Shown here one piece after another: positions 1 through 64,000 of a stretch of DNA of 64,000 nucleotides (its first letter is position 1; each line of letters opens with the position of its first letter). The stretch comes from an uncultured Acidobacteriota bacterium (lineage in GTDB: Bacteria > Acidobacteriota > Vicinamibacteria > Vicinamibacterales > 2-12-FULL-66-21). Both the position numbers and the translations under genes were made by a program. The stretch covers positions 280,291-344,290 of the forward strand of contig CAWKBU010000031.1 of the NCBI GenBank assembly GCA_963847975.1, in the 5' to 3' direction. The notes beneath the pieces are model-generated. The model saw nothing but the letters and a program-made list of their open reading frames with translations, ran no database searches and was not told where the DNA came from.

Positions 1-1404
1 GACTGCACCTGCCGCCAGGCCGTGTCGTAGCCGATGGTCACGCTCGTCGGCGTGAAGACGCCATCGGTATCGGCAAACCGTGAGTAGTTGGTGGTCGTCG
101 TGCCGACGACGATGGCGTTGGGGATGGTGACTTCCTCGCCGCGGATGGTCTTGACCTTGGTCGACAGCACACCGACGTGGTTCACCGTGCCTTCGACGTC
201 GCCGATGCGGACGAAGTCGCCGAGCCGCAGCGAGCGCGAGTAGGTGATCATGAAGCTGCTCATCATCTGGTTGACGAGCCCGCTCGATCCGAGCGACATG
301 ACCAGACCGATGAACACGCTCGCGCCCTTGAACGCGTCGGTCCCGCTCCCCGGCAGGTAGGGATAGGCCATCACAGCCGCGAAGATCCAGAGAAGCGTGG
401 CGACCAGGCGGCGCGTGGGTTGCGCGGTGTCCGGGTGCAGCCACGGGACTTCGACGGTGCCCTGCTCGACCGCCTTGAAGAACAGGCGCATCAGCCGGAT
501 GAAGAAGCGGGCGATCAGGAAAATGAGCAGGACGCGTGAAGAGCGACGGCACCGCGTGCGACCATGTCCAGCGCGAGCCCCGATATCCGCGCCAGCATGA
601 ACTCCCGCATCGACTCGCCCCACGGGCGGGTGTACGGAAACCGTCGCAGCGTGAAGGTGACGGCGGAGTAGACGACGAACACGCTGAGTGCGAGGGCGAC
701 AATCGAGACGAAGGTGCGCCAGAACTCGAAGAGGCGCGACGCCCGGAGGACCTCGAGCGGCCCCGCACCCACCCGCGACACCTGCTGTTCAGCGGCGGCG
801 ATCAATCGCCGGGCAATACGGTGGTGCCCGCGGATGATCGCCAGCAGCAGGATGGCGGCGAGGCCGAGCACCAGCAGCGATTGCAGAGCGGCCCAGGCGA
901 GGAGCGTCGGCGTGCGCGCTTCGACGGCCTCGGCGAGCGCCACCTTGATCCTGGCCGACTGTGGCCTCGGCGGCGCCGTCGAGCGTTTCGCCCGCGGCCT
1001 CGTCGACGTCCAGCGGGGTCAGCACCAGCACGGGTCGCGTGCCGAAGCTGATGATGCGGCCGGCCTCGAACGGTCCGCACCTCCACCGGCCCGTCGACAC
1101 GCTGATCCACCATGTCTTCGAGGGCCCGTGCCGCCGCGCTGGCGCGCTCGGCCGGACTGCGGCCCATGACGCGGGCGCGCAGCACGGCAATCGGCCGATT
1201 GCTGAGCATCACGGTCGCGGTCTCGCTTGCCGGCTCGATGCCGACGCTGACGCTCACCGGCGGCGCGGCGGGCGGCGTCGCACCTGGCGCCGGGGGCGTC
1301 ACCTGGGTCGCGCCCACGGCCGGAACGAGGATCAGGCAGAGGGTGGCCAGGAGAACGGCCCGGATTCGCAATCGCAACGCAAGGCTTCGGCAGTCGGTCG
1401 GCAC
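1..1404 (-). pseudogene. MscS-family mechanosensitive channel with signal peptide and periplasmic N-domain; frame broken about 3 times (pseudogene or indel error); 3' end runs off the window
   Basis: Minus-strand fragments 802..1404, 789..1190, 515..943 and an unlisted open frame 1..~540 read on as one protein. It starts with MPTDCRSLALRLRIRAVLLATLCLILVPAVGA, then TM helices, then the MscS core GSSGLVNQMMSSFMITYSRSLRLGDFVRIGDVEGTVNHVGVLSTKVKTIRGEEVTIPN. Frame switches lie near 1080, 945 and 540. Confidence 0.7.
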
Positions 1405-1443
1405 AGAGTGGCTCCAGAAGAAGTCAGAGGTCGTAGGCGAATT

Positions 1444-2322
1444 CTAGTCGATGGCGGCTTTACGCCCTGCCGCGGCGCCGTCCAGCAGGAAGACCGCGGC
1501 CCGACCGGCGCGCGCCGCGCGCGCCACCGGCAGCCGCGATGTCCGATTCGTGAGCGCCTCGCCCACGACGGCGGCCTTCGCGGCACCAAAAGCGGCGATG
1601 TAAATCTCGGCACCGGCGAGCGCGGCGAGCGTCAGCGTCAAGCGGGCGGGCGGCGGTTTGGGCGAATCGGTCACCGCCACGACGTGCCGCGTTTTCTCCT
1701 CCAACGCCCGATGCCCCGGAAAGAGCGAGCACACGTGGCCGTCTGGGCCGACGCCGAGCAGCACCACATCGAATCGGGGAGGCGTGCCGATGGCCTGCCT
1801 GAGATCGGTTTGATACTGCCGGGCCGCGGCGTACAGATCAGCGGCATCCGCCTCCATGCGGTGAATGCGCGCCCGATCGATGGCCACGCGGCGCAGCAGC
1901 AGCTCGTCGGCCACGCGATAGTTGGAGTCCTGATCGTCGGGTCGAACGGCGCGCTCGTCGCTCCAAAAGACCTCCACCATCGTCCAGTCGATCGCCGCCA
2001 GCGCCAGAACGGGAAAGAAGATCTCAGCCACGGACCCGCCGGGCAGGACGAGCGAGAGAGCACGGCCTGTCGCCTGCACGCGTCGAGCTGTGCTCACCAG
2101 ACGCGCGGCAAAGGTCCGGGCGAGCTCGGCCGGCGTGGCAACAATGGTTTCGATGGGCAAGCCGAAGCAATGTACTACGGGAAGCTCGTCGTTAAAGGCA
2201 AGAAGCCCTTTCTTTCTCCGACGAGCTTGACGCCTGAGGCACGCGCGCCTAAAGTCCGTCCACCCTGCGAATATTTCTCTCAGCGGCAGCCGTCTCGCCG
2301 CCTGGTGGCGGATGCTTTTCAT
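1444..2322 (-). CDS. pgl: 6-phosphogluconolactonase
   Basis: 292-aa ORF with LVLPGGSVAEIFFPVLA and FDVVLLGVGPDGHVCSLFPGH blocks typical of Pgl. The first ~55 aa are Arg-rich, so the true start is probably internal (an in-frame TTG at 2160 precedes PIETIVATPAELARTF). Confidence 0.85.
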   Translation of the reverse strand: MKSIRHQAARRLPLREIFAGWTDFRRACLRRQARRRKKGLLAFNDELPVVHCFGLPIETIVATPAELARTFAARLVSTARRVQATGRALSLVLPGGSVAEIFFPVLALAAIDWTMVEVFWSDERAVRPDDQDSNYRVADELLLRRVAIDRARIHRMEADAADLYAAARQYQTDLRQAIGTPPRFDVVLLGVGPDGHVCSLFPGHRALEEKTRHVVAVTDSPKPPPARLTLTLAALAGAEIYIAAFGAAKAAVVGEALTNRTSRLPVARAARAGRAAVFLLDGAAAGRKAAID

Positions 2323-2384
2323 CCGTCACGACGGGAGAGTTGTGCGCGCGGGCCCGCCCGCCGCCGAGGGAAAGGGTGGCGTGT

Positions 2385-4156
2385 ATGTCCCTTCCCAATC
2401 GTCGGTCAGTTCCGCTGCGGCCTCTCGTACCTCTCCGCCGGCGTTCTCCTCGCCAGCATCTCGGCGTGGGCGATCGTCACCGATCTCGCCAACGTCGCGA
2501 ACGTCCACGCCCCGGCCGGTGAGCACATCGACCAGGACGATCTCAATGCCCTGCCGGTCAGCGAGCGCTTCATCGAAGCGTTCGAGATCGGAGACGAGCT
2601 CTTTGCCACCGCGTTCAACGCCGTCGACGGCGGCGGCGCCAACGTCGGGCGCGGCCAGCGCTATACGCGTGTGCCGCGCGCCGACCTGCGCGGCCGGGGC
2701 GAGTGGTTCACCCATACGCCGATCAGGGTCACCGGCCCCAATGCGGGCGGCTGCTTCGAGTGTCACGAACAGCCGTTCGAAGACGGCGCCGGCACCGCCG
2801 CGCTCAACGTCCATCGCGATCCATTCCGCACGGGCAGGTCGGCCAGTTCATCGAGCGCAACACGCCGCACGTCTTCGCGCCCGGCGCGATCCAGCGGCTC
2901 GCCGAGGAGATGACCGACGGCCTCACCGCCGATCAGACGCGGCTGGTCGACGACGTGTGCCGGAACGGCGGCACCCGCATCGGTGACCCTCGAGACCAAG
3001 GGCGTCGAACTTCGGCACGCTCAGCGCGACGCGCACGAGTCGCACGCCGTGTCAGGTCACCTACAACACCGACGCGGTCCGCGGCGTCGACTTTCAGCCC
3101 TCGGTCGACAATCCAGCCGCTCCGGTCGTGCTCATCGTCCGGCCGTTCCAATGGAAAGGGAGCGTGCCGTTTCTCCGCGACTTCAACCGTGGCGCGGCGC
3201 ACAACGAGCTCGGCATGCAGGCGGTCGAGGTCAGCGGCGACAACGTCGACGGCGACGCTGACGGCGTCGCCAACGAGCTGACGATCGGCGACATCACGGC
3301 CCTCACCGTCTACATGGCGGCGCAGCCGCGGCCGACGACGCTGCTCGAGCTGAACGCGCTCGGCCTCCTCGAGCCCGCGCTCACCAGCGCGCAGGTGAGC
3401 CGCATCAACCGCGGACGCCAGGTCTTCGGCGAGATCGGCTGCGCCTCCTGCCACATCCCGCAGCTGACGCTCAACACGCCGGTCTTCAGCGAACCCAGCC
3501 AGAACGCGGCCTACCGTGACGGCACGACGTTCCCGGCCGGGCAGCCCACCGCCAACGTCCTCGACCCGCGCAATCCGATCACCTTCGATCTGACGCGCGA
3601 CCAGCCGGACAACATCATCCGGAACGCCACCGGCGGCATCCGCGCGCGGCTCGGCTCCTTCACCCAGCGCGACCGCGACGGCAGGACCGTGGTGGAGCTC
3701 TACGGCGACTTGAAGCGCCACGCGATGGGATCGCGCCTCGCCGAGCCGGTCAACGAAATCGCCGGAGACGACGTGACGCCCATCCCCATCTCCCCGCGCA
3801 ACCGGCACACACCGGACACGTTCCTGACCGAGAACCTCTGGGGCGTCGGGTCAACGGCGCCTTATCTGCACGATGGGCGCGCGACGACGCTGGCCGAGGC
3901 GATCATCGAGCACGCGGCGTCGAACAGCGACACCGCCAGCGAGGCGCGCGGGGCGCGCGCCGCGTACCTGGCGCGCTCGCTATCCGACCGGCAGGCGGTC
4001 ATCGCGTTCCTCGAGAACCTGGTGCTGTTCAAGCTCGAGGAAGAGGAAGAGGCGCCGGCGGGTGCGGCCGCCGCGCTGCAATCGCTCACCGGCCTGTCCT
4101 CGCCGCGTCAGCGCGTCAAGATCGCGCCGAAAGGATTCAGGATCCGGCTCGAGTAG
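2385..4156 (+). pseudogene. Di-haem cytochrome c peroxidase-like protein (DUF1111 / thiol oxidoreductase type), frame-disrupted
   Basis: Two CxxCH motifs (CFECH ~2750, CASCH ~3440). Conserved text runs across the frames of ORFs 961..2913, 2703..3281, 2983..3261 and 3128..4156, with switches near 2820, 2985 and 3010. The start is uncertain: ATG 2385 lies in yet another frame. Confidence 0.65.
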
Positions 4157-4307
4157 AGCCACGGTAGCAACACGGACAACACGGACGGCAAAGGCGGAGT
4201 GAGAGGCCGAACCCTCCGCTCTGGCGAGCGTTTGCCTGGGAGGACGCCAGCGGAGAATACTCACTACTGAATCACGATGCCATCCGAGCTGCCGCGCGGA
4301 ACGAGGA

Positions 4308-5215
4308 ATGCCTGGGCGGCTGATCGATGTCGGCGGGTTTCGGCTCCATTTGCACTGCTCGGGGTCGGGCCGACCGGCAGTGGTGATGGACTCGGCGCTC
4401 GCCGGCTCATCGATCAGCTGGTCGCTCATCCAGCCGGACGTGTCGCGGCTGACGCGCGCCTGCAGCTACGACCGCGCCGGGTTCGGCTGGAGCGACGCGG
4501 GCCCGATGCCGCGCACGGCCGGACGGGTCGCCGACGAACTGCGTGTGCTCCTCGAGCGTGGCGGCGTCGCCCCGCCGTTCGTGCTCGTCGGGCATTCGTT
4601 CGGCGGCCTGGTCATGCGCATCTTCGCGGCCAGATACCGGAGCGATGTCTCGGGCCTCGTGCTGGTCGATCCCGCGCATCCCGAGGACTGGGTGACGCCG
4701 GCGCCAAAGGAGCAGATCAGGATCGACCGCGGCATCAAGCTGTGCCGCAGCGGCGCGACCGCGGCGCGGTTCGGCGCGGCCCGACTCGTCAGTGGCCTCG
4801 TGACGTTCGGCCTGTTCGGCGTCGCCCGCGGTCTCGCCACCGTCGTCAGTCGCGGCGGACTGTCGCGCGAGGACGAGGGCGTCCTGGCGCCGGTACTGGA
4901 AGCTGCCACCCGAGACGCGCAGGCCGTTGCGGCAGTTCTGGACGCAAGAGAAGTTCTTCGCTGCGCTCGGCAGCCAGATCGCCTCCATCTCGACGAGCGC
5001 AGCCGAGACGCTCGCGGCCGCCGCCGGCGGCTACGGCGACCTGCCGCTCGTCACCATCTCCTCCACCGATCCCGGCGACTACCGGCTGCGCCAGCAGGAG
5101 GCACTCGCCCGCCTGTCGGCGCCGCGGCCGCCACGTCGTCGCCTCGAAGAGCGGGCACTGGATTCCCCTGGACCAGCCGCAGGTCGTCATCGACGCAATC
5201 CGGGAGGTGCTCTGA
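4308..5215 (+). pseudogene. Alpha/beta-fold hydrolase, frame-disrupted
   Basis: The N-terminal ~195 aa of ORF 4308..5228 carry the VGHSFGG nucleophile elbow (~4593). The text continues in the frame of 4927..5253 (WKLPPETRRPLRQFWTQEKFF...) and ends in the frame of 4277..5215 (...SGHWIPLDQPQVVIDAIREVL). Switches lie near 4895 and 5125. Confidence 0.7.
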
Positions 5216-5351
5216 CGCGACGGCGTGAGCCGATGGCTGGAGGGTCTCCTTGACCCGGTGTGTTCGACTCCGCCCGATCGCGCGTTATGTATAGCGCGGA
5301 CGTCCGTACGGGCGGGACGAGTCGAACAACACTGGAGCAATTGGAGGACCC

Positions 5352-6308
5352 ATGGCCAACATGTATATGGTGAGTTGCAGGCGCGAGTTCTGGTCGGCGA
5401 CCGACTTCTCAACGGCGGACGAAATTCGTCACCTCGACCTGAACGGCAACGGACAGGCGGCATCGGTTCCGCCCGCGACCTTCCTGGCGGCCATGGCCGG
5501 CAAGCGTGTCACCGTCCTGGTCCACGGATATAACAACGAGCAGCGCGACGTGCTGGACAGCTACCGCACCATCGACGAACAGATGAGGCTGCTCGGATTT
5601 CTTGGCCGTCCGACGGCGCCGTACGACGCGCTGGTCGGATTTGCGTGGCCGGGTGGAGCCTCGGGCGTGTCGTTCCCCTTCGCACGCGCGCGCGCCGAAG
5701 ATGCCGCGCCGCGCCTCCGCCAGCTGCTCGCCTCGCTCCAGGGAAGCGGTGCGATCGTGGACATCAACTCACATTCGCTCGGCGCCCACGTGACCTTCGA
5801 GGCGCTGCGGGACGCGAGCGCCAACGTCGTGCGCTACGCGTGGAACTTTGCCTCGGCGGTCGACAACGAGTCGGTCGAAAAGGGCGAGCGCTACTACAGC
5901 GCGTGCCAACGCTGCCAGAAGTTCTACGTCTTCCACTCGAAGAACGACCCGGTCCTGCGGGTCTGGTACCGCGTCGGCGATTTCTTCGACTTCGACACGG
6001 CGCTCGGCTATTCCGGACCTGAAGATCCGCGCGCGATCATGGACCACTCGAGGAACGTCACGGTGATCAACTGCAAGGACGTCGTCGCCTCGCATGGCGG
6101 GTATCGCTCGGCGGGCCAGGTCTGGTCGTTCATGCAGCGCGAGCTCGCCGCGCCGGGCACAGAGCAGTTCGTCACGCTCGAGAAGAACGCCGCCACGCTC
6201 AGTGCGGTCTTCCGCGCAAGCGGCGGAACCACCACGACGTCAGGCGCGCGCCGGAAGGCGCCGGCCGCGAGCCGGACGACAGCGCGGAAGCGGCGCAACG
6301 CGCGATAG
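5352..6308 (+). CDS. DUF900-type alpha/beta hydrolase (putative esterase/lipase), no signal peptide, basic C-terminal tail
   Basis: Intact 318-aa ORF with VTVLVHGYNN, INSHSLGA (GxSxG-like elbow), FHSKNDPV and ASHGGY blocks. The tail is RRKAPAASRTTARKRRNAR. Confidence 0.55.
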   Translation: MANMYMVSCRREFWSATDFSTADEIRHLDLNGNGQAASVPPATFLAAMAGKRVTVLVHGYNNEQRDVLDSYRTIDEQMRLLGFLGRPTAPYDALVGFAWPGGASGVSFPFARARAEDAAPRLRQLLASLQGSGAIVDINSHSLGAHVTFEALRDASANVVRYAWNFASAVDNESVEKGERYYSACQRCQKFYVFHSKNDPVLRVWYRVGDFFDFDTALGYSGPEDPRAIMDHSRNVTVINCKDVVASHGGYRSAGQVWSFMQRELAAPGTEQFVTLEKNAATLSAVFRASGGTTTTSGARRKAPAASRTTARKRRNAR

Positions 6309-6424
6309 CCACTGAGTTCACTCGCCAAGAGCCATTCACCGCCGAGGACGCCGAGGACGCGGAAACCAAAAGGGTTTCCTCTGCGCGCTCCGCGTTCTCG
6401 GCGGTGAGGAGCTCTTGGGCAGTG
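6308..6424. repeat. 117-nt imperfect hairpin filling a convergent gene junction; arms contain tandem words (CCGAGGACG x2)
   Basis: Left arm CCACTG..CCAAGAGC..TCACCGCCGAGGACGCCGAGGACGCGGAAACC, loop AAAA. The right arm's reverse complement reads CCACTGCCCAAGAGCTCCTCACCGCCGAGAACGCGGAGCGCGCAGAGGAAACCC. It starts on the stop codon of 5352..6308 and ends 19 nt before the stop of 6443..8272. Confidence 0.6.
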
Positions 6425-6442
6425 GATAACGATCGGGTGGAC

Positions 6443-8272
6443 CTACGACGCTGCTTTCCGGAGCGTGCGAGTCAACGTCGCAATCGGCTGGCCGTCCAGG
6501 CTGACGACGGCACGAACGAGGTAGTCCCCGGGCGCGAGCTGGCCGATGGGCACGACGCCGGTCGCGCGGCGGCGGGTCGCGTCGCCCGTCGCCGCGATTG
6601 TGCCGGGGACGCGGACGAGGGCGGGCCCGTCTTCGGTCGCGGCCAGCTCCATCGCGACCGACAAGGTCCCGGCTGGAGGGGGATCGAAGATCTCGAAGTT
6701 GCCGTTGGCGGTCGGCTCGGCGGCAAACTGGAGCTTGGGCACGAAGGTGCGTCCGAAGGACACGCCGAGAACCATCGTGCTGAGCGTCGTGCCGTTGACG
6801 GTCACGGCCTCAGCCGCGAGATCGTAGTCAGCCGAGCCGCGACGGCCGGCCGTGTCGATCGCTGCCACTCTCAGCCGGTACCGGCCGGGAGATGCCAGGC
6901 CCGCGGACATCACCGGCAGCGATCCCAGCTCGCGCGCATTGGCGGTCCACTGCGCGACGAGGCGGCCGCGCGCGTCGATGAGGCCAAAGGCCGCGGACTC
7001 GAACGTCACGCCGCGATCGAGCGGTTCCACGAGCGCGACGACGGTGAGCTTGGCGTCGCCGGGATTCGGCGACGAGAGGCCGACCACGCGGAGCGGCAGG
7101 TCGGGATACGCCTTGCCGTCGCGCAGCATGGCCTGCGGCGTCAGCGCCGGCCGTTTGCCATCGGCCTTGGCAATCATCAGGTTGGGTAGCGCCTTCACCT
7201 TCGTGCCGGCCCGCGCGACATCGAACTCGACGCGGTGATACGCGCCATTGCGCTCGTTCGGCCTCGGTTCGAAGCCGATGAGATAGTAGCCGGCGCTCTC
7301 GCGCGCAATGCGGACAAAGGCGCTGCGGTCCGAGGGCGTCAGACGCAGCAGCACGCCGTTGGTCACGCCGGCAAGGCTTTCGATCCCGGCCAGCTCTTCG
7401 TCGGAGCTGCGGAACCGGCTCGCCGTGGGATCGGCGAACGCGTTCTTTGCCGAATCGATCACGAAGTCGTCGGGCTTGACCACATACACGTTCGCGCGCG
7501 CCAGGCTGGCTGCGGTCCCGACCGCGTCGTAGTGCACCGACCGGATTTCGCACGGGCCGGGCGCGCCGGTCATGGGCGCGTCGCGCCGCGGTAACAGCAT
7601 GCCCGACGACACGAAGATGATGGTCTTGGGTCCCTCGATGTGGGCGAGCCCGGTCAGGTGATCGGCGAGCGCCGTGAGGGTGTCACGCGTGCGGCATCCC
7701 TTGGCCGAATCAGTCGTCTGTTGCGACGCCTGGCCGGTAATCGTGGGGAGAACCTTCAGCACGCGCTCGTGGGCGCGCGTCGGCTCGACGAGCACGCCGC
7801 CGTAGGGCATGGTCACGAGGCCGACCCAGTCGCGCGGCGACAACCCGGCGACGAACTCCGCCGCCGCGCTCGTCGCCTGCTGCGCCACGTTGGCGCGGAT
7901 CGAGTCGGTTTCGAGAATGATGACGACCATGCGCCCCGAGTCGTCCAGGGCATTCGTGCCGAATGGCGTGGGCAGCAGCTTCGCGGGCACGCGCGCGGGC
8001 GCCGGAGACGACGCGGACGACGGGCCGAGGCGGACATACTGGAACGAACGGATGTCGCGCGGCCGGCCATCGACCTTGAGCGTGACGTCGGCGGCGCTCA
8101 GATCGGCCACGGGCTGTCCGTCCTGCGCGAGCGCAAGGAAATCGAGCCTGACCAGGTCGACAGCGGCGCGAAACGGCTCGGTCTGCGGGGTCTTGACGGC
8201 GCCGAGCCCGACGGTCGAGACGAGAGCGACCAGGCCCGGAATCAACAAACGACCGGAGAGCCCGGCGAGCAT
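6443..8272 (-). CDS. VWA-domain protein with VWFA-related acidobacterial N-terminal domain (TIGR03436-like)
   Basis: ORF 6443..8539. The likely start is ATG 8272 (MLAGLSGRLLIPGLVALVSTV). The opening FRAAVDLVRLDFLALAQDGQPVADLSAADVTLKVDGRPRDIRSF is characteristic of the family as I recall it. Confidence 0.7.
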   Translation of the reverse strand: MLAGLSGRLLIPGLVALVSTVGLGAVKTPQTEPFRAAVDLVRLDFLALAQDGQPVADLSAADVTLKVDGRPRDIRSFQYVRLGPSSASSPAPARVPAKLLPTPFGTNALDDSGRMVVIILETDSIRANVAQQATSAAAEFVAGLSPRDWVGLVTMPYGGVLVEPTRAHERVLKVLPTITGQASQQTTDSAKGCRTRDTLTALADHLTGLAHIEGPKTIIFVSSGMLLPRRDAPMTGAPGPCEIRSVHYDAVGTAASLARANVYVVKPDDFVIDSAKNAFADPTASRFRSSDEELAGIESLAGVTNGVLLRLTPSDRSAFVRIARESAGYYLIGFEPRPNERNGAYHRVEFDVARAGTKVKALPNLMIAKADGKRPALTPQAMLRDGKAYPDLPLRVVGLSSPNPGDAKLTVVALVEPLDRGVTFESAAFGLIDARGRLVAQWTANARELGSLPVMSAGLASPGRYRLRVAAIDTAGRRGSADYDLAAEAVTVNGTTLSTMVLGVSFGRTFVPKLQFAAEPTANGNFEIFDPPPAGTLSVAMELAATEDGPALVRVPGTIAATGDATRRRATGVVPIGQLAPGDYLVRAVVSLDGQPIATLTRTLRKAAS

Positions 8273-8333
8273 GGGCAAAATGATACTACGGCCAACGCTT
8301 TCGGCCGGTCGACCGTCTAACGCGCGAGACGCC

Positions 8334-8921
8334 ATGATTGACGACTTCAGGGCCGCGCTGCGCTCACTCCGCAACTCGCCCACTTTCACGCTCGTCGCCC
8401 TCACAGTATTGGCCCTCGGCATCGGCGCCGGCACGGCCATCTTCTCGGTCGTCGACGCCGTCGTCCTGCGGGGACTCCCGTTTGACGAGCACGACCGGCT
8501 GGCGGTCGTCCTCGAGCACGATACGCGGCGGCCGATCACGTTCGGCGGCGGTACAGACTACGCCCCAGATGTATCTCGACTGGCGAACGATGCAGGAATC
8601 GTTCGACGGGCTCGCGGCGGTCGGCGGCGGATCGTTCCGCCTGCGGACCGAGGGGAGGCAACGAGACAGAACGTGGTGGCGATGATGCTCCTGAGGGCGA
8701 CCGTGTTGATGGCGGCCGGCCTGGCAATTGGAGCGGGCGCCGCCTGGCCGCTGAGCTCGCTCCTGCAGGTGCAGACGTTCCTTTTCCAGGTCGAGCCGAC
8801 CAACCTTGCGGTCTATGGGCTCGCCCTCGGGACCCTGGCGGCAGCCGGGCTCCTCGCGAGCGCCGTCCCGGCGTTCCGGGCCGCCAGCATCGACCCGCTG
8901 GTGGCGCTAAGGCACGAATAA
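8334..8921 (+). pseudogene. Remnant of an ADOP/MacB-type ABC permease (FtsX family) with a frameshift and a large internal deletion
   Basis: N-terminus MIDDFRAALRSLRNSPTFTLVALTVLALGIGAGTAIFSVVDAVVLRGLPF, then the other frame gives TTPQMYLDWRTMQESFDGLAAVGGGSFRLRTEG. The text then jumps straight to the C-terminal TM and tail LFQVEPTNLAVYGLALGTLAAAGLLASAVPAFRAASIDPLVALRHE. The total is ~196 codons, against ~800 in the full-length paralogue at 58842..61299. Confidence 0.7.
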
Positions 8922-9049
8922 CGAGCTACTTGCAGCCGCTGTTCGGTTGCGCATTCCCCGTCGTTAGAACCCATGATCGGGAGAGGTCTCGATATTTCTG
9001 CTGTCAGTCAGAGATTCGAGACCCTCCCCGTGCTGGGGGGGAGGCGAAC

Positions 9050-9373
9050 GTGCGTGTCAGATTTCAGAAGACCGAGGGCCTGATTTTCCACGACCGGCAG
9101 GGGCCACCGGTGACGATCGACGCTGGAACGCTCGAAGAAGATGACCGCCAGTCGCTCGAACAGATGGTGCACGAGGCGCGCTTCTTCGACTTGCCGGCCC
9201 GGATCCCGAGCTTTCGTGACGCCAGGAACACGACCTGTCAGATCACGATTGAGGATCGGGGACGGCAGCATTCCGTCACCGTTTGCGATCCGGTCCAGGG
9301 GCCGGCGCTGCGTCGGCTGATCGCCAGGCTGCACGAGCTAGGGAAGTGCACCGACAGAAAGTGTGAAGTCTGA
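9050..9373 (+). CDS. Small emfourin-like protein (putative metalloprotease-inhibitor family); hypothetical
   Basis: GTG 9050 lies 6 nt after a GGAGG. The 107-aa product VRVRFQKTEGLIFHDRQGPPVTIDAGTLEEDDRQSLEQMVHEARFFDLPA...CQITIEDRGRQHSVTV..PALRRLIARLHELG matches my memory of the emfourin pattern. The last 5 codons and the stop lie in the GAAGT element. Confidence 0.45.
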   Translation: MRVRFQKTEGLIFHDRQGPPVTIDAGTLEEDDRQSLEQMVHEARFFDLPARIPSFRDARNTTCQITIEDRGRQHSVTVCDPVQGPALRRLIARLHELGKCTDRKCEV

Positions 9374-18468: not shown

Positions 18469-19515
18469 CTATTTCGCCAAGTACTCGTCGAGCGCGCTGC
18501 GCTTGATGCGGTAAGAGGCGCCGATCTTCTTGGCGGCGAGCTCGCCGGATTCGATGATCGCCATCACGTCGGTCTCGGGCACGCCAAGGGCCTTGGCGGC
18601 GTCAGCGGGCGACAGGAGATCGGGCAGCGCCACGGCGCTCGTGGCCGCGGTCGCGGCCGCGGCGCCCGGCATGCCCTGTTGCTGCATGATCTGCTGCGCG
18701 ATCGACAGCCCGACGGCGAGCTCGGTGGCGGCGCCGCCCGAGCCGCCGCCCTTCTCCATCCCCTGCGCCATCTGGAACTTGACGTAGTCGTTGAGGTTGC
18801 CCACCGCAGCCATCGACGAACGCTTGTCGATCGCCGTCTCGACCTCGGGTGGCACGGATACGTTCTCGACGATGAAGCTGGCGATCTCGAGGCCGTACTT
18901 CGCGGCGATAACGGGGTTGATGAGCGGCAGGAGCGCCTCACCGAGCTCGGTGTAGCGGCTGGCGACGTCGAACACCGGGATCTGCGCCGAGGCCTGCGCG
19001 TCGGCGAATACGCTCACGATGCGCGAACGCATGGTGTCGGCGAACTCGTCGAGGCGGAAATTCTGATCGGACCCGGCGACCTCCTTGAGGAAGAGCTTCG
19101 GGTCGATGATCCGGAAATCGTAGGTCCCGAAGGCCCGCACGCGCACGATCCCAAGATCGTTGTCCCGCATCATGATGGGATTGGCCGTGCCCCACTTGTT
19201 GCCGGTGAAGAGGCGGGTGTTGAGGAAGTAGACGTCGGCCTTGAACGGCGAGTTGAAGCCGTACTTCCACGACTTGAGCTTGGTGAGGACCGGAATATTG
19301 TCGGTCGTCAGCGTGTGCTTGCCCGGCCCGAACGTATCGCCGAACTCACCCACGTAGATGAACTGCACCTGCTGCGATTCGCGGACGATGAGCTGCGCCC
19401 CGTTCTTGATCGCCTTGTCATCGTCGGGGAACCGGAACGAGAGCGTGTCTCGCGAATCATCGGTCCACTCGATGATGTCGATCAGCTCACCCTTGATGAA
19501 ATCCATCAGGCCCAT
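18469..19515 (-). CDS. SPFH/band-7 protein of the YdjI / COG4260 type with a C-terminal excisionase-like HTH
   Basis: 348 aa with the diagnostic opening MGLMDFIKGELIDIIEWTDDSRDTLSFRF..IKNGAQLIVRESQ..FGPGKHTLTTDNIP..SPFKADVYF. The tail LSPADAAKALGVPETDVMAIIESGELAAKKIGASYRIKRSALDEYL resembles HTH_17. Confidence 0.8.
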   Translation of the reverse strand: MGLMDFIKGELIDIIEWTDDSRDTLSFRFPDDDKAIKNGAQLIVRESQQVQFIYVGEFGDTFGPGKHTLTTDNIPVLTKLKSWKYGFNSPFKADVYFLNTRLFTGNKWGTANPIMMRDNDLGIVRVRAFGTYDFRIIDPKLFLKEVAGSDQNFRLDEFADTMRSRIVSVFADAQASAQIPVFDVASRYTELGEALLPLINPVIAAKYGLEIASFIVENVSVPPEVETAIDKRSSMAAVGNLNDYVKFQMAQGMEKGGGSGGAATELAVGLSIAQQIMQQQGMPGAAAATAATSAVALPDLLSPADAAKALGVPETDVMAIIESGELAAKKIGASYRIKRSALDEYLAK

Positions 19516-19530
19516 AGCAACCTCTGGTAA

Positions 19531-19623
19531 GTGGGAAGTCTGACGTTTGAAGTCTGACGTATCTAAGTCTGACGTTTGAAGCGGGAAGTGGAAGTTGGAA
19601 GTTGGAAGTTAAGTCTGAAGTTG
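19531..19623. repeat. GAAGT-word element, copy 3: solo arm (no complementary arm) in a divergent promoter region
   Basis: Sequence GTGGGAAGTCTGACGTTTGAAGTCTGACGTATCTAAGTCTGACGTTTGAAGCGGGAAGTGGAAGTTGGAAGTTGGAAGTTAAGTCTGAAGTTGG. It shares a 23-nt identity with copy 1 and the GAAGCGGGAAGT.GGAAGTTG block with copy 2. Confidence 0.75.
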
Positions 19624-19665
19624 GTGTCGTGCCACTCTCCGATTCAGCGCTATTCTAAGCCATCC

Positions 19666-20394
19666 ATGGCCCCAGACGCCTCCGGATTACATTGCCCCAA
19701 TTGTGGCGCGGCGACCGAGCCGGAGGCCGGGCGCTGCCGGTATTGCCAGGCACGGCTGGCGACTGTCAGCTGTCCGTCGTGTTTCGCGCTCGGCTTCGAT
19801 GGAGCCGCGTACTGCCACAAATGCGGCGCGGCGAGAGTCCGGAGCCAGGAGGACGATGCGGCCGCGACGTGCCCGGGGTGCGGGGGCGGGCTGCGGCGGG
19901 TGGACGTCGGCGCGACACCGTTTCTGGAGTGCGTCAGGTGCGATGGGGTCTGGGTCGATGCGGAAGTGTTCGAGCGGCTCTGCGCGCAACGGGAATCGCA
20001 GACCGCTGTGCTTGCGCGCCTCGTGCCGCGACCCACAGGTGACCTGCGCGGGACGCTGCGGTACCGGCGGTGCCTCCGCTGCGGCACGATGATGAACCGC
20101 GTCAACTTCGGGAAGCTATCCGGAGCGGTGATCGACGTCTGCCGCGGGCACGGCACCTTCCTCGACGTGGGCGAGCTCCATCAGATCGTCACGTTCATCC
20201 AGGATGGCGGACTCGACCGCGCACGGGCGCAGAAGCTCGAGGAGTTGCGCGAAGGCGAGCGGCGGCTGCAGGCGCTGGAACGAAAGGCCGCGCTCAACCG
20301 GCGTTCCGATGGCGGGTCGCCCTGGGACGTGGCGGCCGAAGGCGCGACGGATCTCGGCAGCCTGATCGACCTGATCAGCGACGCCCTTACTTAG
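19666..20394 (+). CDS. Zinc-ribbon protein with two zf-TFIIB-type modules (YdjG-like)
   Basis: ATG 19666 inside ORF 19576..20394; the upstream 30 codons are GAAGT repeat. Motifs are [42 protein letters not shown] and [24 protein letters not shown]. Confidence 0.7.
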
Positions 20395-20807
20395 CCTCAG
20401 CCGCCGGTACGAAGTTCAGCGCGACACCGTTGATGCAGTAGCGGAGACCCGTCGGCGGTGGACCGTCCTCGAAGACGTGGCCAAGATGTCCGCCGCAGCG
20501 GTTGCAGTGGACCTCGGTGCGCCGCATGAACAGACTGTCGTCGTCGGTCGGTTCCGACCGCGCCCGGGAGCGGCGCGAAGAAGCTCGGCCAGCCGGTGCC
20601 GCTCTCGAACTTGCGATCGGCCACAAAGAGCGGGTTTCCGCAGGCAGCACACGAAAACGCGCCCGCACGATGCTCTTTGAGGAGCGCGCACGACCCCGGG
20701 CGCTCCGTGCCGTGACGGCGCAGCACCTGATACTGCTCCGGCGTCAGGATCTTCCGCCACTCTTCGTCAGTCTTCACGACTTCGAACGCTTTGGTTGTCT
20801 CGGCCAT
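20387..20807 (-). pseudogene. msrB: Peptide-methionine (R)-S-oxide reductase, one apparent frameshift
   Basis: ORF 20397..20807 (…[34 protein letters not shown]) continues in ORF 20387..20668 (…[43 protein letters not shown]). The switch lies near 20545. Confidence 0.8.
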
Positions 20808-20818
20808 TGCTCGCCTTC

Positions 20819-22430
20819 CTACTGCTTGAATACTTTACCGACATCAAGACCGAACTGCGGCTTGTCGCGGGTGCCGCCAATCTTGAGCGGCACGAGCGCG
20901 CCCGCGCCCTTCTTGCGGAAGACGGGATCCACGGCCTTCAGAAAGAACCCCTTCAAGCCGCCGCCGGCCGCCTCCGAAATCGTCGCGTCCATCCGCAGCG
21001 TGCCCTCGAAGGCGATCGCTTCGCTGCGCAGTCCGTACGAGCCATGCAGCCGCACAAGCGCTCCTGGCAAGCCAAACGACAGATCCGAGAACGAGAGCGA
21101 CCCGTCCTTGAGCGCGAACCGACCGCTCAAGTCTGACACGACATTCTCGGCCGCCTGTTGCGGATCGCGGCCGCGCGCGCGGTGGCTCATCCCCGACAGT
21201 TTCTTCTGCACCCCCGCGTCGGTGAACTTCGCGGCATCCACATCGAAGACGCCGGCGAGCAGCAGCTTCTCGACCACGTCGCGATCCCCGGGCGGCAACT
21301 CGAAGTCCGTCTTCAGGCCGAGGCGGCCCACGAGCAGCGGCTTGTCGCCCTTGACCGCCAGGCGCAGCACATCCTCGATCCGCCCTTCCTGGATGTGCAC
21401 GTTCAATTTGACCGTGCGGCCCTTGACGCCCTTCGTGCCGGTCACCGCGCCTTTCGCGGTCAGCGACGTCTGCAGAAACTGCGCGTTGACTTCATTCAGG
21501 TAGGTGTCGCCGTCGGTGCCATCGACGACGGCCTCGAAGCTCGTGCTGAGCGCCACCGGCTGACGGCTGATGTCGAGGTGGAAGTCGGGCACGTGCGTCT
21601 CGCCCTTGACGGCGATGCGCGCCAGCTCGCCCTGGAACGATCCCTTCGAATCGAGCGTCCCGCCGATGCCCTTGATGGTATCGAGATCGGCCTTCTGGAA
21701 GTTGTAGTACCCCGCGAGTGGGGTCGCACCCGGACTCCCCTTCTGCCACGGTCCAAACGTGCCGGCCGTCTCAATCTGACCTTTCGGCAGCGGGTTGGTC
21801 AGGATGGCGGTAAACGGCATCTTCTCGGCAATGCCCGAGCGACCGCATCGTCAGGGCCTGGATCGCGAACTCCTTCGGCAGCTTACCCTCGCGCCGCGGG
21901 ATGATCCGCAGGAGCGCGCCGTCGGCGACGAGCTCGTCGACGATGATCGGTGATTCGCGACGATCGCCCGCTGCCTGGGTGGGCTCCGCTGGGGGCGCCG
22001 TTTCCGCCGCGTCGCGGGCTTTGGTGGCCTCGCCGATCGGATTGCCGTTCTTCTTCAATCCGCCCGGTGGGATGTTGACGACCAGCTTCTCGAGCGTCAC
22101 GTGCTTGAAACGGCGTGGGCGACGCAGCAGGTCGACGATGCCGCAGTGGACGGTGAAGCTTTCGATCTCGATGAGCGGAGGAACCGACGGGTCCGTCACG
22201 TTTCGGAGCCGGAGCGTCAGACCCGATCCCTGGACGGTGACCGCCGGAAAGAGATCGACGCTGAAGGCCTTCAGCTCGACGTGGCTGTTGAGCCGATCTT
22301 CGAGCGTCGCGACGACGAGTTTGCGCAGCGGCTCGGTGCGCGAGCCGGCGGCAGCGGCGATGGTCAGGACGACCAGCGTGCCCACGACCGCGGCCGCCAC
22401 CCACGCCGCGGTTTTGAGTTTCATGGGCAT
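20819..22430 (-). pseudogene. AsmA-family outer-membrane biogenesis protein, one frame break
   Basis: ORF 21771..22430 (N-terminal anchor MPMKLKTAAWVAAAVVGTLVVLTIAAAA) joins ORF 20819..21820 near 21835 (…EFAIQALTMRSLG | AEKMPFTAILTNPLPKGQIETAG…). The C-terminus is KIGGTRDKPQFGLD. Confidence 0.65.
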
Positions 22431-22438
22431 ACCTGTTT

Positions 22439-22513
22439 CCGGGATCCGGGATCAGGGATCTGAAACCCTGACCCCTGTTCGTGGGTGTTGGCCCTGAGCC
22501 CTGATCCCTGATG
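22439..22513. repeat. Imperfect hairpin built from GGGATC(A/C) heptamers, between two co-oriented genes
   Basis: The left arm CCGGGATCCGGGATCAGGGATC pairs with the right arm GGCCCTGAGCCCTGATCCCTGATG (about 15/18 in the best register). It ends 2 nt before the stop of 22516..23334. Confidence 0.55.
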
Positions 22514-22515
22514 TG

Positions 22516-23334
22516 TCACTTCTCCGGCGCTTGCTTGGCGATCTCGAGCACGTCGGCGGCCGGAAGGATGACGCCGAGCAGCCCCATGCTCTCGCTTCCG
22601 CCCATCATCGACGCCATGCTGGCGCGGCCTGCCTCGATCTGCCGCAGCGTGAGGAGGCCGACCACCCGCCCGTTGGTGAGGAACGCGGGCGTCCCCATGC
22701 CCGACGAGGCGCCCGCGAGCACGTAGAACGTCCGCGGCTTCTCGATGATGGCGCCGACGTCGTAGAGTGCCGCGCCGGCCGTCCACCCACCGACCCGCCC
22801 GAGCCGCGAGAGCACGAGCACTTGATCGAGCAGAGCGGGCTTGGCCGCGTCCGTCAGATCGAGCGCGACGAGCGGCGTCTCCGGCCTCGTCGTGGGACGC
22901 AGAAACGCGAGGTCGAGATCCTCGTCGCGCAACACAATCTTGGCCGGCAGCTCGCGCCCGTTGGACAGACGGATCTTCACTTCCGTCGGCTCGGTCGTGA
23001 TTTCGACTGCGGGCTGACCGTTGCCGCCGCCTCCGCCCGAACCCATGAGCTTGCTCATCATCGCGCCCGGGTTGAGCGAGCCGAGCGACAGCACCGTCAG
23101 GCCCGATGGATCAATAACCGTGCCGACGGTATCGACGGGGTCGTCTGACGCCTGCATTTCCCGCCCGCCCATCGACATGCGCATCTTGAGCACCACGCGC
23201 ACGTTGACGACGGCTTCCTGCCACTTCTTGACGACGTCCCTGGCGGCCGACCGATTGTCCTGGGCGGCAAGGGGCATCGACAGCAGGGCGGGAGCGAGCA
23301 GCAAGGCGGCCAGAGCAGCCAGTGGGGTTCTCAT
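22516..23334 (-). CDS. Secreted trypsin-fold (HtrA-like) protease-domain paralogue, apparently lacking the catalytic His and Ser
   Basis: Start ATG 23334 (MRTPLAALAALLLAPALLSMPLAAQ); the longer ORF to 23409 is GAAGT repeat. It has the HtrA-like layout (DLDLAFLRP Asp block). The His block reads GLTVLSLGSL, and the GNSGGP block reads SSGMGTP. Confidence 0.5.
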   Translation of the reverse strand: MRTPLAALAALLLAPALLSMPLAAQDNRSAARDVVKKWQEAVVNVRVVLKMRMSMGGREMQASDDPVDTVGTVIDPSGLTVLSLGSLNPGAMMSKLMGSGGGGGNGQPAVEITTEPTEVKIRLSNGRELPAKIVLRDEDLDLAFLRPTTRPETPLVALDLTDAAKPALLDQVLVLSRLGRVGGWTAGAALYDVGAIIEKPRTFYVLAGASSGMGTPAFLTNGRVVGLLTLRQIEAGRASMASMMGGSESMGLLGVILPAADVLEIAKQAPEK

Positions 23335-23348
23335 AGTGGGTAGTCTGT

Positions 23349-23568
23349 GAAAGTCTGAAGTCTGACGTGGGAAGTCTGAAGTTATGAAGTCTGAACTGTG
23401 AAGTCTCAAGTGGAAGTCTGAAGTTAAGTCGTTGGAAGTGGAAAGTCTGAAGTCGGACGGCCCGAGGAAAGCGGAAAGCTGGAACGTGCCGAACTTCGCA
23501 CTTCAACTTCCAACTTCCCGCTTCTCACTTCCTCACTTCAGACTTCCCACGTCAGACTTCACACTTTC
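23349..23568. repeat. GAAGT-word palindromic element, copy 2
   Basis: The outer 34 nt of the left arm (GAAAGTCTGAAGTCTGACGTGGGAAGTCTGAAGT) pair with the right arm with 1 mismatch; the interior is ~60% complementary GAAGT words. The reverse complement of the right arm matches the copy-1 arm at 44/47 nt. Confidence 0.8.
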
Positions 23569-23581
23569 ATTGGCCATTGCC

Positions 23582-25603
23582 CTATCGCCATCCCGTCTCC
23601 AGCTCGACAAAGAACGTGCGGATCCCGCGCCGGACCTTGAACACCACGGAACCGGGCTTCGCCTCCGCGACGCGGGCCATCTTGCGCTGGACGGCCTCGA
23701 CGTCGGCGACGCTCTCGCCGTCGATCGTGAGCAGCATGTCTCCGTCGGCGAGGTGGCCGAGCGCCGCCCAGCCGCCTTCCCGGACGGCGTCCACGAGCAC
23801 GCCGGATTGATCCGCGGGCAGGCGTGACGACACGCGGTCGGCGGCGGCGATGTCGCGCACGCGGAACTCGAAGCTCGGGTCCTCGGTATTTTTCATCTCG
23901 CGCGGCAGCCGTGGCGAAGTATCGAGCTTCACGGCGACGTCCACGGGCTTGCCGTTCCTGACGAGCGTCAGCGTCGCGGTCGATCCGATCTTGTACTGGC
24001 GGATGAGCGTGGCGAACAGATCCGCGTCGGAGGTCTGGGAGGCCTCGAGGGCGTTGCCGTCGAGCGCGGTGATGACGTCGCCCACCTTCAGACCCGCCGC
24101 TTCGGCGCCACCGCCGTAGACGCGGGTGATGCGCACGCCAGTCCGGCCAGACAAATTGAGCCGTTCGGCGAGCTCGCGCGTCAGCACCTGCACCGCGATC
24201 GGCACCCAGGCCTTCCTCGCTTCGAGACCCGGATCCTCGAGCCCGGGCCGGCCGAGCTCGATCACGGTCAGCAATCGCTCGCCCGCGCGCTCGAACGCCA
24301 CGAGCGAAGACACCCGCGTGTCCTTCCCGCGCGTCAGCGTCTCGACCGCGCTCTCGAGCGCCTCGAACGACGCCGTCGGGCGGTCGTCGATCGCCACAAT
24401 CACGTCGTCGTCGCGCAGCGCCGGCTTGGCTTCGTCGGCCGGGCCACCCGGCCTGACGCCTCGCACCCGCACCCCGTCGCGGCTTGCGCGCTTGAGCTCC
24501 TTGGCCGCCCATCCCGTCAGGTTGGAAGCCGCGATGCCGGCGAGCGGCAGCTCGCGCGTCCGGGCATCGACGCTCTCGCGCTCCGAGGGCGTCACCCGCA
24601 GTGTCTTCTCGGCGCCGTCGCGGAGCACCGTCGCCTCGACGGGCGTGCCGATCGGCAGGCGCATGACCATCTGGTTGAAGACCGGGACTTCCTCCGCGAA
24701 GCGGACGAGGACGTCGCGGCCGGCGAGCTTCACCAGGATGTCGCCAGAGGCAAAGCCGGCGGCGGCGGCGGGCGACCCGTCGATGGTGCCGCCCACGAGC
24801 GCCCCGCGCGTGGCCTTGCTCGACGCGAGCAGCGGCTGTATCTCGAGGCCGATCCACCCGCGCTTCACGTGACCGTCGCGAATGATCGCGTTGGCGACCT
24901 CGCGCGCGAGATCGGCGGGAATCGCACCCGCCAGGCCGAGGCTGATCTCGTTGATGCCGACGATCTGCCCCTGCAGGTTGATGAGCGGACCGCCGGAGTT
25001 GCCGCCAAAGATGGCGGCATCGTGCCCGATCCAGCGCACGATCGACCCGACGTCCTCGCCGTCGAGCGTCATCCGGTTGAACGGCCAGAACATGCCCGGC
25101 ATGATCATCTCGGTGTTGCTGACGATGCCCATCGTGACCGACTGCGAGAGGGCGAGAGGACTGCCGAGGGCGAGCACGCGGTCGCCGACCTTGAGCGTGG
25201 CGACGTCGCCGAAGGAGGCGACGGGAAATCGGCGCGGCGTCGCCGGCCGCAGCCTGAGGACGGCGATGTCCGAGAGCGGGTCGGTCCCCACGAGCTCGGC
25301 GGGGATCTCTTCGCGGTTGGCGAGGGTGCAGGTGATCGCGCGCGTGCGTCCCGCGACGTGATGGTTGGTAATCACCAACCCTTCCGGCGCGATGATCGTG
25401 CCGCTGCCAGAGGCCTCGCGCTTGAGCTCCCGGCCGTCCTGAAAGTCGACCGCGACGACATGGATGCGAACGAGACTGGGCGCGACCTTGGCCAGGGCGG
25501 CCTGGACTTCAACCGTCTGTTCCGGCGAAGATGGCGCGGGCTGTGCGGATGCCACCCCGGCCAACACGCTCATCGACACGACTACGGCAAACGCTCTGCG
25601 CAT
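23582..25603 (-). CDS. HtrA/DegP-family serine protease with four PDZ-like domains
   Basis: Start ATG 25603 (MRRAFAVVVSMSVLAGVASA). The triad blocks are ITNHHVAG, DPLSDIAVLRL and FGGNSGGPLINLQGQIVGI. Four PDZ-like segments follow (FASGDILVKLAG, DDDVIVAIDD, LKVGDVITALDG, LADGDMLLTIDG). Confidence 0.85.
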   Translation of the reverse strand: MRRAFAVVVSMSVLAGVASAQPAPSSPEQTVEVQAALAKVAPSLVRIHVVAVDFQDGRELKREASGSGTIIAPEGLVITNHHVAGRTRAITCTLANREEIPAELVGTDPLSDIAVLRLRPATPRRFPVASFGDVATLKVGDRVLALGSPLALSQSVTMGIVSNTEMIMPGMFWPFNRMTLDGEDVGSIVRWIGHDAAIFGGNSGGPLINLQGQIVGINEISLGLAGAIPADLAREVANAIIRDGHVKRGWIGLEIQPLLASSKATRGALVGGTIDGSPAAAAGFASGDILVKLAGRDVLVRFAEEVPVFNQMVMRLPIGTPVEATVLRDGAEKTLRVTPSERESVDARTRELPLAGIAASNLTGWAAKELKRASRDGVRVRGVRPGGPADEAKPALRDDDVIVAIDDRPTASFEALESAVETLTRGKDTRVSSLVAFERAGERLLTVIELGRPGLEDPGLEARKAWVPIAVQVLTRELAERLNLSGRTGVRITRVYGGGAEAAGLKVGDVITALDGNALEASQTSDADLFATLIRQYKIGSTATLTLVRNGKPVDVAVKLDTSPRLPREMKNTEDPSFEFRVRDIAAADRVSSRLPADQSGVLVDAVREGGWAALGHLADGDMLLTIDGESVADVEAVQRKMARVAEAKPGSVVFKVRRGIRTFFVELETGWR

Positions 25604-25821
25604 GGCCTTGATCTTATCCTTATTGTTCGCCGGCCCCGCCCGCTGGCGCGGTTCTCGCAAGCACCGCTCTCGCGAGCGGGGGGACGTGGTAATCTCTCCC
25701 TGAAGCCACCCGCGTTCCGATGGCGGCTTGGCTACCGCCTAGCCGTAGGACGCGCCCGGGACGGCTCTGTTGCGACGTCGGGGCCGATCTCGCGAGACAA
25801 CGGTCGCCGAGGCATCGCGAC

Positions 25822-26850
<1,029 letters not shown>

Positions 26851-26855
26851 GGGTG

Positions 26856-27062
26856 ATGGCCGGCGCGACAACATGCCCGCTGTGCGGCGGCGCGAACGAT
26901 TGCGGGACTGCCCAGGGAAAACCCGCGTGCTGGTGCTACTCGGTAGCCATCGCCCCTGAGGTGCTTGCCCGCGTGCCTGACGATCAGCGCGGCGTCAGCT
27001 GCGTGTGCCAAAGGTGCGCTGAAGCGATGTCCGCGCCCGAACCTCTCCCGAAGAAGCAATGA
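26856..27062 (+). CDS. Cysteine-rich CWC-family small protein
   Basis: 68 aa: MAGATTCPLCGGANDCGTAQGKPACWCYSVAIAPEVLARVP..VSCVCQRC. Its stop overlaps the copC ATG (ATGA at 27059-27062). Confidence 0.6.
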   Translation: MAGATTCPLCGGANDCGTAQGKPACWCYSVAIAPEVLARVPDDQRGVSCVCQRCAEAMSAPEPLPKKQ

Positions 27063-27439
27063 GGAAGACGTCGACGCTCTGGTTTCTGTGCGCAGCGGCG
27101 CTCTGCCTGTGCCCCATCCTCTTGTCGGCACACCTCAAGCTCACGCGCAGCTCGCCACAGGCCGACGCCGTGCTCGAGTCCTCGCCGGCCGCGCTGCAGC
27201 TGTGGTTCAGCGAGGAACCGCTGTTGCTGATGAGCGGCGTCACCCTGACGGGACCCGCGGGGGCGGTCAAACTCGAGGCGCCGCGGGCCGGCGGCGATCG
27301 TTCGCTCATCGTATCGGTCGGCACCAAGCTCGAGCCCGGCGCCTATCGCATCGCGTGGAAGAGCGCTGGCGACGACGGCCACACGACGAGCGGCACCGTG
27401 GACTTCTCGGTGAAAGCCCGAACACCGCCTGCGCAGTGA
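27059..27439 (+). CDS. copC: Copper-resistance protein CopC
   Basis: 126 aa with a signal peptide, then the mature N-terminus HLKLTRSSP. The text YRIAWKSAGDDGHTTSGTVDFSV is typical of CopC/YobA. Confidence 0.8.
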   Translation: MRKTSTLWFLCAAALCLCPILLSAHLKLTRSSPQADAVLESSPAALQLWFSEEPLLLMSGVTLTGPAGAVKLEAPRAGGDRSLIVSVGTKLEPGAYRIAWKSAGDDGHTTSGTVDFSVKARTPPAQ

Positions 27440-28344
27440 CGCTCGATCCCGCGTTCATCACCGCCATCAAGAGCACGACGCGCGCCGCGGTGTACGGGGC
27501 TTCGGCCCTCGTGGTCGGTGCTGCGGTCTTTCAGACATTGGTCCTGCAGCGGGCGTCGGCGATGAGCGCCGATGAGCGCGCCTACGCTCGAACGCGCGCC
27601 AGAACGATCGGGTACATCGCCGCGTGGGTGTTGCTGTTGAGCCACCTCGCACGACTCTACATTCAGGTCATCGACAGCTTTCTCGTCGCCGTGCCGACGA
27701 CAGAGATGCTCGGACAGCTGTTCTTCTCGACCCGGGCGTGGGGACGAGGCATCCTGGCGCAGCTCGTCATCAGCGCGAGCCTGGTGGGAGTGCTGATGGC
27801 GACGCGGCGCGCACGCGGAGCGGTGCCCTGGCTGATGACGGGAACCGCGATTCTGGCGGCGGTGTGCGTTCCCCTGACTGGACACGCGATCGGACACGCC
27901 GGACCGGTCGCTGTCGCGGCGCAGTCAACCCACGTCCTCGCCGTCGGCGCCTGGCTGGGTACGCTGACCGTCCTCTGGCTCACCTGCCGCCGGCTGCCGT
28001 CGGCTGCCGGTCTCGCCGCCGTAGTCCGCGCATTCTCGCCCGTGGCCCTCACGTCGGCAGCCGTGCTGGCGCTGGCCGGGACCGCGACGTACTTCTTGCA
28101 CGTGGGAAATCTCAGCCACCTGCTATCAACGGAGTACGGCGTCGTGCTCGTACTCAAGATCGCGGTCTTCATGTCCGCGGCCGGCGCCGGTTACGTGAAC
28201 TGGCGGCACGTAACGCCGCGACTCGAGCTGACCGGCCACCGCGAGACTTTCACCCGCTCAGCGGCGCTCGAGATCGCACTCGCCGTCATGGCGGTGCTCT
28301 TGACGACGGTGCTGACCAACCTGGAACAACCGGGGGATGAGTAA
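27436..28344 (+). CDS. copD: Copper-resistance membrane protein CopD
   Basis: GTG 27436 overlaps the copC stop (GTGA). The product is polytopic, with PLTGHAIGH and THVLAVGAWLGTL blocks. It is the C-terminal part of ORF 26965..28344. Confidence 0.75.
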   Translation: MTLDPAFITAIKSTTRAAVYGASALVVGAAVFQTLVLQRASAMSADERAYARTRARTIGYIAAWVLLLSHLARLYIQVIDSFLVAVPTTEMLGQLFFSTRAWGRGILAQLVISASLVGVLMATRRARGAVPWLMTGTAILAAVCVPLTGHAIGHAGPVAVAAQSTHVLAVGAWLGTLTVLWLTCRRLPSAAGLAAVVRAFSPVALTSAAVLALAGTATYFLHVGNLSHLLSTEYGVVLVLKIAVFMSAAGAGYVNWRHVTPRLELTGHRETFTRSAALEIALAVMAVLLTTVLTNLEQPGDE

Positions 28345-28373
28345 CGCGCCCGTTCTCCTGCAAACAACCGCAT

Positions 28374-28485
28374 ACGCAGGAGGTCAAGAGGCCAGGAGTG
28401 TTTGAAGGAGTTCAGGAGGTCAAGAGATCAAGACGTCCGGATCAAAACACTAAGATCCTGGTTGTCTCCTGACCTCCTGCCTCTT
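28374..28485. repeat. Imperfect hairpin built from CAGGAGGTCAAGAG words at a convergent gene junction
   Basis: CAGGAGGTCAAGAG occurs twice on the left (28376, 28412). The right arm GATCCTGGTTGTCTCCTGACCTCCTGCCTCTTG is complementary in more than one register. The element lies between the copD stop (28344) and the stop of the CoA-binding gene (28590). Confidence 0.55.
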
Positions 28486-28589
28486 GTTAAGAAGCAAGAA
28501 GACAGTGAACACCGCCAAGGAGCAAACAGGCCCGCTTAGCGCATCTTTAGGCCAGCTCGTCAGATGCGGAGGCGTCTGACCTCCGGCCG

Positions 28590-29078
28590 CTACTGCAATC
28601 CGCCGCGAACCGAGGTGATGCGCTGCGTGTTGAAGCCGAGCCAGTGCATCCGCCCCACGTAGCGCGCGTGCTCGACCTTGATGCAGCGATCCATCACGAC
28701 CGAGAGGCCTCCCGCTTCGGCGATGCGGCCGCCTTCTTCGTTGATCACCGTGAACTGGCACCAGAGATTCTTGGCGCCGATGGCGACCGCGTCGCGGGCA
28801 ATCCCCGGCAACGCATCTGGCGCGCGGAACACATTGACGATGTCGACGGGAACCGGGACATCGGCCAGGGAGTTGAAGCTCTTCTCGCCGAGGATCTCGG
28901 ACTCACGCGGGTTGACCGGGACGATGCGATAACCGTGACGCTTGAGATAAAAGCCGACGAAGTAGCTGGCGCGCAGGTGATTGTTCGACAGCCCGACGAT
29001 GGCGACCGTCCTGGCGCCGTGAATCGCGCGCTGGATCGTGAGCGGATCTTGATAGCCGACCGGGTTGAATGGCGTCAT
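28590..29078 (-). CDS. CoA-binding domain protein (YccU/YneT-like)
   Basis: ATG 29078 ([33 protein letters not shown]…). The 162-aa product is the C-terminal part of ORF 28590..30431. An ATGA overlap links it to the metY stop. Confidence 0.85.
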   Translation of the reverse strand: MTPFNPVGYQDPLTIQRAIHGARTVAIVGLSNNHLRASYFVGFYLKRHGYRIVPVNPRESEILGEKSFNSLADVPVPVDIVNVFRAPDALPGIARDAVAIGAKNLWCQFTVINEEGGRIAEAGGLSVVMDRCIKVEHARYVGRMHWLGFNTQRITSVRGGLQ

Positions 29079-30391
29079 CGTGAGGCCACCTCGGTCGAGT
29101 CCGGCGCGACCACGCGCGCGAAGCCTTGTTCGAGGTCCCAGATGAGGTCGGCGGCCGCCTCGATCCCGACCGAGAGGCGAATCGTCCCCGGGCCGACCCC
29201 GGCGGCCTTGAGCTCGTCCTCGCTCAGCTGACGGTGGGTCGTGCTCGCGGGGTGGATGATGAGGCTCTTCGCGTCCCCGACGTTGGCGAGGTGCGACCAC
29301 AACGTCACGCCGCGGATGAAGTCCTGGCCGGCGGCGCGGCCGCCGCGCAAGTCGAAGGAAAAGACCGCCCCGGCACCCGCGGGCATGTACTTGTCGACGA
29401 GCGGCCGGTAGCGGCTCGTGCCCAGGCCTGGGTAGGTCACGTTCGAGACGAGCTCGTGCGCCGCGAGGTAGCGTGCGACCGTGGCGGCATTCTCGACGTG
29501 ACGCGCCATCCGCAGCGACAGCGTCTCGAGCCCCTGCAGGAACATGAACGCGTTGAACGGACTGAGGCAGGCGCCGAGATCGCGCAGGGTCTCGGCCCGC
29601 AGCTTCATCAGGTAGCCGTAGGTGCCGAAGGTCTCGTGGAACTGCAGTCCGTGGTAGGCCGGTGACGGATCGGCGATCACCGGATAGCGGCCGTTCGACC
29701 AGTTGAACTCGCCCGAGTCGACGACCACGCCGCCGATGCTCGTCCCGTGGCCGCCGATGAACTTGGTCGCCGAGTGCAGCACGATGTCCGCGCCCCATTC
29801 GATCGGGCGGCAGAGAAACGGCGTCGCAAACGTGTTGTCGACGATGAGCGGGAGGTTGTGCGCGTGCGCGACGGTGGCGACGGCTTCGATGTCGAGCACG
29901 TTGCCGCCGGGATTGCCGATCGTCTCGCCGTAGAACGCCTTGGTGTTGTCGCGGACCGCCGCCTTCCAGGCGCCGGGATCGTCGGGGTCCACCCACGTCA
30001 ACTCCACGTTCATCTTGCGCAGGAGGTGCTTGAGCTGGTTGACCGTCCCGCCATAGAGGGCCGAGGAGGACACGATGTGGTCGCCGGGCGTCAGCAACGT
30101 GAACAGAGCGGCCGCCTGGGCGGCGATCCCGCTCGCGAAGGCGACCGCGCCGCATCCGCCCTCGAGATTCGCCATGCGCTCCTCGAAGACCGCCACCGTC
30201 GGGTTCATGATGCGCGAGTAGGTGTTGCCGTACTCCTGCAGGTTGAAGTACGCGGCCGCCGACTCCGGATCTTCGAAGACGTAGCTCGTCGTTTGAAAGA
30301 TCGGCACCGCACGGGCGCCGGTATTCGGGTCCGGCCGTTGTCCGGCATGAACCTGCCGGGTCTCGAAGCCGAAGCGATGCGACTCTTCCAT
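29075..30391 (-). CDS. metY: O-acetylhomoserine sulfhydrylase (PLP-dependent)
   Basis: [18 protein letters not shown]…[17 protein letters not shown]…[16 protein letters not shown] (PLP-Lys block)…[12 protein letters not shown]. It is the C-terminal 438 aa of ORF 29075..31705. Confidence 0.9.
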
Positions 30392-31705
30392 GATAACGTC
30401 TCCGACCGACCGGCTCGGCGTCGAGGCCCATTGCCCCGCGCCGCTCCGTCGCGGAGCGCGCGATCGGCCTCGAGGCGGACTGTCCACTACCTTAGGCGCG
30501 AGAAACCCTTGAATCATAGGAGTCTGACGCGACTCCTCCAAAAGAAAACAGTCGTGGCCGTAGGGCGCGTCGATCACGTGGAGATCGACGTCCTTGCCGG
30601 CGGCCCGCAGCGCGGCCGCCAGTTCCTCCGAACCCGCCGGCGGATAAAGCCAGTCGGAGCTGAACGCGATGAGCAGCGTCCTCGCTGAGATGCCGCGGAC
30701 CGCGTGCGCCAGCTGCCCGCCGCCGTACTGTCGCGCGAGGTCGAAGTAGGACAGCGCGCGCGACGTGTAGAGGTAGGTGTTGGCGTCGAAGCGCTTGACG
30801 AACGAATCCGCCTGGTGGCGCAGGTAGCTCTCGACCTCGAACTCGGGCTCGGTCAGCGTGTAGCGGATGTCATCGGCGAACTGCAGCCGGCGTCCGAACT
30901 TGTCGTTGAGCGAGGAAGCCGACAGATAGGTGATGTGTCCGACCATCCGCGCGACACCCATGCCTGCCGTGGGCGCGCGCCCGGTGCCGTAGTAGTGACC
31001 ATTCTGCCAATCCGGATCGGCGGTGATGGCGCTGCGCGCAATCGCATTCCAGGCGACACCCTGCGGATGGAGCGCGTGCGTGCTGGCGATGGGGATGATG
31101 GCGCCGACCTCATCGCCGAACTGCACCGCCCACTCGAGCGCCTGCATGCCGCCGAGCAATCCGCCGGCGACCGCCGCCAGCCGCGTGATGCCGAGCTCGC
31201 CGAGGAGCGCACGTTCCACGCGCACCATGTCGGCAACGGTGATGACCGGAAAATCGGATCCGTAGGGGCGGCCGGTCGCGGGATTCGTCGAGGAGGGCCC
31301 CGTGGTGCCGCGGCAGCCGCCGAGCAGGTTCGAGCTGACGACGAAGAAGCGATCGGTGTCGAACGCCTTGCCCGGGCCAATCATGCCGTCCCACCATCCG
31401 AGGCCGTGGCCCTTGCCGGCGTCGCGCTCGTCGGCGCGGAAGCCGTCCCGGGTACTTGCGGCCGTGGGGACCGGGGAGTAGCCGGCGGCATGCGCATCCC
31501 CGCTCAGCGCGTGGCAGACGAGGATCACGTTGTCGCGCGCCGGCGACAGCGTGCCGTAAGTCTCGTAGGCGATCCGGATGGCCGGCAGGTCGCGGCCGCA
31601 GTCCAGCCGAAGCGGCTCCGCAAGGTCGATGAACTGGGTCTCGACCGTGCCGACCGAGCCGGCGGCGCTCTTCGGCGGCGTAGGCGTGGACATGCAGGCG
31701 ATCAT
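30392..31705 (-). CDS. metX: Homoserine O-acetyltransferase; no in-frame stop before the metY ATG (read-through or fusion as assembled)
   Basis: The N-terminal ~390 aa of ORF 29075..31705 read IAYETYGTLSPARDNVILVCHALSGDAH…GGLLGGMQALEW…YGHDCFLLEE…QGFL. A 35-codon Arg/Pro-rich linker then runs into the metY start. Confidence 0.85.
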
Positions 31706-31893
31706 ATCCTTCGCTCTCGCGCCTGCCGGCGCTTCGGCGAGGCTTGGCCCGCCGGACGGGCTAGATTCACTCGGTCAGGCTAGCTCGTCCGCCAGGCGGT
31801 CACGTTCGCTTGACACGCCGATGGCCGTTGTATGATTCGAAGCTTGCGCGCATCGGTTCGCGCCAACCTGAAATCAACATCGAGGGGGTTGCG

Positions 31894-32448
31894 ATGGCTC
31901 AGTCGAGCGTCAACAACGGGGTCAATGTCGGGGCACTCCTGGCGGCGCGGGAAGCGCTCAAGGGCGCTCCGCAAGCGGCCAAGTTCACATGGCGGGCGTC
32001 CTGCAAATGGCAGAACGGCACTTATAGTCAGACCAAGGTCCAGGGGTTCCACGGACTGGGTGAAGAACAGAAGCACAAGACCGAGTTCTCGTTCGAGGCC
32101 GATCATCCGGAAATTTTCGCCTCCGAGGATCTCGGCGCAACCCCGGTCGAGTACGTTCTGGTGGGGTTGGCGAGCTGCCTGACGGCCGGCGTCGCCGCGG
32201 TCGCCCAGAATCGCGGCATCCAGCTGCGGTCGGTCGAGGCCAAGCTCGAAGGATCGATGGACATCCAGGGCATCCTTGGCATCGACAGCGACGTGCGCAA
32301 TGGCTACGACGACATCAAGGTCACCTTCAACATCGACGCCGACGCGTCGAAAAAGGAGATCGAGGCCATCGTCGCCCAGTCGCAGAAGCGCTCGGCGGTG
32401 TACGACATCATCACCAACCCGACCAACGTGACGGTCCAGGTCGCCTAG
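31894..32448 (+). CDS. OsmC-family peroxiredoxin-like protein
   Basis: ATG 31894 follows GAGGGGG. The block PVEYVLVGLASCLTAGVAAVAQNRGI and the C-terminal SAVYDIITNPTNV are typical of OsmC/Ohr-fold proteins. Confidence 0.8.
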   Translation: MAQSSVNNGVNVGALLAAREALKGAPQAAKFTWRASCKWQNGTYSQTKVQGFHGLGEEQKHKTEFSFEADHPEIFASEDLGATPVEYVLVGLASCLTAGVAAVAQNRGIQLRSVEAKLEGSMDIQGILGIDSDVRNGYDDIKVTFNIDADASKKEIEAIVAQSQKRSAVYDIITNPTNVTVQVA

Positions 32449-32482
32449 GCCGGGAGCTCGATAGTCGGGTCGGGAGCACACC

Positions 32483-33733
32483 ATCGAACACGTTACGACC
32501 GTCGTCATCGGAGCCGGGCACGCCGGGCTGGCGACGAGCCGCTGCCTCAGCGAGCGCTCGATCGATCACGTGGTGCTCGAGCGCGGCGAGGTTGCCAACT
32601 CCTGGCGGTGTGAGCGCTGGGACTCCCTGCGCCTGCTGACGCCGAACTGGCAGAGCCGGCTGCCCGGCTATCGATACGAAGGCGCGGACCCCGACGGCTT
32701 CATGACCATGGCCGAGGTCGTCGAGTTCGTCGCGCGCTTTGCCCTCGTGGCCGGTGCGCCGGTGCGCACGCACACGACGGTCACGTCGGTGAAGCGAACC
32801 GACGAGGGCTACCACGTCGCCACCGCCACCGGCGGCCTGCGCTGTCGCACGGTGGTGGTGGCAAGCGGCGCCTGCAACGTCGCGAGCGTGCCCGCCCTGC
32901 GCGCGGGACTGCCGAGAGCGATCGCCTCCCTCACCGCGCTCGAGTACCGCAACCCGAATCAGCTCTCCGATGGCGGTGTGCTCATCGTGGGCGCGTCGGC
33001 CACCGGCGTGCAGTTAGCCGATGAAATCCAACGCTCTGGGCGGCAGGTAACGATCGCGGTCGGCGAGCACGTGCGGCTGCCGCGGACGTATCGCGGCCGC
33101 GACGTGCTCTGGTGGATGGACGCCTCGGGGGTGTGGAATCAACGCTACGACGAGATCGACGACCTGACGCGCGCGCGGCGGCTGCCATCCCCGCAGCTCG
33201 TCGGGACGCCCGAGCGCATCACGCTCGATCTCAACACGCTGAGCGCGGCCGGCGTCGCGATTGTTGGCCGCCTGGCCGCCATTCGCGACGGCCAGGCGCT
33301 CTTTTCGGGTGGGCTGCGCAACCAGTTCGCGCTGGCCGACCTCAAGCTCGAGCGTCTGCTGGATACGTTCGACGACTGGGCACGCAGCAATGGACGCGAT
33401 GCCGACGTCGGCCCGCCGGAGCGCTTCGAGCCGACGCGCGTGCCGGCGGCCTCGCCCCTCTCACTCGATCTCGGCAACGGCGCGATCCGCACCGTCATCT
33501 GGGCGACCGGATTCCGCCCCGACTACAGCTGGCTCGACGTGCCCGTCGTCGACCACAAGGGCCACCTGCGCCACGATGGCGGCGTAGTCGAGTCGCCGGG
33601 ACTCTATGCCATCGGACTGCCTGTCCTCCGCCGCCGCAAGTCGACGTTCATCCATGGCGCGGAAGACGATGCCCGGGATGTGGTCGAGCACCTGGCGGGC
33701 TACCTCGCGGGATCGCCGGCCCCTACACGTTGA
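32483..33733 (+). CDS. FAD/NAD(P)-binding oxidoreductase (COG2072 flavin monooxygenase-like); start codon unresolved
   Basis: The dinucleotide motif VVIGAGHAGLA (~32498) lies upstream of the listed ORF start 32570. The frame is open only from 32465, and no ATG, GTG or TTG precedes the motif. Confidence 0.65.
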   Translation: MEHVTTVVIGAGHAGLATSRCLSERSIDHVVLERGEVANSWRCERWDSLRLLTPNWQSRLPGYRYEGADPDGFMTMAEVVEFVARFALVAGAPVRTHTTVTSVKRTDEGYHVATATGGLRCRTVVVASGACNVASVPALRAGLPRAIASLTALEYRNPNQLSDGGVLIVGASATGVQLADEIQRSGRQVTIAVGEHVRLPRTYRGRDVLWWMDASGVWNQRYDEIDDLTRARRLPSPQLVGTPERITLDLNTLSAAGVAIVGRLAAIRDGQALFSGGLRNQFALADLKLERLLDTFDDWARSNGRDADVGPPERFEPTRVPAASPLSLDLGNGAIRTVIWATGFRPDYSWLDVPVVDHKGHLRHDGGVVESPGLYAIGLPVLRRRKSTFIHGAEDDARDVVEHLAGYLAGSPAPTR

Positions 33734-34826
33734 ACTTGAAGAGCAGCACGTCGCCGTCCGCGACGACGTATTCCTTGCCCTCCATGCGGTAGACACCGTT
33801 CTCGCGCGCGGCGGCGACCGAGCCGCAGCGCACCAGATCCTCGTAGGATACGGTTTCGGCTTTGATGAAGCCGCGCTCGAAGTCCGAATGGATGACGCCC
33901 GCGGCCTTCGGCGCCGTGTCGCCGGCGTGAATCGTCCACGCCCGTACTTCCTTCTCGCCCGCCGTGAAGTAGGTCTGCAGGCCCAGGAGGTGGTAGGTCG
34001 AGCGAATCAAGGCATCGAGACCGCTTTCCTTGACGCCGAGATCGGCGAGGAATGCCTGGGCTTCGTCGGGCGCCAGGTCAACGAGGTCGCTCTCGATCTG
34101 AGCGCTGATGACGACGGCCTCGCAAGACATGTGGGTCCCGACGTAGTCACGGACCTTGCGGACGAAAGGATTGGCGTCGGCCGTCGCCAGCTCGGAGTCG
34201 AGGACGTTGCAGGCGAAGATCGTCGGCTTGTCGCTCAGGAGGAAGAGAGGCGCGGACAGCGCACGTTCCTCGTCGGTCAGCTCCACCGTGAGCACAGGCT
34301 TGCCGTCGTCGAGTGCGGCCTCGATCTTCTCGAGCACGGCGTCTTCCGCCGCGGCGGTCTTGTCGCCGCGCTTGATGTCCTTGCCCAGGCGCTCGCGGCG
34401 TTTCTTCACCGAGTCGAGGTCGGACAGCATCAGCTCGGTGTTGATGACCTCGATGTCGCTCACCGGATCGACGTGGCCGCCGACGTGATGCACGTCCGCA
34501 TCTTCGAAGCAGCGCACGACCTGGATGATGGCGTCGACTTCGCGGATGTGGGTGAGGAACTTGTTGCCCAGGCCCTCGCCCTGACTCGCTCCCTTCACCA
34601 GTCCGGCAATGTCCACGAACTCAATCGCCGCCGGGATTACGACGCCGGTCTTGGCAATGCGCTGCAGCTCGTACAGCCGCGAGTCGGGCACGGTCACGAT
34701 GCCGACGTTCGGGTCGATGGTGCAGAAGGGGTAGTTCGCCGCCGCGGCGTTGCGGGTTCGCGTGACGGCGTTGAACAACGTGGATTTGCCCACGTTGGGG
34801 AGTCCAACGATTCCAGCTCTGAGCAT
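33723..34826 (-). CDS. ychF: Redox-regulated ribosome-binding ATPase YchF
   Basis: 367 aa: [20 protein letters not shown]…[10 protein letters not shown]…[12 protein letters not shown]…[19 protein letters not shown]. Confidence 0.95.
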
Positions 34827-34942
34827 GTAATGACGATCGCGTTGAGGGTTCTCGGGCGGGCCTGTGAATCAGATCCGATTGCAGCCTCCATTGTACCAGT
34901 CCGGCCATCAGAACCGGGTTTGCGGCGAATATGAGCTTTAAT

Positions 34943-35014
34943 CACCGCATCTGATGCGGCCAATAGCGAAACGGCCGGCGATTGGGTGCTATAATAGCCG
35001 CACATATTGCGGTG
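34943..35014 (+). promoter_or_regulatory. Putative promoter of the fic gene: extended -10 flanked by two copies of a 17-19 bp palindrome
   Basis: TGCTATAAT at 34987-34995 lies in a locally AT-richer stretch. CACCGCATCTGATGCGGCC sits at 34943-34961 and GCCGCACATATTGCGGTG at 34997-35014. Both fit CACCGCA-N5-TGCGGC and they are in inverted orientation. The GTG start is at 35019. Confidence 0.35.
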
Positions 35015-35018
35015 AATA

Positions 35019-36122
35019 GTGCCATATATACATGAGCTTAGCGGCTGGCCTCGGTTCACTTGGGACGCCGACCGCCTGGCTGTGCCGTTGGCCGAGGCCA
35101 GGCACAGGCAGGGACGTCTGGGGGGGCAGATGGAGTCGCTCGGCTTCAAGGTCCGGGAAGAGGCTGTTCTCCGGACACTTACCGACGATGTTCTCAAGAC
35201 GAGCGAGATCGAAGGCGAGAAGCTCGAGCCTGACCAGGTCCGGTCATCTCTCGCTCGTCGTCTCGGCGTGGACATCGGCGGTTTGACGCCGGCCGACCGC
35301 AACGTCGAGGGGGTGGTGGAAATGATGCTCGACGCCACCCAACGCTACGATCAGCCCCTTGCGCAAGAACGGCTCTTTGGCTGGCACGCGGCGCTCTTCC
35401 CAACCGGGCGCAGCGGGATGCACCCGATCAGGGTGGGTGCGTGGCGTGACGACAGGACATCGCCGATGCGCGTCGTCTCCGGCCCGATCGGGCGCGAGCG
35501 CGTGCACTTCGAAGCCCCGGCCGCGGATCGGCTGGACGACGAGATGCGTCAATTCCTCGACTGGTTCAACGGCGACACAGTGGTCGAACCGGTGCTCAAG
35601 GCGGCGGAGGCGCACCTGTGGTTCGTGACGATTCACCCGTTCGACGATGGCAACGGCAGAATCGCACGGGCGATTGCCGACATGGCCCTGGCGCGGTCGG
35701 AGAAGAGCTCGCAGCGGTTCTACAGCATGTCGGCGGAGATCCGCCAGCAACGCAGTGATTACTACCGCATCCTCGAGCAGACACAGCAGGGAACGCTGAA
35801 CATCACGGCGTGGATGGAGTGGTTCCTCGCCTGCCTGACGCGCGCCATCGATGGCGCGCAAACCGCGCTCGGCGGCGTGATCGCCAAGGCGCGCTACTGG
35901 GAAAAGCTGCGCGACGTACCGTTGAACGAACGCCAGCGGCTCGTCATCAACCGGCTTCTCGAGGGCTTCGAGGGTAAGTTGACGACGTCGAAGTGGGCGG
36001 CGCTGACGAAGAGCTCGCAGGACACGGCGCTGAGGGACATCCAGCAGCTCGTGGAGCGGGGCGTCTTGATTCGCAATGCAGCGGGCGGCCGCAGCACCAG
36101 TTACGCGCTCGCGGCGGCCTAG
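35019..36122 (+). CDS. Fic-family protein (DUF4172 N-terminal domain plus Fic domain)
   Basis: 367 aa with the Fic motif HPFDDGNGRIARA and the N-terminus PYIHELSGWPRFTWD, typical of DUF4172-Fic proteins. The start is GTG. Confidence 0.85.
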   Translation: MPYIHELSGWPRFTWDADRLAVPLAEARHRQGRLGGQMESLGFKVREEAVLRTLTDDVLKTSEIEGEKLEPDQVRSSLARRLGVDIGGLTPADRNVEGVVEMMLDATQRYDQPLAQERLFGWHAALFPTGRSGMHPIRVGAWRDDRTSPMRVVSGPIGRERVHFEAPAADRLDDEMRQFLDWFNGDTVVEPVLKAAEAHLWFVTIHPFDDGNGRIARAIADMALARSEKSSQRFYSMSAEIRQQRSDYYRILEQTQQGTLNITAWMEWFLACLTRAIDGAQTALGGVIAKARYWEKLRDVPLNERQRLVINRLLEGFEGKLTTSKWAALTKSSQDTALRDIQQLVERGVLIRNAAGGRSTSYALAAA

Positions 36123-36173
36123 CGCTGGAGAACCAAAAAGGGGTCGGGACCCCCTCTCGGACAGGAGAGCGAC

Positions 36174-36704
36174 ATGCCAAGGGGTCGCCCACTCGAAGTG
36201 GAGCTGGAACTGCTCGAAGCGTTCAAACGCAGCGGGGCCGTGAGTGTGTACCTCGTGACCCGGTTACCGGCCGCCATCTGGCAGGGCGGCACCGCCAGCG
36301 GGCCGCGGCCGCACGATCGCGGCGATCGTGGCGCACATGCAAGGTGTCCGGCGCACGTTTGCGCGGATGGGCGGGGCGCAACCTGGTCCACCCTCGCTCG
36401 ATAGGCGGTCGGTAACACCGACCCAGGCGCAGCGGCCTTTCAGCAGTCGACCGACGACCTCGCACGCCTCTTCGAAGCGGCCATCACCTCAGGTCACGCC
36501 CGGGTCAAGGGGATGCCACGGCGTGTTATCGACATGCTCACCTACCTGATGCAGCACGACGCGCACCACCGCGGCCAGATCTGCACGCTGGCGAACGACC
36601 TCGGCCACTCCTTCAGTGGCGACGACAGGATGCGATTGTGGGGCTGGAAGGCGATGCCGCCGCCAACGGAGCGGACTCAATCAAGAGCATCCAGGGCCCG
36701 ATAG
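36174..36704 (+). pseudogene. DinB-family (DinB_2) metal-dependent protein, frame-disrupted
   Basis: The text passes through ORFs 36174..36404, 36328..36549 and 36513..36704 (…TIAAIVAHMQGVRRTF…, …MLTYLMQHDAHHRGQICTLAN…). Switches lie near 36290 and 36440. Confidence 0.6.
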
Positions 36705-36730
36705 CGCAGGCCCCTGCACGCAGAACAGGA

Positions 36731-38416
36731 TCAGGGAGCCGTTCGGCGCTGCACGACAATGGCGAGCACCAGCGCGAACACCCCGATGAGCGCAGAGTAC
36801 GCAAAGAACACCATGTAGCCAGTGCCAAGTGCGGCCGGGCTGACACCCGATCGAGCGACGGCATTGGCAAAATTCTCCGGCGCCTGTGCCGCCACGACGC
36901 CCTTCAGGCCGGAGAACACCCCGCCCGCATCAGCGAATCGCGCCGCACCCTCGACGATGCGGCCCGACTGCGACGCGATTAGACGGCCGGGAATGGCATA
37001 GAGGGACGAGAAGAGCGCGTATTGGGTGGCGGTGAATCCGGCCGACGTCAGGCTCGACATGTACGCGATCAGGCACGTACCCGCGAAGCCGCCGGCGACG
37101 TTGTCGAGCCCGATCGCGGCAAAGAGCGCCCACAGATTGTGGTGCTGCAGGGCGAGCCAGATGAACAGGAGATTGCTCAACGGCCCTGCGAGCGCTCCAA
37201 TCACCATCGCGCGCAGGAGGCCGTAGCGCGCCACGGCCACGCCGCCCGCGAACACGCCGAACATCGTCATGCCGACGCCGAAGATCTTCCGCACTTCGGC
37301 GATCTCGACCAGGCTGTAGCCAAGGTCGAGATAGAACGGATTCATGATGTTCAGCACGAAGTCCGGGACACGGTAGAGGCAGATCAGCGCGAGGATCAGC
37401 CCTCCCGCCGAGCGGTGACGCGCGAAGAAATCGCGCAACGGATCGGCGAGGGCCGAGGAGAGGTAGACGCCGGGCCGCGTGCGGGCACCGGGAAGCGGAA
37501 GGGCGGCAAGAGCAATCAAGCCGAACCCGACCGCCACGGCGGAGAGATGCACCCACACGCGCGCGGGCGACGCCCAGGCCGATAGAACCGCCTGGCGCGC
37601 GCCGTCAGCACCCGCGGCGCCGAGCACTCCCGCGAGCACGCCGGCATTGGCGGCGAGGCCTGAGCCCAGCACGAGCGCGCCGGCCGCGAGGATCGCGAGG
37701 CGGGCAACCCATTCGATCGCCTCACGTGCCGGAGCGGGTTGAATGTCTCCTGTTTGGATCGGACGGATGGCGTGACGCTGCTCGCGCGGAGCCGCGAGCA
37801 CCGCCAGCACGCCGATCGTCATCAACGCAGCCATCACGGCATAGGAAAAATTCCAGCCGTAGGCCTGGGCGAGGAGCAGCGGGACGGCGCCCGCGACGAT
37901 GATCGCCACGCGGTAGCCCCATTGATACGCGGCCGCCATGGCGCCCTGCTTCGTCGTCTCCGCCGCTTCGATCCGCCAGGCGTCGATGGCGATGTCCTGC
38001 GTGGCCGAGGCCAAGCCGACGAGAACCGCAAAGACCGCGATGGTTCCCAGGCTGCGGGAGGGATCGGAACCCGCCACGAGCCAGAGTCCCAGCATGATGA
38101 GCGCCTGGCAGACGAGCATCCACGAACGGCGATGGCCGAGCCAACCGGTGAGGACCGGTACCCGCGCGCGGTCGACGAACGGCGCCCAGAGGAACTTGAA
38201 GGTCGAGACCAGTGTGACCAGGCTGAAGAAACCGATCACCTCGAGCGAGAGGCCCGAAGCACGGAACCACGCCGAGAGGGTGTCGAAGATCAGGAAGTAG
38301 GGCAGGCCGGCGGAGAATCCCAGCGCGACCATGACCAGCGCCGGGCGCTCGGCGTACACGCCCAGCGCCGAACCGACCGTCCGCTTGCCAGGCGACGGGG
38401 CTGTTTCACTGCTCAT
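36731..38416 (-). CDS. ampG: AmpG-family muropeptide/MFS permease
   Basis: Intact 561-aa polytopic ORF: LGFSAGLPYFLIFDTLSAWFRASGLSLEVIGFFSLV..FKFLWAPFVDR. Confidence 0.75.
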   Translation of the reverse strand: MSSETAPSPGKRTVGSALGVYAERPALVMVALGFSAGLPYFLIFDTLSAWFRASGLSLEVIGFFSLVTLVSTFKFLWAPFVDRARVPVLTGWLGHRRSWMLVCQALIMLGLWLVAGSDPSRSLGTIAVFAVLVGLASATQDIAIDAWRIEAAETTKQGAMAAAYQWGYRVAIIVAGAVPLLLAQAYGWNFSYAVMAALMTIGVLAVLAAPREQRHAIRPIQTGDIQPAPAREAIEWVARLAILAAGALVLGSGLAANAGVLAGVLGAAGADGARQAVLSAWASPARVWVHLSAVAVGFGLIALAALPLPGARTRPGVYLSSALADPLRDFFARHRSAGGLILALICLYRVPDFVLNIMNPFYLDLGYSLVEIAEVRKIFGVGMTMFGVFAGGVAVARYGLLRAMVIGALAGPLSNLLFIWLALQHHNLWALFAAIGLDNVAGGFAGTCLIAYMSSLTSAGFTATQYALFSSLYAIPGRLIASQSGRIVEGAARFADAGGVFSGLKGVVAAQAPENFANAVARSGVSPAALGTGYMVFFAYSALIGVFALVLAIVVQRRTAP

Positions 38417-38452
38417 GCGACGGATTGTGCCTCGGATCGGCCGCCCCGGGCG

Positions 38453-39664
38453 CTACTGCCCGCTCTTCCCGGCAGCAACCGGATAGTCCTTCCACAGCCA
38501 TTCGAGCGCCTGCGGCAGCGTCTGCTGCTTCACCGCGCGATCGCAGTGCCCGGCGTTCTGCGCGAAGACGAACTGATACTTGTAGCCCTTTTCGGCCAGC
38601 ACCTTGGCCATGAGCTGATTGGCGAGCACCCAGTCGTGCATGCCGTCGCTCTCGCTGAAGTTGTCGCGGTCGCTGACGTGCATCCAGAGGCGGATCGGCT
38701 TCACCGGGCTCTTCGGAATCAGGCTGCGGTGAAACTCCCAGGCGCCACCGGGAGACTCGGGGTTGTACGGCCACTGCTGATTCACATACGTGCCCGAGTA
38801 GGTGAGCACGCGATGGTAGAGATCGGTGCGGTACCAGGCCATCGCCAGCGCCGCCGACCCTCCTGAACTGCAGCCCATCGTCGCGCGGGCGTCGGGATCC
38901 TTGGTCAGCCGCACGTTGTACTGCTTCTCGACGAGCGGCAGCACCTCGGTTTCGACAAACTGCGCGTAGAGGCCAGACATCGTGTCGTACTCGAGCCCAC
39001 GCTGGCTTCCTTGCGCATCACCGCTCCCGTTCGCGATGGAGATCGCAATCATCACGGGCACGCGCTTCTGCGCGATCAGATTGTCCAGGGCCGTAAACAG
39101 AAGCTGATCGGGTCCGTCGGCTCCGACGATGAATGGGGCAACCGTGCCGGGCACGTACTGCTGCGGGACATAGACGGCGACACGGCGCGTGTAGGGAGCG
39201 GGACCGCTGCTGACGATGCGTTTGGCGGGATCGGCCGGATCGACCGTCGAGCGGGTGCCTGGCGTGCGCGCGATCCCGGGATAGATCTTGCTCTCGGTCG
39301 ACTCCATGGTGAACGTGTGCACGACGCCGTGGGGTACGTCGTCTTTAACGGTCATCTCGGGAGCTGGAGGATGCGTCGGACCGAGGATGAAGTTTCCGTT
39401 CTTATCGACGGGCGGCACCGCGCCGTCGGGTAACTCCGTCGCGCTTGTCGCGGTGACGTATCCGGGCGTGCGGGGATCGCGAGTGGGCGTCGGTGGCCGG
39501 GGGGCTTGCGTCGCGGGCGGCGCCGCAGGCGGCGGCACACCCTGCGGGACGCCCTGACTTTCGGCGAGCGCCGCACTCGCCACCAAGACCCCGCCAACGA
39601 AGACCGCCACGCGCCATCTGGTGAGGCTCATCATGCCCGCTCCTGTTTCTGCCGGTAGAGACAC
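38453..39664 (-). CDS. Secreted esterase-family protein (putative esterase / esterase D fold)
   Basis: 403 aa with a signal peptide and a Pro-rich linker. The nucleophile region reads ATMGCSSGGSAALAMAW, with conserved text around RRVAVYVPQQY. Confidence 0.7.
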   Translation of the reverse strand: MSLPAETGAGMMSLTRWRVAVFVGGVLVASAALAESQGVPQGVPPPAAPPATQAPRPPTPTRDPRTPGYVTATSATELPDGAVPPVDKNGNFILGPTHPPAPEMTVKDDVPHGVVHTFTMESTESKIYPGIARTPGTRSTVDPADPAKRIVSSGPAPYTRRVAVYVPQQYVPGTVAPFIVGADGPDQLLFTALDNLIAQKRVPVMIAISIANGSGDAQGSQRGLEYDTMSGLYAQFVETEVLPLVEKQYNVRLTKDPDARATMGCSSGGSAALAMAWYRTDLYHRVLTYSGTYVNQQWPYNPESPGGAWEFHRSLIPKSPVKPIRLWMHVSDRDNFSESDGMHDWVLANQLMAKVLAEKGYKYQFVFAQNAGHCDRAVKQQTLPQALEWLWKDYPVAAGKSGQ

Positions 39665-39763
39665 CGTGTTATCGACTCAAGCCAGCCGAATTCTGACCGA
39701 CAACTTCACTTCCGTGCAATCCGGCTATTGTGCGCTGTCGGCTCCCGCAGTACGCTCAACTGT

Positions 39764-40864
39764 ATGTCTAATTGCAGACCCATGCCCCGGCGCTGGTATT
39801 CGTCCCTCGCGGTAACGCTCGGTGCGCTGGCGGTCACCTTCGGTGGCCCGGCGTGCCGGCAAGCGGCGGCGCCCCCGGCCGTCCGGGTATCGGCCGACAC
39901 GTGGGCTGTCGTCGATAGCCATACCATCATGCGCGCGGACGTCGACAAAGCATACCGGCGGGCGCAAGATCCGTCGCAAACGGTGTCCGAAGAGGAAATG
40001 CTGACGGCCAAGCTGAGCCTCCTCAACGACCTCATCACGCAGCAGATCCTGCTCGACAAGGCACAGGCGCTGAAGCTCGAGGTGCCCGCAACCGAGCTCG
40101 ACACCGCCTACGCCAACGCCCGGAAGAACATCACCGACGATGCCTTCAAGCAGGAGCTCACGCGCCGTGGGCTGACGCCGGAGGATATGCGGGAAGGACT
40201 CCGGCGCGAGATGCTGACGCAGAAAGTCATCGAACAGGAGGTCGGGTCGAAGGTCGCGGTCACGGATCAGGACGTCACCGGATTTTTCGAGGCCAACCGC
40301 GCCCAGTTCAACGTGGCGGAGGAGGCCTACCACCTGGCGCAGATCGTGATCACGCCGGTCCGCGAGGCACAGGTAGCCAACCAGGCGGGCGACGATGCAG
40401 CGACGCCTGAGGCTGCCGTGGCGAAGGTGCGGATGCTGATGGAGCGTCTCAAGGCCGGCGGGTCGTTTCGCGATCTCGCGGTCGGCTACTCGGAGGATCC
40501 AGAATCGGCGCCGCGCGGCGGCGACCTTGGCCTGGTGCCGGTGTCGAAGTTGAAGCAGGCCCCGCCGCAACTACGCAATGCGGTGCTCGGGAAGTCGCCA
40601 GGATCGGTGAACGTCGCCAGCGCCGGCGGTGCGTACACGCTCGTCCTGGTCGTCGCTCACGAACAGGCCGGACAACGCGACCTGTCGACGCCTGGAGTCA
40701 AGGACCAGATTACCCAGACGCTTCGCTCGCGCCGGGAGCAACTGCTGCGCGCGGCCTACCTCACGGCCGCACGCACCGACGCCACGGTGGTCAACTACCT
40801 GGCGCGCACCCTGGTCGAATCGAAGGGCGCCGTGCCGAGCCTGCTGCCGACACCGCCGAAGTAG
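39764..40864 (+). CDS. SurA-like periplasmic chaperone / parvulin-type peptidyl-prolyl isomerase
   Basis: ORF 39728..40864. It has a SurA-N-like helical region (KLSLLNDLITQQILLDKA) and a parvulin block (SEDPESAPRGGDLGLV). The start is ATG 39764 or 39782. Confidence 0.7.
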   Translation: MSNCRPMPRRWYSSLAVTLGALAVTFGGPACRQAAAPPAVRVSADTWAVVDSHTIMRADVDKAYRRAQDPSQTVSEEEMLTAKLSLLNDLITQQILLDKAQALKLEVPATELDTAYANARKNITDDAFKQELTRRGLTPEDMREGLRREMLTQKVIEQEVGSKVAVTDQDVTGFFEANRAQFNVAEEAYHLAQIVITPVREAQVANQAGDDAATPEAAVAKVRMLMERLKAGGSFRDLAVGYSEDPESAPRGGDLGLVPVSKLKQAPPQLRNAVLGKSPGSVNVASAGGAYTLVLVVAHEQAGQRDLSTPGVKDQITQTLRSRREQLLRAAYLTAARTDATVVNYLARTLVESKGAVPSLLPTPPK

Positions 40865-40865
40865 T
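40788..40865 (+). repeat. Direct repeat copy A (78 bp): the 3' end plus stop of the SurA-like gene
   Basis: TGGTCAACTACCTGGCGCGCACCCTGGTCGAATCGAAGGGCGCCGTGCCGAGCCTGCTGCCGACACCGCCGAAGTAGT. It is 77/78 identical to 46635-46712. Confidence 0.95.
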
Positions 40866-41056
40866 CACTCGGCCTATGCGTTTTCGGTGCCTGTCGATTC
40901 GCCCCATCGAGTGATTCGGCACGACGCACCGCCTTCTTGGTAGGCCCAGCACTGATCTGACAATTCTCACAATTGGTCGCAGTCCCTCACACCTCGGGCC
41001 GTCCTCCAGGCCAGGCTTAACGCGGACTCGCCGTTAGGCCGATCGAAGGTCGAGAG

Positions 41057-41401
41057 CTACGCGGCTCGCGGTTCGAGCTCGTGCTCGTCTTGCCGCAACC
41101 GGGCCTCGAGCCAGAAAGTCCCGCCGGGAACGAACGCGATCACGAACGCGAGTAGGCTGCGACGCGCGCCCAGGCGGCGCCCCGCGAAGGCGAGCGTCAC
41201 GCAATACCCGAGGAACAGAACGCCGTGGGCCATGCCCACGATTCTGACGGCAACGTCGATGCCGAGTCCGTACTTCAGTGGCATGGCCACGAACAGGAGT
41301 AGCAGGAACGAGATGCCTTCCCAGAAGGCCACGATGCGGAATCGACCGACCGGGGTGGCTGCCGAAGCAGGGACTCCCAGATTCATGTCGGACCTCTCCA
41401 A
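41057..41401 (-). CDS. DUF3817-family small membrane protein
   Basis: 114 aa: FRIVAFWEGISFLLLLFVAMPLKY…VGMAHGVLFLGY. Confidence 0.65.
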   Translation of the reverse strand: MERSDMNLGVPASAATPVGRFRIVAFWEGISFLLLLFVAMPLKYGLGIDVAVRIVGMAHGVLFLGYCVTLAFAGRRLGARRSLLAFVIAFVPGGTFWLEARLRQDEHELEPRAA

Positions 41402-41432
41402 TCTCGACCTGTTGGTCTGCTATCCGTCAGCA

Positions 41433-44301
41433 TCACTTCCTGGCTCCGGCACCCGGCGGCAGGAAATTCTCGAGCACCCAGGTTTCCGTCTGGTATGACT
41501 TGCCGACGACGTACGCCAACTGCTTGCCATCCGGGCTCAACCGAATCTTTCCCAGCTGGCCATCGACGGCGGCGCTCAGGTCGACGTCGAGTTTCCTCGG
41601 TGCGCTCGCCGTTCAGAGGTATCAGCCACAGCTCCCCGCCGCGAGTGGGCGCGGCTGCGCGGCGTGGCGAACTTGCGGACGATGACGGCGTCGCTGGTCG
41701 GCGTCCAGGGCATCGGTATGACATCGAATTCGCCGTCTGACAGCCGGAATATCTCGCGAGATTCGCCGCCATCGACGGCGCGGATCACGACGGACTGGAG
41801 CAAGTCCGCCGGACGCTCGTAGGAAGCGATCCATCGTCCATCAGGGGACACGCTGATGGGTCCCAGATTGCGCCAGGCGCGTCTGGCGCCGGGCTGATCG
41901 TTCGCTGCCTGCCGAGCGTCGTGTCCCATTCGTGAATGGCCCCGTCATTCGGACTGAAAGTAGAGCCGTTTCCCATCAGGCGACCAGAACGGGCCTTGAA
42001 ACGTGAGCGGGATTGGATAGGCGATCGGCGAAACGTCGCCGGTGTTGACATCGACGCGAAAGAGGCCGCAACGCCCCTTCAAGTCGACGGCGGTGAACGC
42101 CAGCGATCGACCGTCAGGCGCCCAGCTCAGTCCCTGGGCCCAGGCCAGCTTCAATGGCGGCAGCTCCCGAAGTTCTCGGTCGTGACGACCGAGTAGATCG
42201 CGATGGTTCCCGCGAGATCGTCTCCAGCGCGCCTGGATACGTAGGCGAGCTGCTGTGCCATCGGGCGACCATGCCGGCTCGAGGTTCGTGCCGGGAACCG
42301 ACTGGGGCGGTCGAGCCGGCGCGCCGACGCGCCTGCCCGAGCTCAAATCGATGCGAGACGAGCTCGATGTCGACTTCGTTCGCTGGCGTCCTGAAATACA
42401 GCGAGCCGGCCTTCGTCATGCCGACGGATCGGACGTTGCCGATACCAGCTTTCAACCGCTCCGGGATGCCAGGCGGCCCACCGGCTCGACACTGGCGCTG
42501 CCCAGAGATCCGTCGTGCCGCTCCTGTTGCTCGCGAACAAGAGATGGCTGCCATCCGGCGACCATCCCATCAACACGTCATTCGCCGCGCTGACGACGGC
42601 TGGAATGCGTTCGCCGCCATCAAGGGCCATCACGAAGATGTCTCGCTGCGACTCCGTGTCGCTTGCAGGGACGTCGAACGCGAAGGCTCGTCCGTCCGGT
42701 GAGAAAAAGGCCGTCGAACCGCGCCAGTCGATGGGTGTCAGGACGCGAAAGGATCCATCCTGCACGGCGACGAGGCCGATCTCGCCAGTTCCGTCGGCAC
42801 GCGACCTCTCAACGAGGATCCGATTGTCCATCGGGCGACCAATCCGCCGGCCGCAGCCGAACGTCGGGATCTGGATGACGCAGACAGCGGGCGCGATGCC
42901 CCGGTGCTTCCGGAGTTCAGCGGCCTGACTCGCAGCTCGCACTGCTGGAACGCGGCGCACCACTCGTAGGCAACCTGTGTCCCGTCCCGCGAAATTGCCG
43001 CGGACCGAGTCCCAGCCCGCCGGTTTCGCTCTGCCGGGTGCCACCGCCGCTGCGCGCCTGAAGCCAGGTCCTGGACGAAGGCACCGCCGACGAGGTAGCG
43101 GCCATCCTCCGAGACACTCGTGGAGCCCCGATTCAGGATCCTCCGCAGCGACAGAATATCGGCAGACGTGGACGCCGGGCCGGCAGGCGGCGCCAGCGTG
43201 ACTTCGGCCGTATCGCCAGAGCGCGAACGACACCGCCACGACGGTCAGCACGACCGCGGCCGTCGTCAGCGCGCGCCGCGCCGTCCATGCGCGCCCGCTG
43301 GCGCCCTGCAGCGCCTGGGCGACGGCGGCGACGTCCTGAAATCGGTCGGCTGGATTGGGCGCCAGGCATCGATCGACGATCCGCGACAGGCGCGCAGGGA
43401 CGTCCGGCCGCAGTTCTCGCACGGCGGCGGCGCTCGCCGGCGGCGTGGGCCTGGCGCAAGTCGTCGATCGTGCGGCCGACGAGCGGGAACGATCCGGTGA
43501 GCAGATGGAACAGCACCACGCCGAGGCTGTAGATGTCGCTCTGCGGCGATGCCGGATGCTTCGCGAGCACTTCCGGCGCCAGATAGAGCGGCGTGCCGGC
43601 GAGGTCGCCGGCCGTGGCCGCACCGAGTTCCGACGCGTCGCTCCCGGCGCCGAAATCCGCGAGCACGATGCGACCATCGGCGGCGCGCATGACGTTCTGC
43701 CGCCTTCACATCGTGGTGCACGACGCCGGCGCGATGCACGGCGTCGAGCGCGGCGCACAAGTCCAGACCGATGCTCGCGACAGTCTGACGGATCGAACGG
43801 GCCTTTCGGCACGAGCTCGTCCTCGAGCGTCGGGCCGTCGATGAGGCTCATCCACACGCCGACCTGGCCGCCGATCCGCTCGGCGCCGTAGACCGTCACG
43901 ACATTCGGATGGCTGACGCGAGCCAGCAGGCGCGCTTCCGCGATGACGGCGGTGGCTTCGGCGGGCTGCTGGCGCCGCAGGATCTTCAGCGCGACCGTCC
44001 GATCGAGCCGAGGGTCGTGTGCCCGATAGACGTCGCCGAAGGTGCCTCGACCGATGTGTTCGAGGACGGTCAAGGGGCCCCATTCGGCCGGCAGGACATC
44101 AAGCGACGGGCTCGCGACACGCTCGGTCGCGTCAGTGGGTGGCGCCGCTGTGAACGCGCGCCACCTGCTCGAGAACCCGCAGCTCGTCGACGAGCGCCGG
44201 GTCCGTCGATGCAGGCGAGCTTCCGCCCGAGCGCGGTCCCAATCGACGGCCGCGCGATCGGCAATCGCTCGCGCGACGTCAGCGCGCCAGTCGTCGCTCA
44301 T
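41433..44301 (-). pseudogene. Ser/Thr protein kinase - TM - TolB-like (PD40/WD40-like) beta-propeller sensor, heavily frame-disrupted
   Basis: Kinase text is spread over three frames (LEHIGRGTFGDVYRAHD…ALKIL; VHRAGVVHHDVKA; IVLADFGAGS…GTPLYLAPEV…SDIYSLGVVLFHLLTG). A TM segment (ALTTAAVVLTVVAVSFALW) follows. PD40-like repeats (FSPDGRAFAF, WSPDGSHLLF, WAPDGRSLAF, WSPDGKRLYF, VSPDGRWIAS, LSPDGKQLAY) lie in at least 5 more ORF fragments down to the TGA at 41433. Confidence 0.7.
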
Positions 44302-44893
44302 TCTTCATCGCCTCCGCGAGCCGGACCAGCGCGCGCGAGACGGCCATGCGCGCGGCGTTGGCCGTGGGTCGTCCTGTCGCCTCGGCCACGTCCGCGTAGC
44401 TGAGATCCAGCTCCAGCCGCGCCACGACGAGCTCGCGATCGTCCTCGGACAGCCGTGCGAGCGCGGCATCGTAGCGTTCGATCGCTTCCGCGCCGATCGC
44501 CGCCTCGAGCGGCGACTGGTTCGAATCAGCCAGCTCCGGATCCAGTTCCGTGGCGGCCGGCCGGCGGCCCGCGCGCTTCAGCTCGTTCCGGATGCGGTTG
44601 AGGATCGACTGGCGCAGATACGCCTGCAGCGCGCCATGGCCGCGATGTTCGAATCCGTCGACATGTTTGAACGTCTCGAGCAGCGTGTCCTGCACGAGAT
44701 CCTGCGTGTCGGCGAGATCCCGCGCCCACGCCGGCAGGCGCCCGCGCGCCCAGCGACGGAGGCTGGGCAGGTATCGCGCGAACAGCTCGTCGAGGGCGGA
44801 CCTGTCGCCTTCGCGCGCCCTGGTGAGCAGGGTCAGCGTCGAGGGCCAGGCCGGTTGCGGTGCAGCCACGTGAGCCGATTCTACCGCCGGCAT
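44279..44893 (-). CDS. ECF-type sigma-70 family RNA polymerase sigma factor
   Basis: Intact 204 aa. Region 2 reads DLVQDTLLETFKHVDGFE…GALQAYLRQSILNRIRNELKR. Region 4 reads LSEDDRELVVARLELDLSYADVAEATGRPTANAARMAVSRALVRL. Its 3' end overlaps the kinase start by 23 nt. Confidence 0.85.
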   Translation of the reverse strand: MPAVESAHVAAPQPAWPSTLTLLTRAREGDRSALDELFARYLPSLRRWARGRLPAWARDLADTQDLVQDTLLETFKHVDGFEHRGHGALQAYLRQSILNRIRNELKRAGRRPAATELDPELADSNQSPLEAAIGAEAIERYDAALARLSEDDRELVVARLELDLSYADVAEATGRPTANAARMAVSRALVRLAEAMKNERRLAR

Positions 44894-44928
44894 GTGCGGT
44901 TTCGGTCCGGCGGTTGTTTCACTCGTTC

Positions 44929-46626
44929 ATGAAGCTCGTGCCCCGTCTGGCGTTCCTGCTGCCGATCTGGCTACTCGTGCACGCCCAGGCCATGCAGCCT
45001 CACCGGTCAGGCGCCGGTCACCGCTCTCCTTCGGGGTCCCGATCGAGCGGGCCGTGCGTTCGGGTGAGGTTCACGAATACGGATTCACGGTCGGTGCCGG
45101 TGATTTGATTTCCGGCACACTCACCTTGCCCGGATTGGCTGCGCTTGTCGAAGTCGTCGGCAACACCGGCCAGATCATTCGGACGACCTATCGTTTCGAA
45201 GACGACGAGCGATCCGCAGCGTCTGGGATTCGTCGCACCTGCGGCTGGCGTCTATCGTCTGCGGATCAAGGCGTTCGATCGCTTTGACGGTGGTGGCCAA
45301 ATCACTCCGGGGGAACCCGTGCCGGTCACCGGAACGGCGGCCGGCCGCTACACACTCCGGCTGGAAACGGCGTCGGTCTCGGCTCGCATGCAGGGCCCGG
45401 AGCCGCCCGTTCGAGAGGACTATTCGAGCCCGCGTTTGAAGCGACTGGCCGAGGACGTCAAAGCAGGGCGCGCCGATGCGGTGCAGGCGTTCTGGCACGA
45501 GGTCGCCGGCAAAGGGCCCCTGGTGGAGGACATCGCCGGCAACGATCGCGATGCTGACGTGACGTTTCTCTGGCGTGAAACCTACGACACTCGAAACGTC
45601 CGGTTGATGGGGGCCCCATATGGAGACTACATGTCGCACTTGTCCGGGACGGATGTCTGGTACAAGACTGTGCGGCTGCGCCGGGGGACGCGTTTGTCAT
45701 ACGGCATCTCACCGAACGATCGACCGGCGACCCGGTGGGCGACGGCACAACTCGATCCGCTGAACCCGCGCAAGTTTCCTGACGATCCGACCTATCGATT
45801 TATCAGCCAATCGGTGCTTGACATGCCCGGTGCTCCCGACGAGCAGTGGGCGATGCGGACGCCGGTTCGACGCGGTCACATCGAGGAGCGGACGGTCAAA
45901 TCGGCGCTGCTCAAGAATCCGGTGTTCAGGACGACCGGCCGATCTGGATCTACACGCCGCCGGGCTACGACCCAACTGCGGGTCCGTATCCGTTGCTCGT
46001 GCTCCTGGACGGAGCCGCGTATGTCAGCAATCGGTTTCGGCAACGCGCCGGCGACGCTCGACAACCTCATCAACGATGGGCGGATCCGGCCCGCCATCGT
46101 TCTCTTCGATCCCGGCAATCGCCCCGGAGGACCTGCGGGCCACGCCGGCTACGGCGAAGCGCTCGTCCGGGAGCTCATGCCGATGCTGCGCGCGTCCTAT
46201 CCCATCAGCACGAACCCGGCCGACACGGTGATTGGGGGCTACAGCGCCGGAGGAACCGCCGCTGCCCAGATTGCGCTGTTACATTCGGACGTGTTCGGCA
46301 ACGTGCTGTCACAGTCCGGCGCGTTTCGCGGCCGGGACCCGGGCGACGAGGAACCGAACGCCACGGCGCGGAAGTACCTCGCAGCGCCGCGCCAGCCGAT
46401 CCGTTTCTATCTCGAAACCGGACTCTACGACAACGTGCCTGGTGCCGACCTCCCGCTGTACAAAATGGTGCTCGACGAAACCAACCTGATGGGCAACCGC
46501 CATCTCCGCGACGTCCTTCGCGCGAAGGGTTACGACGTCACCTATCGCGAGGTCGGCGGCAACCATGACTATGTCCACTGGCGTGCGATGCTCGCCGACG
46601 GGCTGATGACGCTGCTGAAGCGATGA
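44929..46626 (+). pseudogene. Secreted enterochelin-esterase-like hydrolase with an N-terminal beta-sandwich domain, frame-disrupted
   Basis: The signal MKLVPRLAFLLPIWLLVHAQA lies in the 44860 frame. The text continues in the 44892 frame (FGVPIERAVRSGEVHEYGFTV…) and then the 45145 frame. A short excursion into the 45846 frame reads PIWIYTPPGYDPTAGPYPLLVLLDGAAYVS. The GGYSAGG nucleophile is present. There are about 4 switches. Confidence 0.6.
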
Positions 46627-46634
46627 GTCAGCGC

Positions 46635-46712
46635 TGGTCAACTACCTGGCGCGCAACCTGGTCGAATCGAAGGGCGCCGTGCCGAGCCTGCTGCCGACAC
46701 CGCCGAAGTAGT
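46635..46712 (+). repeat. Direct repeat copy B (78 bp), non-coding duplicate of the SurA-like 3' end
   Basis: It differs from copy A only at one base (GCGCAACC versus GCGCACCC). It starts 9 nt after the stop of the esterase pseudogene. Confidence 0.95.
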
Positions 46713-46736
46713 AGCGGCGAACGCGTCCGTCGTACG

Positions 46737-47735
46737 TCAGCGGACTTTCACACGCGCCAGGTAGATCGCGGTCTTGCCCTCGTGCGAGGCGTAATAACTC
46801 ATCCAGAGCAGACCGTCGTGCCACACCATCCCGGGATAGCTGGTATCGCCGCCTGATGGCAGCGTGAGCGCGGGCTCGTAGCGGCCGTCGAGAGTCAGTC
46901 GTCCGACGGCCGTCTTCGGACCGTCGGAAGAGCTGCGCCCGGACGCCCACAGCTCACCGTCAGGCAGTCGGATGAAATTCGGACCGCCGATCGGCTGCTG
47001 CGTCTCGCGCCACGTCCAGGTCGTGTAGGGTGCACGGCTGCGCCCCATCCAGGCGAAGCGATTGCCGGCCTCGCGCCGCACCAGTGCCAACATCTCCCCG
47101 TCCGGCATGACCCGCAGCGTCGTCTCGTTCGGCCGGCCGGGGACCGCGAAGGTCGTCACCTCATCGAACGCCCGTCCGTCTTTCGACGACATCAGCGTCG
47201 CCGTCCATTCGGCCGCGTCGCCTGCTGCCGCCTTGTATGTCACACCGTACGCCCGGCCTTCGTGCCAGGTGACCCGCCACAGCCAGTCGCCTTCGGCAAG
47301 AATGCGCTGCGGGCCACTCCAGGTGCTGCCGTCCGATGAGAACATCACCCGCGGCTGTCGGCCCACGTAGCGCTTGCCTTCGTAGACCGAACCGCCAGCC
47401 ACCATCATCAAGCCGCCGTCCGGTGTAATCGAGAGCTTGGGATCGCGCAGGTCGATGCCGGCCTCAGCGACGAGCGCGGTCGACGTCCAGGTCTCGCCAT
47501 CGGCAGAGCTCAGCACGCGGATGCGGCCATTGCCACCGACATGGTCGTCGCCCTCCCGGAACGTGCAATACCACCGGTTGCGCCAGCGGATCAGGTCGGT
47601 GAAAGCATTGTGGGCCCCGCCGTCCCAGATACGCGTCACGCTGACGAGCGTTGGCGCCGGTTGTGCGGCGTTCGCAGCCGCGAGGAGTATCAGCATCACG
47701 CTTAGCATCCGCATACTGTTCAGGCCGTCAGTCAC
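46737..47735 (-). CDS. Secreted sialidase-superfamily (BNR/Asp-box) beta-propeller protein
   Basis: 332 aa with a signal peptide (MRMLSVMLILLAAANA) and Asp-boxes SSADGETWTS, SSDGSTWSG and SSKDGRAFDE. Confidence 0.7.
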   Translation of the reverse strand: MTDGLNSMRMLSVMLILLAAANAAQPAPTLVSVTRIWDGGAHNAFTDLIRWRNRWYCTFREGDDHVGGNGRIRVLSSADGETWTSTALVAEAGIDLRDPKLSITPDGGLMMVAGGSVYEGKRYVGRQPRVMFSSDGSTWSGPQRILAEGDWLWRVTWHEGRAYGVTYKAAAGDAAEWTATLMSSKDGRAFDEVTTFAVPGRPNETTLRVMPDGEMLALVRREAGNRFAWMGRSRAPYTTWTWRETQQPIGGPNFIRLPDGELWASGRSSSDGPKTAVGRLTLDGRYEPALTLPSGGDTSYPGMVWHDGLLWMSYYASHEGKTAIYLARVKVR

Positions 47736-47841
47736 CTTGGCTATCGATCAGCTTTCAGCGTACTCGAAAGGCCAGCGGCCGGCACAGGTTGCGCTTAGCG
47801 GGCGCAGGATTTGCAACCGAACACGAAAGAGGACAACAAAG

Positions 47842-48318
47842 ATGACGCCAAAGAACACCATCTGCCTGTGGTTCGACAAAGATGCCCACGAGGCGGCGCG
47901 CTTCTACGCCGCCACCTTTCCGGATAGCAAAGTGACCGCTGTTCACGAGGCGCCCAGTGACTACCCAAGCGGTAAGAAGGGCGATGTGCTGACGGTAGAG
48001 TTCACCGTCCTGGGCACTCCCTGTCTCGGCCTCAACGGCGGCCCGACCTTCAAGCACAGCGAGGCCTTCTCCTTCCAGATCGCGACCGACGATCAGGAAG
48101 AGACGGACCGCTACTGGAACGCGATCGTCGGCAATGGCGGTAAGGAAAGCGAGTGCGGTTGGTGCAAGGACCGCTGGGGCCTCTCCTGGCAGATCACCCC
48201 GCGCACGCTAACCGAGGCGCTTGCGGCTGGTGGCGGTGAGGCAAAGCGTGCCTTCGAGGCGATGATGCAGATGAAGAAGATCGACGTCGCCACCATCGAG
48301 GCGGCCCGGCGGGGCTGA
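47842..48318 (+). CDS. VOC-superfamily protein (PhnB / 3-demethylubiquinone methyltransferase-like domain)
   Basis: ATG 47842 inside ORF 47437..48318: ICLWFDKDAHEAARFYAATFPDS…CGWCKDRWGLSWQI. Confidence 0.8.
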   Translation: MTPKNTICLWFDKDAHEAARFYAATFPDSKVTAVHEAPSDYPSGKKGDVLTVEFTVLGTPCLGLNGGPTFKHSEAFSFQIATDDQEETDRYWNAIVGNGGKESECGWCKDRWGLSWQITPRTLTEALAAGGGEAKRAFEAMMQMKKIDVATIEAARRG

Positions 48319-48335
48319 ACAGGCCGGGCGACGGG

Positions 48336-49670
48336 TCAGGCGGCATCTAGCCCGAGTCTCTTCTGCATCTCCTCGAGAGGCACGCCTTTCGTCTCGGGCA
48401 CCATCAGCGCCACCCACAGCAGCTGGATCGCCATCATCACCGTAAAGAAGAGGAACACCAGCCCAGGGGCGAACGCGGTCACCATAATCGGGAAGAACGT
48501 CGTCAGCAGCGCCGCGAAGATCCAGTGCGTGAAGCTGCCAAGAGCCTGCCCCTCGGCGCGATAGCGGGTCGGGAAGATCTCGGAGATGAGCACCCAGATC
48601 ACCGCGCCCTGCCCGACCGCATGGGCGGCGATGAAGGCGAAGATACAAGCCGGGACGATCGCGTAGTGCCCGGTGAAGAACGCCCAGGAGGTCAGGCCGA
48701 GCGAGGCGATGTAACCGAACGAGCCGATCTGAAGCAGCGTGCGCCGGCCGAGCCGATCGATCAACCACAGCCCGACGAACGTGAAGATCAGGTTCGTGAC
48801 GCCGATGCCGATCGACTGCAGCAGCGCGGCCTGGGCGCCGAGCCCAGCCATCTCGAAGATACGCGGCGCAAAATACAGCACGGCATTGATACCCGAGAGC
48901 TGGTTGAAGAACGCCACGAGGAAGGCGAGCAGTATCGGCACCCGGAGCCGGCGCGTCCAGAACTTCGCCGCCACCTCCCGGTCGCTGGCCGAAGCTCGAA
49001 TCACGTTCGCGGTCAGCCTCGATCTCGGCCGTGGACGCCTCCGGGCTCGATCCGGCGCAGCACCTGCGACGCCGGAGGCGCGGTCGCCCTTCCGCGCAAT
49101 CAGCCAGCGAGGACTCTCGGGAATGGCAAAGCAAAGGACGGTGTAAATCAGCGCGGGGACCGCCTCCACGCCGAGCATCCAGCGCCAGGCGTGCTCGCCG
49201 ATGCCCGCGAGCAGAGCGTTCGACACGAACGCGGCGAGGATGCCGAACACGATATTGAACTGGAACAGGCCCGCGAGCCGGCCGCGCCATGCCGGCGGCG
49301 CGATCTCCGCGATGTAGAGCGGCGCCGCGACCGTTGACATGCCGACGCCGAGTCCGCCGATGAAGCGCGCGACGATGAAGGTATAGACGCCCGTGGCGAG
49401 GCCCGACCAGACGGCCGAAACGAAATACAAGATGCCGATCCAGACAAGGGTTGGGCGCCGTCCGAGCCGGTCGGTCGGCCAGCCGCCAACGAGTGAGCCG
49501 AGCACGGTGCCGTAAAGCGCCGAGGCCATCGCCACGCCGTGCATCGTCGGGCTGAGCGACCACAACGCCTGAATCGTCTGCTCGGCGCCGGAGATGACGA
49601 CGGTATCGAACCCGAACAGAAAACCCGCGAGCGCGGAGGTGATCGACCAGAAGAAGATGCTGCGTTTCAT
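48336..49670 (-). CDS. Sugar-porter-family MFS transporter
   Basis: 444 aa with FGFDTVVISGA, GWPTDRLGRR, PESPRWL and PETKG signature blocks. Confidence 0.85.
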   Translation of the reverse strand: MKRSIFFWSITSALAGFLFGFDTVVISGAEQTIQALWSLSPTMHGVAMASALYGTVLGSLVGGWPTDRLGRRPTLVWIGILYFVSAVWSGLATGVYTFIVARFIGGLGVGMSTVAAPLYIAEIAPPAWRGRLAGLFQFNIVFGILAAFVSNALLAGIGEHAWRWMLGVEAVPALIYTVLCFAIPESPRWLIARKGDRASGVAGAAPDRARRRPRPRSRLTANVIRASASDREVAAKFWTRRLRVPILLAFLVAFFNQLSGINAVLYFAPRIFEMAGLGAQAALLQSIGIGVTNLIFTFVGLWLIDRLGRRTLLQIGSFGYIASLGLTSWAFFTGHYAIVPACIFAFIAAHAVGQGAVIWVLISEIFPTRYRAEGQALGSFTHWIFAALLTTFFPIMVTAFAPGLVFLFFTVMMAIQLLWVALMVPETKGVPLEEMQKRLGLDAA

Positions 49671-49755
49671 GACCCGTGCCGAGCGCTGGGTCGTGCACGG
49701 GCGACGTGCGCGCGCATCACGCGGCGTGGAGCGCTGGGGAACGTCCGGCGACGCG

Positions 49756-50259
49756 TCATGCCGCCGCGAGCCGCGGCCGGCGGGCGAACAGGCCGTGCAG
49801 GATGCGGTCGAGCCCGGCGAAGCGGCCGCTGCCCGTCGCGAAGATGACGATGAGCGCGCACAGTTCCACCAGGTTCTTGTTCACGATCAGGTAACTGCCC
49901 TCGGTGGGGATCGAGTAGAAGTAACCGATGAAGGGCGGGTTGCACAGGTAGAAGAGCAGGATGAAGGCGATGCCGCCGAGGCTCGCGAGCCGCGTGAGGA
50001 GCCCGAGGACCAGGCACACGCCGACGATCGTGAGCCCCCACATCGTGATGAGGTCGGCGTTGGCGAGCAGGTTCGGCCGACTGGCCAGGTCCCTGAACAG
50101 ATCCGCCAGCGGTCCGCGCGCCTGCTTCAAGTAGCCGGCGGCCGACCATGAGGGCGACGTCAGCTTGGCGATGCCCTCGTAGAGGAAATGCCACCCGACA
50201 AACACCCGCAGTGCCGTGATGGCGATCATCGCCCCGCGGGAGAGCTTCATGTCATCCAT
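49756..50259 (-). CDS. DoxX-family membrane protein
   Basis: 167 aa, 4 TM: LRVFVGWHFLYEGIAKL…. Confidence 0.75.
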   Translation of the reverse strand: MDDMKLSRGAMIAITALRVFVGWHFLYEGIAKLTSPSWSAAGYLKQARGPLADLFRDLASRPNLLANADLITMWGLTIVGVCLVLGLLTRLASLGGIAFILLFYLCNPPFIGYFYSIPTEGSYLIVNKNLVELCALIVIFATGSGRFAGLDRILHGLFARRPRLAAA

Positions 50260-50270
50260 CTCACTCTCCT

Positions 50271-51711
50271 CTAGACTTTGAAGTCTTCAGGCTTGAACGA
50301 CACGCGGCACTTCGCCTCGATCGCCTCGTTGACCTTGAGGACGCTGACCGCGCTCTCGTAGCCGATTTCCGCCGGGCAGTTGAGTTTCGCCTTGCCGCGC
50401 ACGGCGTCGAAGAAGTTCTGCAGATGCGGCTGGTGATAGGGGTCGCGCAGGACGACCGGCACCGTGTGCTGATCGGGAGCGACCGACTCGCGCACGTCCG
50501 CCACGGCGCCAGATTCGCTCTTGGCCTTGGCCTCCTGCTCTTTGGGAGCGCTCACGTACCCCTTCTGGATCCACTCGTCCCAGGCGGGCGCGTTCGGGTC
50601 GCGGTACAGCTGGCCGGCGTAGTTCAGTTCTGACTCGGAGATGAGCAGCGTCCCCTGGTCGCCCATGAAGGTTTCGAAGTAGCCCTGGCTGCCGTTGGTC
50701 GTCTGCGTCTGGTAGTACGCCTTCGCCGGGCCGAGCGCGGTGTCGTAGTCGTAGACGACCATGACCGTGTCGTACCACTCGTGCGTCTTCGGATCGTGGT
50801 AGAGCAATCCGCCGCTCGCCATCACGTGGGAGGGGTTCGCGCCGAGGAACCAGTTGTAGATGTCGATCTGATGGGAGCCAAGATCGACGATCGGCCCGCC
50901 GCCGAGGCCCTTGTACCAGCGCCAGTTGCGGAACTGGGGCATGTCCTTGAAGCCGGTACTGTTTCAGCTGCGCCGCCGGAATCGCGTAGCGTTCGGGCGC
51001 GCCGAGATCGGGCGACACCGCGCGGTTCCACTGCCCGTTGACGGTGACGATCCGGCCGAGCAGCTTCGCCTCGCCGAGCAGCTTCTCGTAGCAGTGGATG
51101 TAGCGCGGGTTCGAGCGGCGCTGGTGGCCGATCTGCAGGAGCTTGCCGGTCTCGCGGGCGGCAGCCACCATGCTGCGCGCGCCCTCGAGCGTATTCGACA
51201 TCTCTTTCTCGCAGTACACGTGCTTGCCGGCCTTGAGGCAGTCGATCGTGTGCCGCGCGTGCCAGAAGTCGGGCGTGGCGATGATGACGGCGTCGAGTGC
51301 CTTCTCCTTGTCGAGCATCTCGCGGTAGTCGTCGTAGCCGTTGACCTCGTGCTTGAACCGCTTGAGGGTGTTGACGGCGCGCCGCTGGTTGTACTCCGTC
51401 CAGATGTCGCACACCGCCCGGAAGCGCAGTCCGGGGATGCGCAACATCGCTTCCGTCAGCACCTGGCCCTGCGCCCCGGCGCCGAGAAGAGCGACGTTGA
51501 TCTCCTGCAGGTCGGCTGGCGCCACCGGCGGCGCGGACGCCGCCTCCGCCCGTCCCTGCTGGTAGCGGCGCTGTCTGTTCCACGCGTAGCCGAAAAGCCC
51601 CAGCGCCGGGACCGTGGACAGGCCCATGAGCAGATCACGCCGATCGAGCTTTCTCGGGCCGTCGGCTGCAGACTGCGGCTTGCCTTTGCTCTTGTCGTCC
51701 TCGCCAGCCAT
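50271..51711 (-). pseudogene. TAT-signal Gfo/Idh/MocA-family oxidoreductase, one frame break
   Basis: ORF 50287..51711 gives the N-half (DRRDLLMGLSTVPALG twin-Arg signal, VALLGAGAQG Rossmann, KHVYCEKEM). It continues in ORF 50271..50942 (MPQFRNWRWYKGLGGGPIVDLGSHQIDI…). The switch lies near 50950. Confidence 0.75.
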
Positions 51712-51905
51712 CGCTCGTCTCCTGCTCTCACATCCGACGGGGCTTCGCCCCTCGGACTCCCCTCACGCTCTCTCGCGCGCCGCTTCGTCGCGCGTTCCGT
51801 TCGCGTGGCTCACTTCCGCCTCCGCTAAAGCTACGCGAGATCTCGCCGGCGCGCTCGGCGCGAAGGCGGGACGCTCTCGCTCGTTCGCTCTGTATGCGAT
51901 CGCTT

Positions 51906-52850
51906 CTACGCCTGCGGGTCGGCCGAAGTGGAGGAGCTCCGCCTCGTCCGGCTGTCCTCCGCGGACTCCGGCAGGACCCACGCCTCCAGTCCTGGACTGC
52001 GCTCGCACAAGGCCGCAATCTCCTCGCTGCCGAGCAGCATGAACGCGGTCGTCAGCGCGTCGGTCACGGCACCGGCCGCGATCCGCGGCCCCTCGTCGGC
52101 AGCGGCGTCGTCTCCGGTCCGGTCCGGCCGCGGCAGCGCGACCCAGGCCGCCCGCCGGCCGCGAACGGGCTCGCCGGTGCGCGGGTCCAGGATGTGATCG
52201 CCCTTGCGCACGCCGGAGGCTCCGAGGGCCGTCTGGCGTACCGAGAGCCGAGCGAGCACCCGTGACGGCGCCGCCGGATCGCTGAGCGTCAGCGGCCAGC
52301 CGTCGCCGCCGCGTGGCTCGAGGGCGAGGACCGAGCTGAAGCCGCCGTGAACGAGCGCCCGCTCGATGCCCCAGTCCTCCAGCAACTCCGCCACCAGATC
52401 GACGGCGTAGCCCTTGCCGATGCCGCCGAGGTCCAACCGCACGCCATCCCGTGTCGCGCGGACCGAGGAGTCGTCGGCATCCAGTTCGAGCGACGTCAGC
52501 CCGGTGCCGATGGCGATGTCGAACGCGCCGCCCGTCAGTTCGTACACATGGCGCGCGATGAGCAGGCACTCCATCGCCGACGATCCGAGGCGTGCGGTCT
52601 CGCCCGCCGCCAGATGGTTGACCCGCGCGATGTCGCTGTTGGAGCGGAAGCGGCTCAACTCCCGCTCGAGGCGATCCACGAGGTCGAAGGCCGCCTGCGC
52701 CGCCTGCGCCGCATACCGCTCGTCGGGATGCACGGCGTACACCTCGAAGACGGTGGCCATCGCCTCGTGCGAAAAACGGCGGACGTCGCCAAGCTCGCCT
52801 GGTCCCGCGATCCCGAGTCCGCCGTCGATGTCCGGCCCACCTGCGCGCAT
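51906..52850 (-). CDS. apbE: FAD:protein FMN transferase (ApbE family)
   Basis: 314 aa: AMATVFEV…SDIARVN…GAFDIAIG…LDLGGIGKGYAVD…ALGASG…. Confidence 0.8.
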   Translation of the reverse strand: MRAGGPDIDGGLGIAGPGELGDVRRFSHEAMATVFEVYAVHPDERYAAQAAQAAFDLVDRLERELSRFRSNSDIARVNHLAAGETARLGSSAMECLLIARHVYELTGGAFDIAIGTGLTSLELDADDSSVRATRDGVRLDLGGIGKGYAVDLVAELLEDWGIERALVHGGFSSVLALEPRGGDGWPLTLSDPAAPSRVLARLSVRQTALGASGVRKGDHILDPRTGEPVRGRRAAWVALPRPDRTGDDAAADEGPRIAAGAVTDALTTAFMLLGSEEIAALCERSPGLEAWVLPESAEDSRTRRSSSTSADPQA

Positions 52851-52884
52851 GAAGGGTCAGGTCCGGAAAGAGAATCCCCTGCCC

Positions 52885-54315
52885 CTAGGTCGACAGCGAC
52901 CATCCCGCGCGGTAGTTGTGATTGACGAACTGGTCCGCGTCCGGCATGTTGGTGACCTTCATGTTCGGCGCGTCCCACAGGAGCCGGACTCCCGGGTACC
53001 GCAGGGCGACGTTGCCGAGGAGCACCGACTCAGTGAACGGCCCGGCGTAGTCGAAGCTCGACACCGCCTGCCCCTTCTGCCGAATCGCATCCAGCCAGTT
53101 CTTCTCGTGCCCCGAGCGCCCGTCCGGCACGCGCGGCAGCGTCCGCGCCGGGCGCTGGAAGGCCTGCATGAACGTCTCCGGGATGAGGCGCGGGCTCTCC
53201 GAGTAGGTCTCGCACCACATCTTGCCCTTTTCGCCGACGAAGATCGTGCCCGACTCCGGCAGCTTCCGATTCGGCTCCAGATCGTCGGGCAGCTCGGGGA
53301 GGAGGCCGCCGTCGTACCAGTGCATCTTCACCGGCGCCATGTTGCCGCGCGCCGGGAACGACAGGTGGATGACCGAGGACGGCGGATAGCTGTCGTTGTA
53401 TTCGACGCGCTGCCCGTACCCGCGCGCGCCCGGCGCCGGCGGCAGGAAGTTGTAGGCCAGGGTCGCGAGGACGCTCGTCGGCGCGCCCAGCTTGAGGATC
53501 GTGAACGCCGCGTCCATGACGTGGCAGCCCATGTCGCCCATCGCGCCGGCGCCGAAGTCCTGCCACGCGCGCCAGCCGAACGGATGGTATGTCTTCTGGA
53601 TGGGGCGCATCGGCGCGGGCCCGATCCACAGATCCCAATCCATGCCGTCAGGCACCGCCACCGTTTCGGTCGGCCGGGGCATGCCCTGCGGCCAGATCGG
53701 GCGGTTGGTCCAGCAGTACACCTCATGCACCTGGCCGATCGCGCCGGCCTCGAGCCACTCCTGCATCAGGCGCAGGCCCTCTTCCGAGTGGCCCTGGTTG
53801 CCCATCTGCGTCACGACCTTGTACTTGCGCGCGGCCTCGGTCAGCGCCCGGGCCTCGCTGACGGTGCGCGTCAGCGGCTTCTGCACGTAGACGTGCTTGC
53901 CGAGCTGCATCGCCGCCATGGCGACCACGGCGTGCGTGTGATCCGGCGTCGCGACGAGCACCGCGTCGATGTCCTTCTGCTTCTCGAGCATCACGCGGAA
54001 GTCTTTGTACTCGGTCGCCTTCGGGAACTTGTCGCTGCTCGTGTTGCGCCGCTTGCGGGCCTCCTTCGCGGCGGTGCTCTCGTCGCAGTCGCAGAGCGCG
54101 ACGATGTTGTCGCTCTTCGCCATGTTGAGCAGGTTGGTCGTGCCCATGCCGTGCGCGTAGCCGACGACGCCGACGTTGACGGTGTCGCTCGGCGCCTGGA
54201 ACCCGACGCCGCCGAGCACGTGGCGCGGCACGATCGTGAAGCCGGCCGCGGTGGCCACGGTGCCCACGAACTTCCGCCGTGAGACCTCGGTGGGTTTCTG
54301 CTTGTCGTTGCTCAT
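52885..54315 (-). CDS. TAT-signal Gfo/Idh/MocA-family oxidoreductase
   Basis: Intact 476 aa with SRRKFVGTVATAAGF (twin-Arg), VGVVGYAHGMG (Rossmann) and KHVYVQKPL blocks. Confidence 0.85.
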   Translation of the reverse strand: MSNDKQKPTEVSRRKFVGTVATAAGFTIVPRHVLGGVGFQAPSDTVNVGVVGYAHGMGTTNLLNMAKSDNIVALCDCDESTAAKEARKRRNTSSDKFPKATEYKDFRVMLEKQKDIDAVLVATPDHTHAVVAMAAMQLGKHVYVQKPLTRTVSEARALTEAARKYKVVTQMGNQGHSEEGLRLMQEWLEAGAIGQVHEVYCWTNRPIWPQGMPRPTETVAVPDGMDWDLWIGPAPMRPIQKTYHPFGWRAWQDFGAGAMGDMGCHVMDAAFTILKLGAPTSVLATLAYNFLPPAPGARGYGQRVEYNDSYPPSSVIHLSFPARGNMAPVKMHWYDGGLLPELPDDLEPNRKLPESGTIFVGEKGKMWCETYSESPRLIPETFMQAFQRPARTLPRVPDGRSGHEKNWLDAIRQKGQAVSSFDYAGPFTESVLLGNVALRYPGVRLLWDAPNMKVTNMPDADQFVNHNYRAGWSLST

Positions 54316-54535
54316 GGTCTGCTCTCCTGCGCCAGGCCGGCCCGTCGGGGCGGCTGGATGGTCACAGTTACCGTTGGCGAAAAAATGCCCGCATCAGGAT
54401 TCCAACTCGCGCTGGCAAAGGCGTGCCGGCGGGAGGGCGGGACCGAGACGCGCTCTCACGCCAATGTATCCGACCTCGCCGTCGCGTGCACAGAATCATG
54501 CGCGCTCGGACCCCGGTCTGTCAGCCCTGACGAGG

Positions 54536-56169
54536 TTACCGCAGGCTCGCGGCGCGCCAGTCTGCTTCAGCTGGGGCTTCAGCTCGGCGAGGCGTGGCCG
54601 GGACACCCCTCGCGACGCGTGCCAGGAAGCGCTCCCACAGCCCGCGCTCGATGTAGAGCGTCAGGAGCACCTCGGGCCTGAGGCCGAAAAATTCCGACAC
54701 GTAGCCGTCGCCGAGGGCGCGGTCGAGGACGTCGGTCTGCTCCGTCGAGGCAACGATGACGGGCGCCTGCAGGGCCAGCGCATCCCCCGCTGCCGTCCAG
54801 TAACCGACGTGCGGCATCGTCCGGAGATACCAGGGCAGCGGCCACTGCTCGTGCGGCGGCGCGATGACCGACACCTGCATGCGGGCACCATCGGGATGCA
54901 GGGCGGCCAACTCGCGGATGCGCGTGGCCATGCGGACGGCGTCGGGGACGGTCTGCGCGTAGACGTAGGGATTGCGCGGGTCCGAGGCGTAGGTCACCGA
55001 CGCGCGCCATGCCTGCCACCCGAGGTGGCCGGACGCGATCACGAGCGCTGCCGTCAGTGCCCCACGCGCCACGCGGGACGACATCGCCTGGAGGATCGTC
55101 GAGAACCCGATGCCGGCCACCACGATCACCCCGGCGTAGAAGGGCAGCAGATTCCAGGGAGTCTTGTACGGGATGGCGGAGAAGATTGCCGTGGCGATAA
55201 CAGCGTTGCAGGTGAGGAAGCGGGTCCAGAAGCTCCTCGACGGGGCTCGGGACAGGTCCCTCGCTCGCGGCGGGGCCCATGCCGACACCGCGCCGACGGC
55301 AGCAAGCGCGAGCACCACCCCCTCGGTCCACGTCAGGCCCCCGGACGACGAGTAGGCGAGGATGCCGAGGTAGAAATGCCACGGGTGCGCGTGCGTCCCG
55401 GCGTCCACGCCGCGGTCGAGGTAGGTGCCGGCCGCACGGAGCGGCCCGAGGACGCCGCCGGGATCGGCGAGAAACGACGAGTAGAAGACTGCCGCGACCG
55501 CCATTGCCACGGTCAGAGCCACGACGGCCGACTTCCCCATTGCCCACCGGCCACCGGGATCCGCGACCGTTCGGGTCCCAGCGACCACCTGGAGATCGCG
55601 CAGGCGGCGAGCGCAGCAGGCAGGACGATGACCGATGTCTCCTTGGTCGCGACGGCCAGGCCCGCGGCAACGCCCGCCAGCGTCGACCAGGCGAGGCCGC
55701 CGCCCGTCGCCACGCGTCCGATGGCGATCACGAACGCCAGCGTGAAGCAGGCAAACATCGATTCCTGGATGTACATCCGGGAATAGAAAACCATCGCCGG
55801 CGACAGCGCCATCAAGGCCGCGCCGGCAGCGACCGCCGTGCGGCCGATACCGGCGGACAAGAGCGGCAGCAGCAGAATCGTTGCCACGCCGGCGACGGCG
55901 GTCACGCCGCGTATCGTGCGTTCGTCAAGCGACGCGAGTGTCGTTTGGCCGCGCAGCCTCGCCGCCGGCAGCGACAGGTAATAGAGCGTCGGGCCGTGAT
56001 GGTCGTAGGCGTCGTAGCGGTACTCGCCGCGCTCGAGCAGCGCGCCGAACTTGATCGCCTGGTTGGCTTCGTCGTTGTGCATCGGCCGCACGTCGAGCCG
56101 GGCCAGGCGCAGCGCCAGCCCGGCCGTCAGTGCGATCGCGACGAGCGCGGCCGCGCCCGCGCGCGTCAT
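54536..56169 (-). pseudogene. TIGR03663/Agl23-like polytopic membrane glycosyltransferase-related protein, one frame break
   Basis: Start ATG 56169 (MTRAGAAALVAIALTAGLALRLARLDVRPMHNDEANQAIKFG…YDHHGPTLYY). The text continues in ORF 54536..55588. The switch lies near 55570. Confidence 0.6.
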
Positions 56170-56831
56170 TTCGGCGAGCCGTAGACCTCGACTTCGACGT
56201 AGTGGGTCAGATCGTTCGTGGTGTTGCCGTTCGAATAGAGGCGAACGTAGCGCCCCTTCGCGCCCTTCGGGTCGAACAGCTTGCCCTCGGCGACCTCGAT
56301 GTACTCCTTGTCCTTCCCGACCCCGAGCTTCGCCGTGTTGTCGTGGTCGTTGTTGAAGACCGTCGCTACGCCGGTCTTGAAGGCCGGGTCGTCGGAGACC
56401 TGGACGATGACGTCGCGGTAGACGCGCGCCTGGCTGTGATAGTGCCAGGCGAGGATGGCGTAGAGCGGGTGCGAGGCGCCGAGGTCGATCTGCACCCACT
56501 GCGGGGACGGCCCGAGCTCGATGAAGTAGCCGTCGCCTCCCGCCTTCTCGCCGTCGGTGATCATGTCGAGCTCGCCGATGACCGGCTGCATGTCGCTCGA
56601 GGTCACTTTCTTCTTGGCCGACAGCAGGACCGTGCCCTTCGGCACGTAGAACGGGCCGCGCGACTTGCCGGTCACCTCGAGGTTGGCACTGCGGATGTTG
56701 GTGGGGGTGCCGATGAACATGGGCTTGGGGAGCTTGAGCTTCAACTCCTCCTTGCTCGGATCGGGCTGCGCCCCGAGTGGCGCCAGAGCCAAGGCGAACA
56801 GCAGTGAACTGGCGAGCGTGCGCTTGGTCAT
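56166..56831 (-). CDS. Secreted discoidin (F5/8 type C)-like carbohydrate-binding domain protein
   Basis: ATG 56831 follows GAGGA. The signal is MTKRTLASSLLFALALAPLGAQ. Typical text includes WVQIDLGASHPLYAILAWHY and GRYVRLYSNG. The stop overlaps the next ATG (ATGA). Confidence 0.65.
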   Translation of the reverse strand: MTKRTLASSLLFALALAPLGAQPDPSKEELKLKLPKPMFIGTPTNIRSANLEVTGKSRGPFYVPKGTVLLSAKKKVTSSDMQPVIGELDMITDGEKAGGDGYFIELGPSPQWVQIDLGASHPLYAILAWHYHSQARVYRDVIVQVSDDPAFKTGVATVFNNDHDNTAKLGVGKDKEYIEVAEGKLFDPKGAKGRYVRLYSNGNTTNDLTHYVEVEVYGSPK

Positions 56832-56990
56832 TGAGGTCCTCAGAAATGACGTCGGTGATTGCTGGTACTCACGGATAAGCCGGGGCCGGCAGTCCTGTGA
56901 CGGGCGCCGGAACGTACCCGCAATCTTACAACGGCGGCCCAGCACCGGCGGCCGCGCTGCATTTGGTCCACTTGACAACCAAGTAGAGAC

Positions 56991-57301
56991 GTGTTCGGCA
57001 AGCGGATAAAAACCACTGACGACCGACCCAACGCTGTCCCGTGGCTCACCGTCGTCGGGGTCGTGCGTGACGTCCGGCAGATGGGGCTCGACGCACCGGT
57101 CCGACCAGAGATTTGGCTCGGTCTGCGCTCTCGGGGCCACGCCCCTGGTGTCGAGCCTGCTGGTACGGTTTCTCTGGATTCGAGCCAGGCGTTCTCCTCG
57201 TCGCGTGCTTGCTGCTCGTTCTGCTGGCCCTCGTCGCGAGCTATCTGCCGGCCCGACGCGCGAGCATGCTCGATCCTGTTGTGGCACTGCGACAAGCGTG
57301 A
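56991..57301 (+). pseudogene. Second ADOP/MacB-type permease remnant (mid fragment fused to the C-terminal TM and tail)
   Basis: PWLTVVGVVRDVRQMGLDAPVRPEIW (ORF 56991..57326) is followed, in another frame, by GFEPGVLLVACLLLVLLALVASYLPARRASMLDPVVALRQA (ORF 57113..57301). Confidence 0.55.
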
Positions 57302-57322
57302 CGGGTACAACCACTCACCAAT

Positions 57323-58348
57323 CTAAGGCACGAGCAGCAACGGAACCGCGATCCCGGTGGCGAACACGATCATGACCAGCCACGACCACGGATTGCCGAG
57401 GTTCAGGGTGTAGCCCAACCCCATCCGTCGTTCAACGAAGAGGGTGGGATCGGCTCGATTGAAATAGAGACGGCCCAGGATCCAGGACGAGTCTGGCGTG
57501 GTATCCCCAAGCGGCGGCGCTTCGAGAACGGCTGTTCGTCGCATCACGCGTATGGCGATCGTCCCGACGATGAGAAGCGCAAAAGGAGCGACTCGAATCA
57601 CGAGCGGCAGGCGCAACTCCCGCGCGTCCTCGGCGAACATCGCGACAACGGTCGTCCATGACAGCAAGAGAGCTATCAAGTAGGACCACGCGAGCTGAGC
57701 GACCAGGTTGACCCGGCGGACGCGGCGATACTGCCGGCCATCCTGCCCCACGACTCGAGGAAGACGTGTCCAGTGCAGGACTGCGTAGGACGTGAACAGC
57801 GACGCCGCACAAGCGACACAACCGATCGCGAAGCCGCGAAAGACTCCCGGAACAGACTTCGCCGTCCAGCCGTCCGCCTTGCCCGCGAGATTCCAGTGTG
57901 TGGGAAACCGCGCGGGGACGTCCTCCCAATTCAGGGCCACGTACACGGTGGCGGCCAACAGGATCAGAAACGGACCAAGCTGACCGAGCACTCCCCCGGG
58001 AAGACCATCTCGCGGACCAATCGCTGCCTCGCGAATCGTCGTAGGCACGACCGCGTGAGGACGAACAGTGTCCCATGCCCTTGCAAAGGCGACGGTGGCA
58101 CCGACCGTTTGGCCCAGCAACATCCAGCCCGACACCGACGGCATCGGTGACGTCATCACGAACGCCGCGGCAGCCAGCGCGAGAAGCCGAATCTCAGCTG
58201 CGTAGCGGCGCGAGACCCTTCGCGCTACGATGCCCTCGCGGAAGGCCCCGGAGACCGTGACACCGAAGAAGATGTCGCGCCGTGTCATGTGCGGGGCGAG
58301 GTGCAATGACACAGCGACGAGCGCGATGAAGGCGAGCATCGTGCTCAT
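57323..58348 (-). CDS. DUF1648/DUF5808-type polytopic membrane protein
   Basis: 341 aa: WEDVPARFPTHWNLAGKADGW (DUF1648-like) and FNRADPTLFVERRMGLGYTLNLGNPWSW (DUF5808-like). Confidence 0.6.
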   Translation of the reverse strand: MSTMLAFIALVAVSLHLAPHMTRRDIFFGVTVSGAFREGIVARRVSRRYAAEIRLLALAAAAFVMTSPMPSVSGWMLLGQTVGATVAFARAWDTVRPHAVVPTTIREAAIGPRDGLPGGVLGQLGPFLILLAATVYVALNWEDVPARFPTHWNLAGKADGWTAKSVPGVFRGFAIGCVACAASLFTSYAVLHWTRLPRVVGQDGRQYRRVRRVNLVAQLAWSYLIALLLSWTTVVAMFAEDARELRLPLVIRVAPFALLIVGTIAIRVMRRTAVLEAPPLGDTTPDSSWILGRLYFNRADPTLFVERRMGLGYTLNLGNPWSWLVMIVFATGIAVPLLLVP

Positions 58349-58351
58349 GCG

Positions 58352-58761
58352 TTACGCCTTCTTGAGTTTGCGTGCCGTCAGTTCTGTCGCGACGACCCGC
58401 ATGGATTCGGCGATGACTCCGGGCGCGAGCCCAGCTGCCTGAGCCTCGGCCGTCAACTCACGCAGACGCTGCACCAGCGATGGCTGCGCCTTTCGTGTGG
58501 GCCGCGGCCGCAATCAATCCAGGACGATGGCTCCGTGTCGGCGACGCAGGTCGAGCCACCCTTCCTCCGAGAGCACACGGTACGCCTCCGCAACGGTGTT
58601 GTGGTGAACGCCGAGATCGATGGCCAGGCGCCGTACCGTAGGAGCGGATCGCCGACCGGAAACGCGCCGTCTACCAACAGCGCCCGAATAGCATTGGCGA
58701 TTTGCCGATACGCCGGCACCGAGGAGGCGAGATCGATGCGAATGACGACCGCTGGTCTCAT
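58352..58761 (-). pseudogene. GntR-family (YtrA-like) transcriptional regulator with one frameshift and an in-frame TGA
   Basis: MRPAVVIRIDLASSVPAYRQIANAIRALLVDGAFPVGDPL shifts near 58640 into PTVRRLAIDLGVHHNTVAEAYRVLSEEGWLDLRRRHGAIVLD. An in-frame TGA (58514-58516) follows, then …LVQRLRELTAEAQAAGL…TARKLKKA and TAA (58352). Confidence 0.6.
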
Positions 58762-58841
58762 TGTATGATGTCTACAGACAATAGACAGGATCGACTGGCA
58801 ATGTCAACGGCTGGAGCGTGCTCGACAACGGGCGCAGACGC

Positions 58842-61299
58842 TCATTCCGATCGCAGCGCCATCACGGGGTCGATGCGCGACGCCCGCATCGCGGGCACAT
58901 AGCCGGCAAGCCCGGCGACAATCGCGACAACCGCGGCGACCCCGCCGAACGTCACTGGGTCCGACGAGACAACACCGAAGAGCAAGCCCTGGATCGCCTT
59001 CGCGCCCATCCATGCAGCAGGAAGGCCGATGGCCAGGCCGATCGCCGCGAGGGTCATCGTCTGCGTCAGAATCCGACGTTGCATGGCCAGTGGGGCGGCG
59101 CCAAGTGCCACGCGAATGCCGATTTCCCGCGTTCGCAAGCTCACCGAGTACAGATGACGGCATAGAGTCCCAGCGCCGCCACAAGCAGTCCGAAGCCGGC
59201 GAATCCGGCAAGTAACCGCACGATGCTTCGCCTGGTGAATACCGAGCGATCCACGAGTTGCTCCATTGTTCGGAACTCGACTGCCGGCAGCCCCGGATCG
59301 GCACGCTTCAACGCCGCCCGTATGCCGGGGATCAGGCTCGCTGGAGGGACCACGCTCCTCACCACGAGATCAACCGTCTGGTAGTCGCCGGTCTGTCGGA
59401 GCAGCATGTACATTTCCTGACCGGTGTCCCGTTCGAGCGCGAAATAGCGAACGTCGTTGACGATGCCGACTACGCGATAGTCCCGGCCGGAGGCGCGAAG
59501 CACGCGACCCAGCGGGTTCTCATCCGGCCACAAGGCGCGCCCCAACGCTTCGTTGATGACGACGACCCGTTCGGACGACGAGTGATCATCGGCGGTGAAG
59601 CCGCGGCCGGCTTTCATGGCGATACGCATCGCGGAGAAATACCGGTCGTCGATCATGCGAACGAGCGGGTTCGCGCGCGCGTCAGGATCGGTCGGCGATC
59701 TGTGGCTGAGACGGTCCATCCGCGCCACCCGAAGTTGTCGCCGAGCGGCAGCGCGTCGGTCAGGCCAACGGTTTCGATGCCTGGCACCGAGCGAACGTGT
59801 TGAAGGACCGCATCGAAATAGGCGTTTCGCGCCTCGCGCGTCGGATGCTCGAGGCGTGACGGGTCCACCCGCAACGAGATCACGTTCTCGGACGTGAATC
59901 CCGGATCGACGTCGAGGACGCGACTGAGACTCCGCGTGAGCAGGCCGGCGCCGGTCAGGAGGACCGAGACCAGCACGATTTCCGTCACGACGATCGCGCG
60001 GCGCATCCAGCCGCCTCCGCCGGTCGCGCCGCGGCCGCTGCCCTTCAGCGCGTCCTGCGGCGCGGATCCCGAGGCTTGAAGCGCCGGCAGCACGCCGAAA
60101 CAGATCCCTGTCAGCATCGCCACGGATGCGACGAACACCATCACCAGTCCATCCACACGGACGTCCCGGAGAAGTGGAATGCTGGCGCCCTCGAGATGCG
60201 CGATCAGGCTCGTGCCGCCGAACGCCAATGCCAATCCCAACGCCGCGCCACCGCAGGAGAGCGCCAGGCTTTCGACGAGCAGCTGACGGACCAAACGCTT
60301 GCGCCCGGCGCCGAGCGCCATCCGGAGCGCCATTTCCTTGTGCCGCGCCGACGCCCGTGCCAGCAGCAGGTTCGAGATGTTCGCCGAGACCAGGAGCATC
60401 AGGAACCCGACCGCGGCCGCCAGCACCGCAAGCGTGCCGTGAAACCGCCCGCTGATGCGGTCCTGCAGCGGACTCAGGTTCGGACGGAACACGTTTCGGC
60501 GCCGACCGGGTTCGACGTCGGGTGCGGTCCTGCTGATGTGGTCGACGGCCATGGCCGTTTCGGTGGCGGCGGTCCTCAGATCGATCCCTGGTTTCAATCG
60601 GCCGATCACGGCCAGCGTGTTACCCCTTCGATTCGTCTCGGGACTCAGCGGAAATGGCAGGAACAGATCGGCGGGGCGTCCGGGTGAAAACGTGCCGCCG
60701 AAGTCGAACGACGGTGGCAGCACGCCGACAATCGTCACCGGTGCGCCATCGAGGGTAATCGACGCGCCGATCACATCGGCCTTCGCGTCCAAGCGGCGCT
60801 GCCAGAACGCGTAGCTCAGGATCGCTGTTCTCGGTGCGCCCCAGAGGCATTCCTCGGCGGTGAAGTCTCGTCCCAGCCAGGGACGTACGCCCAGCAGCGG
60901 AAAGAAGCCCTCCGTCACAGGCACACCGGTGACGCGCTCCGCTTCGCCGGTGCCGGTCAGCCTGATGTCGCCGACGCCATAGAACGGCGAGAACCCTGCG
61001 AGGCCAACCAGCGACTGGCTCTGCTGCCGCAGATCGACGAGATGTCCGACTTGAACGGCCTGCCTCGACAGGTTCTCCGACGGTCCGTTCGCGACCCAGA
61101 CCAGGCGTCCCGGGTCATCGAACGGCAGCGGCCGAAGCCACAGCGCGTTGACGACGCTGAAGACGATCGTGCTGGCGCCAACGCCAACCCCAATGATCAG
61201 GATGGCGAACGTCGTCAACGCGGCGTCGCGCCGCAAGGTTCGCACGGCATATCGCAGATCGCGCACCAGCGTCTCGACGAGGGACAGGATGGTTTGCAT
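58842..61299 (-). pseudogene. Full-length ADOP-type ABC permease (duplicated FtsX/MacB_PCD architecture), two frame breaks
   Basis: ORFs 59653..61299 (MQTILSLVETLVRDLRYAVRTLRRDAALTTFAILIIGVGVGAST…), 59141..59728 and 58842..59144 (…YVPAMRASRIDPVMALRSE) read consecutively. Switches lie near 59700 and 59143. Confidence 0.75.
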
Positions 61300-61729
61300 C
61301 GACTCGCAGCTCTGACTGAGAGACGCTGCTTAGACGAAAGGCGCCACTCGATTTGGTTGCAAGGAGGCGGGGAGCCAAGACAGAGAGGCGGGTCCCCAGC
61401 ATGAGCAGCGAGTATCGATCAGAACATTACCAGCTGCCATGTCGCGTTGAATGTGTCGAAATCCGAACCCTCGCCGTGTCGTTGTGCCCGTGCTGTAGGC
61501 GAAACTCCTGATTTTACTGCTGACGATCGGGATCGACAGCGCGGCGCCGTAGCGGATTGCGCTGGAAGAATCTCAGGGTTCAGCACGCCATCGACACGGT
61601 CACGCCGCTGCGGACCATGTCGCGTTGACGGCAAGCCACGAGCGCCTTGGAGCGAATAGATTGCGTGGCCCTGAAGGGCCATGACGCCTCTCTGCCGTTG
61701 GCCGCACGCGCGGGATACACGAATGATCG

Positions 61730-61917
61730 GTGCCGAACAGCCACACCGCCCGCGGATGCGTCGAACGTCCAGCGGCGTGGCGGCATCGGCGCACGGCGAA
61801 TGTCCGACGGTGCTGCATGCCACTGATGCTGGGCGTCCGATCTACGCCCGCATGGGTACGCGCCAATCTCGACGCACACACTGGACATGGATGCCGCGCT
61901 GCTGAGCGCACACTGAC
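61730..61917 (+). pseudogene. Possible GNAT acetyltransferase C-terminal remnant
   Basis: QRRGGIGA (motif-A-like) and TVLHATDAGRPIYARMGY lie in different frames. There is no intact ORF. Confidence 0.3.
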
Positions 61918-62020
61918 CTCGGGCTGCGTGCGCAGGCGGTGTTATGACTTGAAAACGCTAGTGGCTGGGTGTTCGGGACGATCTCCGTACGCTATCAGCG
62001 GGCCGGTGGCGCGCCTGACT

Positions 62021-62290
62021 TCAACTGGCGTTGGACCCCGCCTCATCGAAGTGCCCCTTCGACTCCGCCCGTCGGCACCAATCGTCCATCTTCGTAGCCG
62101 TTGATTCGAACGGACTTGCCAGTGCCTCCCAGGCCGGTGTTCGTGCCAGTCCATGTCCAACGAAAGATTGCGTGGCCGCCGTCCTGGCTGACGTGGTCAT
62201 GCACTGCGCGCGTAGCTTCGCGCCCTCTGTGGTCGACCAAGGTTGAGGAGGACCTTCACGACAAGCTGTCGTTCCACCTGGCGATGCAGG
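62021..62290 (-). pseudogene. SnoaL/NTF2-like (ester-cyclase-type) remnant, N-terminally truncated and frame-disrupted
   Basis: AIFRWTWTGTNTGLGGTGKSVRINGYED (ORF 62043..62240), WTIGADG (61942..62160) and ESKGHFDEA (62021..62788 tail) lie in three frames. Confidence 0.4.
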
Positions 62291-62304
62291 AACAGGCAAC
62301 AGCT

Positions 62305-62788
62305 TCACCGGGGTTTCTTTGCGGGATCGTCTGCCGGATTGACGTAATTGATCGCGAATGGCCCGATGCATGCGCTTGAACGACGGTGTTCCCATCGGCC
62401 CACGCGTGGTGCACCATCCTTGCCGGCAGCAGCGCGTACGCGCCGCCACCGAGGGCGGTGGCCGACGCTCGGCGCCGTCTTCGCCGATACCGATCCGGAA
62501 CGTACCACTGAGCACCGTCAGGTGTTCGTCGACGGGATGCCAGTGTGGCGGGATGCGAGACTTGGTCGAGTAGCGAAAGCGGATCACGAAGGGCGATCCC
62601 GCCACGGCCGGATCACCAGAGATGACGGCCATCTCTGCGCCTGGCCGGAGTGCTTTCCACTGAACGGCCGCGGCTGCGACGATAGTGTGGTGGCGAGTAG
62701 TTGGCGGCGGCTGGGCGCGGCCGACTGACATCGACAACAAGCACCCAACGAAGAGCGCGGCGGCACCGCAGCGAATGTCTGGAGCCAT
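62305..62788 (-). pseudogene. Secreted cupin-domain protein, frame-disrupted
   Basis: The signal MAPDIRCGAAALFVGCLLSMSVGRA is followed by the cupin block IPPHWHPVDEHLTVLSGTF (ORF 62021..62788). The C-terminus GPFAINYVNPADDPAKKPR lies in ORF 62305..62508. Confidence 0.5.
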
Positions 62789-62905
62789 GCTGGGATGGTA
62801 ACAGAGCCCGTCCCTGGGCTGTCATGGCGTGCAGCCGCTGCAACCCCACACGACGACCTCACCGCGCTGATTCGATGTAGCATTGCCGCACCGAAGGAGC
62901 CCGAC

Positions 62906-63970
62906 ATGAAGCGCACGGTGTTGACGATGGTGCTGGTGGCTGCAGTGGTAGTGATCGGGCGGGCGTCGCAGGCGCCTCCAAACCTATCGGGCACGTGGCG
63001 TCCACAGAATCCGAATAGCGGACAGGCGAACCCGTTCGAGTTCACCATCACGCAGGCGGCCGACAGCGTGACCATCCGCACGCCGCTCAGCAATCCCGAG
63101 TCGGTGACGCTCAAACTGAACGCCGAGACACGCACGCCGATCAGTGGCCGGGGCGGCTCCACCGCCACGGCGGTTTCGAACGCCGCCTGGGAAGGGGCGA
63201 AGCTGGTGGTGACGACGACGATCACCGGCGGACCCGGCGGCGCCACCAGCTCCGCGAAGCAGGTCTACTCTCTGACCGGCGACACCCTGACACTCGAGGC
63301 GAGCAACTCGCTTCCCGATGGCTCGATGAGCCAGGTGCGGACCGCGACGTACGTGAAGTACACGCCGGTGCCGATGCCGGCTCCGCCAAGCCGCCCGGTC
63401 GAATCGGGCTACACGAGTCTCTTCAACGGCAAGGATCTGACGGGCTGGAAGGCGAGCGCGAATCCCGATTCATTCAAGGTCGAGAACGGCGCCATCATCG
63501 CCAACGCCGCGGGTCAGGCCTCGCACCTGTTCTACGACGGGGCCGTCGGCAACCATTCATTCACGAACTTCGATTTGCGGCTCGACGTGCTCACACGTTA
63601 TCGATCGAACGGCGGCGTCTACGTCATGACCGAGTTCCAGCCGCAGGGGTTCCCCGGGAAGGGCTTCGAGATCCAAGTCAACAACAGCCACAGCGATCGC
63701 ATCCGCACTGGCAGCCTGTACCACATCGTCGATCTATCGAACATCCCGGGCAAAGACGACGAGTGGATACCAATGGAGATCAAGGCTCAGGGGAACACGA
63801 TTACGATCACGGTGAAGGGGCAGGAAGTCGTGCGCTGGACGCAGCCGGCCGACTGGCAAAGCAACTACGACACAGCCAGCCGCAAGATCGCTCCCGGTAC
63901 GATCGCGTTTCAGTCACACGATACGTACAGCGTGACTGCCTACTCGAACATCCGGATCAAGCTGAACTAG
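62906..63970 (+). CDS. Secreted DUF1080 (3-keto-disaccharide hydrolase-like) domain protein with an N-terminal beta-barrel-like domain
   Basis: ATG 62906 follows AAGGAG. The signal is MKRTVLTMVLVAAVVVIG. The DUF1080 text is YTSLFNGKDLTGWK…FKVENGAI…NSGVY-like…FEIQV.N…TGSLY…IAFQSHD…. Confidence 0.8.
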   Translation: MKRTVLTMVLVAAVVVIGRASQAPPNLSGTWRPQNPNSGQANPFEFTITQAADSVTIRTPLSNPESVTLKLNAETRTPISGRGGSTATAVSNAAWEGAKLVVTTTITGGPGGATSSAKQVYSLTGDTLTLEASNSLPDGSMSQVRTATYVKYTPVPMPAPPSRPVESGYTSLFNGKDLTGWKASANPDSFKVENGAIIANAAGQASHLFYDGAVGNHSFTNFDLRLDVLTRYRSNGGVYVMTEFQPQGFPGKGFEIQVNNSHSDRIRTGSLYHIVDLSNIPGKDDEWIPMEIKAQGNTITITVKGQEVVRWTQPADWQSNYDTASRKIAPGTIAFQSHDTYSVTAYSNIRIKLN

Positions 63971-64000
63971 ACAGGTCAAGACAGCCACTCGTTTCAGAAG

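Follow-up and report, generated by a model that had tools for sequence, protein, structure and literature searches.

How should a bacterial contig be read in which gene after gene changes frame? The window, by which we mean the whole 64-kb stretch of DNA analysed here, is part of a contig from a soil Acidobacteriota (Vicinamibacterales-like) and contains about 53 frame-breaking events at 17 loci, about half of them inside a single Ser/Thr kinase gene. A preliminary description of the same DNA had counted 35–40 switches at about 20 loci and had offered two explanations, very uneven sequence quality or real decay of accessory genes.

Broken reading frames along the window

The coding frame was followed by a Viterbi model whose codon usage came from five intact ORFs (GC1/2/3 = 0.66/0.51/0.86). 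Frame switches were verified by collinear Pfam profiles spanning the junction and by tblastn with intact orthologues. All loci named in the preliminary description were recovered by these means; the broken frames are genuinely present in the sequence. Its tallies were reproduced for the MscS channel (three), the di-haem oxidoreductase (three), the alpha/beta hydrolase (two), the GT-C glycosyltransferase, msrB and the AsmA-like gene (one each), DinB (two), the second Gfo/Idh/MocA oxidoreductase and the PMT/GT-C gene it called ‘Agl23-like’ (one each), GntR (one plus a TGA), the full-length ADOP (two), the Cupin_7/SnoaL_2 fragments and two ADOP remnants. Its figure of at least eight switches for the kinase also holds as a net count; at the DNA level there are about 25 indel events. 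The esterase is indeed damaged, with two lesions rather than about four. Lesions absent from the earlier list are the deletion at 33659, three events at 49014–49065 and a 4-nt insertion at 30492. Three further candidates, CopC/CopD, an epimerase with its neighbour and CoA-binding/metY, were rejected as frameshifts; each is a pair of adjacent separate genes.

Comparison relied on sister contigs, which come from other ENA assemblies at 96–98% DNA identity and all carry Flye-style contig_N names. With the exception of the AsmA-like gene, the broken genes covered by sisters have intact orthologues at this identity. The loci in the first 34 kb are:

3..1362, minus strand: MscS-type mechanosensitive channel, divided into four frame segments by switches near 545, 960 and 1070 (Viterbi, Pfam MS_channel_2nd)
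2398..4153, plus strand: di-haem oxidoreductase (PF06537; DHOR/DUF1111), three lesions (homologue and DNA alignments)
4248..5212, plus strand: alpha/beta hydrolase, two frame switches (~4897, ~5119) (orthologue alignment)
13899..15630, minus strand: GT-C family glycosyltransferase, window-private insertion of T at 14979 (against L087, L088 and L089, 3/3)
20399..20822, minus strand: msrB (SelR), window-private insertion of G at 20550 (against 3/3 sister loci)
20852..22409, minus strand: AsmA-like protein gene, window-private insertion of G at 21833 (against 3/3 sister loci)
29075..31705, minus strand: metX and metY as one 876-aa ORF, 4-nt insertion at 30492 (junction translation)
32570..33789, plus strand: FAD-dependent oxidoreductase, last 43 codons in another frame, deletion of T at 33659 (tblastn of the intact 407-aa L001 protein, indel list)

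Intact MscS orthologues of 568–574 aa (L004, L052) match in alternating frames, and no homopolymer of three or more lies in the junction intervals. The di-haem oxidoreductase is matched in three frames by intact 591-aa homologues (P0001, P0258); DNA alignments to L002 and L086 both give the same three uncompensated indels, a 1-nt deletion near 2831–2839, an inserted A at 2979 and a 1-nt insertion at 3007–3009. Hydrolase orthologues from L002, L014, L018 and L052 match in frames 3, 1 and 2, and at 4892–4897 the window is one base longer than four relatives. GT-C orthologues of 571–574 aa match in two frames. The SelR profile (positions 1–116) continues across the msrB junction, and msrB is intact in L087, L088 and L089 (139–140 aa). 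An L004 orthologue of the AsmA-like gene matches in two frames; the gene is split in all three sister loci and no intact close copy was retrieved, the insertion at 21833 being polarised at the DNA level only.

The loci between 36 and 63 kb, other than the kinase, are:

36174..36704, plus strand: DinB-family gene, inserted A at 36283 and deleted A at 36434 (indel list, DinB Pfam fragment)
45145..46626, plus strand: enterochelin-type esterase, out of frame over 45926–46029 (deleted A at 45929, inserted C at 46038) (Viterbi, indels against L085)
48336..49670, minus strand: MFS sugar transporter, about 17 codons out of frame, three frame-restoring insertions at 49014–49065 (four-assembly alignment and translations)
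50272..51712, minus strand: second Gfo/Idh/MocA oxidoreductase (Gfo2), inserted G at 50956 (sister comparison)
54540..56176, minus strand: PMT_2/GT-C mannosyltransferase-like gene, deleted C at 55539 in a C5 run (against 3/3 sister loci)
58355..58803, minus strand: GntR-family regulator, 1-nt deletion at 58643 and CGA-to-TGA change near 58515 (alignment with L003 and L083)
58854..61302, minus strand: full-length ADOP permease (MacB_PCD twice, FtsX twice) in three frames, deleted G at 59152 and deleted T at 59693 (Pfam, 3/3 sister loci)
61900..62821, minus strand: Cupin_7 and SnoaL_2 fragments in several frames (Pfam fragments)

The kinase, DinB (176 aa) and FAD oxidoreductase genes are intact in L001; the ADOP (819 aa), PMT (544 aa), Gfo2 (479 aa) and ApbE genes are intact in L084. 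The Enterochelin_N and Esterase profiles span the esterase fragments; L085 has esterase lesions of its own, and polarity there was taken from the reading frame. All four assemblies differ in the 60-nt stretch of the MFS gene, where L083 keeps the conserved loop in frame. The GntR profile is divided over two frames in the window; the frame is intact in L003 (136 aa) and in L083, where a GTG start further downstream gives a called length of 122 aa. The GntR TGA results from two private C>T changes, and the deletion lies in a C3 run. The Cupin_7/SnoaL_2 fragments sit in a 1.7-kb stretch (61304–63020) that lacks sustained coding signal and was classed as non-coding by Viterbi.

A dense patch in a strain-variable block

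The distribution of the 53 events in 1-kb bins is strongly over-dispersed (dispersion index 4.28, P = 2e-27), and the kinase holds 25 events against 2.3 expected (P = 6e-18). When the kinase is excluded, 28 events remain (0.46 per kb), with a dispersion of 1.35 (P = 0.04) and P = 0.5 in a simulation of gap clustering. The rest of the window is therefore close to Poisson in its lesions, and the strong clustering put forward in the preliminary description is essentially one patch. The argument that clean long ORFs speak against uniform errors is weakened by partly post-hoc selection, and one ORF called intact, 29075..31705, is in fact metX running through into metY, because the 4-nt insertion shifts the metX stop out of frame; in L001 MetX (400 aa) and MetY (438 aa) are separate. 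Nor is the suggested preference for accessory, sensor or exported functions needed, since the non-kinase lesions are nearly Poisson; they strike msrB, the metX stop, the FAD oxidoreductase, Gfo and the MFS transporter alike.

The patch and its setting comprise:

40785..40865, plus strand: first copy of an 81-nt direct repeat, 3′ end of a SurA-like gene (repeat search)
41436..44176, minus strand: ECF-sigma-linked Ser/Thr kinase with Tricorn/PD40 propeller, dense lesion patch (Pfam, indel lists, alignments)
44282..44893, minus strand: ECF sigma factor adjoining the kinase, lesion-free, marking the upstream (5′) limit of the patch at the kinase start (tblastn, indel list)
46632..46712, plus strand: second copy of the 81-nt repeat, immediately 3′ of the esterase stop codon (repeat search)

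Relative to L001 the kinase carries 21 insertions and 4 deletions, and Pkinase profile positions 2–253 are spread over four frame fragments. Intact alleles encode 906 aa (L001) and 867 aa (L085). A three-way alignment with both assigns 18 insertion columns and 0 deletion columns to the window alone; the insertions are missing from both intact alleles and none of these private indels lies in a homopolymer of three or more. The 87 window-private substitutions fall 22/15/50 on codon positions 1/2/3, a third-position share of 57%, against 60% and 54% for the branches of the two intact alleles. There are more W>S changes (40) than S>W changes (23), so AT-biased neutral drift is absent. Restoring the kinase frame gives 906 codons with 0 stops and a protein 89% identical to that of L001; 200 random substitutions would yield 5.4 stops (P = 0.0045). 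The private substitutions retain the pattern of purifying selection and there is no decay signature in the kinase. The borders of the patch match those of the gene to within ~170 nt at the 3′ (stop-codon) end and ~100 nt at the 5′ (start-codon) end. There are no indels in the neighbouring sigma (615 nt) or DUF3817 (330 nt) genes, nor, relative to L001, between 44238 and 44925; the sigma factor (204 aa) aligns to L001 gap-free at 95% identity.

The two repeat copies are 98% identical, spaced by 5847 nt, and bound a 5.85-kb strain-variable block encoding DUF3817, kinase, sigma factor and esterase. The repeat is present as one copy only in L003, L083 and L084; the block is absent from L003 and mostly absent from L083 and L084, which lack its kinase–sigma–esterase part. 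Two other features are of kilobase scale:

8319..8903, plus strand: ADOP (MacB_PCD/FtsX permease) remnant with two frame changes (Viterbi, weak FtsX C-terminal match)
56994..57326, plus strand: junction left by the loss of 2.7 kb, comprising PadR and most of an ADOP gene (L003 comparison)

The first fuses ~110 N-terminal codons to ~83 C-terminal ones (FtsX profile positions 38–120), the middle ~600 codons being missing, and probably represents a structural deletion. At the second, the interval 56994 to 57113 of the window is matched by 7323 to 4516 in L003, and the last ~60–75 ADOP codons remain, the C-terminal peptide appearing in six-frame translation. Real decay or gene flux is confined to this scale, namely the ADOP remnants, the PadR–ADOP deletion and the variable occurrence of the kinase–sigma–esterase block; the proposal of real accessory-gene decay stands to that extent and is not supported for the 1-nt lesions.

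Origin of the frameshifts

Our preferred reading, to which we assign a probability of about 0.8, is that the frameshifts are errors left in the consensus of a long-read metagenome assembly and not mutations in the organism. Every coding lesion with three sister loci (14979, 20550, 21833, 49014, 55539, 59152, 59693) is private to the window, 3/3, and none of the lesions is shared with sisters in an inheritance-like way; the Gfo2 site varies in length over three assemblies (+1 in the window and L083, +2 in L003). The sister assemblies behave in the same manner. Private 1-nt indels occur in L003/L088, L083, L084/L087, L085 and L089, in different genes, which include housekeeping genes such as ApbE, HtrA and deoxyhypusine synthase (DS). 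Over window positions 8.7–29.5 kb those outside homopolymers number 154 in L088, 45 in L089 and 21 in L087; in a 7.95-kb coding block the private indels are 16 in L003, 20 in L083 (12 in ApbE), 3 in L084 and 2 in the window. Sister indels are over-dispersed (variance/mean 2.3 and 4.2) and insertion-biased (11:5, 18:2, 98:56), and private substitutions correlate with private indels (r = 0.39–0.46). A majority consensus of four assemblies has open frames in 7/7 genes of that block (MFS, DoxX, Gfo2, ApbE, Gfo, PMT, F5/8). Together with the insertion bias and missing decay signature of the kinase, these observations support very uneven sequence quality, as the preliminary description had allowed. 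We note that in one sister patch, the L088 GT-C gene, substitutions are spread flatly over the codon positions (58/56/73); this patch could be a true pseudogene.

The window probably stems from closely related soil Acidobacteriota strains (Vicinamibacterales-like) that form one population and have been assembled repeatedly, from various samples. Platform and pipeline of the window contig we infer from its relatives. The sister contigs fall in one ENA assembly series, and the distant GTDB relatives are ‘MFD...’ bins with contig_N names, from the Microflora Danica long-read catalogue, for which Nanopore-only data were assembled with metaFlye and given a single round of Medaka and no short-read polishing (PMC12313526). 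Errors would fall into two regimes. Isolated 1-nt indels, at ~0.2–0.5 per kb and with insertions about as frequent as deletions, may strike any gene; dense patches would consist mostly of non-homopolymer 1-nt insertions, in the kinase here and in other genes in the sisters. Such a patch may reflect a consensus drawn from a poor read pile-up: coverage of a strain-variable segment by reads of this strain may be thin, or co-occurring strains whose allele is 10% divergent may have contributed reads to a single consensus.

Homopolymer context had been expected at the switch sites, but only 2 of ~46 polarised events lie in runs of three or more, which hold 10.4% of all bases, and insertions outnumber deletions overall by ~34:12; the classical, deletion-rich Nanopore homopolymer error was therefore rejected, and this atypical, insertion-biased profile counts against our reading. 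No asymmetry was seen at GATC, and GGTACC was rejected as an error site because 7 intact copies of the motif are left and the abhydrolase carries an inserted base; in this non-exhaustive motif search the lesions are not concentrated at one short methylation motif. Programmed ribosomal frameshifting or other recoding was also rejected, the orthologues being single-frame through every site.

If the lineage were shedding accessory genes and the frameshifts were true mutations, the kinase would be an older pseudogene and the other loci recent inactivations. This is unlikely. It would explain why the dense zone coincides with the kinase ORF, whereas a purely technical patch need not stop at the ends of a gene; the kinase block is missing from three sister strains, kilobase-scale losses lie nearby, and GntR, with a nonsense codon on top of a deletion, looks more like a real inactivation than an error. 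Bacterial pseudogenes, however, show a deletion bias, opposite to the insertion-only kinase (18 columns against 0). Its private substitutions keep the third-position excess of intact alleles with no S>W excess, and its restored frame has no stops. At most roughly 10–30 neutral substitutions could be hidden beside more than 20 indels, while in spontaneous bacterial mutation indels are roughly ten times rarer than substitutions. Lesions are never common to strains, each sister assembly breaking different genes, housekeeping ones included. One could instead postulate an unusual process that added ~20 single bases to the kinase at non-repeat sites with almost no neutral substitutions, within real accessory-gene decay of a microdiverse soil population; we consider this very unlikely.

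A mixed origin is possible and can be entertained tentatively. The kinase patch and most isolated lesions would be errors, and a minority (GntR, the PMT homopolymer deletion, the cupin/SnoaL stretch) would be true. The two private C>T changes and the C3-run deletion of GntR, the real structural deletions adjoining it, the C5-to-C4 change at 55539, a context in which real slippage also happens, and the profile fragments without sustained coding signal at 61.3–63.0 kb all fit. Yet substitution and homopolymer errors are likewise expected in an unpolished long-read consensus, the candidate states occur in no second strain, and nothing separates them from the background error class. That the window is correct and the comparator contigs are wrong is hardly credible and is contradicted by the three-way polarity, even though these contigs are clearly error-rich themselves: at each lesion it is the window that breaks ORF and Pfam profile, it stands alone against two to three independent assemblies, and the intact frame is backed by distant relatives at ~80% identity.

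Comparison with known systems

The DUF3817–kinase–sigma–esterase block, lying between two copies of an 81-nt SurA-like 3′ end, resembles repeat-bounded strain-variable islets, although no integrase or recombinase was found in it; this likeness concerns the setting of the lesion patch and not the frameshifts themselves. Several frameshifts in one gene, a strain-variable accessory block and kilobase-scale deletions nearby recall bacterial pseudogenes and reductive decay. Unlike pseudogenes, the kinase lacks deletion bias, a relaxed codon-position pattern, AT-biased substitutions and in-frame stops, and the lesions of the window are not common to related strains; the one nonsense exception is the single TGA in GntR.

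Residual indel errors that cause frameshifts have been discussed for Nanopore-only (meta)genomes, both for R10.4 data (PMC9262707) and for the MFD-LR catalogue (PMC12313526). The published concern is with long homopolymers and low coverage, whereas errors in the window are almost never in homopolymers, are strongly insertion-biased in the dense patches and are concentrated in short stretches where the strain’s allele diverges from its relatives. Here too, as in such assemblies, single-base indels fragment conserved genes, the load varies between contigs of the same population and a cross-assembly consensus clears the lesions, and the pipeline probably lacked short-read polishing.

Frame lesions and their clustering

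The window has a G+C content of 66%, which differs strongly between codon positions (GC1/2/3 = 0.66/0.51/0.86). Its genes, among them ADOP (MacB_PCD/FtsX) permeases, a Sortilin/BNR protein, an ECF sigma factor with a Ser/Thr kinase and Gfo/Idh/MocA oxidoreductases, are typical of Acidobacteriota (Vicinamibacterales-like), and the closest named homologues are proteins of 'Vicinamibacterales bacterium' MAGs. The window gave no match to Rfam and no tRNA. The reading frame was tracked with a codon-usage Viterbi model; frame segments were then joined and scanned against Pfam. In each of msrB (SelR 1-116), the kinase (Pkinase 2-253, four fragments), the esterase and full-length ADOP, a single Pfam alignment continues from one frame to the next. 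Searches by tblastn with intact orthologues support the lesions in MscS (three), the di-haem oxidoreductase DHOR (three), the abhydrolase (two), GT-C, msrB, the AsmA-like gene, the FAD oxidoreductase, DinB (two) and the kinase. By these three approaches the catalogue of lesions in the preliminary description is accurate. Additional lesions are a deleted T at 33659 in the FAD oxidoreductase and three compensating insertions in an MFS transporter (49014-49065). Neighbouring genes such as CopC/CopD do not count as lesions. The segment 61304-63020 (1.7 kb) has no sustained coding signal and a slightly lower G+C, and holds Cupin_7 and SnoaL_2 fragments only; it may be decayed, foreign or laden with errors.

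In total 53 events at 17 loci were counted, confirming that frame lesions are frequent. They had also been described as strongly clustered. The clustering is real (dispersion index 4.28, P = 2e-27) but is essentially one patch, the ECF-sigma-linked Ser/Thr kinase (41436-44176, minus strand), where 2.3 events would be expected and 25 occur (P = 6e-18). With the kinase left out, 28 events remain (0.46 per kb, dispersion 1.35, P = 0.04), and a simulation of clustering on this set was not significant (P = 0.5). This near-Poisson background does not need the proposed preference of lesions for accessory, sensor or exported functions.

Sister assemblies and the polarity of the lesions

An exact-protein look-up of YchF led to L001 (ENA contig_1071), whose identity to the window is 96.2% over 24.2-40.9 kb and 91.6% in the kinase region. 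The kinase (906 aa), DinB (176 aa), FAD oxidoreductase (407 aa) and esterase (563 aa) are all intact in L001. Members of the Gfo cluster and an exact SPFH match located further sisters (L003/L088, L083, L084/L087 and L089; ~95-98% identity), and a second intact kinase allele was found in contig L085. For 1-8.6 kb and 61.4-64 kb no near-identical comparator was found, the best relatives (L002, L004, L052, L086) being ~80% identical; the MscS, DHOR, abhydrolase and cupin/SnoaL lesions are therefore confirmed at the protein level only. All sister contigs are ENA assemblies from a single accession series with Flye-style contig_N names, and at greater distance the GTDB relatives are 'MFD...bin' MAGs. 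The MFD catalogue is Nanopore-only, assembled with metaFlye and one Medaka round without short-read polishing (PMC12313526). We infer that the window, too, stems from the MFD project.

Every coding lesion with three-sister coverage is private to the window, that is, found in this assembly only: 14979 insT, 20550 insG, 21833 insG, 49014 insC, 55539 delC, 59152 delG and 59693 delT. No relative inherits any lesion of the window. Every sister contig likewise carries 1-nt indels private to it, mostly outside homopolymers and in other genes, and its gene calls are correspondingly fragmented (HtrA, deoxyhypusine synthase, ApbE and MFS included). Over window positions 8.7-29.5 kb there are 154 private indels in L088 (the GT-C region accounting for ~75), 45 in L089 and 21 in L087; in a 7.95-kb coding block there are 16 in L003, 20 in L083 (12 in ApbE), three in L084 and two in the window. 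A majority consensus of four assemblies opens the frames of all seven genes in this block. The sister indels are over-dispersed and insertion-biased, and correlate with the density of private substitutions (r = 0.39 and 0.46).

At two sites, in MFS (49014-49065) and Gfo2 (50956-50960), the length differs among almost all of four independent assemblies (0, +1, +1 and +2 at Gfo2), which points to context-dependent consensus trouble. Both look like consensus hotspots, and no motif was identified at either. We also note the GT-C gene of L088 (contig_9183 of ERZ25039536; its positions 13270-15620, window 13.7-15.7 kb), which lies next to a normal-looking GT2 gene. It shows 59 indel columns and 187 substitutions private to this contig, the substitutions being about equally frequent at the three codon positions (58/56/73). 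Either the consensus is very poor here or that strain has a true pseudogene.

The kinase patch and the origin of the lesions

Relative to L001 the kinase has 21 insertions and four deletions, none in a homopolymer of three or more. In a three-way alignment the window-private columns comprise 18 insertions and no deletion, the insertions being missing in both intact alleles (L001 and L085). Without these private insertions the gene is one frame of 906 codons with no stop, 89% identical to L001; 5.4 stops would be expected from 200 random substitutions (P = 0.0045). Of the 87 window-private substitutions 57% are at codon position 3, compared with 60% and 54% on the intact branches, and W>S changes outnumber S>W. 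Compared with P0262, the kinase of L085, amino acid identity is 95-96% in the N-terminal part and 86% in the C-terminal part; compared with L001 the values are 88-92% and 73%. Parts of the window kinase are thus nearer L085 than L001, so the excess divergence from L001 is allelic rather than decay, and the kinase exists as distinct allelic lineages in the population.

The preliminary description had left uneven sequence quality and real accessory-gene decay as alternatives. Decay gains some support from the borders of the patch, which match those of the kinase: from the 3′ end, 171 nt pass before the first indel; at the other end 32 nt separate the last coding indel from the start; and the flanking sigma (615 nt) and DUF3817 genes have no indels. 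A real bacterial pseudogene with more than 20 indels is expected to have numerous neutral substitutions as well as some stops, and to be biased towards deletions. The kinase has none of these three signs, and decay does not fit the 1-nt lesions. Were the lesions nevertheless real, which is unlikely, a decay process of insertions only would be unusual. Uneven quality fits the private lesions, the similar behaviour of the sisters and the insertion-biased patch. The patch would then track the extent of a divergent, strain-variable allele, and may reflect either few strain-specific reads or two alleles mixed in the pile-up. Side-by-side retention of the two alleles at a polymorphic position ('SNP doubling') fits around 3-4 of 17 kinase insertions with L001 and L085 as stand-ins for the co-occurring alleles, which is suggestive only.

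Homopolymer context, which had been proposed as a check, does not explain the lesions, whose sites are almost never within runs of three or more. A GGTACC (KpnI-site) deletion hotspot, prompted by the Gfo2 and abhydrolase sites, was rejected since seven GGTACC sites are still intact in the window and comparison with four relatives shows the abhydrolase lesion to be an insertion. The GntR gene shows a pair of private C>T changes at a distance of five bases (~58510-58525, GATCGATCG to GATTGATTG), the first converting CGA to TGA. This suggested GATC-linked miscalls, an idea that was rejected since gains and losses of GATC are symmetric against four comparators. GntR also has a deletion and may be a true pseudogene.

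The evidence says that the frameshifts are artefacts, and we put the probability that the lesions are no biological feature of the organism at about 0.8. Annotation at face value would list ~17 pseudogenes and suggest that the genome is decaying in an uncultured lineage of soil Acidobacteriota. For catalogues of long-read MAGs the point is that the errors seen here extend beyond homopolymers and can pile up in short patches at divergent alleles. Such patches are the genes studied for strain-level variation, and MAG pseudogene and pangenome counts would then be biased towards accessory genes.

Intergenic and kilobase-scale variation

The long ORF 29075..31705, listed as intact in the preliminary description, is really metX reading through into metY. 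A 4-nt insertion (30380-30500 region) shifts the metX stop codon out of frame, and metX therefore continues in frame into metY as an 876-aa ORF. The spacer is ~27 nt shorter than in L001, where the two are separate genes. The readthrough may represent a true gene fusion, an error, or intergenic variation of the ordinary kind. A long open ORF is thus no proof of integrity, as this ORF and the MFS transporter both conceal lesions.

Larger differences are also seen among the strains:

40785-40865 and 46632-46712, 81-nt direct repeat (98% identical) from the 3′ end of a SurA-like gene, bracketing a 5.85-kb block (DUF3817, Ser/Thr kinase, ECF sigma, enterochelin-type esterase)
56994-57113, site lacking ~2.7 kb (PadR and most of an ADOP permease) carried by L003 and L084
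57071-57298, remnant of that permease (last ~60-75 codons)
28346-28563, site lacking a VapB/PIN (VapBC) toxin-antitoxin pair found in L001 (16352-16983) between the CoA-binding gene and copD

The 5.85-kb block is absent from L003, and L083 and L084 keep only DUF3817, the kinase, sigma and esterase genes being gone. It is not a window-specific element, as L001 has the same SurA-DUF3817-kinase-sigma-esterase order with intact genes. In L085 kinase, sigma and esterase are in another neighbourhood. No integrase was seen in the block. Extra PadR-ADOP pairs elsewhere in L003 and L085 indicate that the copy number of this gene family varies among strains. Consensus errors are an unlikely cause of differences on this scale.

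Long inverted repeats made up of GAAGT-rich 13-nt units occur at three intergenic sites (9349-9606, 19527-19603 and 23341-23569), with many indel differences among the sister assemblies. The repeat 9356-9433/9529-9606 has 78-nt arms that are 96% complementary. In appearance these are REP/MITE-like palindromic elements.

What the first reader, a model, noticed from the sequence alone, without database searches (positions are those of the whole stretch)
23349..23568. GAAGT element copy 2 sits inside an htrA / dead-protease gene pair
This is a second 220-nt palindrome of the same family. The outer 34 nt pair with 1 mismatch, and the reverse complement of its right arm matches the copy-1 arm at 44/47 nt. 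It occupies the whole gap between the htrA stop (23582) and the start of the downstream co-oriented paralogue (23334). It also creates a spurious 25-codon N-terminal extension (MRLHSSDFITSDFPRQTSDFHRLPT) on the ORF track. In a co-transcribed pair, a ~220-nt hairpin is positioned to act as an attenuator, an RNase processing site, or an mRNA stabiliser that sets the htrA:paralogue ratio.
Basis: partly seen in the sequence, partly recalled or inferred. Interest (0 to 1): 0.65.

Follow-up and report, generated by a model that had tools for sequence, protein, structure and literature searches.

The report
Dispersed GAAGT hairpin repeat splitting operon
The 220-base palindrome between the htrA-like gene and its paralogue is real. 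It is one copy of an undescribed, genome-wide hairpin repeat family of soil Vicinamibacterales (Acidobacteriota) that landed in a once-compact operon junction, not a purpose-built regulator of this gene pair.

Summary
Window 23349-23568 is an imperfect palindrome of GAAGTNN heptamers. Its RNA fold is -118 kcal/mol (z = -9.7). It fills the gap between an HtrA-like gene and a trypsin-like paralogue.

It belongs to a dispersed family:
- 164 arms in 94 loci, almost all from a few Acidobacteriota/Vicinamibacterales MAGs.
- Each arm has a sharp, conserved 34-nt terminus (GAAAGTyTGAAGTCTGACGTkkGAAGTCTGAAGT), then variable heptamer arrays.
- The centres are short and unrelated between copies.
- No target-site duplication is visible.

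Full copies sit within about 25 nt of stop codons, or supply the stop themselves. They are depleted from divergent gaps.

Seven relatives of this gene pair have a 6-43-nt junction and no element. Three lineages carry it, and one of those has collapsed it to about 66 nt. So it is a dispensable insertion into an operon spacer.

There is no U-tract, no sigma-70-like promoter, no Rfam match and no sense-strand stability bias. The two arms co-evolve.

My reading is a REPIN/BIME-like repeat. Its local effect is inferred: it stops translation in all frames and forms an RNase III-sized intercistronic stem. The enzyme that mobilises it is unknown.

The parts
23349..23568 (.). GAAGT element copy 2, a 220-nt imperfect palindrome. 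Both strands read 5'-GAAGT arm ... ACTTC arm-3'.
   Evidence: The family profile built from other genomes ends exactly at 23349 and 23568.
23349..23382 (+). Conserved 34-nt outer terminus of the left arm: GAAAGTCTGAAGTCTGACGTGGGAAGTCTGAAGT.
   Evidence: Terminus logo from 134 arms. The boundary is sharp at the first G, and the flank outside is random apart from W at -1.
23349..23452 (+). Left arm, 104 nt of GAAGTNN heptamers on the + strand (period 7).
   Evidence: TRF reports periods 7, 14, 29 and 42 over 23351-23457. Arm and centre were partitioned.
23453..23493 (.). Non-conserved centre (loop region), 41 nt. Most strain-level differences lie here.
   Evidence: centres are 2-44 nt in 27 of 28 full copies and unrelated between copies. 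Alignment A1.
23494..23568 (+). Right arm, 75 nt of ACTTC-sense heptamers. Its last 34 nt (23535-23568) are the inverted terminus.
23569..23581 (-). 13-nt remnant of the original spacer, between the htrA stop (TAG, 23584-23582 on the minus strand) and the element.
   Evidence: The two remnants (13 + 14 nt) add up to the 17-32-nt spacer seen in most element-free relatives.
23335..23348 (-). 14-nt remnant spacer between the element and the paralogue ATG (23334). It has no obvious Shine-Dalgarno sequence.
   Evidence: The ...ctac(c/a)cactATG motif is shared with element-free L131.
23582..25603 (-). HtrA-like S1C serine protease gene (Trypsin_2 plus 3-4 PDZ domains). The start codon is not certain; the ORF is open up to 25660.
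22516..23334 (-). 272-aa trypsin-like paralogue with a signal-peptide-like N-terminus. It probably lacks the catalytic His.
   Evidence: 940 homologues at E <= 1e-10, one named as Vicinamibacterales.
9357..9605 (.). GAAGT element copy 1, a full palindrome of 249 nt whose arms are 96% complementary over 78 nt. It supplies the last 12 codons (ESLKSDVRSLK*) of the gene at 9570..12041(-).
19527..19620 (+). Single-arm copy in a divergent gap between a Band_7 gene and a DZR zinc-ribbon gene. It is conserved at the orthologous site in other species.
   Evidence: (L003, L013).

Best explanation
Copy 2 is one member of a dispersed, non-coding, hairpin-forming inverted-repeat family, here called the GAAGT element. 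The family is confined mainly to one lineage of uncultured Vicinamibacterales-type Acidobacteriota.

Anatomy (shown). Each arm starts with a conserved 34-nt terminus and continues as a variable-length array of GAAGTNN heptamers. Two arms face each other across a short arbitrary centre. The family behaves like REPIN/BIME-type elements. It is multi-copy, and its ends are sharp with no target-site duplication. It lies just downstream of stop codons and persists at orthologous sites. Heptamer slippage and internal deletion change its length.

History at this locus (shown). The element was inserted into the 17-40-nt spacer of an ancestrally compact htrA->paralogue operon. Insertion most likely happened once, in the ancestor of three lineages. 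Relatives without it keep both genes, so it is dispensable.

Local effect (inferred, not shown). Whichever strand is transcribed, the RNA first meets the GAAGT arm, which has TGA in all three frames within 21 nt, so any read-in translation ends. It then meets the ACUUC arm, which pairs back to give a helix of about 90-100 bp with 27 contiguous pairs. That helix has no U-tract, so it should not terminate by the intrinsic route. Being fully paired, it should hide the C-rich arm from Rho. It is long enough to be cut by RNase III, or to block 3'-exonucleases. The most likely consequence is that htrA and the paralogue are uncoupled in translation and mRNA decay. This would be a by-product of a generic element, not a tuned device.

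Spread (inferred). The likely route is a single-strand or hairpin-recognising enzyme that makes no duplication, such as a Y1/HUH transposase. No cognate enzyme was found.
For: Family membership:
These were dominated by three long-read Acidobacteriota MAGs, plus further Acidobacteriota and Vicinamibacterales MAGs.
- 164 terminus-bearing arms lie in 94 loci. One MAG alone has at least 53 arms.
- The terminus logo shows a sharp boundary.
- Arms at unrelated loci score about 45-50 out of a maximum of 65 over positions 35-100.
- Centres are unrelated between copies.
- No duplication is visible at 28 full copies.

Genomic context:
- Full copies are flanked 3'/3' in 9 cases, 3'/5' in 15 and 5'/5' in 1. 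The background rate of divergent gaps is 19% (binomial p = 0.035).
- Stop codons lie mostly within -36..+24 nt of an element end. Recurrent offsets of -10, -24 and -36 are explained by TGAs inside the terminus.

Insertion history:
- Element-free junctions are 6, 17, 18, 26, 27, 32 and 43 nt in L105, L131, L132, L106, L104, L133 and L103.
- The element is present at the same junction in L001 and L002 (98% identical), in L057 (211 nt), and collapsed in L070 (about 66 nt).
- A neighbour-joining tree puts the element-bearing lineages in one clade.

Structure:
- MFE -118 kcal/mol, z = -9.7.
- 68 consensus pairs, 4 of them with compensatory double changes.
- Left and right arms agree at the fast-evolving spacers in 24-26 of 28 elements, against about 13 expected. 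Orthologous copies differ at those same spacers in 39-50% of pairs.

Precedent: the REP literature reports the same context bias and the same supply of stop codons (PMC3733652).
Against: - No transcript data exist, so every RNA-level effect is inference.
- Sense and antisense folds are equally stable (31 elements, mean difference -1.2 kcal/mol, Wilcoxon p = 0.62). There is therefore no G-U signature of selection on one transcript.
- No cognate transposase was found. The only Y1_Tnp gene in the fetched loci is flanked by a different repeat (GGTGTCAGGCAGTGAATCGTGAA), as are its 17 metagenome orthologues.
- The defining REP tags (GTAG or CGTC) are absent, and the arms are several times longer than REPs.
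- The GAAGT core is conserved 3-10 times better than the spacers. Pairing alone does not explain that.
- Gene context rests on crude GC3-based ORF calls.
- Bootstrap support for a single gain is only 57%.
Confidence: 0.6

Rival explanations
1. A dedicated cis-regulator of this operon. On this view the hairpin evolved, or was co-opted and tuned, as an attenuator, terminator or processing site that sets the htrA:paralogue ratio.
For: It fills the whole intercistronic gap of a pair that is tightly linked in relatives. It has been retained in three lineages at 12-17% nucleotide divergence. The stem is very stable and has 27 contiguous pairs.
Against: The same element occurs next to dozens of unrelated genes. 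It is absent in seven relatives, including L131, which is as close as L057. It has collapsed to about 66 nt in L070. It has no U-tract and no promoter-like site. The family shows no sense-strand bias. Between strains, most changes lie in the centre, and the few stem changes are not compensatory.
Confidence: 0.1
2. A transparent passenger. The element is selfish or decaying DNA tolerated in a permissive spacer, and it has no measurable effect on transcription, processing or translation of the flanking genes.
For: It is dispensable in relatives. There is no strand-specific stability signal. Lengths vary and copies collapse. Positions next to stop codons could simply be where insertions are tolerated.
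Against: A helix of about 100 bp in an mRNA is unlikely to be inert to RNase III and ribosomes (general knowledge; untested here). The two arms are kept complementary while the spacers turn over. Copies persist at orthologous sites across species despite the usual bacterial bias towards deletion.
Confidence: 0.2
3. A DNA-level protein-binding array. On this view the GAAGTNN heptads are iterated binding sites for a sequence-specific protein, and the hairpin potential is secondary. A known example of heptad binding, from my own knowledge, is the ribbon-helix-helix omega protein of pSM19035.
For: The periodicity is strictly 7 nt, with a conserved 5-nt core and free 2-nt spacers. Cores change 3-10 times more slowly than spacers between orthologues. 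Similar GAAGTCT/GACGTCT heptamer arrays occur in other phyla.
Against: There is no candidate protein. Arm lengths are very variable. The arms are inverted and co-vary, which points to pairing. Core conservation could equally come from continuing heptamer slippage, for example perfect (GAAGTGG)9 runs.
Confidence: 0.08
4. An assembly artefact, such as fold-back chimeras or repeat mis-assembly in long-read metagenome assemblies.
For: Most copies come from long-read MAGs that also show frameshift-like errors in genes.
Against: The same element lies at the same junction in three independent assemblies at 98% identity. Related copies occur in MAGs whose contig names look like short-read assemblies (L021, L047, L088). 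Orthologous copies have diverged in the normal way.
Confidence: 0.01

Closest known systems
REPINs / REP doublets mobilised by RAYT (Y1/HUH) transposases (PMC3116915, PMC3337134; persistence: bioRxiv 10.1101/2021.07.10.451892)
   Same: Both are two inverted repeat units around a short spacer that fold into one long hairpin. Both are multi-copy and extragenic, occur also as singlets, and are retained vertically at orthologous sites. Neither shows a target-site duplication.
   Different: The arms here are 75-230 nt of heptamer arrays rather than REPs of about 20-40 nt. There is no GTAG or CGTC tag. No RAYT flanked by GAAGT arms was found. The Y1_Tnp gene found in one of these genomes carries a different repeat.
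REP/BIME elements, GTAG- and CGTC-tagged superfamilies (PMC3733652)
   Same: Both prefer unidirectional and convergent gaps downstream of ORFs. In both, the element termini sometimes supply the host gene's stop codon. Both co-occur with other repeat types as mosaics (L010, L029).
   Different: Size, terminus sequence and internal heptamer periodicity all differ. Canonical GTAG REPs exist separately in the same genomes, and one occupies a site (L041, L053) where another species has a GAAGT element (L024).
Correia/NEMIS elements of Neisseria and ERIC/IRU elements of enterobacteria (from my own knowledge, not checked here)
   Same: These are repeats of about 100-150 nt with inverted ends. They are inserted next to or between genes, are co-transcribed, fold into long hairpins and (for Correia elements) are cleaved by RNase III with effects on mRNA stability. 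This is the working model I infer for copy 2.
   Different: Correia elements make a TA duplication and share a common internal sequence. GAAGT elements show no duplication and have arbitrary centres.
Heptanucleotide tandem-repeat arrays: TAACTGA repeats of Beggiatoaceae, Cyanobacteria and Bacteroidetes (PMC4679880), and cyanobacterial STRR (my own knowledge)
   Same: All have 7-nt units, lie in intergenic regions and vary in copy number. They often abut start or stop codons, and the units contain stop codons.
   Different: Those are simple direct arrays without conserved unique termini or an obligatory inverted partner. GAAGT arrays are framed by a 34-nt terminus and are usually paired into a palindrome.
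23S rRNA intervening sequences carrying a PF05635 (S23p, four-helix-bundle) ORF (PMC4990558 for Coxiella)
   Same: At one locus (L037, L072, L107) a PF05635 gene sits between two GAAGT arms. That is a long stem enclosing this ORF, as in an IVS.
   Different: It is not in an rRNA gene. It is a single locus among about 90 elements. More distant PF05635 genes that I checked have no flanking inverted repeats.

Membership tests
REP / BIME (GTAG- or CGTC-tagged) | Short (about 20-40 nt) imperfect palindromic unit | tested here: not met
   Arms are 75-230 nt and whole elements are 186-498 nt.
REP / BIME (GTAG- or CGTC-tagged) | Unpaired GTAG or CGTC tetranucleotide at one end | tested here: not met
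   The terminus is W|GAAAGTyTGAAGTC... in 134 arms. The only CGTC lies inside the paired stem.
REP / BIME (GTAG- or CGTC-tagged) | Multi-copy and extragenic, mostly between unidirectional or convergent ORFs and downstream of coding regions | tested here: met
   164 arms in 94 loci. Context counts are 9 convergent, 15 unidirectional and 1 divergent, against a 19% background for divergent gaps. Gene calls are crude.
REPIN-RAYT system | Two inverted repeat units separated by a short spacer, forming one hairpin; singlets also occur | tested here: met
   28 exact and 18 degenerate full copies, plus single arms.
REPIN-RAYT system | A cognate Y1 (RAYT) transposase gene flanked by the same repeat | tested here: inconclusive
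   About 0.8 Mb of loci were scanned with a RAYT motif. One Y1_Tnp gene was found (PF01797, E 7e-13), flanked by a different repeat, and none of 20 metagenome relatives has GAAGT arms. Whole genomes could not be scanned.
REPIN-RAYT system | Long-term vertical persistence at orthologous positions | tested here: met
   In most orthologous locus pairs at 80-90% flank identity, the insert at the same site is of comparable length in both. Presence of the element itself was confirmed by inspection at the htrA junction.
MITE derived from a DDE-type insertion sequence | Terminal inverted repeats and small size with no coding capacity | tested here: met
   Conserved 34-nt inverted termini. No credible ORF; the ORFs reported inside arms are stop-free ACTTC-strand artefacts.
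MITE derived from a DDE-type insertion sequence | Target-site duplication flanking each copy | tested here: not met
   No duplication at 28 full copies. None is apparent when the filled junction is compared with element-free relatives, though the flanks have diverged.
MITE derived from a DDE-type insertion sequence | A full-length IS with the same termini in the same genomes | tested here: inconclusive
   The only gene enclosed by GAAGT termini in the fetched loci is a PF05635 gene. Whole genomes were not searchable.
Intrinsic (Rho-independent) terminator | A stem-loop immediately followed by a U-tract | tested here: not met
   No terminator-like site in 23100-23800. Across the family, the flank outside the terminus is compositionally random.
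Simple heptanucleotide tandem-repeat arrays (STRR / TAACTGA type) | Head-to-tail 7-nt units of variable number | tested here: met
   TRF reports period 7 and its multiples in all three window copies. Perfect runs such as (GAAGTGG)9 occur in relatives.
Simple heptanucleotide tandem-repeat arrays (STRR / TAACTGA type) | The array is the whole feature, with no conserved unique ends and no obligatory inverted partner | tested here: not met
   There is a conserved 34-nt terminus and an arm consensus of 64 nt or more. Arms are paired and co-vary.
23S rRNA intervening sequence | Insertion in a 23S rRNA helix, excised by RNase III | tested here: not met
   Copy 2 lies between protein-coding genes. Rfam finds no rRNA or any other family in the window.
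Any curated RNA family (Rfam 15) | A covariance-model match at the gathering score | tested here: not met
   No matches in the window. In permissive mode there is only mir-6301 at E 0.3, 18 bits against a gathering score of 70.

The most novel reading that the evidence does not exclude
GAAGT elements could be a distinct class of bacterial repeat rather than an oversized REPIN. In this reading the arms are arrays of a sequence-specific heptad that an unidentified protein or templating process recognises or generates. The two arms are kept complementary by concerted evolution. Genome-wide, the elements would act as 'operon punctuation': stop codons in every frame followed by an RNase III-sized stem, which also supplies C-terminal tails (ESLKSDV*) to host proteins. 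The conserved copy that encloses a PF05635 gene would then hint at how ORF-bearing 23S rRNA intervening sequences arise.
Probability: 0.12. Interest if true: 0.7.

Novelty: new variant of a known kind. Interest (0 to 1): 0.4.

Why it matters
For this locus, the ORF-track extension is an artefact, and the 247-nt 'gap' is an insertion into an operon, not an ancestral regulatory region. Any effect on htrA and the paralogue is probably generic.

More broadly, Vicinamibacterales are abundant, almost uncultured soil bacteria. Their repeat content became visible only with long-read MAGs. A family with at least dozens of copies per genome has several practical consequences:
- It breaks short-read assemblies.
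- It creates false ORFs and N-terminal extensions.
- It rewrites the C-termini of some genes.
- It splits operons, so it matters for annotation.

It also offers a natural test system, because filled, collapsed and empty alleles of the same junction exist. That system could show what long intercistronic hairpins do to bacterial mRNAs, and how palindrome arms are kept in step.

Tried and rejected
- G-U / sense-strand test. If the hairpin were selected as RNA, the sense strand should fold better. In 31 elements with known flanking-gene orientation the mean difference was -1.2 kcal/mol, p = 0.62, so the test is uninformative.
- Global comparison of arm complementarity with ortholog identity. Low complexity made orientation ambiguous. 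I replaced it with register-anchored position tests.
- Target-site duplication or target motif. None was found beyond W at -1, and flank pairs often just extend the palindrome by 1 bp.
- Shared internal sequence. The centres show no similarity to each other, so this is not a classical copy-whole-unit MITE.
- Cognate transposase. A motif scan of all loci found one Y1_Tnp gene with a different repeat, and the metagenome scan of its relatives gave 20 loci, none with GAAGT arms.
- PF05635 link. It is conserved at one locus only. Two more distant PF05635 genes have no flanking inverted repeats. One look-up (P0127) returned nothing.
- Promoter and terminator consensus scan: 0 and 0.
- Rfam: nothing.
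- Viral contigs: 0 motif hits.
- Literature: no paper contains the motif, and none describes such repeats in Vicinamibacteria.
- Intactness of the paralogue in L057 and L070. Both show frameshifts that may be long-read errors, so I drew no conclusion.
- CsrA-sponge or Shine-Dalgarno-mimic ideas for the GGA-rich arm. I considered these only from memory. In full copies those motifs are paired, and I did not pursue them.

Full report
OBSERVATION

On the + strand the left part is a run of GAAGTNN heptamers and the right part is its mirror, ACTTC. The repeat finder gives arms 23348-23425 and 23492-23569, 78 nt and 82% complementary. The outer 34 nt pair with one mismatch. The right arm matches the left arm of copy 1 (9357-9605) except at the two-base spacer of ACGTNNGAAGT and one further base.

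The minus-strand RNA folds at -118.4 kcal/mol, against -70.6 +/- 4.9 for shuffles (z = -9.7). GAAGTCTGAAGT with up to 1 mismatch occurs 22 times in the window against 0.12 expected. The hits lie in three places only: 9357-9605, 19527-19620 and 23349-23568.

The element leaves 13 nt to the stop codon of a Trypsin_2 + PDZ (HtrA-like) gene. It leaves 14 nt to the ATG of a 272-aa trypsin-like paralogue. The 25-codon 'extension' exists on the ORF track. It is an artefact: the ACTTC-sense arm has no stop codon in any frame. The GAAGT-sense arm, by contrast, has TGA in all three frames within 21 nt.

WHAT IT IS: A DISPERSED FAMILY

I scanned species-representative genomes for the terminal motif GAAGTCTGACGTNNGAAGTCTGA. 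These were dominated by three long-read 'uncultured Acidobacteriota' MAGs, with further Acidobacteriota and Vicinamibacterales MAGs. Homologues of the paralogue include one named Vicinamibacterales.

Oriented print-outs and a logo of 134 arms show a sharp outer boundary and a conserved terminus, GAAAGTyTGAAGTCTGACGTkkGAAGTCTGAAGT. Inside this come GAAGTNN units with a conserved core and free spacers.

I built a profile from 110 arms of other genomes. It hits the window at exactly five arms with E from 1e-11 to 1e-17, and the hits end precisely at 23349 and 23568. Across all sequence held, it finds 164 terminus-bearing arms in 94 loci. The lower bounds are 53, 45 and 35 arms in the three main MAGs.

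- Full palindromes are 186-498 nt.
- Arms are 75-234 nt and often unequal in length.
- Centres are 2-44 nt (one is 188 nt) and unrelated between copies.
- Arms at unrelated loci are still similar well beyond the terminus, so this is a true repeat family and not convergent simple sequence.
- No target-site duplication is visible at 28 full copies.

GENOMIC CONTEXT

I used crude GC3-based ORF calls. Full copies have gene 3' ends on both sides in 9 cases, a 3' end and a 5' end in 15, and two 5' ends in 1. The background rate of divergent gaps in the same loci is 19% (binomial p = 0.035).

The neighbouring stop codon is usually within -36..+24 nt of the element end. Recurrent negative offsets (-10, -24, -36) are ORFs that read into the terminus and stop at one of its TGAs. 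The element therefore supplies tails such as ESLKSDV* (L037, L054, L072) and ESLKSDVRSLK* (the window gene 9570..12041, at copy 1).

Published work reports the same context bias and stop-codon supply for REP elements (PMC3733652). The terminus carries neither the GTAG nor the CGTC tag. Canonical GTAG REPs exist separately in these genomes.

HISTORY OF THIS JUNCTION

Two strain-level contigs (L001 at 98% identity, L002 at 96%) carry the element at the same place. Most of their differences lie in the centre.

Two other MAG species are orthologous across htrA and the paralogue. L057 has a full 211-nt copy. L070 has a collapsed copy of about 66 nt that keeps a 13-14-bp terminal stem (-21 kcal/mol).

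Seven other relatives (74-89% protein identity for the paralogue) have no element. Their stop-to-ATG spacers are 6, 17, 18, 26, 27, 32 and 43 nt. The profile finds no arm in any of those seven loci.

The two remnant flanks in the window (13 + 14 nt) add up to such a spacer. The 3' flank still resembles the spacer of element-free L131 (...ctac(c/a)cactATG).

A neighbour-joining tree on 1,819 nt groups the element-bearing lineages, with L131 as sister. Bootstrap support for that clade is only 57%. A single gain is favoured, but a clean loss in L131 is not excluded.

Either way, the ancestral state is a compact and probably translationally coupled operon. The element is a dispensable insertion into it.

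STRUCTURE AND EVOLUTION OF THE ARMS

RNAalifold on the window, L001, L002 and L057 gives 68 consensus pairs. These include 27 contiguous pairs in the outer stem. Four pairs show compensatory double changes and five are broken.

Across the family, the left and right arms of one element agree at the variable ACGTNN spacer in 26/28 and 24/28 cases. About 13 are expected, and 0 of 500 shuffles reach the observed value. Orthologous copies in different species differ at those same register-anchored positions in 39-50% of pairs. Core positions differ in only 4-14%.

So the spacers turn over quickly, but the two arms of an element stay matched. That means concerted evolution, either by selection for pairing or by arm-to-arm correction. 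I cannot tell which.

The GAAGT core is conserved beyond what pairing requires. Continuing heptamer slippage (perfect runs such as (GAAGTGG)9) or sequence-specific recognition could each explain this.

Lengths differ between orthologues at almost every site. Some copies have collapsed by internal deletion (L070; L062 at the site of copy 1).

WHAT IT PROBABLY DOES HERE (INFERRED)

No sigma-70-like promoter and no stem-plus-U-tract terminator is found in 23100-23800. The flank outside the family terminus is compositionally random. A classical attenuator or intrinsic terminator is therefore unlikely.

The rest rests on general knowledge of bacterial mRNA metabolism, not on data from this organism. 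A transcript that crosses the element would have any read-in translation stopped within seven codons. It would then form a fully paired helix of about 100 bp. Such a helix is a textbook RNase III substrate and a barrier to 3'-exonucleases, and it sequesters the C-rich arm that could otherwise load Rho. The expected result is that the two cistrons lose translational coupling and acquire separate decay.

A test for selection on one transcript was negative: sense and antisense fold stabilities do not differ (31 elements, p = 0.62). There is thus no positive evidence that the RNA is the selected form.

HOW IT SPREADS (UNRESOLVED)

Sharp ends without duplications fit enzymes of the Y1/HUH type, as for REPINs. 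Published work also reports TIR-flanked tyrosine transposases in Acidobacteria (PMC3733652).

A motif scan of all fetched loci found one Y1_Tnp gene (PF01797, E 7e-13). It is flanked by its own inverted repeat, GGTGTCAGGCAGTGAATCGTGAA. The same repeat flanks 17 of its 20 metagenome relatives, and none of the 20 carries GAAGT arms. This shows that repeat-transposase pairs of this kind exist in these genomes. It does not show which enzyme, if any, moves GAAGT elements.

The only gene bracketed by GAAGT termini is a PF05635 (23S rRNA intervening-sequence protein) gene at the lapB-coaE locus. The arrangement is conserved in three species (L037, L072, L107). Two more distant PF05635 genes have no flanking inverted repeats.

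COMPARISON WITH KNOWN SYSTEMS, AND NOVELTY

In behaviour the family is closest to REPINs, BIMEs and hairpin MITEs such as Correia elements.

- It fails the defining REP features of size and GTAG/CGTC tag.
- It fails the MITE feature of a target-site duplication.
- The REPIN feature of a cognate RAYT could not be established.
- Its heptamer construction recalls STRR and TAACTGA arrays (PMC4679880), but those lack conserved termini and inverted partners.
- Rfam has no matching family.
- The motif is absent from the viral contig collection.
- No paper in the searched library contains the motif or describes such repeats in Vicinamibacteria.

I classify it as a new variant of a known kind.

VERDICT

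The element is an intercistronic hairpin in what was a tight operon. It is also a generic, dispensable repeat, not a device evolved to set the htrA:paralogue ratio. Its effect on RNA remains to be measured.

Noticed in passing
window 22437-22512: A second kind of heptamer palindrome (TCCGGGA/TCAGGGA ... CCCTGAG/CCCTGAT; -35 kcal/mol). It fills the gap between the paralogue stop and the next minus-strand gene. It is present in the window and in L002 but cleanly absent from the 98%-identical L001, where only TCAGG|CCCGA remains. This is a strain-level insertion/deletion polymorphism.
   Followed up: partly
window 18367-18465: A palindrome of (GGGCTCA)n / (TGAGCCY)n heptamers between two co-oriented minus-strand genes (-64.8 kcal/mol, z = -6.6). 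The unit is the same as in the 22437-22512 palindrome. The blastn alignment with L001 breaks here: 122 nt in the window against 175 nt in L001.
   Followed up: partly
window 6319-6424: A hairpin with 45-nt arms that contains GCCGAGGAC 9-mers, lying between convergent genes (-78.6 kcal/mol, z = -10.1). It contains CATTCACCGCC, which is also part of the repeat flanking the Y1 transposase in L040.
   Followed up: no
window 19527-19620; L003 5844-5971; L013 2006-2105: A single-arm GAAGT copy lies in a divergent gap, 12 nt from the start codon of a Band_7 gene and facing a DZR zinc-ribbon gene. It is conserved at the orthologous site in L003 and L013, which belong to two other MAG species. Single arms lie in divergent gaps more often (7 cases) than full palindromes do (1 case).
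   Followed up: partly
window 9570-9605; L037 about 4659-4682; L072 about 779-802; L054 about 1483-1506: The element terminus supplies the C-terminus and stop codon of host genes. The tails are ...ESLKSDV* or ...ESLKSDVRSLK*, read from GAA AGT YTG AAG TCT GAC GTT TGA.
   Followed up: yes
L037 4659-5536; L072 25-802; L107 1201-2062: A 137-aa PF05635 (23S rRNA intervening-sequence / four-helix-bundle) gene sits between two GAAGT arms, just downstream of a lapB-like gene. The arrangement is conserved in three species. It resembles an ORF-bearing rRNA intervening sequence but lies outside rRNA. Contigs carrying close homologues are mostly about 1 kb, as expected if assemblies break at the arms.
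   Followed up: partly
L040 3795-5052 (gene 4233-4847, minus strand); L111-L127: An IS200-like Y1 transposase gene (PF01797) is flanked by inverted copies of GGTGTCAGGCAGTGAATCGTGAA, which contains GTGAATN heptamers. Seventeen metagenome orthologues show the same arrangement, and extra copies of the repeat occur in L041. This is a REPtron/TIRtron-like unit in the same MAG as GAAGT elements.
   Followed up: partly
L041 2330-2410; L053 3210-3295; L024 7229-7552: At one orthologous convergent gap, one species has a 324-nt GAAGT element (L024). Two others (L041, L053) have a pair of GTAG-tagged REP-like hairpins (GTAGTGTCCGGCTTCAGCCGGAC...). Different repeat families occupy the same site.
   Followed up: no
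L029 819-1213; L010 4849-5100: These are mosaics in which a GAAGT arm is followed by copies of a GTAG REP (GTAGCTTCCGCCTTCAGGCGGAAG). In L029 the REPs form a tandem array interleaved with GAAGT heptamers. The arrangement is BIME-like.
   Followed up: no
L033 about 7470-7640; L090 about 2520-2840; also L048, L051, L056, L063, L083: Arrays of GAAGTCT/GACGTCT/GACATCT/GGCGTCT heptamers, some of them palindromic, occur in unrelated lineages: Pyrinomonadaceae, Acidimicrobiia, Planctomycetota, Verrucomicrobia and Gammaproteobacteria. They lack the GAAAGT terminus. Either there is a wider TCTGA-type heptamer phenomenon or this is convergence.
   Followed up: no
L094 versus L087: L094 is labelled as an uncultured Gammaproteobacteria MAG, yet it is 79-86% identical over about 5 kb to L087 from an Acidobacteriota MAG, and it carries a GAAGT element. 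It may be a mis-binned or mislabelled contig.
   Followed up: no
L057 about 980-1800; L070 about 4200-5050; L002 gene calls: The paralogue and several neighbouring genes show frameshifts or fragmented gene calls in the long-read MAG contigs. These could be homopolymer errors or real pseudogenes, and I could not tell which.
   Followed up: partly
L108 1501-2870: A PF05635 gene lies next to, and convergent with, an RNase III gene (Ribonuclease_3 + dsrm) in a contig from the same study. This is probably coincidence.
   Followed up: no

Follow-up and report, generated by a model that had tools for sequence, protein, structure and literature searches.

A 78-bp direct repeat of the 3′ end of a SurA-like chaperone gene brackets a four-gene block in this DNA, and the structure looks like an ordinary recombination scar between alternative versions of the chromosome rather than a dead mobile element. 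The reading that we prefer, with a probability a little above even (roughly 0.55), is that integrase-independent recombination in a variable slot combined two alternative cassettes into a stack, with displacement of the former SurA 3′ end. The evidence comes from the anatomy of the repeat in the window (the whole 64-kb stretch that was analyzed), from the states of the locus in relatives and from the phylogeny of the neighboring gene.

A repeat search of the window matched positions 40788–40865 to 46635–46712 at 77 of 78 nucleotides, and a wider alignment (40785–40865 against 46632–46712) agreed at 79 of 81. As the 64 kb contain no other long direct repeat that is near-perfect, the match is far beyond chance, and the preliminary description of a 78-bp repeat of the SurA-like 3′ end is upheld. 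Copy 1, on the plus strand, consists of the functional last 25 codons of the SurA-like gene, its TAG stop and 1 nt. Copy 2, also on the plus strand, is a displaced, non-coding SurA 3′ end; SurA itself is intact, while this orphaned fragment sits downstream of the block. Copy 2 starts 8 nt past the TGA of the last block gene (46624–46626) and out of frame with it. The 8-nt spacer (46627–46634) ends at a novel, putatively illegitimate joint with SurA codon −25. This joint, GATGAGTCAGCGC followed by TGGTCAAC, is identical in the window and in the related locus L022. An uninformative microhomology of no more than 2 nt (CG) is possible across the joint, where GTCAGCGC adjoins TGGTCAAC. All cassette types diverge at the right end of the repeat, after TAG plus 1 nt, as expected if copy 2 is the anchor-gene end of an empty-type allele.

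The left anchor is the SurA-like periplasmic chaperone/PPIase gene (39728–40864, plus strand; Pfam SurA_N_3, SurA_N and Rotamase_3), which is found in every related locus and has 3729 homologues at E ≤ 1e-30. It is followed by a 191-bp non-coding flank (40866–41056), for which an Rfam search gave no match. The block proper begins with a gene for a small DUF3817 membrane protein (41057–41401, minus strand; PF12823, E = 3.8e-23), continues with a Hanks-type Ser/Thr kinase carrying a C-terminal PD40/Tricorn-like β-propeller (41433–44301, minus strand; Pfam Pkinase and PD40) and an ECF-type sigma factor (44279–44893, minus strand; Sigma70_r2 and Sigma70_r4_2), and ends with an enterochelin-esterase-like hydrolase (44930–46626, start approximate, plus strand; Enterochelin_N and Esterase domains). 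Pfam thus confirms the gene content given earlier for the block. The sigma factor is intact, with 204 amino acids as in L022; its gene and the kinase gene share a strand, with the sigma gene directly upstream and an overlap of 23 nt in these ORF calls, and the two are presumably co-transcribed. The kinase orthologue in L022 is intact (906 amino acids; Pkinase, Tricorn_N and PD40) and diverges from that of the window by 8–12%. Beyond copy 2 lie a BNR_2-like (sialidase-fold) gene (46737–47735, minus strand; weak Pfam BNR_2) and a 3-demethylubiquinone-9 3-methyltransferase-like (3dmu) gene (approximately 47840–48318, the latter being the ORF end; plus strand), which are the first and second genes of a BNR-3dmu cassette. 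The PF06983 assignment of the latter is taken from its orthologues in L022 and L023, and the gene is absent from L025 and L029. The right anchor is an ORF for a Sugar_tr/MFS transporter (48336–49670, minus strand), orthologues of which directly follow the variable cassettes in L022–L025 and L029.

The close relatives of this locus, independent Vicinamibacterales assemblies at 92–98% nucleotide identity, occur in two states. L022 and L026 are occupied, meaning that the block is present, and L023, L024 and L027 are empty, with SurA leading directly into the BNR-like gene and exactly one repeat copy. The empty site that had been predicted, in which the SurA-like gene is followed by the sequence from 46713 onward, therefore exists in L023, L024 and the JGI contig L027; the block, if once mobile, had also been called a fixed remnant, but the state is not fixed, since it segregates among genomes that are 94–98% identical. 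The window and L022 share a composite allele in which the DUF3817-kinase-sigma-esterase block, the 78-bp SurA tail and the BNR-3dmu cassette follow one another. The empty-type locus L024 contains a DUF3817-derived patch of ~80 nt inside its BNR gene, on the same strand. As there are 11 one-base deletions in 104 nt, this patch may be a mixed-strain consensus artifact. If it is real, the L024 ancestor had the block, which would favor deletion as the usual way in which empty alleles arise and speak against our preferred reading.

More distant relatives show parts of the block as native neighbors of SurA. In L025, the kinase-sigma-esterase module lies between SurA and MFS with no copy 2, and its divergence is proportional to that of its surroundings (90.7% identity to the window in the block versus 89–92% in the flanks). 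In L029, DUF3817 (94.4% nucleotide identity) is the sole gene between SurA and MFS, again with no repeat, and in L032 and L033 the slot has other contents. The best reading is that the SurA-MFS interval is a variable slot for alternative chromosomal cassettes in this Vicinamibacterales species group. We considered and rejected the idea that the block cargo is foreign to the locus, as its modules adjoin SurA without repeats in L025 and L029 and its composition is native. Block-bearing alleles that lack BNR were found only in the partial forms of L025 and L029, and the exact block-bearing parent, with DUF3817 and kinase-sigma-esterase leading directly into MFS, was not found among the loci compared. 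At the SurA-MFS locus, the BNR-3dmu cassette is restricted to the close cluster, where it invariably follows a SurA tail; elsewhere, BNR homologues at 75–84% identity occupy other genomic contexts, those of the orthologues at 80–84% being unrelated.

The sequences that follow the two repeat copies also differ in their distribution. Locus types A, D, E and F all have homologous sequence in place of the flank after copy 1, which by this criterion is ancestral. Its stretch 40887–41035 is missing from L022 and L026, whereas L032 keeps part of it and matches 40954–41001 at 92%. The flank after copy 2, which is that of empty-type alleles, occurs only in the close cluster. The esterase stop is followed by other sequence in L025 than in the window and L022. 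Copy 2 itself matches the allele type of the close cluster and has no 3-nt insertion like that of L025, which makes the duplication younger than the split from L025, L029, L032 and L033. The copies 2 of the window and L022 differ at 4 of 78 positions, counted on the tail alignment, so copy 2 is probably evolving neutrally.

Compared with the intact L022 orthologues, ~24 insertions of 1 bp are specific to the window in the interval 41607–46038, versus 0–5 in each 4–5 kb flank, in agreement with the earlier observation that two block genes are the most heavily broken. The kinase gene is split by ~20 1-bp insertions and the esterase gene is also frameshifted, with intact 563-amino-acid orthologues in L022 and L025. 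These frameshifts are probably consensus errors. The window-specific substitutions fall on the three codon positions in the ratio 26:23:60, and with this third-position bias kept, the broken genes are no sign of age.

Could the second repeat copy, or the placement of the whole block, be a misassembly of mixed strains? Most relatives, like the source itself, appear to be metagenome assemblies, samples may contain occupied and empty strains together, and the window has its excess of 1-bp insertions within the block. Nevertheless, L022, assembled from an independent sample, has both copies, the same novel joint and intact genes, and the JGI metagenome contigs L026 and L027, which we take to be short-read assemblies, reproduce the left occupied junction and the empty junction, respectively. 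Judged by these independent sequences, the repeat structure is not an assembly artifact, and we consider misassembly scarcely credible. The preliminary description proposed the remnant of an integrative mobile element, which a site-specific recombinase would have placed in an attB within the SurA 3′ end and whose integrase would have been lost afterward. Such an origin would account for direct repeats made of a gene 3′ end and for single-copy empty sites, a classic pattern of elements such as e14 at icd, and for a state that is polymorphic among close relatives. However, this origin is quite improbable. As had been reported, the block has no integrase, recombinase or excisionase by Pfam on all of its genes, and no tRNA was found in the 64-kb window; nor was there an integrase, excisionase or tRNA within 10 kb on either side of the annotated orthologous locus L022, and no integrase lay next to SurA in any of 20 more distant genomes (0/20). 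Neither the esterase nor the repeat motif has relatives in IMG/VR. The cargo consists of ordinary regulatory and hydrolase genes, and the composition of the block is native: block GC is 66.7% versus a window mean of 66.4%, and tetranucleotide usage is typical, with 18 of 48 control segments at least as deviant. The non-coding start of ~190 bp does have lower GC, as described (60.7% versus the same 66.4%), but at the 8th percentile of 191-bp windows it is unremarkable. Moreover, the copy-1 flank is the ancestral SurA flank, and the modules adjoin SurA in L025 and L029 without repeats and with divergence proportional to the flanks. With no recombinase, a native composition and modules native to the vicinity of SurA, the data do not support site-specific insertion of a once-mobile element that is now a remnant.

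If no integrase was involved, was the block gained or lost? With orthologues from other contexts as the root, the BNR gene tree had the topology (L027_B,(L024_B,(L022_A,(win_A,L023_B)))), where A marks occupied and B empty alleles, with bootstrap values of 191, 164 and 200 of 200. The empty alleles L027 and L024 are basal and the occupied alleles derived, and the empty L023 is sister to the window (200/200). BNR diversity reaches 8.3% among empty alleles versus 3.9% among occupied alleles, only two of which include BNR. Since empty alleles are basal in the rooted tree, an empty-type allele probably received the block from incoming DNA, which would have brought its own SurA 3′ end. Rampant recombination means that a single-gene tree beside an indel may not record the history of the indel. 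In the 3′ part of SurA, the window is closest to the empty L023 (97.4%) and L022 is closest to the empty L027 (98.6%), and the SurA tail alleles are mosaic. A tail variant, TGCA, is common to the empty L023 and L027 and absent from both copies of the occupied alleles.

From these comparisons we infer a recombination mechanism, its single origin and its direction. The composite allele would have arisen once, between block-bearing and BNR-bearing alleles of closely related strains. One crossover would have been homologous, inside a conserved anchor gene. The other would have been illegitimate and would have fused SurA codon −25 to the DNA that lies 8 nt beyond the esterase stop, and the whole process would amount to homology-facilitated illegitimate recombination. 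The SurA gene that was brought in or retained would keep a complete 3′ end (copy 1), and the end of the other allele would be stranded as copy 2. Later, the two 78-bp copies would permit precise deletion of the RecA type, which is the likely origin of the empty state of L023, and flanking homology would permit allelic exchange, with both states segregating. An integrase-mediated or Campbell-type event would give the same final structure, a point that weighs against our preference.

Two other routes to the composite allele would also do without an integrase. The duplication may have come first: with the block and BNR-3dmu already adjacent, a templated patch of ~80 bp would have copied the SurA tail into the esterase-BNR spacer, and all empty alleles would be RecA-dependent deletions between the two copies. 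The block modules and copy-1 flank are ancestral at the locus, the duplication is young and the empty L023 nests with the occupied window (200/200), all of which suit this scenario. A length of 78 bp should be above the minimum for homologous recombination and suffice for homologous deletion. The L024 patch would be a comparable same-strand copy of ~80 nt, from DUF3817 into BNR, although it could also be the fossil of a lost block and may be a mixed-strain consensus artifact. We nevertheless find this order of events doubtful. The patch of SurA tail would have to end by coincidence exactly 1 nt past the SurA stop, where all cassettes diverge; no allele with both cassettes but without copy 2 was found; in the BNR tree, the empty L027 and L024 take basal positions and show more diversity; and the TGCA variant of L023 and L027 is missing from both occupied copies. 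It is also conceivable, but unlikely, that a circularized SurA tail plus DUF3817-kinase-sigma-esterase from a related strain entered an empty-type chromosome by a single RecA crossover in the shared tail, in the manner of Campbell. Such an event predicts two direct copies bracketing the block and empty sites with one copy, needs no integrase (none was found) and fits the basal position of empty alleles, but a single crossover within 78 bp of homology would be inefficient, there is no sign of a circular intermediate or of replication or transfer functions, and the sequence outcome expected is also that of the recombination that we favor.

Integrative elements such as e14 or phage 21, at icd in E. 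coli, insert into the 3′ end of a protein-coding gene and bring a substitute for it. As there, a repeat of the target-gene 3′ end brackets the insert here, and the empty site keeps one copy. In contrast to e14, the SurA locus has no recombinase, phage or conjugation genes and no atypical composition, and the "inserted" genes are native neighbors of the target gene in outgroups. The locus also resembles substrates of RecA-dependent deletion, with 78-bp direct repeats 5.8 kb apart, a deletion-type allele that keeps exactly one copy and, in L023, at least one empty allele nested among occupied ones. However, deletion is not the sole process, given that the duplication seems to be younger than the oldest empty alleles. 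For the cargo, the parallel is with ECF43-like pairs of ECF sigma factor and Hanks-type Ser/Thr kinase (PMC7826278; PMC13147305): compared by domains and gene order, the sigma gene here too lies just upstream of a kinase gene, which it overlaps and which encodes a predicted sensor propeller, although this pairing concerns the block cargo and not the repeat.

[quoted passage not shown] As at those loci, an anchor gene gains downstream DNA with a replacement 3′ end, the old end is stranded as an orphan, no integrase is present and a single species contains alleles that have the added module and others that lack it. The differences are that the anchor here is a housekeeping chaperone gene and not a polymorphic toxin, that the 3′ ends are near-identical (77/78) and not functionally different, and that the cassettes are regulatory or metabolic, with one stacking step seen and a mechanism that is inferred. 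A tentative and bolder idea is that the SurA-MFS interval is an integrase-free "cassette stack," to which modules would be added by 3′-end displacement and from which they would be removed via stranded anchor fragments. This process might act together with templated patch insertions of ~80 nt, and the L024 DUF3817 patch would then be a second case of such an insertion. If the idea is true, a mechanism described so far for Rhs and T6SS toxin loci would also operate on ordinary genes of regulation and metabolism in soil Acidobacteriota.

The 78-bp direct repeat is as the preliminary description had it: 40788–40865 and 46635–46712 match at 77 of 78 positions (79 of 81 when extended leftward to 40785 and 46632), and copy 1 is the 3′ end of the SurA-like gene, comprising its final 25 codons, the stop and one base. 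A repeat search found no other near-perfect long direct repeat in the 64-kb window. Downstream of the SurA-like gene (39728–40864, plus strand; Pfam SurA_N_3 and Rotamase domains), Pfam identifies genes for DUF3817 (41057–41401, minus strand), a Hanks-type Ser/Thr kinase with a PD40 propeller (41433–44301, minus strand), an ECF sigma factor (44279–44893, minus strand) and an enterochelin-esterase-like protein (about 44930–46626, plus strand). Copy 2 begins 8 nt past the esterase TGA and is non-coding and out of frame with the esterase. Exact-protein look-ups with the window DUF3817 and ECF sigma sequences gave no match, and Rfam and promoter/terminator scans of the region returned nothing above chance. 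The SurA gene region has a PF00756 "putative esterase" paralogue on either side: the upstream one (38453–39664) is on the minus strand and the one in the block (44930–46626) on the plus strand; of the two, only the block copy has an Enterochelin_N domain.

SurA homologues place the window in the Vicinamibacterales (Acidobacteriota), among relatives that are metagenome-assembled genomes. A SurA scan of the genome collection yielded 21 loci at 49–80% amino-acid identity. Downstream of SurA these loci are not syntenic with the window, which made them unusable as an empty-site test; they did reveal that synteny generally breaks at the 3′ boundary of SurA. Closer relatives were gathered by protein search, contig look-ups and a DNA-pattern scan of JGI metagenomes. 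At the nucleotide level these are about 95–98% (loci L022 and L023), 92–93% (L024) and 88–92% (L025 and L029) identical to the window. In the window, L022 and the JGI contig L026 (type A), SurA is followed by the DUF3817–kinase–sigma–esterase block, the SurA tail, a cassette of a BNR_2-like gene and a PF06983 3-demethylubiquinone-9 3-methyltransferase-like gene (BNR-3dmu), and an MFS transporter gene. The empty site that had been predicted exists as type B (L023, L024 and the JGI contig L027), in which SurA, BNR-3dmu and MFS follow one another with exactly one repeat copy and window-like flanks on both sides. Type C (L025) has SurA, kinase–sigma–esterase and MFS, and lacks DUF3817, copy 2 and BNR-3dmu; type D (L029) has SurA, DUF3817 and MFS; types E and F (L032 and L033) share the SurA 3′ flank and then continue into other DNA. 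The novel joint of type A, GATGAGTCAGCGC abutting TGGTCAAC, is identical in the window and L022, from which we infer a single origin for this arrangement.

Could the repeat and block structure have arisen in assembly, as the preliminary description allowed for the second copy? L022, which comes from a different sample, has the type A structure with intact genes, and both the occupied and the empty junctions recur in JGI metagenome contigs. Assembly error is therefore excluded.

The preliminary description interpreted the block as an old site-specific insertion, now a fixed remnant. The repeat and the empty site are indeed as integrase-mediated insertion of the block would leave them, but no expected feature beyond these two was found. 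As was stated there, the window contains no tRNA and the block no recombinase; By Pfam and annotation, integrase and excisionase genes are absent both from the block and from the 10 kb on each side of the orthologous locus. In 20 distant genomes an integrase never adjoins SurA, and the gene after SurA is nearly always different. Scans of IMG/VR recovered no relatives of either the esterase or the repeat motif. The suggested comparison of composition with the flanks found the block typical, with 66.7% GC vs 66.4% for the window and a tetranucleotide distance of 0.0128 vs 0.0125 ± 0.0022 for controls (18 of 48 controls at least as deviant). The block modules keep their place, order and orientation in the repeat-less outgroups L025 and L029, and the block is 90.7% identical to L025, equal to the identity of the flanks. 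These observations are evidence against a mobile element and for native chromosomal DNA that is not a fixed remnant but segregates as a presence/absence polymorphism. The observation is thus confirmed and its interpretation supported in part: an empty-type allele probably did receive a replacement 3′ end with incoming DNA, whereas integrase-driven entry of a foreign block is not upheld, and the stacking process requires no integrase.

The non-coding flank behind copy 1 is homologous across types A, D, E and F. Within it, 149 bp (40887–41035; no Rfam match) are absent from L022 and L026. We considered a window-specific insertion and rejected it, since L032 keeps part of this stretch at 92% identity, which argues instead for deletion in L022 and L026. 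Together, the shared homology and the partial retention in L032 indicate that the flank after copy 1 is the ancestral SurA flank. The flank behind copy 2, which is that of type B, occurs only in the close cluster, and BNR orthologues at 80–84% identity lie in unrelated genomic contexts. A 57-amino-acid ORF after SurA in L032, vaguely resembling an integrase arm domain, was dropped, as it has no Pfam match and no homologues.

When did the duplication arise? Copy 2 carries the SurA tail allele of the close cluster, without the 3-nt insertion and substitutions of L025, so that the duplication postdates the separation from L025, L029, L032 and L033. On its right side the repeat ends one base past the stop, at the point where all cassette types diverge, as would be expected if copy 2 is the anchor gene end from a type B allele. 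The BNR gene tree, rooted with L030 and L031 (orthologues from other contexts), is (L027_B,(L024_B,(L022_A,(window_A,L023_B)))), with bootstrap values of 191, 164 and 200 out of 200, and BNR diversity reaches 8.3% among type B alleles vs 3.9% among type A. From tree and diversity, the SurA tail–BNR adjacency of type B appears older than composite type A, and the empty state of L023 looks like a secondary loss. In its 3′ part, SurA of the window is nearest to type B L023 (97.4%) and that of L022 to type B L027 (98.6%), with only 94.0% between window and L022, and a mosaic pattern is seen for the tail variants GACA, CACG and TGCA. These affinities across types point to frequent recombination, making single-gene trees an imperfect record of indel history. 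L024, an empty-type genome, carries inside its BNR gene (11113–11191, corresponding to 46892/46897 of the window) about 80 nt that copy the DUF3817 3′ end (41073–41160 of the window) on the same strand, with TCGAG microhomology at the left edge. This patch could be what is left of a lost block, the product of templated repair or an artefact of a mixed-strain consensus; with its 11 one-base deletions in 104 nt, it no longer serves as firm evidence that the empty alleles arose by deletion.

The preliminary description called two of the four block genes the most heavily broken in the window. Comparison with L022 and L025 gives about 24 insertions specific to the window; these lie between 41607 and 46038, mainly in the kinase and esterase genes, and nearly all are of 1 bp, mostly C or G and outside homopolymers. 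Window-specific deletions number just two, and flanks of 4–5 kb have 0–5 such insertions. Window-specific substitutions in the kinase fall 26:23:60 by codon position (33:21:82 in the intact lineage L022), and this third-position bias, not expected of long-standing pseudogenes, together with indels that are almost all +1, led us to reject old pseudogenization. The indel-rich zone coincides with one (41500–45500, the kinase and part of its neighbors) in which window and L022 diverge by 8–12% vs 1–4% in the flanks. Over this zone the distances among window, L022 and L025 are roughly equal, a sign that the block may contain deep allelic lineages or alleles of imported origin. The insertions probably reflect errors of the consensus in a region that varies among strains, or very recent damage at most, and do not speak for an old remnant.

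Other sites in the window vary as well. A second slot (36122–36735) spans exactly the interval between the stop codons of two convergent genes, Fic/DUF4172 and MFS. In the window and in L022 it contains a DinB-like gene; in L023 it is just 28 bp long; L024 has about 1.1 kb there, with a TrkA-type K+ channel gene, and L025 has other DNA. Neither a 3′-end duplication nor a flanking direct repeat occurs at this slot. The segment with YchF, Fic, DinB and MFS genes (33708–38472) is missing between the DAO-like gene and esterase-1 in locus L028 and ahead of SurA in locus L018, so that the upstream side of SurA is indel-rich too. An AT-richer periodic repeat family, with units like GAAGTCTGAAGT, occurs at 9349–9606, 19529–19602 and 23341–23569 and makes long inverted-repeat arms; those at 9356–9433 and 9529–9606 (78 nt each, 95 nt apart) are 96% complementary. 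Possible identities are a structured intergenic repeat and a miniature element.

How might type A have formed? Types B, C and D can be regarded as alternative cassettes between the SurA and MFS anchors, and type A as a stack of two, separated by a piece of the left anchor. Most simply, as we infer from sequence comparison, type A would have formed in a single recombination event involving two alleles from closely related strains, in which one crossover was homologous and the other an illegitimate joint from 8 nt past the esterase stop to SurA codon −25, that is, homology-facilitated illegitimate recombination. Campbell-type integration of a circularized fragment would give the same sequence outcome. 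Another possibility is a short templated duplication followed by deletions, but its end point would have to be coincidental and it requires an intermediate allele that was not observed. Following the allelic recombination, the 78-bp copies could mediate precise deletion and flanking homology would permit allelic exchange, which would explain why occupied and empty states are both seen in each of two sublineages.

The locus offers a clean natural case of accessory blocks gained and lost without mobile-element machinery in uncultured soil Acidobacteriota. It cautions that a direct repeat of a gene 3′ end with a matching empty site is insufficient for calling an integrative element, and that frameshift clusters in a metagenome-assembled genome can signal strain-variable regions, not pseudogenes. 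Beyond these cautions, it is an ordinary structural polymorphism and a fresh instance of an already known kind of event. Displacement of C termini or 3′ ends at Rhs and T6SS loci and homology-facilitated illegitimate recombination have been described (PMC5361080, PMC2935791, PMC3240628), and the stacking at the SurA tail follows the same pattern as the displacement at Rhs and T6SS loci.
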